From: Pavona decussata
Taxonomy: Eukaryota
NCBI GenBank assembly: GCA_977016875.1
Contig: CDRNST010000027.1
Span: forward strand, 2,976,001-3,040,000
Length of the DNA stretch: 64,000 nt
Direction: 5' to 3'
Below are positions 1 through 64,000 of this stretch, piece by piece. Made by a program: the position numbers and the translations under genes. Under the pieces are notes generated by a model. That model was given only the letters and a program-made list of their open reading frames with translations, had not been told where the DNA came from and did not search any database. Positions within the stretch are counted from its first letter, which is position 1, and the number at the start of each line of letters is the position of its first letter.

Positions 1-14661: not shown

Positions 14662-17600
14662 TCTAATTTTACACAGGTCACGACATGGAGTGTGATAAGA
14701 TAACTTTATTTGTAAAATATAATTTCAGTATTAACACAGTGGCACTGTCTGATAAGTCTTTTGTCTTCTCATCCACACCCAAATTATGGTCAATGGGGTG
14801 ACGCGGTTCACTGTTATAACTGTTTTTATGTTTTTCTATGAAGGTTTTGTTTTTCTGGTTTCATACATTACAGTTTAACAGGGAAGAAAAGTGAAAGCAA
14901 TTACGAAACGTTTGGATGCAGGAGACCACACGACGCAAAATAAACTGTTCTGAATACGTTCCGTTGCCGGATCTCTTGTAGTAGAAATGCACATGCCAGA
15001 CGTCACTTTACGTGTAAATAATGAAAGAGTGGTACGACATGTAAACTATAATAGTAAAACTAAAACCTTGGCTCAAATCATCTTAATCATTCAGATACCT
15101 CTAGCCCGACAGGTCCCCAAATAAAGACCGAGTCAATAATTCCCATAATCAACTAAAGAATACTTGAATACTCATAGATACTCGAGTTTCTTAGTTAGAG
15201 CCTAACACACAAACACCTGTTTCAGTTACACTTCCCACTTTTTATAAGCGCAGGGCTTTCAGCAGTACTTTCCTACTAGCACGGTTTTCAGTAACAGACT
15301 GTGACTATCTTGTACTGAAACTCGCACATGCGTAGTTTTAGTTTCTGGTTGCTAAGGTAGATAGCGGGGGTATATTCGTTCAAGAAGTAGTTGAACAAGA
15401 TGGCCGCCATAATGTGCTTAAGTCCCGAACTTAATCGTCCTTTGTACACGAATGAGCTAAGAATGCGCCATAAGATGTCGATGATATACGGTGATTTAGT
15501 TCGAGACTGCAAAGATACTGAGTTACGCATGAATATAAAAACTTACAGTGGATCGGCATCTTCGTTGTATCGATCTTGTTTAGAACCAGACCTACCAATA
15601 ACCAGAAGATATCTTCTTCTTTGTCCTTTCGATATCACAGTCACAGGGTTACAACGATAAAACGAAACGGGAACTAAGTGGAGAAATAACGCGGAAAATG
15701 AATGACCAGTTCACTGAGGTTTTCCCTTGACACTGAGCAGGCAAAATAACGCAATTTCTATTATTTGCTGAACGGAAGTACTTAGAATCGACCTTTATGC
15801 AAGACTGCGGCTATAAGATGTCGTTGATCGCGGTGGCGGATTCGAACTGCGAATACATTGATAAAAATATGAATGAAACCTATGGTGGAGCGACGTATTC
15901 CTTGAATCATGTTTTTTTTTAGAATCTGTCTAACTTATGACGCCATTTCTATTATTTACTGAACGGAAGCCTCACTGGCGTTTCAATTTCATCAGGCAAG
16001 AGGGCACCAGGCTTACTTCACCGGCTAATTTCTTTCTTTCTTTTTTGTTTTATTTCGTCGCTAGATTTTGAAATGAGGCCGGCTGAGCCTGGATGAAACG
16101 TCCTGCGTCATTTCTTGGTGATTTGAGCCTAGAACTCGTATAGTTCTTAAAGATGTTCTCAGAATTTACATAACAAAGTAACGGTATTTCAGGAAGGACA
16201 AGGTGGGCTTGAACAGGATGATGCCCGCAAAACCGGCTATCTAGTAACTGAGAACACGTACTCACAGTAATAAGAAACGCCTAATGGTCAACAAATGCCG
16301 TATTCTACTTGGAATTTTAGCCGCAACAGTGCGCTACCCGGCGATTTTACTCAGACCAAACTCTTGGTCATCTCAACACGGGCACGTTCGGATCATAGCC
16401 TCTGTTAAAAAATGCCTCAGGCTCAACGTATCGAATAATAAAAAAGCTTTTCATGAAAAGAATGATTGTGATAGGCTACAATTGCAATAAACTGTAAATT
16501 ATTGCTCAATATTTTTCATTTGAACACTCACATGTACAAACAAGAGTTTCAATAGAAACATTTAGTCAAAACTGCGGAGATGAATAGAAAAGCATTGTAC
16601 ACGCCATACTTTCACGATTCACGTATCGTGCAAAGTCTGTGACTACAGAAAAGCTGACTACAGGTAAGTACTGCTCAGAATAACTTCAGTTAGACGTTAT
16701 TTGAACCACAGATTGAAAATTTAGAAGTCTTTTGTACAGCAAATGCTAAGAAATTCCAACAGGAAAACATTCAAAACGTTAAAAAACCACGCACCTCTTC
16801 AGTGGACCACTCAAGCTTGACTTTAGTTCCCTTCTGAAAGTGGCGATCGTTCACTGCGATCATACACTCCGAATAAAGGCTTCCTCTGTTAAAAATGGGT
16901 CGTATAATAAAATATTAATAAGATGTTCATAAAATTAATTCGCAAATGAGTGTTTTTGTCGTTAACTGCTCACTGAAAATTTGGAATAAATTAAATAATA
17001 ATCACGCTTAAAATTCAGTTGAATAAGTGAGCTCACGTTTTTTATTTGTGCACTTGAACCACTTTGACCGCCCTTATTTAAAGATTTAAAGATAACCATC
17101 AATTTTTTTTAAAATTATAAAGGTTCTAGCCTTTTCTGCTAATACGGACAACGATATCAGTCCGTGGCTTTCCTTTTAATGGTGTAACTGTGAATCAGTC
17201 GGTTCGTTTGCATGATGTTGAGTGGGTGCGAAACCGGCGCAGGTACCTCAAGACATACCTCAAGGCTAGTGCTTTGCAAACACTTTCCGTGTCTCGTCAA
17301 GACTGACATTTCAAAAAATTAACTTTTAATATATGTTAACTAGCATTTCTACGAAAATGTCATTACGACTTTATAAGTTCCTCAGCCAGCTTAGTCGCAT
17401 TAATCTCCAATGAACCCCAATACAGATGACGCCCACGGACGGTTCCGGCGAATTCTGACCAGTCTGTAGCAAACGGCTTTGTGATTCAACATGCCTTGAT
17501 CTGTCGTTTTTTTTTCAATGCAGAATGGTAGATTATTTTGGCGGTTTATAAGACAACAAATCTTAGTTTGAAATCGGCAGCCTACGAAATGACAATGTGT

Positions 17601-18149
17601 TATCAATTTATTTCATTGAATCTTGGACCTTTCTAGAGGATTAATTATTAGTTTACAATGTAAACCTCTGACCCATCTTGAGAATATAGAGTAATCGGAC
17701 CCGGTGACAGTCTTTCAATCATTTGGACACTAGTTTCTTGGACTGAAGGCTTGAATCCCGAAGAAAACTGTAAAAAAGACCTCCACTGAAAAGTTATCGC
17801 TTATCAACCTTTAGCATCAGTACAAATTGTCGACAAAAAGATAAAGCAAAGAAACACATTCAGTGATAGCGATCCAACTCCACGGTCAGCTCTACTGATT
17901 CCAGAAGAGCATATTGCTCAGTGAAGTGCAATTCTTGCAACTAAAATACGTTATTTTTCTAAACAAATTTTAAGATGTCGTGGACCGCATATAACCTGCT
18001 CAATCATTTACCTTGGAAAAAATATTTCCTGTGATAAAATAATTGAAACAAAACCTTTAATTTGAAAATTCGTTTATCATGACCTTTAGGTCTCTTAGGA
18101 CAAAGCAGGCACGTATCACACCACACAGCGAAACGTGCAACAGTACATT

Positions 18150-18962
18150 CATCGAAATAATTCATATGACACACGCTAAGCACAGTTTATCCAAAAGATT
18201 TGTCCGTTTTCAGAACAAAAAAATAATAACAAGAATAAAAGAAAAATCTAGGCTAACAGTTTGCGTGGTGTGTTCGCGTGTGAAGTTAATTTTAGATTGG
18301 GAGGAGTTTTTCTATTTTTTTACGAACTCTCTATTACGGACACTAAATTGTTATCTCACAGGTAAAGGAGATTGGGTTTAAATTTTTACCCTGGCAGTTT
18401 TGGCGGATCGGTTACTTGATTTGGACACTGCCGCCGAAAAGACCTTCTTTTCCTAACACTTTAAAGGAGGGCATCGAAATAATTCATATGACACACGCTA
18501 AGCACAGTTTATCCAAAAGATTTGTCCGTTTTCAGAACAAAAAAATAATAACAAGAATAAAAGAAAAATCTAGGCTAACAGTTTGCGTGGTGTGTTCGCG
18601 TGTGAAGTTAATTTTAGATTGGGAGGAGTTTTTCTATTTTGTGCCATTCAACACGGTGTTGTCTGCAATAGATAGGCCTGAATTTTAAATTATCTTTCGT
18701 GTTGTTGTAGGACGGCATTGTCTCAATTTTTATACGGTAGTAAAGTAGTGAACTCTAATCTTGATGAGAAGAACTGATTACTGAGAACAACCCCTGCTTA
18801 ATTTTTTTACGAACTCTCTATTACGGACACTAAATTGTTATCTCACAGGTAAAGGAGATTGGGTTTAAATTTTTACCCTGGCAGTTTTGGCGGATCGGTT
18901 ACTTGATTTGGACACTGCCGCCGAAAAGACCTTCTTTTCCTAACACTTTAAAGGAGGGCATT
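18150..18962. repeat. Recent tandem duplication; first copy lacks ~160 bp
   Basis: catcgaaataattcatatgacac at 18150 and 18472; copies look identical except ~18640-18800 is present only in the second. Confidence 0.9.
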
Positions 18963-19520
18963 GCTATGTCAGATGGCTTGCCTACTGTTTGTTCATTCTT
19001 TCGTTTTTCGTAATGTCCCCCGCTTGGTCTGAATAGGCAATCCAAACGACAAAAGGAAAACGTCAAAATTTTCACTTTGATAGGAACTGTGCATGAGACA
19101 TTGTCAACAGCTACAAGGTTGAAAACGTTTATTTCAAATAAAAAGACTGGTCATTTCATCAATTTTGTCTTAGAGATTCTTAACTATTTTCATTCTCAAT
19201 TATCAATATTCTCAAAATATTTACATCTTATTGTTAAATTTGCAAAATTCTGTGGCGTTCATTACTGCCCAAAACACGCTTTTTTAAAATCTCTTTTACC
19301 AATATTCCAGCATGGTAAAGCCAGGGTGAAAAATCATTAGCTGAAGTTAAGAATAGCGTCTGTATTTACAAAAGCCTACCCTGAAACAAACAAACCCTTT
19401 TTGAAGGTTTGTTTACCCACACATAGCATAAAAAAATATAATTGCGTGCTTCAACGATAAAAATTCTCTTCATGTCAAATAGATTAGAACTAAATAAAGT
19501 CGTCGTTTGGTAACACTGAG

Positions 19521-20099
19521 TTAAGCAGCGTTTTGACTGTTTAAAAAGCGTTCTAAAATAACTGCTTTCGTCGAGAGAAGATCATAGTCCATTTCCTCTT
19601 GCTGAATATGCCTTCTAATCTCAGCGGAATGTCCATCTTCAGGATATTTTCTTGGGTGAAAATCCCAGCTGTTGAGCCTTGGAAAACTTTCGGCCTTAGA
19701 GATCATCGGATGCGAAAAAGTCTGTCTAAGCTGATTGTGTTTCAGTAATCGAGGATTTGACCTTGGACTACCAGTTCTGACATTTTCTTCAGCTATTAGT
19801 TCTCTGTTGTTCACGTTCGGAAGCTTAGATGCATCTTCAGATTTTCTTCTCCCTTCAAGGGCTGATCTGATCAGTTGCATTCTTCTTCGGTTGGAAGGTG
19901 ACCCACTAAGCTCTACAATCTCGGTTTTTCCCAGTTGTGATGGCGAAAATACCGGCGAAATAACTCTTGTCAGTCTGTCACAGTTCTCAGGCAACGAAGG
20001 TAAATGCTGAGATAACGGCAAACTTGATCTTCTTGAAGACGAAATATCCGGGCAAAAATCGTCGAAAAGAGCCGGTGTATACGGTCTATGGTTCCTCAT
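19521..20099 (-). CDS. Orphan Ser/Arg-rich protein, type A (192 aa)
   Basis: ATG-to-stop ORF; C-terminus HIQQEEMDYDLLSTKAVILERFLNSQN aligns with the ORFs at 40502 and 54137; AATAAA downstream at 19133-19128. Confidence 0.8.
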   Translation of the reverse strand: MRNHRPYTPALFDDFCPDISSSRRSSLPLSQHLPSLPENCDRLTRVISPVFSPSQLGKTEIVELSGSPSNRRRMQLIRSALEGRRKSEDASKLPNVNNRELIAEENVRTGSPRSNPRLLKHNQLRQTFSHPMISKAESFPRLNSWDFHPRKYPEDGHSAEIRRHIQQEEMDYDLLSTKAVILERFLNSQNAA

Positions 20100-22899
20100 A
20101 ACGTTTTTCTTTGAACTAAAAACTCTTATACGCAGGACGAGTTAATATCACACAGGGTCCTGTTATCTGAGAAGGAGGGGGTGAATGAAAAATATTTTAA
20201 GCGGACTTTAGTCTGTGTATGTGTACGTGTGTATCACAAGTCACGACTAGAAACAATTACTGATGTTCCAATGGCATGTGCCACTCAAAATACGCTTTTG
20301 TCTTACGATAAGGGTCAGTGCGAAGGGGTTGCTTTACCATTGTTTTATTGACCCCAAACAGATTAAAAGCGATACCTCAATGCAATGGTTGAATTCCAGC
20401 TACGGCTCAATGAAGCTTTTCTTTCGGCGACAACTGCAAGTGCATGCTCTAACACACACATTGTTAGAGAAAGTTCGGTTTTCTTTAAAAAAACGTGCGT
20501 CTTACTCTACCTTTAACCTCGAATCCATCGCATGCTCTACTCACCGGCTACCTTCTGAAAGGAAATATTTGTGCATGCGCTATACCAGTGGCGTTTCAGC
20601 TGATTTATTTTATTAAAACAAATAACCTTTAGTTTAGTATCAAGTTGCACGTGAGCTTGCTATTCGCTATGAGGTGAAGGCGCGTGAATTGCCGCACGCG
20701 TGACCGCCTAGCCATTCCATTTTGTGCGTGAGAATACTGGTCACGGTCGGATGGTGCAGCCACGTAAGAGGAGTTGTTTGACGTGCACTTACACGATAGA
20801 CGTGTTAGTAAGATAGCTTGTGTATCAGCAAGGGCGGTTATAGCTAAAATAGCTCGTGACAGATTTGAAAGAGCGGCTGTCTATCCGACTGTTATCTATT
20901 TCTTTTCCTTGGCGCTGAAGAAGATTTTGTGCCAAAAATGAGACAATTATCTTTTTTCAACTATACTGCGGACAAAAATCAATGGAAGCTACGATTAATT
21001 CAATTTTCTTCCCAAAGTTTTATGACATCTTTTATCAGTCTGACGACATCATGAAGACCAATTTAACCTTCTTTTTCTGATATGCAGTTCCTTCCGGGTA
21101 AATTGACTTTCCGACGCACGTTCTAGACAGATTTTTACAGCCATGTATATTTTCATGAGGTAAATAAAAGACGGCTGATATTTATCCAAATTATTCAATG
21201 ACATAGTTATTTAATTAGACAACCACAATCAAGGAATGTGCGCATGTCCAATGCTGAATTGGATAAGGGTAACGCGGGCTCTGGGAACGAGATTGGACCT
21301 CCGGATGCACGCGAGTTGCTGCAACGGAGTCATGACTTTTGTTTCTCACAAACTTAACCTTTTAACAGTTGGCTTATTGTGAAGTTTTGACAATCTCGCA
21401 ATTATAAATTTAGTTAGTAATGGAGTTTCAGATAAGATTGCGTCTTCGTTCCCTGTGGTTGCCGATGACTTATTATGCACTGAGACAAAACGCAACCGCA
21501 GGCACGGGAAGACATAACACTGCCTTTCCGTCTCTTTGTTCCAATGCGAAAAATTTGCCACGACACTGAAAATACCAAGTGCTACAAGTGGTGGCAATGG
21601 TTGCAGCCCCTCCAATGTTTTTTTTCCTAGCTGTCTCATAATTACAATATTCTGAACAGCGCGGTTTTTCGTTACTGAGATACCTTGTGATGTCCTTTGT
21701 AAGATGAGGCTAGTTTTATGGGTTATAGGGCTCCTCAGTGGAGATCCGTGACTTTGTCCAAGATGGCCTCCATACTGGAGAACGGAAATTTGCAAATTTT
21801 TGGTCAATAGACATGAAGCATATATTAATTTATCCACAGGTTTTGGAAAGTCCCTGATATGTAGAGAACCGTCACACCATTATTTGTACCTCAGTAAAAC
21901 AGTAGTAATTAACTTGCCATGGCTCATGATACATTAAAGCGGTCTCGTCGCTTGACCGTTTGGCAGTCACTTTCACGTTTCCCTTCATCGCAACACTGAT
22001 AAAAGTTAGTCCTTGCAAATCCGATAACACCCAAAGATAGCTTTGCCCTTCTCGTTCTTCTGGAAGGGTCTTTTCCAGAGGCATGCAGCTAAAACTAGAG
22101 ACGAGTTTTCACATCCTGGTACTTTGTTGTGGGAAGGGGGGGATGTTGCAACGATCTCGCCAATATTATAGACGATTTAGTGGCTGCTAATTCTATTTGC
22201 AGCGCAGGCTTCGCTTATTCCGTTCGTTAGTTTTTCGTAAACTTTTGCAGCCAGCAGGTAACTTACTTACAAAAGAGACGTCTCTCTTGCAGCTGGATCT
22301 TCGTGGGTCTCTTTTGCTGTTATGGCCTGTTGCTAACGGCCAAAAGTATAACCGACGGTCAATTGCTCTAAAGAAATCCTTCTCTCAGATTTGCCGATAA
22401 ATTCCATCGGTTTTTTTTTTACACTGTACTTACTTACTGTACTTAACATGTACTTACACTCGTGGTCTTATGCGCCCTCTCTCGCGCAAGATTACTCACA
22501 GTTCCACTTGTTTCAGAAGTCTTGACAAAATGACAAATCAGTGACGAATAGCGAGGCGAATTGATGATAACATCTGCTGCCTCTTACAGGTCCTGGAAAT
22601 GCCCAAAAAGATTTCAATAACTACTGCAAGCTTCTAGAAATGAGGCCTCTGAAGTCCATAAATCAAATATACGCCCACCGTATAACTCTTTTGTCGGTTT
22701 CATTTAATGACAAGAAAACCCTCTTTCTTATCTCACGTGTCGTGCTTCCGTTTACGGCGGCCTTCAGTCGCTTTGTGTTCTGAAACTACTGTACTGATGA
22801 CTCAGTAGATTTTTAAGTCGGCCTTGCTTGCCAGCAATCTTAATTTCTCATGGCTTATAGGCTATCCTTCCCTCTATACATTGTAATAACGAGAGAGAT

Positions 22900-23030
22900 G
22901 AAAACCTCGGTTAAATTTTAATCGTGGATTAGCATTAATCAGCTTTTCACCAACTGTGCCCTAGGCCTGTTTGTTCGAAAGCTAAGCCGATTTTAAAACT
23001 AATCCACGATTAAAAGTTATCCGAGGTTTT
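22900..23030. repeat. Back-to-back MITE halves forming an inverted repeat
   Basis: aaaacctcggttaaattttaatcgtggattag ... ctaatccacgattaaaagttatccgaggtttt. Confidence 0.55.
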
Positions 23031-23326
23031 ATTCTCGTCCATTGAAAATGTTTGTAAAAGCTAACTTTAAGTTAAAGTTAAAGAAAAACTGAGGGATAAG
23101 AATTTTTTCCAAAATTTTTTTTTATCGATTAGTAAATAAACTGGAATCAAAGTTTGTACTAAATTTGAACTTGAAAGGTAACTCGAAAATGGCCTACAGT
23201 ATAAATTGTTCTCGTTAACATTTAGTTTTCCTTATTTCTATGTTTTATAGACACGTGCAACTCGCTGGAACACAGATCCTTATCCCAGTATCCGAACTTA
23301 GTAAGTGGGCCGAGCGACCGTTTCTC

Positions 23327-23466
23327 TAGCCTGCGAGGAAGCTGCCTGTTAGGTCTGTTGGTTTCTCTGTGTTGTTTGCGAGCCACAAGAGGATTGGGGC
23401 GGGGGCCCACGGTCTGGAGGACAATCCTCTCGCGGCTGACCTAACAAAGAGTTTGCTCGCAGGCTA
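23327..23466. mobile_element. MITE with TAGCCTGCGAG termini
   Basis: tagcctgcgag ... ctcgcaggcta TIRs; degenerate 9-bp flanks ccgtttctc / ccttttccc. Confidence 0.65.
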
Positions 23467-24756
23467 CCTTTTCCCCGCCAGGATGTGTTTGATGTCGGAG
23501 AAGCTTGCCACCTGTTGAGGAGCTTGGCTTGAAGTCTACCCTGAATACCTTGCAACAAGAATGGAAATAAAATTACGACGATTTTCGCCCAAAGAACGTG
23601 CATATTAAACGTGTTATGGAAGACTGTTTTGATCTAGATTTGGATTGAGCCAGTATCTGGAGCCGTGATAATTTGGAGTCAAAACTGCCAAAAGTCGGGT
23701 CCGAAAGCCTCAAACAGATTGCGTGGCACCAGGTTTAACTTGTGAAAGTTAATTCAAAGCACTAATCTATCAGCCACGCCTTTGCTGTTGTTTCTGATCT
23801 AGAATTTGTGATTAACTATCCACCGAGCGTGACTAACTCACCAATAACACAACTAACAAAAATAGTACTCAACTCAACTCAAAATATCTCTCGACTTCCT
23901 TCTTATTTTAGCATCAAATAAAAGCATTTTCACTTACTGCGAATGTAACTGGTTTGTATTTTTAGATCGAACAAGATAAGATAAGAAACATTTATATAAG
24001 ATAAGAAACCTTGAAGAAATCGAAAGCACACAAGCCGTCCTGAGATGAAAGCAAAATTTCCATGTCATGAAAGAAAACCGTTGGGGCAGGGAAATCGAGC
24101 CATAAACACAGTTCTAAAATACTGGATCAGTAACAAGTTTCAAATTGTCAATTTGCTTAAGACAATTTAAAGTTGAATCCCAAATTGTTAGTACACCGAT
24201 ACAGGCATTTCAATAAACAGTTAAACAGTCTGATGATACATAAATGTAATGCTTTTTTGTTTATTGCATTGGACAATTATTTACATAGACTGTAATAGTA
24301 AAAATGCAAATAAATACATAAATTGCAAGGGAAATATAGACGTTAATTAAACTAATTAATTAATGTTTTGACTGATAACGTCAATCCTTTTCATTTATCT
24401 TTTACTGTAATAAGAACTGGAAAAAGGCCACAGCTTACTGCGTTTTTCATCACGAAACTACGATCTCATTTTATTTTGATCAAAATCAGGAATGACGTCA
24501 GCGCAGCTAGTCAAACTCCTAAAATACTTCCTCGATATTACACTCTTCAAGAATAAAGCAGTCCTTGTATTTCACACTTCATTGTTGATCTTTACATTAC
24601 ACTGCTTTCAGAGGCCTTCTGTGCTCAGCTTCAACATTTAGTGATTGGTATGTCGCGCACCAAGGATGTTTCATTACATAGTTAGATGCTTGACTGATTG
24701 CCTTTGAACCCGTTGCCAAATTAATCTTGCGTCATGGGCTCGATCTTGGATCAAAA

Positions 24757-25385
24757 TTATTTACCAGTTGGCAATTCATCCCGTTGATGTAGTTGAATCG
24801 ATGGCCGTATCCATGACGTTTTTCTAGTTCTTTGCTTGTTTATTTCACTGTCCGATAAGCTGGCATTTATCGCCGAACAAGCTGAATGCGAGCTCCGACG
24901 AGGTTTTTCAGCGCAAGGCATTGCAGGCAAATAGATGCCCTCTTGTCTTGTTTGTTTTGTTTCCGCATTGAGGGCTGAATGCGAGCGAGAACGGCGATCA
25001 GCGGATAAATCTGCAGGTAACTCAAGATAAATCATTTGGCCAGTTGTCAAAGGACGATTACACGGTGGTAAGGTTGGAAGGTGATGAGTTGTGGCTAGCT
25101 GACTCGGACACTTTACCTTACTGTGATCGCTTCTTTTACAAGTTTCAGCAGAATTCATCAGCTCTCGAAGCTTTTTGCTTCTCCTCGACATGAGCAACTG
25201 CTCGGAATCCAATCCTCTTAGAGGATTGGATTCCGAGCAAGTCTTACAACAACGCTCTCATCCTTACCAAGTTTGTGGTATTTTAGATTCAAAAGGCGGT
25301 CTTGGAAAGAATTCTGTATGGGGATGTTGTTCCAAATTTCTTGTTCAAAGTACTTGGTCGCAGCTCTCCGTTTGGCTTCATTCAT
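24757..25385 (-). pseudogene. Orphan type B gene (CCDC190-like N-terminal coiled-coil) disrupted by a 26-nt insertion; 200 aa if repaired
   Basis: ATG 25385 (MNEAKRR...VVVRL) and ORF 25212-24757 (LDSEQLLMSRR...) join in frame when 25213-25238 is removed; the repaired motif has the same N-to-EQ spacing as the 57210 ORF. Confidence 0.7.
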
Positions 25386-28300
25386 TTTCAAATTCTGTAG
25401 CTTGTGTTTACAACGGGTAACGTTTAGATAACCTTTGGTGACATTTCTCCGTGACTGTTTAAACCTGCGAGCTTTTCGTGCAAACAATATTTGCAGTGGT
25501 ATGTACAAGAGCTCCCTTTGCATTTAAACAATAAAACCGGAACTATAGTACAGTTACCAACGTCACAATTCTGACGTCATAAGCTTGTGTCACGGTGCAG
25601 TTCCACCCAGCCGCAAGGCGTGCATGCAATTCTGCGCAGAGCAAAATTTGTAATTTCTTAAAATAGTTAGGTTCGAAAGACCGAGAAGAGGCATTCCTAG
25701 ACAGAAAATGTTTTAGTTTAGGAATCCTTCAATTGTTTTTGTTTTGTTTATATTTGTTATTAAAATTTTAAGTAAACGTCGCATTCACAGTTTGATCTGA
25801 TAACAAGACATTAAATTTCCATCCATGTGTAACTACGAATCAGTTGAACATTTGCGTCAACAAAAACCTATTAGCATACCGTCTGAGAACATTTTTTTGG
25901 TGTTTTCGTTGGCTAAACGAACGCAAAGATATATTTTTTAACTGAAAAGAATTTGGCTTTGTAATTCATGCAAGGTAAATTCCACTGATTCATAGGCAGA
26001 GAAAGTTAGAAGCGTTCCAATCTAACAATCTCTAATAAAGTTGAAACCTTTCTACACTACATTACTACATACAGGGTACTGTTTATAGTGTTGCACAGTC
26101 CTAATCCATGACGATTTACTTAATTGCTTAATTTCTTATAAGAGAAAGATTTAAGATTTATGTACTGTAGTCAAAAGCAATCAAGACAAACTTTAAAAGA
26201 ATGGGATAATTAAAAAAATAATAGCTTTAGCTAAACAAGCGCCCTGAGCAAAATATTTTGAAAGAAAAATATTTGGATACGATTAAAGTAGCAAGATTTA
26301 ATTTCCACGATCTTTTCTGCCAGTAATTTGATAGTGCACTTTCTTTTCTTTACTCCTGATAGCACCCAATTTAAAATTTAACCAAAAATATCCAAAATTT
26401 GACTTTCTGATTTCAGACAACTCCAATCAGCATGGGAGAAAAAAATCCTCCTGTGCGAAGCTCGACAGCATTATTCTTAGTTGCAATACTAATAGGGATT
26501 AACGTCAACACTTTTGAATCACATTTGCTTCAGTCAGTAACTCAAATAATAAAACGGTTAAAGGTTACAACCCCTCCAAAATTCATCGACAGTATTTTTC
26601 TCATGCTTGGCTGTTCAAGCGTTATTTTTGTCGCATGATATTTTACAGCTTCCATACGGCCAGGGAAATGACGTCAAACTACGTTTTTCTAAATAAGACT
26701 CGGGATTCCAGAGGTTGTAAGATTACAATGACTGTCTCCAAGTTTACAGATTTTTGTTGGTTAAATAAAGACGAGTTTCTGTCTTCGTTTGTGTAGTTTA
26801 AAATCGTGTTTTCAGTGTCGTCACCGTACAACTTTGTGTTCTATCGATGCGTACGAACCTATTCGTACTTCCGTACGAATCTATACGAACTTCACACGAA
26901 CCCACTCGAGCCTTGTGCTACGTACTCGAGATATTTCCGAATAGATGCACGTAATCACCCAACGTCACGGACCTTTCGCAATCCTTAAACTGGACTTCCG
27001 GCCATAAAACGTTTCTTGGAAACTGACAAACAAACCTGAGTCCAAGCCGAGCTACGTGCTTGGGGAAGTAGATTATTTCAAATTAATTTTAAAAAGAATC
27101 TGATGTTGGTCAGTAAGAAAACGTACGTTGACTAGTTGCATGATTGTTTATGCTTGACGGAATAATTCGAGTGTAAGGATATACCACCCACGTTATCATG
27201 GTCAATTTATTGATTTCGTTTATCGTCAAGTTAACACTGAATGCCACTGTCATCATTATCCGTCGGGCTAGCTTTCATCGAACGAAAACCGCAGACTATT
27301 TGTCTTCTAATGGCGTGCGTTTTTCATGTGAAAAAACGCTTTAAGTAAAAATATTTAACTCGGATTTTGATACACGTTATGCTGACTCATTTATACTGTG
27401 AGTTCGACGGATTAAAATGCACGAGCACACTTTACATTATTTGCACTCCGCCAAAAACGCGTATGAGACATGTCAGTAACACGGGGAGTGCTTGCGCAAT
27501 CTCCCAAGCCAGAGGCTCATGTTCAAAGTGCTTGAAAATACAAATCGTATGCTAAGAGTGTCTTGAAAAGTCAAGAGTACGTAAGTTAGTTTAACTAAAT
27601 AACCTACGTATGTTTTTCGTCGCTTTAGCAAACACAGGTGACATCCTTATATGCTTCGTGTTCGATTGCTGATGAAGACGATTTGAGAATAATCGGACGG
27701 ATAAGCTGTTGTATACAGACTGGCTTAACCGACAGCCGGAATCAGAGCAAAGAACAGTCTACTCCAGTTTAAAAAAGTACACCAGCCCTTGGTATCCTTA
27801 ATATGACGTTCGACGAGGTTCCCGGCATAGTAGTTCACAGCGCAAGAGAAAAACAGTTATTCAGTTTGTATAATGGGAAATTAGGGAATGCACCCGTGGT
27901 AAGCAAAGTAGAAATAACACAAATCAATGCCGGGTATAAACGGTACAAAATATTGTTAGTTATTTTAGAGGAAGAAGGAGGAGACTACCCGAAGTTTTCA
28001 CCTTTCGCCAATCTGAAAGGTGTTCCAGTTTAACTTAGTGACTAAATCATCGATCCATTGCCAGTCCGACTATGAAGACTCTTATATAACTTTGAAGGAA
28101 ATGATAGAAGACAAATCAGTTTCAAACAAAGCCAACTGACACTGAAGTGACTTCGTCACTGTCCGTACGTTTTAATTTCCCGCTATTCTTAGTTGAGGTG
28201 GCAAATAAAGACTGGCGTTAAACTGATTACAGTACATCAGTGTTCACTGGCTAGCTTCTGATCCGAACAGTAATCCAGGATTTTGCAGAACCCAGGGAGA

Positions 28301-29329
28301 TCAATTTTACGAGCATTAGCTTATTGCCTTGGGAAAGATATCAAAATTGGGAAGAACTCGTAACATTGTGCTATTTAAATCCATGAGCAATATCAAAAGG
28401 TGCCTCTTGAGTGAAGAGCCCCGTTGTTTTGTCCAGGAGTGTATTAATATTCACATGAATTGCAAAACGCAGAAACAGTTAAAGGTCAAGTTTTATTTTG
28501 CTGCACTCATTCGAAGCGGAAATGGGGAACTATTTATAGTATTCTAGGTCTTAGGGGTTCCTTAGCTCGATTTAGTACAATGAAAGACAAAGCGCATAAA
28601 AACAGATGCCTGCGTGATTACTACATCTTATCACTTGATCTGTTGCAAGACTATGATGACGTCACTTACTGAGTCCGCAGCTACGTCACAAAAGCCATGA
28701 AGTGCCCACCTTTTTATCAAAGCAGTTATAACAAAGCATTGCTATTCAAACGTCTTCACTTTGGCCCTTTTTCATCTGGGCTTCTTTTAAATTTTAAGCT
28801 ATTGAGAATTGCTGAGAGACTGACAACAAAATGAACAACAGAAGTTATATTGTCTTCTGAAGGTTAGTCTGTCTGTACAGTTCCACCCTAACCCTCCCCC
28901 CCCCCCCCCCCTTGTTCCTAAATAGATTTCAGGGAAAACTCTCTACAGCGACCACTGTAACGTAGACAGAATTTAATGGCCTTGCGTTGAGATTTTTTTA
29001 TTTCTACTTTTTCAATTTTTATTTGAATGTGAGGAAGCGGCCATGGAAACAGAGATCATCAGATCATCGTTTAGATCGAAAGTGTAAAACGCTAACAACA
29101 GCGGCCAGAGAACGAATTAAGACTCAAGATTGAAACAATTTGTCCTCAACCAAGACAAACATCGATCAGATTCCACTGACAACGTTTTTACAAAGGATCA
29201 CGACATCGAATTCAGTTGGCTAATGATTCGCCGGTTTCAAGTTCTTTTGTTTGGCGTTTTTAAATTCATAATTAATTGGTTCTGGAAAAATTTAGTTGTT
29301 TGTTTATTTGGCGAGGCTTATTAGTAAGA

Positions 29330-29539
29330 CTTAGGTTCAGTCACAAATTACAAGATTGGATGTACTAATACTGAAGTGCAAGCCAAGAGGACGAAAAAAG
29401 AGGAAAAAGCACGCAAAGAGAAAACTTTAGAAGAGTTGTCTTAGGTTCAGTCACAAATTACAAGATTGAATATACTAATATAAGTGCAAGTCAAGAGGAC
29501 GAAAAAAGAGGAAAAAGCACGCAAAGAGAAAACTTTAGA
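29330..29539. repeat. Tandem duplication of ~110 bp
   Basis: cttaggttcagtcacaaattacaagattg at 29330 and 29440. Confidence 0.9.
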
Positions 29540-30219
29540 TATTGAACTAGTAAAAATTAAAACACGCTACTGTAACTGACAGACGTGCCAGTTTATATTT
29601 TAAAGCCAAATCAATCAGTTTCTTCGTTAACACTCGTTCTTTGGCGCTTGTCACCTGCTGTAGATCTTTGCCTTCAGTTCATGTTGATTCATTGCTGAAT
29701 TCATGCTTGAGCATCCAGTAACGAAGCGCCTTCCTTCTGTAAAAGTTTTCGATGTGCACTAGACAGGTGGATGTTTCCAGTTAGGATTAGGATTAGAGTT
29801 AGGGTCTAGAGTCATGCTTAAAACAGTGAGGTGCGGAGTTTGGTACCGTTAGAAAACAACAACAATTCTCTTAAGAGGCAATCTCAACAAAACGAAAGCG
29901 AGGCCTGCTTGCTTTCTAGCTGTCTTAAACGGAGACTTGTTTTTGTGTCTTGTTTGTTTGTTCGTTTGTTATTGCGACTTACAATAGTGGCGGCGGGGAA
30001 GGGGGGGGGGGGGGGTTGTTACGAAAATGGACATCTGATATTGGGCTGAGAAGGTTCCCTCCCTTTCGTCAGGTCCTCATGAAAGCAACAAATCAAACCG
30101 TGCTATAGAAGAGAGTTGCTGCGTTGCAGATTTTGAGGGATGCGACCGAGTGATCTTGAACTAGAAGGGTCCCTTATTTTGCATCAATGAAAAGAAAAGT
30201 GAACGAACTGTTTAATTGA

Positions 30220-30225
30220 TTTATT
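30220..30225 (-). promoter_or_regulatory. Candidate polyadenylation signal of the RRM gene
   Basis: AATAAA on the minus strand followed by a U/GU-rich tract, ~1 kb past the stop codon. Confidence 0.45.
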
Positions 30226-30419
30226 TTAAGTCAAAACAATGAATATACTGCATAAGATTAAAATTAAACGTTGAACATTTTACAACACTGGGAAATACAT
30301 TGGGCCAGTGTGCGCGAAAAACTACACTGAATCACTTGATAGAAAATTAATCAGGTTTGAAAAAATCCTTCTCGGGCCCGAAAACCCTTCGGGAGTTCCA
30401 GAGAAACGGACCCTTTTAG

Positions 30420-30523
30420 CCGAGTTGTTCGAAGCACAATTTTACGATGACAACGTATTCAGTAGTTGTGTTCATAGTTAACCCAGGATAAGTCGGCTAA
30501 TCGGGCTTTGAACAACTCGGCCC
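30420..30523. mobile_element. Short MITE in the putative 3' UTR
   Basis: gccgagttgttcgaagc ... gctttgaacaactcggc TIRs. Confidence 0.6.
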
Positions 30524-31207
30524 TGACTGACTATTTCTATAGCATAAGCCTGTGTTAGACTTATATTATCAACTTAGCAGCAACAATGGTTTTAAATTAA
30601 GAAAGGCTCCTACTTAAACTATGTGCATGAGTTACCAGTACCTTATTAGGTCATTTGCTTTGAGTAAAACGTATAGGCATCTGTGGTATGTCCTTTTTTG
30701 GAAAACTGGTTGTGTAACTGTAGGTTTTGATGACGGTAAAATGAGGTAATGCGACCACGTATTGATGAGGAGGACCTTACAGATCTTTTAGACATGTAAA
30801 GTAAAACCTGCGATGAAAAATAACTAGCTGCAGAAGCTGAGCTATCGTTCTGAATAAATTGTTTTTTGTACAGTAATGTTCTTTATCAAAGTGGGGCTTT
30901 TATACAGTGTTTCCGTTATGCACGGTCGGGGGCCTAACGCGCTGCCATATTTTTACTCGCTGTGGAGCGTATTCGGGAACTCTAGTTTTGTTTTGAAATG
31001 CTGTCGTATCCTATAACGGTGTATGTCTGTGTGCTTGTAACATATAAATACAATGCTGTTATATTATTGGGACGACACTATGTGCCTGAAGATGACATCT
31101 ACATATATTACTAACAGCTCTCAACATTTACTATTGTCTACAAATGTCTTAATTATCTTAGTGTTAATTTAAGGCTCAAAGTGAAAATGTGTTTGTCTGA
31201 TGCGAAG

Positions 31208-32017
31208 TTAATAGTAAGTTATTGGCATTGGGTACGGTTTGCCAGCTTGAATGCCACAATTGGCATTTACATTCAGCCCGGCTGATACCAATGGTGTTTG
31301 AGAATAGCTTTGATTCAAGCTGATTTGACCACAGGATACTGCTCCTTGATCCACGTACCATACAGGAACAGTGTAGACATACCTTGGACTGGTGGGTATC
31401 ATCTTTGTTGGATGAGTAAAAGCTTGGGAGAACTGTGGTTGACAGTGTGCGGCATTGATGGCAAGGCCTTCTGGTGGAGTAGGCACATGGCCATCGTGAG
31501 GCATGTAGGTCACAAGGTTAACAGACCCTTGGTGATTCAGGAAGTTTGGGCCAAATGAGGCTGTGTTGCAGCCTGGTGATGAATATTGCTGGATGGTTCT
31601 CGGGTAGTAGTCCATGGTGTTTGTTGGTGGCAAAGCAGGACTGACGGTCTGTATGCCTCCGACAGTCGCAGGCTTCAGGCCAACTGCTGGTGAGATTATC
31701 ATCGCTTGAGATGAGGCAGCATGAACTGAATGGACTGAATCGTACGCGAAATTTCCGCGGAAACTTGGAGAAATGCGCTGTTCTTCAACATCCCATTCTG
31801 TTGAATTCACCATGCTGAAACTTTGCTCAGAACTTGTCGGAGAAGGCGGGACACTGGGGCATTTTGCATCAATTGTACTTTCTTGTTGAGGTAACTCTTT
31901 TGGGGTCTTTGGCTTTGCACCAATGTACGCGAGGTCCACATTGGCGCGCCTTCCATCAATTATTGGCCTTTTGTTTATACAGGCTCTTTCCGCTCCTTCC
32001 TTTGTAGCCATGGTAAC
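31208..32017 (-). CDS. RBM24: RBM24/RBM38-like RNA-binding protein, coding exon 2 (end of RRM plus Ser/Pro/Gln-rich tail)
   Basis: Acceptor AG at 32019-32018; [37 protein letters not shown] matches the family signature VTMAD..[28 protein letters not shown]; symbol denotes the family, orthology not established. Confidence 0.92.
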
Positions 32018-32684
32018 CTTAAGACAGAAGGAGCAAAAATAAGAAACGAGAAATATCCGTCAAAATGTTTAGGGATTGGTGGGACGTTAACCATGGAGCC
32101 ATGTTCCAGCGTGAAATCAATTTCCAGAACATAGCTATTCTACCTGAATGTAATGCTTATCCATTGCCGTTTGCCCTCCGGCGACAATGTCACAATGAGA
32201 TCCTGCACTCTAAGACCTGTTATAGTACAAAACCGTATGGAAGTTTGTATGCCACAGATGCTGAATACTGACTCCCGCATGACCATGATCCTATCAGGAG
32301 ATGATGGCTTTATCTTGCACGTATTTTGATCGGCTCAGTAGATGGCATCTTTGCCTTCAGTCTAACAAGCGCCTACTACTAATTGTATTATATTATGATC
32401 ACCAGTTTTAATGGACTGAATCCAATATACCTTGTATCATCACTCAAATGTAAGCGGAAAGAGGGAGTGAGAGCTAGCTGTTGATCATGAAGAACCGATC
32501 TGAAACACAATTTGGTGTTTCAAAAGAACACTTTCAACTGATGACGAATCTCGCTGAATTGACGATGATTGGGCTTTTTTTCTGAATTCTTAATCTTTGG
32601 TGTTATAAGGAAAAACTGATTAGATGACAATCGCGTTTGGGATGATAGGAAATTAGTGATGAAAGGCTGAATTCAATAACTTAC

Positions 32685-32849
32685 AAATCCGTATCCTTTG
32701 GATCTCTGACTGCTTTTCTCACGGATGATCGCCGCTTCAACTATGTCATCAAACTGCATGAAGTACTGTTTCATTGTTTCATCATCAGTGTGATAAGGAA
32801 TGCCTCCTACGAACAACTTAGTGAACTTTGTATCGTCCTCGTCAGTCAT
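32685..32849 (-). CDS. RBM24: RBM24/RBM38-like RNA-binding protein, coding exon 1 (55 codons; 324 aa in total)
   Basis: MTDEDDTKFTKLFVGGIPYHT...SKGYGF carries RNP2 and RNP1; phase-0 donor GTAAGT at 32684; acceptor CAG at 32861-32859 just upstream of the ATG. Confidence 0.92.
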
Positions 32850-35465
32850 CTTGAATACCTGTACAACGGAAATGTTTAAATTCACTATTTTTTAAAGTTT
32901 GTTCTGGGAAAAGAGTGCATGATAGGAGTTAAGGTGCAAATGTTTTTGCTCTGACCCTACAGGATGCCGGTTCACATTTATTTCCTTCACTGATTGGTAG
33001 TTTCATGTTAATTTGGACCGTTCTTCGCCATTTTGCCCCAGACGTAACTTCTAAAGGCTCCATCAAACAAGGAAACACTTTACTTCCGAAACATTACTTT
33101 CCCAAAATGCTGCTTCCTATACGCGTACTCTTGATACTTATTGCGAAAGCAAAACGTTTCTGGAAATTTCAAATTTCAATTGTTTTCTTTTGCTTAAGCA
33201 AAATATTTTGCTCTACCTCCAAACGTCGAGACTGCTAGCAAAGTATTGAGATTCACAAATGCTTCCTCAAGCGATGTGTCCCCGTTTCCGGGGTTACCAT
33301 TTAATCAAAGGATGGTAGGATCGTGGATATTGTTCGCTTGCACTATCGCAAGTAAAGTGTGTTTCTACATGATTGCAAAAGAAAGTGATATAGTTCTCCC
33401 TGCATGCATACCCTGGATAGTGGACTTGTTCGAATATAAACTACTATGGTATGACTGTTTTGATCCCACGATCAAAATATTTTGGTTTCCAAGTGATCGC
33501 GCGGGGGCAATTCGTAGACAATCGCGCCAGAAGATCGCAAACTGTGATCGGTTGCGAACGTCAGTGATTATGGAATTGCGGCGCCTGATTTTGCGTTTAC
33601 CTGCTATTGTTTGAGATTATAAGCATATATCGCTTAAATAATTTCCCTTCGAGATTTCTAACACAAATTTAACGTTTGAGGGGCCTTTGTAAAACCTTAA
33701 TCACTCCACCAAAGTAAAGCACTGCTCAATAACTTTCATCAGTTATATGATGACACTTCATTAGTAGTAGTAGTCACACTTTAGGGATTTTATCTTAGAA
33801 TCACTCTAAAGAACAGCACTACAAGAAAAAAAATCGCGACAGCTTTTGAACCTGAATATTAACAAACTGACATAGACGTACATAGCGTACACTTGGTCAG
33901 ACTTACAAAAAGAAGGACTCCAGGAAAAAAGGTACACATGATTATGAACTTACCACTCAAATCACGTTACCAATCGAATACGAATAAGCACGGCGTATGC
34001 TTGAAATTTTTTACTGAACCAAGACGGTTATTTGAAGACTGACCTAGTACGTGCAAAAATTTGAAGTCAATACATTGAGTTCAATTGGATTCCGGTTTAA
34101 TGTATCGTGAAGAGAGAGTTATGTCAAGTTAAAACCCAAACGAAAATTATCCAATAAATCCTAACCCTGTAGGCATTCATTGGATGTTTATTTAGACATT
34201 CAAGGTTTTAAGATTATGGATTATTGATATTCGGAAACTTTGTTAAAGCTTTGTCACCTTTATTCGGGGTGTGAAGTCAAACGGATTATTCCAAAAGTAA
34301 ATAGAGCGCTTACAAATTGCGGTATTAACTTTTCTGACCCTTTTCTCGTTTCTCTATTACAGCTGTCGTTAACGGTGACGTAAAAATTTGATAAATTAGT
34401 AATCCGCTTACAACGCCAAGTATAAAAAAATTAAAATTGAACCCGTTGCTGCCATATTGCCTAGCATAAAAGCTGTGCTGTGTTCAATATTATTTTTTGT
34501 TGTGTCTTAACAATGATTGATCACCGTATAAGCAACAAAGACAAACTTGAACTATTTTTGCTGTAATGAAAGTTTTGTTTGTATAAAGAATCTAATTTAA
34601 AGAGCAATTTCCTGCTGAGCAGTGATCGTAAGGAAAGCCGTACTTAAATTATGAAGACTTCTATGGTTAGTCAGCATAACGATTCGCACACAATTATTGA
34701 ACTTCTAAAGTGGCTCTTGGCCGGTAACGCATTCACTCCCAATACCTGACAGGCGTCAAGTTCCAATAAAGAAATAGCAACGCCATAGCATTGAGAAACA
34801 AACAGCACAATTTAATAAATGATATGACAGGCCGTTCAATAAAGTTAGAACCCCCTTGCACGGCATGATTAAAACTGTCACATTTAAATGTTTCATCAAA
34901 ATAATCGCAATTCGTAGTATACACAATTAATGAAGCAAGAGTTGATTCCGAAGTAAATATCAGGTTTACACACTTTCATGAAGAAAATAGGCCAATTAAA
35001 ATCCCTGTAGTTGGTACTGATAGAAGCGGGCTGTGAGTTCCAGTGAACTATAGAAAAGTAGTTACTTGTAACTTGTAGGCTTTTATGTATGTCGATTTGC
35101 AGCAGGTAATTTGAAACAAAAGGAATTAACATACGCCTGGCAATAAAGTATAAAATATCCTGACCTGACCTCAATCGTTTTGGCTTGTAGCAAAGATACG
35201 AGATAACTTCCTTGCAGAGGCTCTGTTAATTTACCGCAATATCAGTGCTCAGATAGCTTTAATGTGTGGAACAGTCTCCCAAGGGTAAAGTAAAATGAGC
35301 TCACGTTGTGAAAATTGTTATTTGTTTTCTAAGATTTACAGTAAACTTAGAGAGAAACCAATATAATTGTGGAAGTTAAACAAGACGATCTGTCGGGCCA
35401 TGCTGCCTTTTGAAGTTTCTCTTGTTCTGTATTCGTTATTGAAAATAAACGTTTTTGAATCTTAC

Positions 35466-35492
35466 CTTTTATGTTTCGTGGTTTTTCAAGTC
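35466..35492 (-). other. Candidate 27-nt non-coding 5' UTR exon of the RRM gene
   Basis: Acceptor ACTTTTTCTATTTTGCAG and donor AAG|GTAAGA; a further donor G|GTAAGT near 33953. Confidence 0.5.
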
Positions 35493-38400
35493 CTGCAAAA
35501 TAGAAAAAGTCGGATTAGTTTTAATTCTCAGAGCTAAACAGTGGATTGATGCAAAGAACTACAAGACTCTGCAGATCTATTGTTGCTTTGTTTGAATAGC
35601 ATGTTTATATACAATGATATACAATGCCTTGCTTAATTTAGAAGCAGCAGATGCATGCGATACAGTTTATGATAAAAATGTTTCCAAAGTTGGAAGTTTA
35701 AAAGTGTAAAATACCTTCAGGTTTTGAGTGAATAAAAAATTTTGTGACCAGAACTACAAATTCTCGAATGATTTCCAAATTCCCACGTGAATGTTGCCCA
35801 ATTCGTTCGTCTTAAATAAAGCCTTATAATGATGATAAATTGAAGGCGGTGTAATTTTATGTTTTATCCTTTTAGGCAAAAATTACAGGAATGTTTTTAC
35901 TACGTACACGAGAAATAACTAATCGCTGCACTTAGACAGTCTAGACAGAAGAATGAACCTTTTCGATTTCACCATTGATAACGAAATGTTCAAGAAAGGT
36001 CTACATGTGGGCGCACGTGCAAGCACTTCATTTGGGAAAACTGCCAGAACTTCATACTAAATGAAAATGCTTTTAAGTGCTGTTTATCTGTAACAATTCT
36101 GAAGAACTGTTTTTTTCTGTGATAAAATTGATTATTATCTTTCTTTCCTGTACGTTTTGCACGAAAAAAAGTTGTAGAGTATTTCTTCCCGCATTTTCCT
36201 TGCAAAATACTGCACTCCCCCGCCCCCAACTCCCCAGTTCGAGGAATATATAGCTTCATTTGTGGGTACTTTTCTTCAACAAAAACGCAAACATCAACTT
36301 ATCGCCTTTCTTCAATAATGAACCGTGCAGATGAAAAGAGACTCCTAAAGTGTTATTCGAAGAAATAACTGCTTGGGTCGGTTTGTATCTTCAAGATGGT
36401 GACTACGCAAAGTCACTGGGTCTTTTTTTCTGAGCAAAACGACGGGAAAACTAAAGTTCTATAGTGTTTTTTCTGTAATAACATGGTTCATTACCAAGGA
36501 AAAGTGATTGTGAAAAGTTTAGCTGGTAAAAGCAAATATTCAAAATAAATTGCAACAAGGGTAAATCTGGTCAAAAAATTCTTGCCCGTTTCGTGAGACT
36601 TATTTAAGCCTTATCTGCTATTGATAACTGTGTTAGGCTAATAACAATATTTTTATTTCTTGTTTCTTGGAAAGAATGTTAGCCGTTTGAGAAGCAGTGG
36701 TATGAGGCACGAGGCATGGGGAACCGCTAAATAAATAATAATAAACAATTGAGATTCTAATTTATAAGACAATTAATTTAAAATCATTGAGCAAATTACG
36801 TGTTTAACCCCATTCACTGCCAGGAACCAAAGTCCAAAGCGATAAAACTTAACGTACTCTCCGGGTCGTGATCACAATACTTTGCAAAAAAAAAAAAAAC
36901 GTGTTTTCCATAAATAACGATAGTTTTTTTTTTTTTTCATTTTTGTGGAAAGGGGTTTTATTTGATTGTACTGACTATTTAACCTTTTCCAAACGATAGA
37001 CCGCATGCACAAATATTATCTTACAGCTTCTATTAGACAAAGTCGTATTAAACCGTAAAGAAAACAGTCTAAAACTCGTTATGTAAAACATCTGACTGTG
37101 TCTAAAATGCCTTAAAGTTGAACACATAACAACCACTCCCACAACGTGGTTGGCGTCTTACACTAAGACATTTCGCGTTACTGTATTTCAAGGGACGTCT
37201 GAGAAACGCACTTTTACTTTTTTACTTTGCATCTTATCCTATTAGAGAAAAGAAACCTAAGTACCACAACTAAAAGATTAACAAATTAGTTTCCCGGCAA
37301 TCCGAAACTAAAAAAATATCATGGACCATCTTGATATGTGAATCCACACGATTATGTGAAACGATAAGGTTTCAACCTAGAACGTCCTTTTGAACTGTTG
37401 AGGGGTTTTAAAAGATGGTATTTTACGGTAACGGAAACGTAACCTGTAAAAGGCCCAGTAAGATCTACATTTTCGACCAATAAATGAAGTTATTGTTTAC
37501 TGCTAAATGATGCCAGTGAGGGTAACTTTTTCGTCCAAACGCCAGTGAATTGTTAGCTAGACATCGCACAAGTTGAACTTCTCATCCTTTAAGCCGGAAT
37601 TTGTAACGGGAAACCGTCAAATTTATACCTCCAACAGATTTAACACTCTCTTGTTAGGAAATGCTACAGGAAGGAAGCAAGTTGGAGTTAAGTGTGGAGA
37701 TTTTTACTTAAGGTTTATGTTTATTGCATAAAAACGTGCGATGACTCAGGTAATTAACATTAACCCAATTAACTTTCGAATTTGGCGTCTCTGTGACACA
37801 AGTCGAACAAGAACAGGATAATTGATAAGCTTAAAAGAACACGTATCAGTGTAGTCAAGGCGGATGTTCATCAAGGTTTGGGATCCGTTTGTTCAGAGTA
37901 TATTTTCCTTTCGTTTGTTTTTTGTGGACGTCCCTAGACCATGAACGCATTGACTCACTTAAAATAGGTTGAAAATAATCTTTCAATCAGTGTATCGAGT
38001 GATATCGGGAAGAAATTGCGGTTCAATATAGGAGAAAATCATTCTTTCACGACGCAGTGATTCTTTTATGGATAATATTTAATTACAGTGAGTCAGCTAA
38101 GAGTTCACTTACGTCATCCATATAATGTAAAAGCATAAAATTGATTTACGAAAATTGCACTCTTCTTCACAGGTTTGGAGTATGAACTCGTGAACCCCGC
38201 TGAATCTGACAAGGTTTGCTTTGGTTTATATACATTTAGTCTTCTTTTAAGCATAATTTTCATTCATAAAAAGATTATACCTGAAAGTGACATTTCACAA
38301 TTTTGGTCTTTTAAACAGAACGATTTTAGCCTTAGTGAACTCTGATAACCGAGTCAGGACAATATATACAAACAGTATCACTTATATCACAAGTCTAGCT

Positions 38401-39730
38401 AAGTAGCAAACGATTGAACATATTGTATGCAGCTCGTTAAAGGTTTTATCTTGTTGTCGAATACACTGTTTGTTATTACAGCGAAAATTATGATACGGTG
38501 CGAATTACAAATGGCTTTTTTTAGTAACTCTTCTAGTTATTTCTAACGCTATCCTCTAATGTATATTGGAAACCGCAGCCTTAGTGACATTTTAGCCAAA
38601 GCTGATTCCAGTAAGAGCGCATGAGTGCATGAAATGTTTGGTATTTGTTCAAGGCAGAATTCTTTGTCAAAATCATAAGACACCTTTGGCCGGCTACACT
38701 GATATCCGTGATATCATGTAGTCAGTTTACAATTATACCAGATCATTTAGTTATATTTAACGTTAGTTCTAGAATAGTTGTCGCTTATGGTTAACAGTCT
38801 CAGTACTTTTTCTGAGTATGTCAAGGTTTCATTTACTTTGTACACCATCATTTGCGGGTGCTAAATAACACTTGAAACTGTTAAAAATAACGACAAATAT
38901 CAAGCTACTCATTATTCATCCCTGGTATGTATACTTCACTGGGGTATTGCTGATAAGCGTTGCCAGACCATTCAGTTGTACAATGGAAAAGCACTTACTT
39001 ACGTCAACTAATCTCGAAAAAGATTTTAGTCCAATCTAAATTTGGTGGTTTAAAATTAGACAGGGTCAAACATTTGGGCTCGTATGTTCAGATTTGTCAG
39101 TTACTTCCGTGGTAAGTGCAGACTTTCCTACGAGGGTGCCTAACAATTGCGCTACTGAGTAACAATAAGGGAAACGTTCAGACCAATACTGGCTTCCGAC
39201 TTAGCACATGCAAATTAAGAAATGCTGCATGGTAATCTTGTCGTGTGTGTAATAATAATCCATATGTCAGTCAGCTAAGTCACGTGTTGAGGCGATATTA
39301 AGTTTCATGATATTATGAACTGAGCAGTAAAGCGAAAAATTTCCGGCCTGATATTTTTTTATTTGCATATTGTAGCAGTCTTGTTTGAATCTCTAAAGTA
39401 ACGTGTTTCCTTCATGTTTTTTGCTTTGGTTTTGCTTAACCACGCAATGGCATTGGAAGAAAGATTTCGCGCCATTTTTATCAGCGGATTAGGCAGCACA
39501 CACAAACTCCAATCGTGACTTGCTTGCACGTATTAATTTTCCAGCGCTTGACGGCTTTTGCGTGTATTTGCTTCGAGCTCTGATTGGTTCATTGTGTGTT
39601 TTTACGGTTGTTGTGACTTGTAGAGTAATTAATTTTAAGAGGTTCGTTTATTGGGTCACATTTTTCCGTTTAAAATGGATCCAGAATTGACTCCTGAAGA
39701 CGCCTTAATGCACGATGAATGAAGTCAAAA

Positions 39731-39930
39731 AATCACGCTCAACAAACTTCGAAAAATTATCGAAAACGCTCGCTTGACTTCGGGCGACATTTGTAAAATC
39801 TTCGCCGGAAACCTGATAAACTGTCCGAAATTATCACTCTCAACAAACTTCGAAAAATTATCGAAAACGCTCGCATGACTTCGGGCGACATTTGTGAAAT
39901 CTTCGCCGGAAACCGGATAAACTGTCGGAA
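39731..39930. repeat. Tandem duplication of ~101 bp
   Basis: atcac[g/t]ctcaacaaacttcgaaaaattatcgaaaacgctcgc at ~39732 and ~39833. Confidence 0.9.
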
Positions 39931-40287
39931 ATATTTTGACAATCATCCGCAAACTTGTTTAGCAATCAGTAAAGCGTGAATATTGAATACAATAGTACTG
40001 GGTGTGTTTGGATATAAATGTTTTTTCTCGTGTCCAAGTTGACTTTTGAAGCGAAATTATATATTTTAGCGCGTAAATTATTCTCGTTCATGTATTATTC
40101 CTGTTGCCCGCTGCTTGCAGGCGCTTCGCAAAGTACATTTAAGAAAATGGTAACTGAATACATGTAGATCATGATAGCTCTCAGGAATTCCGTGTCACTG
40201 TGTACTTTGTTTTTATTTATTCTATGTTACTCGGTAACAAGAATTTCCTGTTTTTTTGTGGCCATTTTAATGGCCTTAGCTCCCACG

Positions 40288-40403
40288 AGTCTCCTGTTGT
40301 TCAGTGGTAGAGCATCCGAACTAGCAATCGGCCGGAAGGTCTTAGGCTTGACTTCTGATAGGAGCACTCGGATTTCTTTTTTCTCGAGTATGCCTGTGTC
40401 ACT
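40288..40403 (+). mobile_element. Decayed tRNA-derived SINE
   Basis: A-box-like tgttcagtggtagagc and B-box-like ggcttgacttc followed by a non-tRNA tail; no intact cloverleaf. Confidence 0.6.
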
Positions 40404-40501
40404 TTCTAGAACTTTCTAGAATAATACATCATTCTCAAGAATTTTCTGTTCTCTTTTCACTTCAGAGCAAGCTGAGAAAATAGGAAAAAGCAACGAAGGA
40501 C

Positions 40502-41053
40502 ATGCAACGAAAGAAAGTGCAACTCAAGCCTGCAAGAGGCGCGGAGGTACAAACGAAGGGCATTGACCTGCATGATCATCACACAAAATCACAGGAGTAT
40601 CTTCGCAAGCCACGCTTTAGACGAGGCGAGGGAAGCAAGAGTAGTCCAACGACAACAAGAGCACGACTCAAAACTCCAGCACTAAACCTAAGATCGCGAT
40701 CGGAGGGAAACCTTATTGCGGCACAACTTGTCGATCTCGAAAGTGGGCGGGAAGTTGACATTCAGCATGAAAAGACTTTGCAACTCCCAAAATTAGGAAA
40801 GGATTTAGCGCCATCAAATGCTCCCCTTGATCATGAACTTCAACAAAAGAAGAGCCCTACAGAAGAGAAGGAAACTTCAAGTAGCAGAAGCGACATTAAA
40901 TCAGGAAGATTTGCAGTACTGCGCTATAACGAACATAGAAGAATGTTCAAAGAGCACGTACAAAAAGAGGAGAACGAATACCAAGCAGATAAGACCAAAC
41001 GCGACATTTTATTAAGGTGGTTAAGTGAACAGAATTTCTCAGATAACAGCTGA
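40502..41053 (+). CDS. Orphan Ser/Arg/Lys-rich protein, type A (183 aa)
   Basis: Strong acceptor ttttctgttctcttttcacttcag ending 40465; in-frame TAG upstream fixes the ATG; C-terminus HVQKEENEYQADKTKRDILLRWLSEQN; AATAAA at 41662. Confidence 0.82.
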   Translation: MQRKKVQLKPARGAEVQTKGIDLHDHHTKSQEYLRKPRFRRGEGSKSSPTTTRARLKTPALNLRSRSEGNLIAAQLVDLESGREVDIQHEKTLQLPKLGKDLAPSNAPLDHELQQKKSPTEEKETSSSRSDIKSGRFAVLRYNEHRRMFKEHVQKEENEYQADKTKRDILLRWLSEQNFSDNS

Positions 41054-44000
41054 TTGAAAGACATGAACTATCATTATGGGAAATATGAACTAAAAATTGG
41101 AAAGTCCAATTATTTTCTGGATGAAGCTATGACTTATGAGTAATTAATAAGAAATAATTGTTTGATTCGTACACACCCATTGTCTAATTTTAAAAACTTT
41201 CACTGGCGCCATTAACGGTTTCAATCATTCTCAAGGTTTTTTAGCACAGCTTTCTACCATATGATTATTCCTTTTGAGTCAGTGATTCCAACATTCTTAA
41301 ACGCGAATTTTACTCCCGTCAACTGTTTTAGTTAGCGAGTATTTAGCTAGCGGTTAAAATTATTCATACCCCTCCTTTGAGGTAAAATTTGACAACCCTG
41401 TACAGTATAAAAGTATCTGTATGCAATATAAAAATCTCGGTGTGTTTCATTTGCTTAGAAACCTAGATGGTCTTACCGTCCAACGACACAGAACAGTTTA
41501 AGGATTTTATACTGTTTCGAAGCTTATTTGAGGAGATCCAGCTTAACAGACCAGCTTTATGGTTTGCTTTATCACGCGAAAACGTTCATGTCCATCTTAT
41601 CCATTACTGTCTTCTTACTCTAACACTGTCGTTACAGTGTTTCTAGAAAGAGTTAAAGTTGAATAAACTTTAATCTAACTTCCAGCAGCAATTTTCATGA
41701 CTTTGGCCTTCCTGTGGCCGAAGAGACCAATCTGAAGATTGCGTAGTAGTTTCAGATACTTTGAAGTTTGTCTTAGCCTAGGGAGGATTCCAGTTAAATG
41801 CCCTTAGAATCATGATGGTAAACGTAATGAAGTTACATGTCGGTTTATTTCTGCAAGCCGTCTAAATAACACGTTTACTCCTTCCGCCGGATCCAGTGTG
41901 TCAAAGACATGCATGACATGGCTGACAAATATTTTTTATTTCATGATAGAATGCAAAGTAAAAACACTCACAGGAATAATTTTTGCAAAAAATGTATTTC
42001 GCTCTGAATTCACTCGTCTTTAGATCCGAAACTCCAAGGCGCAGCAAATCAGGTCAATGGATATCATGTCTGCGGTTCCCTTTGGTTTTCAATGTTTTGC
42101 AAGCGAATTTCTAAATTGTTTTGGTCCAGTGTAAGAGTGCTGTTTGGAAATAAAGGCGTAGCATACACTTTAAAAGGACAAACGAAACATTCTTTATATG
42201 CACAAGAAAGGCAAAAAAGTTAAAGACAGGAAGACAACAAGAAGAAAAGCTATTAATGTATCATTAAGGATAATTAAGGTTTGGTCAAATTCTTTAGGTC
42301 TCGTGACGATATCCTAGTGAGCATAATTTTCCTTGAGGGAAAAAATTTCAGCGCAGCTCGTCTTTGTGATGACTCAACATGCTAGTACCAAAGGAAGTCG
42401 AAAAAACGTGGAGGGAGGACGATCTTGGTGGGGCTCATCACTCACCATGAACAATAAAAGATTCTGTTGTAAAACCTCTGTATGGTGGCTTGCTAGTTAT
42501 ATTCCGGCTTTCTGTTTTGTAATTTTCTCCTGCTTCACTTGAAAGAGTATTGTTTTGAAAACCCGACAGAATTATGGAAGAATCCGAACGCGAACTAGCA
42601 ACATACTTGTAGTGAAGCATAAGACTTAAGCTAGCGATAATGCCAGTCTAGACCTGCAAACTGATTTCCATTGTATCTGTATCCAGTTTCAGTTGTTTGC
42701 CTTGCCTTTGAGTTTAATTTTGCGTAGTTTTTGCACTGCTTAGTAAACTGGTTTAATGTCAGCGGACAAGTATGAATTTTGACGAAGGATACATTCTTGG
42801 TTATGTTAGACAGAAAGAGAGCATTATTTTCTACGACTGACCTTCGCCAGGGCGATGTCGTTGATTGGAATGTTTTAACCTCCACTGAACGTACCACCAA
42901 AAGACAAATTCGCGTCAAATTTGCAGAATATTTGTAAAATCCGCCTTGTAACGTTCAGTTACAGAAATAAAGTTTGATGTTCCTTGGGGAGCTATATTAG
43001 CAAAGTACAAAAAAGTATAAATTCCGAAGCCATGCATGAACGTTTTCGAGGATCAGCTAATGTCGCAGCGGTGTTAGATCAAAAGAATTGGGTTGGCAAA
43101 ACGTCGGCAACTGTTAACTTTGTTTCATTGGAAAATATCGAGGTGCTAATTCATCTGACTACACTATGCGTGCAGTTCGCAATACTTACCGATTGGAATC
43201 AATTCGTTGAGTGAGACGGCTAAACCCAGTAGTGTTTAAGGCGATCAGCTTGAAACGGTGCAAAGCTTTTTGTGATAGGTGAATGGATTTTTGCATAACA
43301 TTAATATAATGACAGAGCGGTTAAGGGTTGTTACCGCACCCAAAGTGAATGAGAGGTATTCCAATCGATGCCAGTCGAACACTGAACGTCATCTCAAGAC
43401 AAAAAATCGATAGCGAGACAGATAAATAATCTGCCTTGGTTTGAGTTTGACCCAAATGTCCCTTAGCTAGGTTTATTTTGATCAGCATAAATGCTGTACT
43501 GATACTTAAATGAAGTTCACCAAGAACGCGGTACAGAAAAATGGTTTGCATCTATTCCGGTTCCTCGATGATTAGCTCCGAAAAAAACTTCCCGTTAGTG
43601 AAGTTAAAAAAAGCCGAATCGGAGAGAATGAAGAAAAAATAAATTGTTAGTTAGGTCGAACTAAAGTTAAGCTAGTTGACTATGTAGAGACTTGACGAAT
43701 GTCCTTTGAACTAACTTTACTATTTCACTTTTTAGAATCACATCTGTTGATCTGCAACACGGGTTTAGCTGTTCTTCTGAGAAGAGAAAAATCTTTAACA
43801 ATATGACCGATTTTCTACTCCAATTTTGTAATTTGCGTTTCGTTCCCAAACAGAGAGAGTTAAAGATTTCGTGGCACTTGTTTCTTGAGCTTAGAAAAAC
43901 ACTTTCGTTATGATCGTTATGACACGTAAGTCATAGTTTCCGGATCAAAACAAAAATTAGAGTTGTTGAATTAATCTAGCTAACGGCATGTATAGTCAAC

Positions 44001-47000
44001 GGAATGAATATTTGAACGCAGAGTAGTTCGCAGCCTAGAGTGCTCTATGTCTTTCACTTGCTCAGTTGATAGTTTAGGTAAAACTCGACAGATTCTTTAG
44101 GGTCTCTTTGCAAATTTCCTTTATTTGGGCTGAATCAGATAGATCGTTTGCCTTCAAATTTACAAATGTTTCGACGCATTCAGACATAGTGTTCCATCAT
44201 CTTGTTGGTAAATGATAAACCACATCAGTTCATAACAGCTCTCAGCTAAATTCTTAGTTGCTTCCCATCTCGATGAGAGTCAATCAAATACTGGTCTTCC
44301 TCACAGCAGCAATATCAAATATACTACACAGTTCCTCTCAGTTTCTTATAATAGTACTACAGTTGAAATTTCCAGGCTAAGTCCAAAATATTGTTAACTT
44401 TATGTATGCAATGTATTCAACACTAACTAGTATGTTCCATAAAATGCTTATAGCCCCAGTTGTAAAGTATTGTTAATTACGTTTTCTATAAGATAACCAC
44501 ACTAAGACGTCTCTCACCATGACAAAAACCAATAAAACTAGTGAGGTTTCAATTTTTTTATATCCAGGTTCAGTCTGTAAGTAAGATTTTTGCCTCAACT
44601 AGTCAGTGTCATCTGGCGCCGCTTGCTAGACTAGCCTGAGAATGAAGCTAATTATTAATGTCTGGTAAACATCGTAATTGTTTGGGTTTAGATGAAAGAA
44701 TACAAATTAAAGTAAAATGTATGGTTCAGATTTGCTAAGAGCTGCGTGTTCCCTTTCACAACGTTCTACCAATTTCAATACTCATTGCCTTGGCTCGTGA
44801 AAATGTTTATGTTATTCTATCTTTTGACTGGGCTGGATGTAAAATACTAAAGAGTATGTCGCTATACAACGGTAACTATTGAATATACAGGGCAATTCTT
44901 TCAATTGCTGACAGGACCGTGATGCCTTTTCCAAGTTCCCATTTGGTTTCGTCGAGTTCCGAACTTAACCGAGAACGCTCTTGAAAGTAAAGGCGTTGCA
45001 AACCTCAAACAAATAAAGACAATCTCTTTATCCACAAAGAAGACAGGAACTACAAACAGAAATACAACTAAGAGGAAAAGCTGTTGAAGTATCTTAAGAG
45101 TATAATTGTCGGCATAATCTTGCGGCTTCTTGACCACATCCCCAGTATAATTTTCCTTAAAGGAAAAATTTCCCTTTCAATGTTTCTTCGTGACTCAACA
45201 GGAAGTCTTTGAAGGCAAAGAAGTCAAACTTAGTTGTTACTAGGGAGCTACAGAGATCGTTATGTATACATACAATACTGTGGAACACTTCGGTGTGGTA
45301 AAAATTTTGCTAGCAGTTTAGTTTAGGTTCCCACTTGTTATTTATTAGTTTTCTCAAGTGAATTACCGCTTTTTGCGTACCCATTTATTCTGCAAATACC
45401 CTATTGAAGTCAAAGATGGTGTGAGAATCAAAACCACTCCTTGGTTGTGTTTATAAGCGTCTTGTTTGATCTGATAAGGCTCAGTTACTAATGAATCAGA
45501 CTCATGGCGGCTCAGAGATCAGGATGTCCTCTCAAGAATTCAAAGCTTTACAATCGTCTACTCTTAAGAACTCAAATAACTGGATATAGACATCTGCGAA
45601 ATCTTCTCTTAACACCCCAAGTCATAGTGTGTTAATATTTCAAATTTATATAGAAGTAAGCTTTTCAGAACGCATCTTACAGCCAGTTTTACTTGTGTAA
45701 CTATAGAGGATTTCGAAGTGTAACACCTGACTTTGAGGGCCCCCAAACAGAAACATTTTACTAATATCAGTTATTTGAGTCTTCTGTACTTGATAAGTAG
45801 GTTGGCTTAAAAAATTAAGAAATCGATCTAGTAGTGCTTCAATGAAAACCACAGTTTTGTAAACATGCACACGAAATAGCTAACATACTCTGGCAGTACA
45901 ACATTAGAACTAAGCAAAGCAATCAACTGTTTCACTGTGTTTATCGGTCTAGACACACAAGGCTCTGATGTGTATCCAATTAGCTCGCCTTGTTCGAGAT
46001 CAATTTAGAACAATTTTTCATTTACTCGACTGCTTAGGCTACGATTATATCAAAGCATAACGAAAAGCGGCTAAGTTTTCCAAGACATGTGTTCTTGGCT
46101 GGAGGGGGACTGCAAATATATCTCATTTTCTACCATCAAAGTTGTCAGTCAGATCGATGTCTATACAAGGTGAAATCCTCAAAATGTTCGTAACCTTCAT
46201 TGTATAGCCATCAGAACGATCCAAAATGTCGCAAATAGGTGAAATGAACTATACTTACCGCATGAAATCAGTCGTTTTGGAGACTCCACTTTTAATCCAA
46301 CTTGGCCAATGCAAAATTAAATTTGTTGCCATTTGTGAATAATTAAGTTCACATAAAATTAACCTATTATTGTGACACAGGCCGACTAATATCATCGCCA
46401 GTCAGTCGCAAGATTGTTTCAAGGCTGTTACACTCAGAGTGAATAACAAGGTTTCGGTGTCGTTCAACCAACATAATATAAGACTTTGTGTCTGATACAA
46501 ATAAATTTCGAAAACAAAACAGTTTATCAGTATAGTTCTCTCAGTCCCCCTTGCAAATCATTTACAACGACGGACGAAAGATTGCATCAGTTATAGCTGA
46601 TGTGATGAGGCTTTGCTTCCATTTCTTCTGTAGTAGCTTCGTGTACTTTAATACCCATATCAAAATAAGGTAGAGTATAGTTCTGCGATGGCAGGTTTTA
46701 AAAATGAAACTTTCCATTAATGAACACTTAAAATATCACTTGCAAACCGTGCATTATAGCTCTTTGCTAACAGTATGGCGGGCCTTAGTTAACTGTGCAA
46801 GGACCCATGCAAAACTGTCACCCCATACTGGACGATGTTATCGATCTTTTATTTCTTAGCTTAGTAATTTTAGCTTGATTGAAGTTTCCTTCCTTTCTCC
46901 CTTCCGTTATAATTTTCTGCAAACTATATTACATTTCAACGATTGCAGGTTCTTTTTTACATATCAATCCTTTGAAAAAGATCCGTGTAGTGTCAGTATA

Positions 47001-48848
47001 CTTTGTTGGTTTCATCTTATTTGCAGTTATAGTAACGACCTTGTGACAAGCAAATGGAAGAAAAAATTTGTTTTGATCAGTTTCCGTTTCTTTTCCTATA
47101 TTTTTCCGTTATCAAAATAACTTAACCCGGGAATGGGCCCGGACCAGAGAGAAAATGGACAAGAACAACAACTTACCCTTGCCAACCAACTAATCAAAAT
47201 GAATTCAACAGCTTTGAACTGCGATCCCGTTGGAATGGAGCTTTCTTACGACGATGAGGGAAAGTCGCTTATCCGCCCGTGGAAAAAGTGCTTTTGGTTG
47301 TTGGATAACAAACAACTTACTCAAATAGAAACATTTCTGCGGAACTCCAAGATTTGCCGGAAATACGTACCGGAAGGAACATCATTCCATCAGTCGAGCG
47401 AGGTACAACTATTATGCGTAAACCGGAAATAACAGTAATTATCAATTTTGTTTCCAAAATTGGCGATTTTTAAAAATGATTTTGTGTAGTATTTTGGAGC
47501 CTTTAAGAAAGAGTCGAAGTTCCATTCATAATAAGACCTCTTAAATTCATCCTGCATGAATTATTTCAAAACTTGTCTATTATTTCCCTGCATGTGTGTG
47601 CGTAGCACTGGATTATGGTCAAGTTTCAAAAAGAAAAACCCCTTCGCGCGTATGACAAGATGTGTCTTAACATATCAAGTACGTTATGATGACTGGATTA
47701 AAAATCAACAAATACGTGCATTTTCTGCTTAAAGCTGGAAGTTGGAACCAAATTATGATCCAACGAAAAACAAACAGTGCGACCGCCGACGGTGCCTAGC
47801 CTCTCTTTGTTCAATTGCTAATCAACCTTAAAGGTACTGACTCGGCAAGCAAGCTGAAGTACCGACGAGATGTTTAGCTTACTCTAATTATTGCCACCTT
47901 CTCTACTTTTATAGTCTAGTTAAGTAATTCAGTTTGTACCTCTTAAAACAGCACAAAGCACATTAAGTATTACTCAGTGCTGACTATTACAAACTGAAAA
48001 TGTTGGACCGAAGACCCAAAAGAGGTCATAGATGCGAGTAACAATTCATTGGCATTTTTCCACAACCCTAGCTTGGTGCGGTTGAAAGCAATACTAACAT
48101 CTAACAGTCTAGTTTAGTTCTGAAGTAGATGGTGTTTAAACTTTGAGATTGTACTTACGTTCTACAAATCCCGGAGCAAAAACCACCCTTGTTCCAACGT
48201 GTTAGTCGCAAATTGAAATAGTTTGCCGAAAGCGGAACCAAACTCTTTATGAAGCTTACGCAAGACTACTTTTGAATAAGTACAACGACGGTTAGAGATG
48301 GCGGTAGAATCTCTAGCCACATTAGTCTGGGAGCCGTAAGCTTGTTATTAGCATTTACTTGCAAGAAGTTCAGTAATGTTGGAAGAGTAATTATTGCTTT
48401 CCGGCGCCGCGTGGAAATCATGTGTTTTTGACTTGTTTTCCCCAATTCAAGTTCCGTTTTGGCTGGGCGTTACGAAAAGAAGTAGTTGAAATCACATGAT
48501 TATCATGACCGAGTAGCTTGAGATAATATTACTAAAATACAAGCTGAACTAACATCGAAAGAACAGGGTTTTTTGCTCTCAATCTCGCATCGACTATCAT
48601 AGCTATGTGTAGTGAAAGCAACTCAATGAATTTTCTGGTCCATTTAACACATATCACCTTGGGCAGATAAGACGGTACACTCTTTAGGCGTCATAAACAT
48701 AGCTAAGGATTAAATCCAGGATTTTCTAGAAAACATAAAAAAGGCAGAGGGGGGGGGGGGGGGGGGCGAATTTTTGGACGTGTTTTTATTTGGAGTTGAA
48801 CGATGCCTCATCATAAGACGTCGTGAGACCTGTGATCTGTTCATTCAG

Positions 48849-49040
48849 TATGGGGGGTTAGTTTCTAAAGAACCTGTGGTGCTGCGTCATCGGTGGGGAG
48901 TGGAAACGAATGTTTGGATGTATCCGCAACACTGAGAGTTGATAAGGTAAATTGACCACCGTTAAGAGATTCCAGTGCTAACGTCTTGAGCGTTAGCCCT
49001 TCGTCCGCGTTCTGACGAAGGGTTAACACTCGAAACGTGA
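48849..49040. mobile_element. Decayed Penelope-type hammerhead mini-element (inverted copy abutting a direct core)
   Basis: 48850-49005 is the reverse complement of the 53575-53735 family; direct core CTGACGA-agggttaacactc-GAAACGTG at 49012-49039. Confidence 0.65.
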
Positions 49041-50804
49041 TGAATATTACCGCCTGCGTTAATCTCCGCCGCTTATTGTTAATCTTTGAACTACTTGGCT
49101 ACGTTCGGAGATTTGTCTTAAATTTCCGCATCAAAGTTGTTGTTTACATCCTCAACATAATCGCTACCTCAAAGGTGTTGTTCCATAGCCAGCTTTTCTT
49201 AATTGATTTAATTTTCAGGAACAACCAACGGTTTCAGTTCAAAATAGGAGACTTTTCTCGGGAAGAATGCTCGAGCGCTTCTTCGAATGAGTAAAGTAAT
49301 TTACATAGACGTGCTTGACTGTGAATTTAGTACACTGAAATATTTTTTGATAAAGCAGAGATTGACTGGTTCTTCGTTTCAACAGCTCTCCCAACAACTT
49401 TCTTAACAGCTTTTTACCGTAACAGCAAAATTTTTGAAATTTGAATTTGAATCTTGTCTCGCTCAAAAATAATCAGTACATATCTAATAAATAGATTTAT
49501 CTGAAAAATCAAATATCGTCCGTACGTAGCGGTTTAACGTTTGACACGTCTGTCGACAAGAGCAAGCTTATGTATAACAGTGAATGTTGTCGACTCAGCA
49601 AATAACGGTGTGTTTTAATTTATGAGAAAATTAGATATCATAAATATTCCTCATCGGGTGAGTGTTATTTTTCAAGCCGGTTGCGCTCAGATCTGAATCT
49701 TCCAGATTTTCTTTGATTTCAAAGAATGCCCATAATATACAGCATGGATGACCAACCTTGTCGGATGTAAAGGTGCGAGATGCCACCACATCATTTTCCA
49801 TGCAAAAAAGAATTCTTCGTGTCGATGAGCGAATAAGGTAAATTGATATTTATGGCAAGATACTCACACAAAAGCATATTCGTACAAATTGGGTCTTCGT
49901 GAACGCTTAAATTGGCTTCGCTGGCGCTTTCGGACCTTTTGCGTCTCTATCAATCCGCGAATGAAAACAACACTCTGTCACTTGGAAGAAAACAAACAAT
50001 TACTGGATGAGATAATTCGAAAACACGTCAAATTGTGTCGACTTTTTCAGCTTGTCATAGTTAAAATCTACAGTTTCTTGAGGTCTAAGCTGTAGTATCT
50101 GAGCCGAAATTACAGACGATTTGCCCCATGCTGCTTTGCGAGTTGTGTCCAGCCTCCTCAGTCTTCGCGCATCAGATCGCAGTTGAGTGATTTATAACAG
50201 ATTGGTCTTGAACAGCGGGGAAAGGTGTAGTGTAAACTATTCCTAGTATAGCAAATGGACTTTTGTCCCTTAAATTGCATATTAGTCCCATGACGAAATG
50301 TTTCGTTTAGGCCAGTTATCATGGCATCAACGACTTTATGTTAATCTTAATTGAGACCACACAAAAATTCAACTCGGTCAATGTTCACTCGCCATCGCGT
50401 GACGATGTAAACTGAATATGTTCGCCTTTCCATTAGGTACCTTGGCATTTTAAATTTATTCCCTTCTTTGTTTTTTTGCAAATCGTTGATTTGTTAAACC
50501 CAATCTTCAGTTTTGTTCTTTGCCTTAGATAAGTGAATAAACATCTTACTTTAGATTAGAAATCATTACACAGACCACTGAAACGAGTTAACAAGCAATT
50601 CAAACAAGAACTAATAACAATCGCTCAGTTTTGTAGTTGCCTTTTTTCTAGTGTAACTCTTTGGCTGTCATTGTATCGCCAAAAGAGAGAGAGAGAGAGA
50701 TGACCGGAAATGACAAATAATTTCGATGACATTTAAAATTTTCTATCTGTTTTTTGATGATTTTTTAATCATTGCTTCAATCTTGAGATCATCTCAGTTT
50801 ATGG

Positions 50805-51018
50805 ACTGCAGTCGTCGTCTCTTAGGAAATACCCACACAGGGGCTCAACAGTCGAGAGAGCAAGCTGTTATGAAGGCGAGAAAAAGAACGAATTGGGGCG
50901 GACAAGTCGAGAGGGAGCTGGGGTTTCCCAGTCTCGTCTCACTTTTTTGCTCACTCCAGTCTCGTCAAGAACCTTTTAGTTCTCTCGCTTGGCTCTCAGA
51001 AAGGTGCTGCCAGCAGTA
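50805..51018. repeat. Degenerate palindromic MITE
   Basis: actgcagtc...gcagt ends with internal imperfect complementarity (gcgagaaaaagaacg / ccttttagttctctcgc). Confidence 0.4.
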
Positions 51019-51312
51019 TAACTCAAAGTTAACCCTTTGAATTTCGTGTTGGCTTCGAGTGCAATCAAATGTAACGTCACCCGGTGAGCTGATCGCGATC
51101 GTCCCAGGCCTCACCCCGACACAAAGCTCTGTTCACTCGATTAGGCCTGGGAGAGGCGCTCCCTCCAAGTTTCAAGTTTCAAGTTTATTAAAAAATGTTT
51201 AACATAAAATTCAAAGACAACACTAACCCGCAAGTAGCTAGAGCTAATCTAGGCGGGTAGCGAGAAGACTAATTTACAAGAATTAATTACAGGCCTAATC
51301 GCGCGTGTGATG

Positions 51313-52612
51313 GTCACGTGAAAAGTCTAACTCGATCAGGAATCTCAGCTGTGAGGTCTTCGCTATTACATTGGTTGACAGAAACTCGACCAATAAACAG
51401 GGAATGGATCGGAAAGATTGCGGAATTACGAATGCGTTCGTATTGAAAGATCCATGATCCGATATTGCAGCCGTAGAACTAAAGTGAGATAAGACAGATC
51501 ATGTCCACAAGACTTTTAAACAAGAGCGAAGTTGATTATGTAAAAGTGGTTGAAGTGGACAACTGCATAACTAATAATTAAAATACCCAGCCGTTTGATA
51601 AAAACCAGGAACTGTGTTTGGAAGGACCACCGCCACAAAATAAAAGTACCGGATCCTGTAGTAGAGGATCTAATCAACAACAAATTGTAAAACAAACATT
51701 GCAAAAAAGAACAATTAAAGGCTCTTACCAAGGTTTGATAAGACCGTCTGTGAACCAAGAACCCGTGAACTGTAAAAAAATATATCTGAAATGTTAATTG
51801 TGTTGGGAAAGAAAACCCAATCAGGTATGAGATGAAAAAGCAGCAAGCTATAATTTAACAGTAATTGTTTTGTTTTGTTTTTTTCTTTTGGTTTCTGTTT
51901 GTTTTCTTGTGGTTTGATTTTGTCTCTGACTGTAGGTCATGGAACAAGCTGTACATCTGATAGTCACGTGAAAAGTCCAACTCGATCCGGAATTTCAGCT
52001 GTGAGGTCTTCGCCATTACATTAGTTGACAGAAACTCGACCAATAAAAAGGGACGATTTTAGATTGGGAAGATTGCGGAATTACGAGTGCCTTCGTATTG
52101 AAAGATCCATGATCCGATACTGCAGCCGTAGAACTTAAAGACAGAGGTCTCAAGTACGGCTCTCGATTAAGCCGTTTTCTATTCAAGAAATTAAAGGATT
52201 ACTAAACAAGAGCGAAGTTGATTATGTAACTGTGGAGGAAATGGACAACTGCATAACTAATAATTAAAATACCCAGCCGTTTGATAAAAATCAGGAACTG
52301 TGTTTGGAAGGACCACCGCGACAAAATGAAAGTACCGGATCCTGTAGTAAAGGGTCTAATCAGCAACAAATTGTAAAACAAATATCGCAAAAAGGAACAA
52401 TTAAAGGCTCTTATCAAGATTTGATAAGACCGCCTGTGAACCAAGAACCCGTGAACACTAAAAATATATCAGGAATGTTCATTGTGTTGGGAAAGAAAAA
52501 TAATCATATATGAGATGAAAAAACAGCAAGCTATAATTTAACAGTAATTTTTTTTTCTCCTTAGTTTCTGGTTGTTTTCTTGTGGTTTGATTTGGTCTCT
52601 TACTGTAGGTCA
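51313..52612. repeat. Tandem duplication of ~650 bp containing a diverged Penelope-like 3' end
   Basis: gtcacgtgaaaagtc at 51313 and 51963; internal aaaagtaccggatcctgtagt..ggatctaatc matches the reverse complement of 60783-60860. Confidence 0.85.
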
Positions 52613-52793
52613 CAAAAAACAAACATTACAGGAATAATTAATTCTTAGCATTCACGATTTTGTCTTAGTTCACTGCTCGTTAGTACTCTGGTTTCACTAC
52701 AAAATGAAAACTGAATGATAAAACTGACTGACTTCGCGTTTATTCGTGGTCACTGTGTGGAAAACAACCGCAGGGAGCTCTTAACGCACGTGG

Positions 52794-53395
52794 TTTGAAG
52801 TCAATAAAAAATACTTCGGACTTTGGCTTTTGATATCGCAAACACGTCGCTCATCACGTGCTATTTTTTCCTTCTTGCTTTAGTTTTATTCACCTTTTCT
52901 TATCTTTCTAGGTGAAACTGTGTATCACTTTTCCTTATATTTCGGTATTCCTCTTTAATTGGTTATTATAACTGGTTGCGGGTGGGTTCCGCGGTTTTAC
53001 AGGGACCCATTTAGGGCCCTATAAGCTATAAGAGCCATCTAAAAATCAACCAATAAAAAAAGAATTTGTCATTCTTTAATTAGTCATCACGCCATGATTT
53101 GAAGTCAATAAAAAATACTTTGGACTTTGGCTTTTGGTATCGCAAGTATTTCGCTAGTCACGTGCTAATTTTTCCTTCTTAGTTTTATTCATCCTTTCTA
53201 TCCTTTCTAGGTGAAACTGTATATCACTTTTCTTAATATTTCGGTATTCTTTTTTAATTGATTATCATTACTGGTTCCGGATGGGTTCCGCGGTTTTACA
53301 GACACCCATTTAAGGGTCTTATAAGCAATAAGAGCCAACTAACGATGAACCAATGGAAAAAAAAAATTTGATCGACATTGTTTAATTAGTCATTA
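52794..53395. repeat. Tandem duplication of ~305 bp
   Basis: tttgaagtcaataaaaaatactt[c/t]ggactttggc at ~52794 and ~53098. Confidence 0.85.
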
Positions 53396-53571
53396 CTGCA
53401 GGCTATCGCTTTGTTAATTAATGGATTTGTACACAAGAACTCTAAAAACGTTGGGCTTAAATGAACACTGATGAAGAGCGAGAATAAAATCTGATACTAA
53501 ACAGTAAAAACCATCAAAAGACCTCTATCTCGGCAGCCTGATTCAGTTCGGTGATTACAAGAAAATTTCTT

Positions 53572-53735
53572 GATTCGCTCTGACGAAGGGTTAACGCTCG
53601 AAACTCCAGCACTCGAATCTCTTTACGGTGGCCAATTTACCTTTAGTTATCAACTCTGTTGATAAACCAAACATTTGTTGCTACTCCCCACCGACGCAGT
53701 ACCACAGTTTTGTTTAGAAATTAACACCCTTATCT
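53572..53735 (+). mobile_element. Penelope-type repeat with a decayed hammerhead
   Basis: gct-CTGACGA-agggttaacgctc-GAAA-ctcc-agc; gct/agc and gattcg/cgaatc stems intact, cleavage triplet mutated. Confidence 0.65.
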
Positions 53736-54136
53736 ATTTGTTCCCCAATAAAATGCTACCTCAGACTCGGTGTAACGCGAGAGAATCAAATCCTTTTGTT
53801 TTAGGCAGGAACTTGTCTTCTTTGGCTAAAAGTAAGACCAGCTAACGTTCTTCGAAATTCTGGGGATATTATCCAGCTCAACTTGCGCTACAATATAATA
53901 CAAACTTTATTGACACTCCCTGAAGAGGGCTCTAAATCAGTTTCTAGTATTTGACATGAGTTCAACAGTCCGCAGGTGGCAAGGTGCTAACTTAAGCCGA
54001 ATACTCCGAGTTTCCCTTTAAGTTCTAATAAAACGGTCTGGGAAAAACAGAAAACAATATTTGAGTACGTGTCTCAGATTTTGTCCTTAGGTAAACGACC
54101 TGATAACAGATTAGCGGTGGAGTGATTAGCACTCAC

Positions 54137-54928
54137 TCAATCTGTCTCTTCCTCGTCCGTTTGGTCCTTCAACCATTCAAAAAGCCTGGTAGCTTTTATC
54201 TCGAGGTCATTATGATACCTTGCCTCAGCTTTCTCCAAATGTTTCTGCAAGGCTTGACTGCGGTCGTGTTTGTGAGGGACTTTGGTACCTACCGCGCAAA
54301 GCTTTATACCGTCAACTGATCCTATGTCTTTAGTAAATTTGTGATTTTCTGGCTGACTGATCTGCGGTAATGGCTTCGGAGCAAAAGTGTTTTCTCCTTC
54401 GCTTTCTCTGCATGAAAGTGAAACTATCTCTGTAGGAGCTGGAAGAGAGTGTCTTCTGCCAATAGCTTGGTGTTTCCCTCTGATTTTGGGAAGTGCCACC
54501 GAGTCTGCATCAACAGGTGCTGGACGACGTCCAACACTCAAGCTTCTTGTCATAAGAGGACAAGAGCTCTTTCGCTCCCTGATTTTCTCCTTAAAAACTG
54601 GGGGATCGAGGCTCCTCCGTGAGACTCCAGGCAATTCAGCTTCCCTCGTTTTAATCTCAAAAGCACTACGAGCCTCCAACTGGTGAGGCCGGTAGGATAC
54701 CATCAAGGGACGGCTGAAGACGTTTTGGACGTCAGGTGCATTCGTGAAAGCTGAAGTGGTTGGAGCGTGTATAGAATGTCGTCTGCGTCTTGGTAAGCCC
54801 TTTGCTAGATTTGAGCTGAACGAACTGTGTTCTAACTTCTCGAACGAATTACTTATTTCCGTGAAAGCTTCTGGCAGAGAAACAAAGCGTGGTCTGCTCA
54901 GTTTAAGGACAGTTTTTGAGTCATCCAT
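54137..54928 (-). CDS. Orphan Ser/Arg-rich protein, type A (263 aa)
   Basis: 792-nt ORF; C-terminus HLEKAEARYHNDLEIKATRLFEWLKDQ; many RRxS and RxxSxP motifs; AATAAA at 53911-53906. Confidence 0.85.
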   Translation of the reverse strand: MDDSKTVLKLSRPRFVSLPEAFTEISNSFEKLEHSSFSSNLAKGLPRRRRHSIHAPTTSAFTNAPDVQNVFSRPLMVSYRPHQLEARSAFEIKTREAELPGVSRRSLDPPVFKEKIRERKSSCPLMTRSLSVGRRPAPVDADSVALPKIRGKHQAIGRRHSLPAPTEIVSLSCRESEGENTFAPKPLPQISQPENHKFTKDIGSVDGIKLCAVGTKVPHKHDRSQALQKHLEKAEARYHNDLEIKATRLFEWLKDQTDEEETD

Positions 54929-57209
54929 TAGGAAGGGATCATGGCGGAACGTGTTGCTTTCGTTTTAGCTCAGTGAACTGTCTCGAGCTGTCAAATCACC
55001 GGCTAAAATGCGATAGTTTGCAATTCACTCAAAGTTTTCACTGAAATCTGCATTGGTAGGCATGGTGACTAGGACACTAACCAATCAAATGATTGCTTTT
55101 GACACCAGCATTATTTCCCTTTGTGGTATAATTAACGGGAAATTAATTCAACCTCATCACACTATATGAACAAGTTTGTAAAGGCTGGAAACTGATGTTA
55201 ACACCTGAGTTGCAAATTAAAATTAAATGGTTCTGTCCAAATATAGCATGCCAAAACAGAAATTTGTTGCTTGTCACCCGTTCCGCCAATAATCATTCAA
55301 AAATCATTTTCAAAACTGAAAAATGGCGCTAAATTTCATCATCAAACTCATCAAATATTCTCTCCGATTCATTCGTTCCATTTTCCAAAACGTTGAAACA
55401 ACTAAAACAAGACACAATAGAAGAGTTTCTCCTCAGTGTGGATTCCATTTTAATGACCAATTTACGGAGATGAAATCAAAGTGCCAGGCCAGGTTTGATA
55501 CTCGGGCCGAAGGAATGGGTTAACAATGCAAGTAAGGAAGTAATTTCTGAGAATTGTATGCATGGAAATTAAACATGTAAATTGGTTGTTTAGACTAAGT
55601 GCAATACGAGCAGGACAAGCTAAAGGGAACCCCTGTTAAGCAGTTGCGAATTAGAAAAGAAAGCCGGCCGGAAAAAACGAAGTCAATCAATTAGTTCACC
55701 AAGCCAGAGTTTCTGATTAATAAGTAAATCACATATAACAAAATTTCAGTACACAAACCACTGGCACGCAGTGAGCATTAATAACAAGTAAAGTACTTGA
55801 TTTAACTTCAAAACCCAAATATTTATAAGTGCTTGTCATTGCCTCAAGGATCATTAAATTTTGTATCTTTTCTAAATACTTTCCTGTTGATCAAACAGAC
55901 TGAGTGACCTTGGGATTTATTATCATTTTGGAGTTACTTTCTCTCCCCCGGTCGACAGATAAGCTTGTTCAATGTTCAGTGTTCAATCTTGAACGTCAAC
56001 AATTTAGAGAATGCATGGATTGGATAAGTTTGCCAGGGCGATAAATCATTTATTTTCTTTTGTACCTGTTCCTTCTATTGTTTTCCAAATGAGTGCGCTT
56101 CATTCATAACATAAACAACAAAAAAGATACTTTTAGAACTGAACTGTTTCTCAACTCTGACTCAACTCAAAAAGACCGGACGCACTCGTTTAATAAAAGT
56201 GTTGTGGCAAGAAAAAAAGCGAAAGAGCGTCCAAAAGCACGACCGAGGCGTTTGAATCTACCCGAGAATTATATCGTGATCTTTGAACAGAATGACAGGG
56301 ATAAAATTGATAGATACTCGACTCAAACAATTGGACATGCAGTCAACGGTGAAGACAAAAGATTTTAACAAAGTATTGGTTGCGTTGGTGGAGTTTTGGA
56401 CAAGTTTTTCCGGCGTTATAAGCCTGCTTCAGAAAAAATAAGCTTTCTAGAATTCCAACGTCAACATTTTCGTTTTCTTTGAAACCTCATTTTGAACTTT
56501 TTGCATTTTATCTAAAAGTGGCATTTTTCACTCCCCTCCACTTCAAATTGATTCGACCCTTTAGAGTCGGCGCGTTTTTACAAGTGACCACTTTTTAAAG
56601 TGTTTTCTAAAGGCTCCATGCATTTCAATAAAACTGGCCTATAGCCAAAACCGCACCGAACGCAAGTTGCGAAAACACCTTAAGTTTACAGCCAATCCGA
56701 CCAATTAAGTAAAACGTTATGCTAACTGTAATTTACGTTAGATTACTGTAAACTTTACCTGAGAAACTACAGAAATCATTTGGTTTAATATTGTGCTTCA
56801 GTCAGGAATACATTGCTTTGCATTGACAATGCAAGGCCATGGCGTTTCGTTTTCTCCCAAATAAGCCCATCTTTTTTTGTCCAGGCGTGCTTCAATGTAC
56901 CTGCCGTCACTGTACAGCAAGAATATTATCACTGGATGTAAATTTTATTTTCAATCTCAGCAAGTCTGGACGTGCTCCTATGTTTCTAGCTTCACAGTTC
57001 TCCACGCTTCGCTGCTTGAGTTCATACATGATCAATAACTTATAATGGCACTTGTGATTATTGTGGAATCGGAAAAGGCTGTCGTTAATTAATAATTTCG
57101 CATACTAAGCACAAAGTGTCCAAAGAACACATCAACTGGCCATATTTCGGTCGGGCGCTGAACAAAACTCATTTAACTGCGAATACATACATCGATTGCC
57201 TTACTCGAA

Positions 57210-57971
57210 ATGAACTCTGGCGAGAGAAGGCGTTCGTTAACGAGCGAAAGCGCAGATGGAACCATAAAGAAAAACGAATTCGAGGAGCGTCGACTACAAA
57301 GAAAACTTCTCGAACTTGAAGAACTTTCGGTGAAACAACAAAAGAAACGCAAAGAAGAGCAATTGGAGTACGCTTTGTGCAACCTTTCTCTGGAAGACAT
57401 GGGGAACTTCAGCGGCTTGACGAAAAAGATTCTAAGATCAAGTTTTCTGCCTCCGATTAACCGCAAAGGGAAAGAATGGAGCAGCGACTCGGACGGTCGC
57501 ACACCAGAAAACAGGCGCGACATGATAGCAGAAAGACTAAGAGGATCGAAGATGATTCAAAGATATACGGAAGGCAGAGGGCCACGAAAATTGACCAGGA
57601 CTTTATCTGCAGATTCAGGGATGCTTTCATATTCCGAGAATCCACAGAATGTAACGGAGCAAAGAAACACTGACCCGCCAAATCATTATTCTGCTTTCCT
57701 TAAAATGTATTCCGGTCGCCGAGCGATCTCGTTTACTGAGTTTCAAACTCGCGACAGATCTGATGAAAAAATTGCAGGGGCGATTGCCAAAGACAGCGTC
57801 CCTGCACGATCAGTAAAGACTGACACCAGCTTGTTGATGTCAAGACATAAAGCTCCGAGTGAGGCGATAGGAGCCGGTTTCGTTCAAAATGGACGAAAAG
57901 TGAAACACCAATGTGTTAGCGAAGCCTTGGAATACAAACTTAAGATGCGAGAATTGGCACGGAAATCGTAG
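57210..57971 (+). CDS. Orphan type B protein (253 aa) with CCDC190-like N-terminal coiled-coil
   Basis: 762-nt ORF; NEFEERRLQRKLLELEELSVKQQKKRKEEQ motif; AATAAA at 58173-58178. Confidence 0.85.
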   Translation: MNSGERRRSLTSESADGTIKKNEFEERRLQRKLLELEELSVKQQKKRKEEQLEYALCNLSLEDMGNFSGLTKKILRSSFLPPINRKGKEWSSDSDGRTPENRRDMIAERLRGSKMIQRYTEGRGPRKLTRTLSADSGMLSYSENPQNVTEQRNTDPPNHYSAFLKMYSGRRAISFTEFQTRDRSDEKIAGAIAKDSVPARSVKTDTSLLMSRHKAPSEAIGAGFVQNGRKVKHQCVSEALEYKLKMRELARKS

Positions 57972-59688
57972 CCTTTTTGCTTGTTCTAGTGGAACAAAAT
58001 CAACATTTGCAATTCAGGCAGGATTTTGGGCGGAATCATGTATACGTGATTGAAATCGTGTGAACCTTTTAAGCATTAGCAGTTATTATGTATGTGTAAA
58101 AGCTAGTACCTGGATTTCCCTGTTAACTCTCTTCAAGTGATAGATATTTTTACTGTTTAAGGTGTGAGAAAAAATAAAGCGTTTATTTACACGTTTCATT
58201 GTGTGTTTTGAAACTAGCCAAAAAGACCTTTTTGGCGGAAACCTTCGTCAAAACAAACAGTACCACTTGTTAGTACTAATGAAGAGCGTTGTTGACGTTA
58301 ACATTTATCCACAGTGATACGAACCCGTCCCCACTTTTTATTCTATCAAACGAACCAAAAACATTTCTACTCATTTGCTTTCCGTTGATTAGCACTGTTA
58401 CAAATTATAATTTCCTTTGTAGACTTAGAGTTAAAACCGCTTTGTACAGCACAATAAACCAATTACAACAGGGGTGTCTGTTTGGACGGAAGAGGCCATG
58501 ATTAGTGGCGTACGATATCTGTCATTCACAGCAGACACAGCCAATATGACATTCAAGCAATACACTTAACATATTGTCTCCTCTGTCCCAAATCACGTTG
58601 AACTCTTTTAAAGATATGTAATACAGATTATTCTGGTTGGTTGCTCTAGCTAAAAATTTAAGTTGCAGAAAGCCGGTAAGGAAACGCTATCTCATTCCCT
58701 GAAGTTACCAGCTGTTGTTGGTTTTACGGAAAATGTAAGCTGACCCTTTTTTCGCAGTCTTAACGACATATTTGCCCCTCCGGAAAAAAAGTAGTGTTCC
58801 AGTGTTACAAACTTTGAGATGGCATTTTGTTGGAGAAAACTTTAGATCTTCTTTACGACTCAATCCATATTTCAGAGGCCATGAAGTCTTTCCAAACAGA
58901 TATTCACAAAAATTAAACACCTTGAACAAACATACCTTATAAACAGCACAGCTGGAAAGTTCTGCTACTTGGCTTTCGTTTGAAAGTCAACACTCAATCC
59001 GGAATTTAGATTCACAGGCTAAAAGGTTGAAACCACCTTCTATAGCAAAACACAAAGAAGCTTAAGGAGAACAGCTGCAAGAAACCAAAATAGATAAAAA
59101 GATAACGTAGTGTTACGTAATCGGCAATCGCCAAATTAAAATTGGCTTCGTACCGGTCAAAATCAATCATATTTTGTTTTGGGTAGCAACGCAGACTCCG
59201 TTTGTTCAATTGTCAATTCATGTTATACAATCCGGGCTTGATTGTTCTCTTGTGCTATTCAAAGGTTAGATCTGTATCTCGCTTTGGTTCATCTAATTAA
59301 ATTAACGGTAGCAAAATACACAATGCCGACAAAAACAGAAAAAAACGGAAGTCTTAAAAATAACAAGAGTACAAGAATGTGTCTCGTTAAGCAAATGTTA
59401 AAGTTCCTGTAAAGAAAAAAATAAATTATGCTCATTTGAAAGGCCGTTAAAAGTGACGAATAATGTGTTATCGTTTCCGACCTGTCCTCTCTCTTTCAAG
59501 AGATATTCAAGTTTTTTGTTCAAAAAACTTCACAAATCGTCTCAGTACGCAGATAAATCTCAAAATCAAGAATAACTCGGGAAATATTGGAGTGATGCTG
59601 TTCAGACTTGGCAACAGAAATGTACCTAGCTTGGGTAAGATACAAAATGACGCCTACTGTTCTGTTGCCATGGTAATAGTTTTCCTTT

Positions 59689-60938
59689 CAGGCCCCAGTT
59701 GTTCAAAGAGCGGATAATTTTTACCACCGGATAGGTTACTATCCGGCGGATGAAATGTGTGTAAGGTTTTCCCGAAAGCCCAATTATTTGTGGATAAAAT
59801 AGAAGCAAATGTCAAATTTAAGGGTGGGACAGTGTCTGGAAAACTTGCCAAAAGCATTAGTTGGAGTACATTCGCTCTTGAACATCCTATCTTCATCTCC
59901 CCGCTGCGCAAACGTTTTTAAAGCCACACCTCTTGTTGCCTTCCGACGGACCAACAACCTGAGTGATTTACTAGTTAGCGCCAAACTACGTAATCCCACA
60001 CAAAACAACCTACCCCATAGATCTTTTCGGTGTGGGGACAACTGTTTAACTTGCAACTACATAACAGACGGACGTACCAGCTACACATTTCATTCTACCG
60101 GCGAAACTAGACATATTACTCATCATATAGACTGTAACTCTAAAAACGTTATTTACATGGTACACTGCAACCGCTGCCACAAACAATACATAGGAGAAAC
60201 AAAACGACGACTTAAAGACCGTTTTAACGAACACCGTAGACCAGTCGACAAACAAACAAACAGTTCCAAACCCACCACAGTTTCAGAACATTTTCAGTTT
60301 CTAACGACCATAACGCTTCTGACATGCTACTAATTCCTCTCGAACTCATCAAATCTAATCGTGACAGTGTACGCAAAGCTAGAGAGGCATACCTCATCGA
60401 CAGAGGTCAAACTATTGAACCTTTAGGTCTTAATAGGGGAGATGAGACATGAACATTTTTCCCGTCTTTCATCTTCCTAAGTTATGTAATTACTGAACTC
60501 ATTGTTACGTATTTTGTTTTCGTCTATTACGTGGTAACGTTAGCTTATACCTATTTACCAGTTGTATTTTAAAATTTCAAATTGTAACGTTTTTGTTTAT
60601 GTAACTTTTTTCAGGTATCTATTGTACCTGTTTAAATTGTAACGTATCTTGCCACAGGGTCAGTCTCAAACATACCATGAAGAAGAAAGGCCGTGCCTTT
60701 CGAAATATTGGAAAATATACTTCCCTGACCGTGAAATCAGCCTTGCTCTTTTTTTAGATTATTTGCTTTACAATTTTTTTGTTGATTAGATCCTTCACTA
60801 CAGGATCCGGTACTTTTATTTTGTCACGGTGGTCCTTGCAAATACAGTTTATCACTGGTTTTTACTGTACATTTGCTCTGCTGGATAGTGACTTATCCAG
60901 TGGATAAAGTTATCCGCTCTTTGAACAACTGGGGCCAG
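59689..60938. mobile_element. MITE interrupted by a Penelope-like insertion
   Basis: 27-bp perfect TIRs ggccccagttgttcaaagagcggataa / ttatccgctctttgaacaactggggcc. Confidence 0.8.
59879..60866 (+). mobile_element. 5'-truncated Penelope-like retroelement (GIY-YIG endonuclease remnant plus pLTR)
   Basis: Cys-containing linker and NVIYMVHCNRCHKQYIGETKRRLKDRFNEH; frameshift near 60295 continues ...RKAREAYLIDRGQTIEPLGLN to TGA at 60452; 13-bp TSD gtacatt[c/t]gctct (59866-59878, 60867-60879). Confidence 0.92.
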
Positions 60939-61516
60939 ATCTATTTTATGCTCAATTGACATTCTTATTTTTTTTCTTAATCAGACATCACTTACTCCCA
61001 GTGAGCCGGTGAGGATACGTAGGGCAATAAAGGCACTTCGTGCTACTCAAGTACGACTTTCTGCCTCTCACTTGTCTTGTCGAAAATGGAGATATTTGGT
61101 TCATAGCAGAAAGGGACTGGGGCAGAGAGGCATGGCAACATCAAAATGGGTGTCATTTTGCGTCTTACCTGGCGTACCAGCATTACTGAGTGGTGCAGAA
61201 AACTTGAATGGGATCGCTCTAATTTTTCCAGAGATATTCTTGTTTTGTGATTTATTTCTCTGGAACGAGAGAAGATATTCTAAAACAAGAAAACGCCTTT
61301 CTTCTACTCTTTGAAAGGCCCTTAAAATAGGCATAAATTATTTAAACTTTATTACACAAAAGCAAGCACTGTTTTACTGAGTCAAGTCCAAGCAACAACC
61401 GTGGACGATAATCCTGCTGGTATACGTTGGATCAATTGTAGATCTGATCGGCTTTAACAAATACAAATGATAAAAGAAGCAGAGACCGATACAACGTAGA
61501 ATTACGGTTTAAAGGT

Positions 61517-61555
61517 TACTATATTTCGGCTGGCCAAACCAGCCTTCTTCAGGTA
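61517..61555 (-). ncRNA. Minimal hammerhead ribozyme (intact copy)
   Basis: Same core and stems as the 14460-14498 copy. Confidence 0.75.
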
Positions 61556-61600
61556 TAATGAAAATTTACATTGGGACAGTCCCAATGTAAATTTTCATTA

Positions 61601-61639
61601 TACCTGAAGAAAGCTGGTTTGGCCAGCCGAAATATAGTA
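61601..61639 (+). ncRNA. Minimal hammerhead ribozyme (G>A at the base of stem II)
   Basis: tac-CTGAAGA-a-agctgg(tttgg)ccagcc-GAAA-ta-ta-gta. Confidence 0.65.
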
Positions 61640-62581
61640 ACCTTTAAACCGTAATTCTACGTTGTATCGGTCTCTGCTTCTTTTATCAACTGTTTTACTG
61701 TCTAGTAAAACGTGACTTATTCTGACCAGTGTCAGGCTTCAATATTCATGATGACGTGAATTTTCACTGCAACTGTCTTGAATCCTGTTTGGTGTGATTG
61801 GCTTGCTTAGCTCGATTCCCGGGTTGGGTTGGATGAGGAACAATGAATCGCATGTAACCGGGGGGGGGAGGGGGTACTCCCGATAATGAACTATACGGGG
61901 AGACTCCGCCTGAAAGGGGTACCTTTTATAGGATGAAGGTATAAAAAAGAGCAGGGAAAACAGTGATTTAGGTATTTGAAAAGGGCCTTTCAAAATATAT
62001 CCAACAGACCCAACGAAAAAAAAAATAAGTTGCAAAGAAATCCCCGTGTGTTTTTGTGGTTTCTACAACGAGACAATTATTTTAAAGCATTTTCTTCTTG
62101 AATGTCCACTTTATTCTGCCCCTAGAATTAATCTACTCTCCTCTGCTGCTCGCATATTTGCTGACAGGTGGTTTTCCATGTCTAAGGCATAAATAGTATC
62201 AGTTTTTCTGTTTGGATCACAGTTACTTTCTCCTAAGCAAAATAATGATAGTGTTTCTACTGTAGGTATGTGAAAGGGTAATCGTCCTTTCATATATCTC
62301 TCACAAGAGATGGTAACTCTCTTGTCAAAAATGATATATAAAAGGATTCTGGAGCGGAGCCTTTCTGTCAGCGTATAAAAATTCCTTGAGAATCTCCTCC
62401 CCCCTCCCCCTCCCCCTCCATCCCCGGGTACGTAAAAGAACAGAGTGCCTCAGTCAGGAATTCCTTGTTACTTATGCGAGTGTTTTGAGAGCGATTTGCA
62501 GTATGACTACTGTTACTGGGATCACTTACATTGCAGGACAAGAACAATGAATTTCAACAAAAGCCGATTGAACCAATCACG

Positions 62582-62843
62582 AGTAAAAACCAGTGATAAA
62601 CTGTGTTTGCAAGGACCACCGTGACAAAATAAAAGTACCGGATCCTGTAGTGAAGGATCTAATCAGCAAAAAAATTGTAAAGCAAATAATCTAAAAAAAG
62701 AGCAAGGTTTAAATTGTAACGTATTTTGCCACAGGGTCAGTCTCAAACATACCCTGAAGAAGAAAGGCCGTGCCTTTCGAAATATTGGAAAATATACTTC
62801 CCTGACCGTGAAATCAGCCTTGCTCTTTTTTTAGATTATTTGC
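62582..62843. mobile_element. Solo inverted-plus-direct pLTR of the same Penelope-like family as 59879-60866
   Basis: 62582-62707 is the reverse complement of ~60741-60866; 62707-62843 matches 60630-60766; caatcacgagta duplicated at both junctions. Confidence 0.85.
62752..62788 (+). ncRNA. Minimal hammerhead ribozyme in pLTR
   Basis: cc-CTGAAGA-a-gaaaggc(cgt)gcctttc-GAAA-ta-tt-gg; 7-bp stem II; distal ggtcag/ctgacc pairing. Confidence 0.7.
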
Positions 62844-63842
62844 AATCACGAGTAGACGGAATTACTTACTGTTGGTATCATACTGTGATCTGATTGACCA
62901 GTATTAAGTGACCCCGGTAATAATAGTCGCACTGTTATGAGCGTCTGCCTTGGTTTGACAACGAAAGTTGTCCGATCTCTTGAAATCGGTCGTTTCCGGA
63001 CCGGAAGGATGTAAAACGGACGGACAATAAGTCATCTCAGACTAGACGGAGAAGCCGTCTTGATGTGGAAACGGGATGGAAATGATTTTGGACATAAAAA
63101 CTGTCCGATTTAATGATAATCTCATAACTTGTGACCTTCTTTTAATGATAGAGCGACAAATCGAGGAGCAAATTTAGACGACTCTTTAAAAGTTTAAAAT
63201 CACACTTAGAGGATTTGTGAGTTTGCTCGTTGTACGAGTCAAGTTCGAGTCAGGTTCCGTTTCTTCTGTTTTCTTTTTCCTTTTGCTTCGTGTTTGTCTT
63301 GACCAAGGTCTGTGATTGTGATTCTTGCTTTCATAATGATGAGCCAACTGAGTCTTCGAAGCATTTTAAAAACATGAACGAGATGTCGTTGTCAACGCGA
63401 TCAAGTGAATTCCGTCATGCATTGGCAGCAAATTAACCGCAGTACTCATTCATTCTCGCCATCTATTATTTCCCTGAAAGGGTTTGTCTAATGTTGTTGG
63501 TGACTAAAACTTCAGTCACTATGCCTTGTGAAACCCACGTGATGGGAAATTAAAAATTCCCGTGGCCGTCTACATTTGCCCGCGAAGGGTAAAGATTCTA
63601 TTCTATGTTATCCTTGGTATCCTGTGGACGCAACAAGATGGCGCTTGAGGCAGGTAATACTTCACCACCGTCCGTTTTCTTAGTCGGGGAAATGGGATCT
63701 CTGCTTCAGGTGTATGCAGCACTGCAGCTACAGGCCTTAATTTTCCTAGGAAATTTATGAAAACTAACTGATGTGGTTTATCTTTCCACAGCAGCAGTGA
63801 ATCACAGCAGTAATGACTCTAACGATCGATGTCGAAAAAATG

Positions 63843-63928
63843 TACCCTGCGAGCAGAGTCTCCTTCGATCTTCTTAGATCAGAGCCGACTAATCTAGGAA
63901 GATCAAAGGAGACTCTGCTCGCAGGGTA
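63843..63928. mobile_element. Palindromic MITE (TACCCTGCGAGCAGAGTCTCC termini)
   Basis: 86-bp near-perfect hairpin; flanks cgaaaaaatg / cgaaaaatg. Confidence 0.8.
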
Positions 63929-64000
63929 CGAAAAATGTTGCAACTGAAAGTTATTTTTTCCGTTTACCATTAACACATCATTATATAAAAAAAAATAACA

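Follow-up and report, generated by a model that had tools for sequence, protein, structure and literature searches.

An RRM gene and its neighbours

The window, a 64,000-nt stretch of DNA from Pavona decussata, holds a cluster of small genes of a single coding exon arranged on both sides of an RRM gene, and the order recorded in the initial annotation, namely A1 (minus strand), B1 (minus), the RRM gene (minus), A2 (plus), A3 (minus) and B2 (plus), is correct, as are the positions and strands of A1, A2, A3 and B2 when compared with the ORF list. The size range of 183–263 aa given there for the five ORFs applies to A1 (192 aa), A2 (183 aa), A3 (263 aa) and B2 (253 aa), but not to B1, which reaches 151 aa here. 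Likewise, the adjacent A and B pair said to occur twice exists as adjacency only; the relative orientation differs, with B1 and A1 in tandem on one strand and A3 and B2 head to head.

A1 (19521–20099, minus strand) encodes a type-A protein in one coding exon. Its N-terminal part is basic and predicted to be disordered, carries the motifs RRSSLP, HLPSLPE and FPRLNSW, and leads to the C-terminal helix IRRHIQQEEMDYDLLSTKAVILERFLNSQ. Orthologues are 99% (locus L003) and 84% (L004) identical, with dN/dS of 0.29–0.41; A1 was sought and not found at the corresponding position of two loci at greater distance: in L006 tubulin exons follow B1, and in L008 a 193-aa ORF following B1 was rejected as an orthologue. 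A2 (40502–41053, plus strand), divergent from the RRM gene, conserves the motifs RRGEGSKSSP, LRSRSEGNLIAAQ and LQLPKL ahead of its C-terminal helix HRRMFKEHVQKEENEYQADKTKRDILLRWLSEQN, and its dN/dS of about 0.5 falls to 0.34 over the last 45 codons. A3 (54137–54928, minus strand) carries the conserved sites RPRFVSLP, RRRRHSIH, ELPGV, RKSS, ALPKI, RRHSLP and PLPQI and evolves fast: dN/dS is 0.47–0.65 overall, against 0.17–0.24 for the helix at deep divergence, and relative to the nearest other species it reaches 0.65 by NG86 and 0.93 by YN00.

B2 (57210–57971, plus strand) is an orphan gene arranged head to head with A3, the two being separated by a spacer of 2.3 kb. AlphaFold predicts a long N-terminal helix (residues 13–57) and a C-terminal one (234–252), and the protein carries the motifs FLPPI and RRAISF. 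Its orthologues (81% identical in L001, 58% in L011; dN/dS 0.23–0.41) each face an A3 gene in the same head-to-head arrangement, 2.4–2.5 kb away. The sole non-coding DNA of the spacer that still aligns to L011 is a block at 56273–56331 (blastn, 74% identity over 62 nt, E = 1e-4), which may be considered a weak candidate for a shared regulatory element.

B1 (24757–25385, minus strand), a further orphan gene, is interrupted in this assembled copy, as judged from its intact homologues. An N-terminal piece beginning MNEAKRR occupies 25221–25385 in one frame, and a C-terminal ORF, of 151 aa counted from a TTG or 144 aa from an ATG, occupies 24757–25212 in another. Alignment to the intact copy in L003, which is 99% identical, together with reading of the sequence and an inverted-repeat scan, locates the break in a 26-bp insertion at approximately 25221–25246. 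The insertion repeats the neighbouring 20 nt in inverted orientation, forming a perfect 20-nt palindrome with arms at 25199–25218 and 25220–25239, and it introduces a frameshift and a TAA stop at 25218–25220; the repetition of TAAGA leaves its exact boundaries uncertain by some 5 nt. This palindromic insertion therefore accounts for the ORF of 151 aa in place of one of 183–263 aa. Intact B1 proteins have about 200 aa and start with MNEAKRR (homologues P0010–P0015, 200–246 aa), and dN/dS among intact copies is 0.12–0.50.

The RRM gene at the center of the cluster begins with a coding exon at 32685–32849 (minus strand; 55 aa, MTDEDDTKFTKLFVGGIPY...KGYGF) that ends at a GTAAGT donor, and its last coding exon, read from an AG acceptor, covers 31208–32017 (minus strand; 31208–32011 in the ORF list) and codes for the last part of the RRM and, after it, a long tail of low complexity. 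Orthologues of the last exon occur in L003, L004, L006 and L008, with dN/dS of 0.25–0.5, and orthologous RRM exons carry PF00076. Searched apart rather than as a joined protein, the first exon matches, among solved structures, SUP-12 best (E = 1.1e-18), and also RBM38 (8e-16 to 1e-15) and hnRNP A2/B1 (2.7e-18). The single N-terminal RRM with its RNP-1 motif KGYGFV is shared with RBM24, RBM38 and SUP-12, from which the window gene differs in its long tail, where Pfam finds no match. Orthology to this group is likely but not proven, because the 55-aa exon gives hnRNP A2/B1 almost as good a score.

The linkage of the small genes to the RBM24/38-like gene, also proposed in the initial annotation, is borne out by several contigs. 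The complete order B2, A3, A2, RRM, B1, A1 recurs on ctg14895 of ERZ26692694, the segment A2-RRM-B1 on ctg78957 of ERZ25067868, and RRM-B1 in L008, and A2 orthologues adjoin the RRM gene in L009 and L010. In several further assemblies, A1-, A2- and A3-type proteins show the same size of longest source contig, which we counted for linkage.

The type-A family and its relatives

A1, A2 and A3 have in common an amphipathic helix of about 37 aa at the extreme C-terminus, and all three match the pattern [DH][RH]xxxΦxxHΦxxxExxY(x5-6)KxxxLxx[WF]LxxQ, in which the hydrophobic columns are spaced by 3–4 positions and L, L and Q are invariant. A six-frame scan of the window with the helix profile returns these three genes at 65–92 bits and no further match. 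BLASTP relates A1 to A2 at E = 1e-5, and hhalign comparisons of subfamily profiles give E = 1.4e-7 for A1 and A2, 1.1e-5 for A1 and A3, and 2.9e-5 for the third comparison, the match always falling at the extreme C-terminus; the tree resolves three clades with support of 100/99, 100/99 and 96/99. By these alignments, type A is a genuine family of three paralogues defined by the C-terminal helix, as had been proposed, and its three subfamilies go back to old local duplication that predates the split of the sampled coral lineages.

N-terminal to the helix, type-A proteins (about 170–330 aa) are basic and predicted to be disordered. The view that they are disordered chains with conserved short motifs gains support from AlphaFold, applied within type A to A3 with a 21-sequence alignment, which predicts a helix at residues 220–256 only (pLDDT 67–75), the rest scoring below 60 and mostly below 55. 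The basic, Ser/Arg-rich composition ascribed to the five proteins is likewise confirmed (pI 9.5–9.9, Ser 9–13%, Arg 9–11.5%), and so are both motif enrichments: pooled over the proteins, there are 8 instances of LPx[ILV] where shuffling within proteins predicts 1.05, a count reached in 0 of 2000 shuffles, and 9 of R[RK]x[ST] where it predicts 3.1 (P = 0.0025). LPx[ILV] and RRxS motifs are conserved in the alignments, and in type A the conserved sites take the forms RRxS followed by a hydrophobic residue, RxRxxSLP, RRxSLP and [LF]Px[ILV].

A type-A profile search of 1.84 billion protein cluster representatives yielded 26 matches, one spurious and 25 true, and all 25 true matches have the motif at the C-terminus. 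Named sources are confined to Acropora, Montipora and Desmophyllum, whose proteins are labelled "uncharacterized" or "hypothetical". To the A3 clade belong Acropora millepora LOC114948208 (XP_029180623.2), A. digitifera LOC107344142 (XP_015765242.1) and Desmophyllum pertusum KAJ7383564.1, and to the A1 clade Montipora capricornis XP_068725373.1 (an "uncharacterized protein") and M. foliosa XP_068681130.1. These five proteins share the C-terminal helix and overall architecture of the window's type A, to which they are 30–57% identical, and are without a name or described function; a literature search by accession numbers and locus tags of the coral relatives found nothing. Beyond isolated chance matches, Pfam and NCBIfam return no match for the window proteins or 31 relatives, and PDB profile searches are empty or give E ≥ 0.43, so the term orphan holds and the earlier statement that no named family is recognizable stands. 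On the basis of five named species, the family is apparently restricted to stony corals, among which Acropora and Montipora on the one hand and Desmophyllum on the other represent very distant branches.

Alternative explanations

It might be argued that the ORFs are not genes at all, but frames open by chance or in decay, lying in non-coding sequence or within a long non-coding RNA transcribed near the RRM gene. Consistent with this, no ORF contains a Pfam domain, one of the five genes (B1) is broken in the window, and the contigs examined as possible transcripts gave no sign of transcription: the same-sized Logan contigs L012–L015 from four runs match 5.2 kb of the window collinearly, at 87% identity and unspliced, and were therefore rejected as genomic, L016 is genomic like them, and the JGI contig L017 was found to have no poly(A) tail. 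Against it, ORFs of such length are not expected by chance: five that start with ATG and reach 180 aa or more are present, where 100 block shuffles contain 0.01 each on average and have a longest ORF of 184 aa. Orthologues in many species keep the start and stop positions and hold the frames open at identities as low as about 40% (36–47%), dN/dS lies below 1 in all five genes (0.12–0.65, the A3 figure by NG86, similar to the tail of the neighbouring RRM gene), and RefSeq models are present in Acropora and Montipora. In comparison with the distant locus L011, moreover, alignment survives only in the coding parts, the intergenic DNA no longer aligning except for the one block in the A3-B2 spacer. 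Judged by their sequences, the five ORFs are real genes under weak to moderate purifying selection, and we regard a non-genic origin as extremely improbable; the picture of an old and conserved yet fast-evolving cluster, with orthologues at down to about 40% identity and dN/dS below 1 but up to 0.65, is thereby supported. Local spread of a mobile element or virus could be suspected as the source from the GIY-YIG ORF that adjoins B2 at 59809–60333 and from a DDE transposase ORF in the syntenic L001, but each subfamily is single-copy in the window, syntenic positions are fixed across species and mobile-element domains are absent from all five proteins, which makes this origin hardly credible.

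A further question is whether all five genes, B1 and B2 included, descend from one ancestor through duplication of a two-gene A+B module, as implied in the initial annotation, which treated B1 and B2 as a type of its own defined by a short helical motif. Both proteins do begin with MN and have K[KQ]NxF[QE][DE]RxL at residues 20–30, and A3 and B1 have LPxΦ and [RK][RK]xSW-like motifs in common. The family and the joining motif are nevertheless left without statistical support: BLASTP of B1 against B2 gives E = 14, hhalign P = 0.008 with a probability of 4.9%, and HMMER cross-searches over only 7604 six-frame segments are significant in neither direction (E = 0.83, with a B1 orthologue as the top non-self match of the B2 profile, and 4.4). 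Comparison of the B with the A profiles (E = 0.2–0.47) matches only LPx-type motifs, and both B1 as a truncated type-A gene and B2 as a type-A relative were rejected; furthermore, the type-A helix is absent from the B proteins, and the two A-B neighbour pairs are oriented differently. The sequence comparisons available thus demonstrate no relationship of B1 and B2 to one another or to type A, and a single ancestor for all five seems unlikely. A different possibility is that these are real genes for basic proteins that bind nucleic acids or chromatin, for instance of the fast-evolving germline or sperm nuclear basic protein kind, in which the Ser/Arg sites would tune charge rather than recruit readers. 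The high pI, the abundance of Ser and Arg, the fast evolution, the clustering and the tandem expansion seen here are all traits common in reproductive proteins. The Arg content of only 9–11.5% and the pI of 9.5–9.9, however, are far from protamine-like values, and conservation falls mainly on separate motifs and a single amphipathic helix rather than on bulk charge; we consider such a role distinctly unlikely.

A putative adaptor cluster and its parallels

The reading that we favour, and to which we would give about an even chance, is that of a conserved, apparently stony-coral-restricted cluster that flanks an RRM gene of the RBM24/38/SUP-12 type and consists of three type-A paralogues and the orphans B1 and B2, their products being putative phospho-controlled adaptors. 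Adaptor function under phospho-regulation had already been suggested in the initial annotation, together with possible co-expression, for example in sperm or ciliated cells. Under this reading the proteins would act as phosphorylation-controlled adaptors in which the terminal type-A helix may pair with another copy of itself, a paralogue or the helix of a partner, and phosphorylation of RRxSxP-like sites by a PKA- or AGC-type kinase could create 14-3-3-type docking sites that switch the helix interactions. A more elaborate version would have type A, B1 and B2 form a stony-coral-specific signalling module, with A helices pairing mutually or with the N-terminal helix of B2, 14-3-3 reading the RRxS kinase input and switching the complexes, and the genes held together with the RBM24/38-like gene by shared regulation in one cell type, for example through a bidirectional A3-B2 spacer; this we think very unlikely.

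To our knowledge, orphan families of such a kind occur in every animal lineage, and the cluster is no surprise in kind. If the favoured reading is true, it adds an undescribed protein family, so far seen only in stony corals, whose type-A members are built almost wholly from short linear motifs and one helix and are microsyntenic with a conserved RNA-binding gene. Such lineage-restricted genes would be candidates for coral-specific cell biology, and their conserved order would offer a handle on how blocks of orphan genes stay together.

The kinase and 14-3-3 consensus motifs by which the sites are read are textbook knowledge. The basophilic-kinase consensus (RRx[ST]-hydrophobic or RxRxxS) is present, with RRHSI and RxRΦxSLP conserved in A3, and the RRxS sites fit basophilic (PKA/AGC) kinase and 14-3-3-type sites, though the consensus is short and favoured by basic, Ser-rich sequence. 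The 14-3-3 mode-I consensus R-[SR]-x-S-x-P is matched by the conserved RRHSLP at A3 residues 158–163, where R158 (21 sequences) and L162 are nearly invariant, R159 is invariant in a 10-sequence subset, and Pro is found at +2 in about half of the A3-clade sequences. A3 RRHSLP and RPRFVSLP and A1 RRSSLP, kept in many orthologues, accordingly resemble the sites of mode-I clients (R-S-x-pS-x-P), which are a client class and not a homologous family; the Acropora-type branch departs from them with RRHTLSV, in which the +2 Pro is replaced. A second parallel is offered by PKI, inhibitor-1/DARPP-32 and ARPP, small, disordered, heat-stable regulators of kinases and phosphatases that act through a few short motifs around basophilic-kinase sites, and the A3 segment G-RRHS-IH presumably resembles in form the PKI pseudosubstrate RRNAIH. 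No sequence relationship links these regulators to type A, as judged by the absence of a Pfam or PDB match, and type-A proteins are further set apart from them by the terminal heptad helix, a feature that the regulators lack.

A family defined by its C-terminal helix

A1 (19521-20099, minus strand; 192 aa in the ORF list), A2 (40502-41053, plus strand; 183 aa) and A3 (54137-54928, minus strand; 263 aa) are one family, and the type-A grouping of the initial annotation is upheld by C-terminal BLASTP and profile–profile matches and by a three-clade tree. BLASTP joins A1 to A2 over their final 49 residues (E = 1e-5), and comparisons between subfamily alignments yield E = 1.4e-7 for A1–A2, 1.1e-5 for A1–A3 and 2.9e-5 for A2–A3, the extreme C-terminus of both proteins being the matched part in all three. 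The shared motif, [DH][RH]xxxΦxxHΦxxxExxY(x5-6)KxxxLxx[WF]LxxQ, has hydrophobic columns spaced by 3–4 residues, with two Leu and one Gln invariant; in the AlphaFold model of A3, built on a 21-sequence alignment, a single helix spans residues 220-256 (pLDDT about 70) and the remainder is disordered. A maximum-likelihood tree of 38 proteins resolves clades A1 (100/99), A2 (100/99) and A3 (96/99), each comprising several lineages; the type-A duplication is old, and a six-frame scan of the window finds exactly three members.

The 55-position profile of this helix, run against 1.84 billion representatives at a cut-off of E <= 1e-3, returned 26 proteins, one of which, a spurious repeat protein, was set aside. 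All 25 true matches carry the motif at their extreme C-terminus; they are 174–326 aa long apart from three short fragments (53–82 aa) and are called only "uncharacterized protein" or "hypothetical protein"; their named sources are Acropora millepora, A. digitifera, Montipora capricornis, M. foliosa and Desmophyllum pertusum. Sequence and profile searches of Pfam, NCBIfam and PDB gave zero matches which, with the uninformative names of the relatives, agrees with the earlier view that the cluster belongs to no named family, and the accessions of these coral relatives were not cited in any paper found by literature search. For the B genes the scope was one word search (B1), family scans and PDB profiles; absence elsewhere is less firm for them.

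Coding content of the cluster and an interrupted B1

The window (zero N, G+C about 39%) contains five ATG ORFs of at least 180 aa, as against 0.01 per window in 100 block shuffles preserving local composition, among which the longest ORF is 184 aa. All five candidate proteins have a pI of 9.5–9.9, 9–13% Ser and 9–11.5% Arg, and they carry 8 LPx[ILV] motifs (1.05 expected) and 9 R[RK]x[ST] sites (3.1 expected). Of the five-ORF cluster first proposed, A1, A2, A3 and B2 (57210-57971, plus strand; 253 aa in the ORF list) stand, together with the composition and motif enrichment; B1 does not have the 183–263 aa attributed to the set, its window copy being 151 aa with a broken frame. That the five candidates are real genes is, in our judgment, very probable.

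B1 is represented in the window by just a TTG ORF (24757-25212, minus strand) with in-frame stops immediately upstream, while its homologues are 200–246 aa long and begin with MNEAKRR. An intact copy is present at a 99%-identical locus (L003; ENA ERZ25073751), relative to which the window has gained 26 bp at ~25221-25246; the insert copies the 20 nt next to it in inverted orientation, forms a perfect 20-nt palindrome (arms 25199-25218 and 25220-25239) and leads to a frameshift and a new stop; three more substitutions nearby turn the conserved N-I-[FS]-K-Q into N-I-P-I-Q. Template switching or a fold-back event could account for the insertion, as could an assembly artefact; the broken B1 may accordingly be a true allele or pseudogene, or such an artefact. 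Between B1 and A1 there is also a 163-aa GTG ORF (21346-21837, minus strand) without a Pfam match, called as a gene elsewhere only in the near-identical L003.

The idea that B1 and B2 form a second family, type B, finds no significance in BLASTP (E = 14), hhalign (just P = 0.008, probability 4.9%) or HMMER (E = 0.83 and 4.4 among just 7604 segments); intact B1 and B2 resemble each other at residues 20-30 (KQNSFQDRLL versus KKNEFEERRL), and type A matches neither the B1 nor the B2 family. The recurrent A+B pair fares no better as a duplicated module, since the two neighbour pairs differ in relative orientation and a simple duplicated two-gene module is therefore unsupported. In its AlphaFold model B2 has two helices, a long one at 13-57 that is confidently predicted (pLDDT 90–95 at residues 21-50) and another at the C-terminus (234-252); the stretch between them is disordered. 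Directly downstream of B2, a 174-aa ORF (59809-60333, plus strand) scores above the Pfam cut-off for the GIY-YIG nuclease domain (PF01541, E = 3e-5) and is probably a mobile-element remnant.

Linkage and constraint across corals

Microsynteny of the A, B and RRM genes, a check on the proposed cluster, is kept on several other contigs. On ERZ26692694 ctg14895 the order B2(-), A3(+), A2(-), RRM(+), B1(+), A1(+) extends across about 59 kb and is the reverse reading of the window; ERZ25067868 ctg78957 keeps the arrangement of A2, RRM and B1, with tubulin exons in place of A1, and another related locus, L008, keeps RRM–B1. Tubulin exons (PF00091, PF03953) follow B1 at 17787-18517 in the related locus L006 and at 17798-18528 in L007, where A1 lies in the window, and no A1 was found there. 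Cluster tables, with equal-sized longest contigs as the identifier, suggest that A1-, A2- and A3-type genes are linked in five further assemblies. At the distant locus L011, in another coral assembly, one B2 orthologue and an A3 gene are arranged head to head, and a further three A3 paralogues lie in tandem beyond them (the four at 4441-5253, 9911-10714, 16056-16862 and 19586-20395). These four are split between two A3 subclades, which points to older duplications in the A3 lineage, ones that the window species lacks or has lost. Two tandem A3-like genes occur at the related locus L002, and a DDE_Tnp_IS1595 transposase-like ORF (16111-16446) lies between A3 and A2 inside the syntenic block of another species (L001).

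The RRM neighbour has a first coding exon at 32685-32849 (minus strand) ending in a GTAAGT donor and a second at 31208-32017 (minus strand; 31208-32011 in the ORF list) preceded by an AG acceptor, the frame at the junction reading ...KGYGF/... With the exons searched separately, exon 1 as lone query has SUP-12 as its top match (E = 1e-18); RBM38 is hit too (E = 1e-15), and hnRNP A2/B1 follows closely. The last exon, intact in L006, matches L007 (4955-5763) in three pieces in different frames, probably through sequencing errors in a low-coverage assembly (2x contig).

Relatives of each ORF share its start, stop and length: nine for A3 (word search, identity 95–38%), six for B1 (word search) and eight for A2, those of A1 and B2 being located in syntenic loci. 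Pairwise dN/dS (NG86 and YN00) is 0.29–0.41 for A1, about 0.5 for A2, 0.23–0.41 for B2, 0.25–0.53 for the RRM tail and 0.12–0.72 for B1 (0.12–0.50 by NG86), the top value being that of two very close sequences that differ at few sites; for A3 it is 0.65–0.93 against the nearest other species and 0.47–0.57 in other comparisons. These sequence comparisons indicate weak to moderate purifying selection, as is usual in disordered proteins. Constraint is strongest on the helix: at deep divergence the last 45 codons of A3 give 0.17–0.24, against 0.55–0.65 elsewhere in the gene. In the A3–B2 region, blocks aligned to L001, coding included, are 69–78% identical (one 40-nt block, 90%), and coding sequences alone 86–88%; to L011, only the A3 and B2 coding parts and one 62-bp block align. 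This block, at 56273-56331 (74% over 62 nt), is the sole non-coding stretch so shared and is possibly a promoter or enhancer piece common to the head-to-head genes, whose spacer keeps a length of 2.3–2.5 kb in three species. RefSeq gene models for family members exist in Acropora and Montipora; Logan contigs were ruled out as transcripts, being genomic, and the JGI contig examined for transcript evidence is without a poly(A) tail.

Phosphorylation and docking motifs

Disorder with one terminal amphipathic helix is accompanied by basic-Ser sites and [LF]Px[ILV] motifs, both conserved: RRSSL, HLPSLxE, KLPN[VL] and SFPRLN in A1; RRGEGSKSSP, LRSRSEGNLIAAQ and LQLPKL in A2; and RxRΦxSLP, GRRHSIHxP, TRxAxΦPxL, KRNSW, ALPEI, RRHSLPVxTE and PLPQITQPENH in A3. 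B2 residues 172-176 (57723-57737) read R-A-I-S-F and overlap an RRxS site (R-T-I-S-F in L001, R-P-V-S-L in L011); we take this to fit the PP1-docking RVxF form, which phosphorylation could switch off. An adaptor mechanism can be proposed only tentatively, and we regard it as rather doubtful: judging by the general consensus motifs of kinases and 14-3-3 proteins, PKA/AGC-type kinases would phosphorylate the RRxS-hydrophobic and RxRxxS sites, the heptad-like helix may mediate pairing or docking, and RRHSLP, RFVSLP and RRSSLP fit the mode-I consensus of 14-3-3 proteins.
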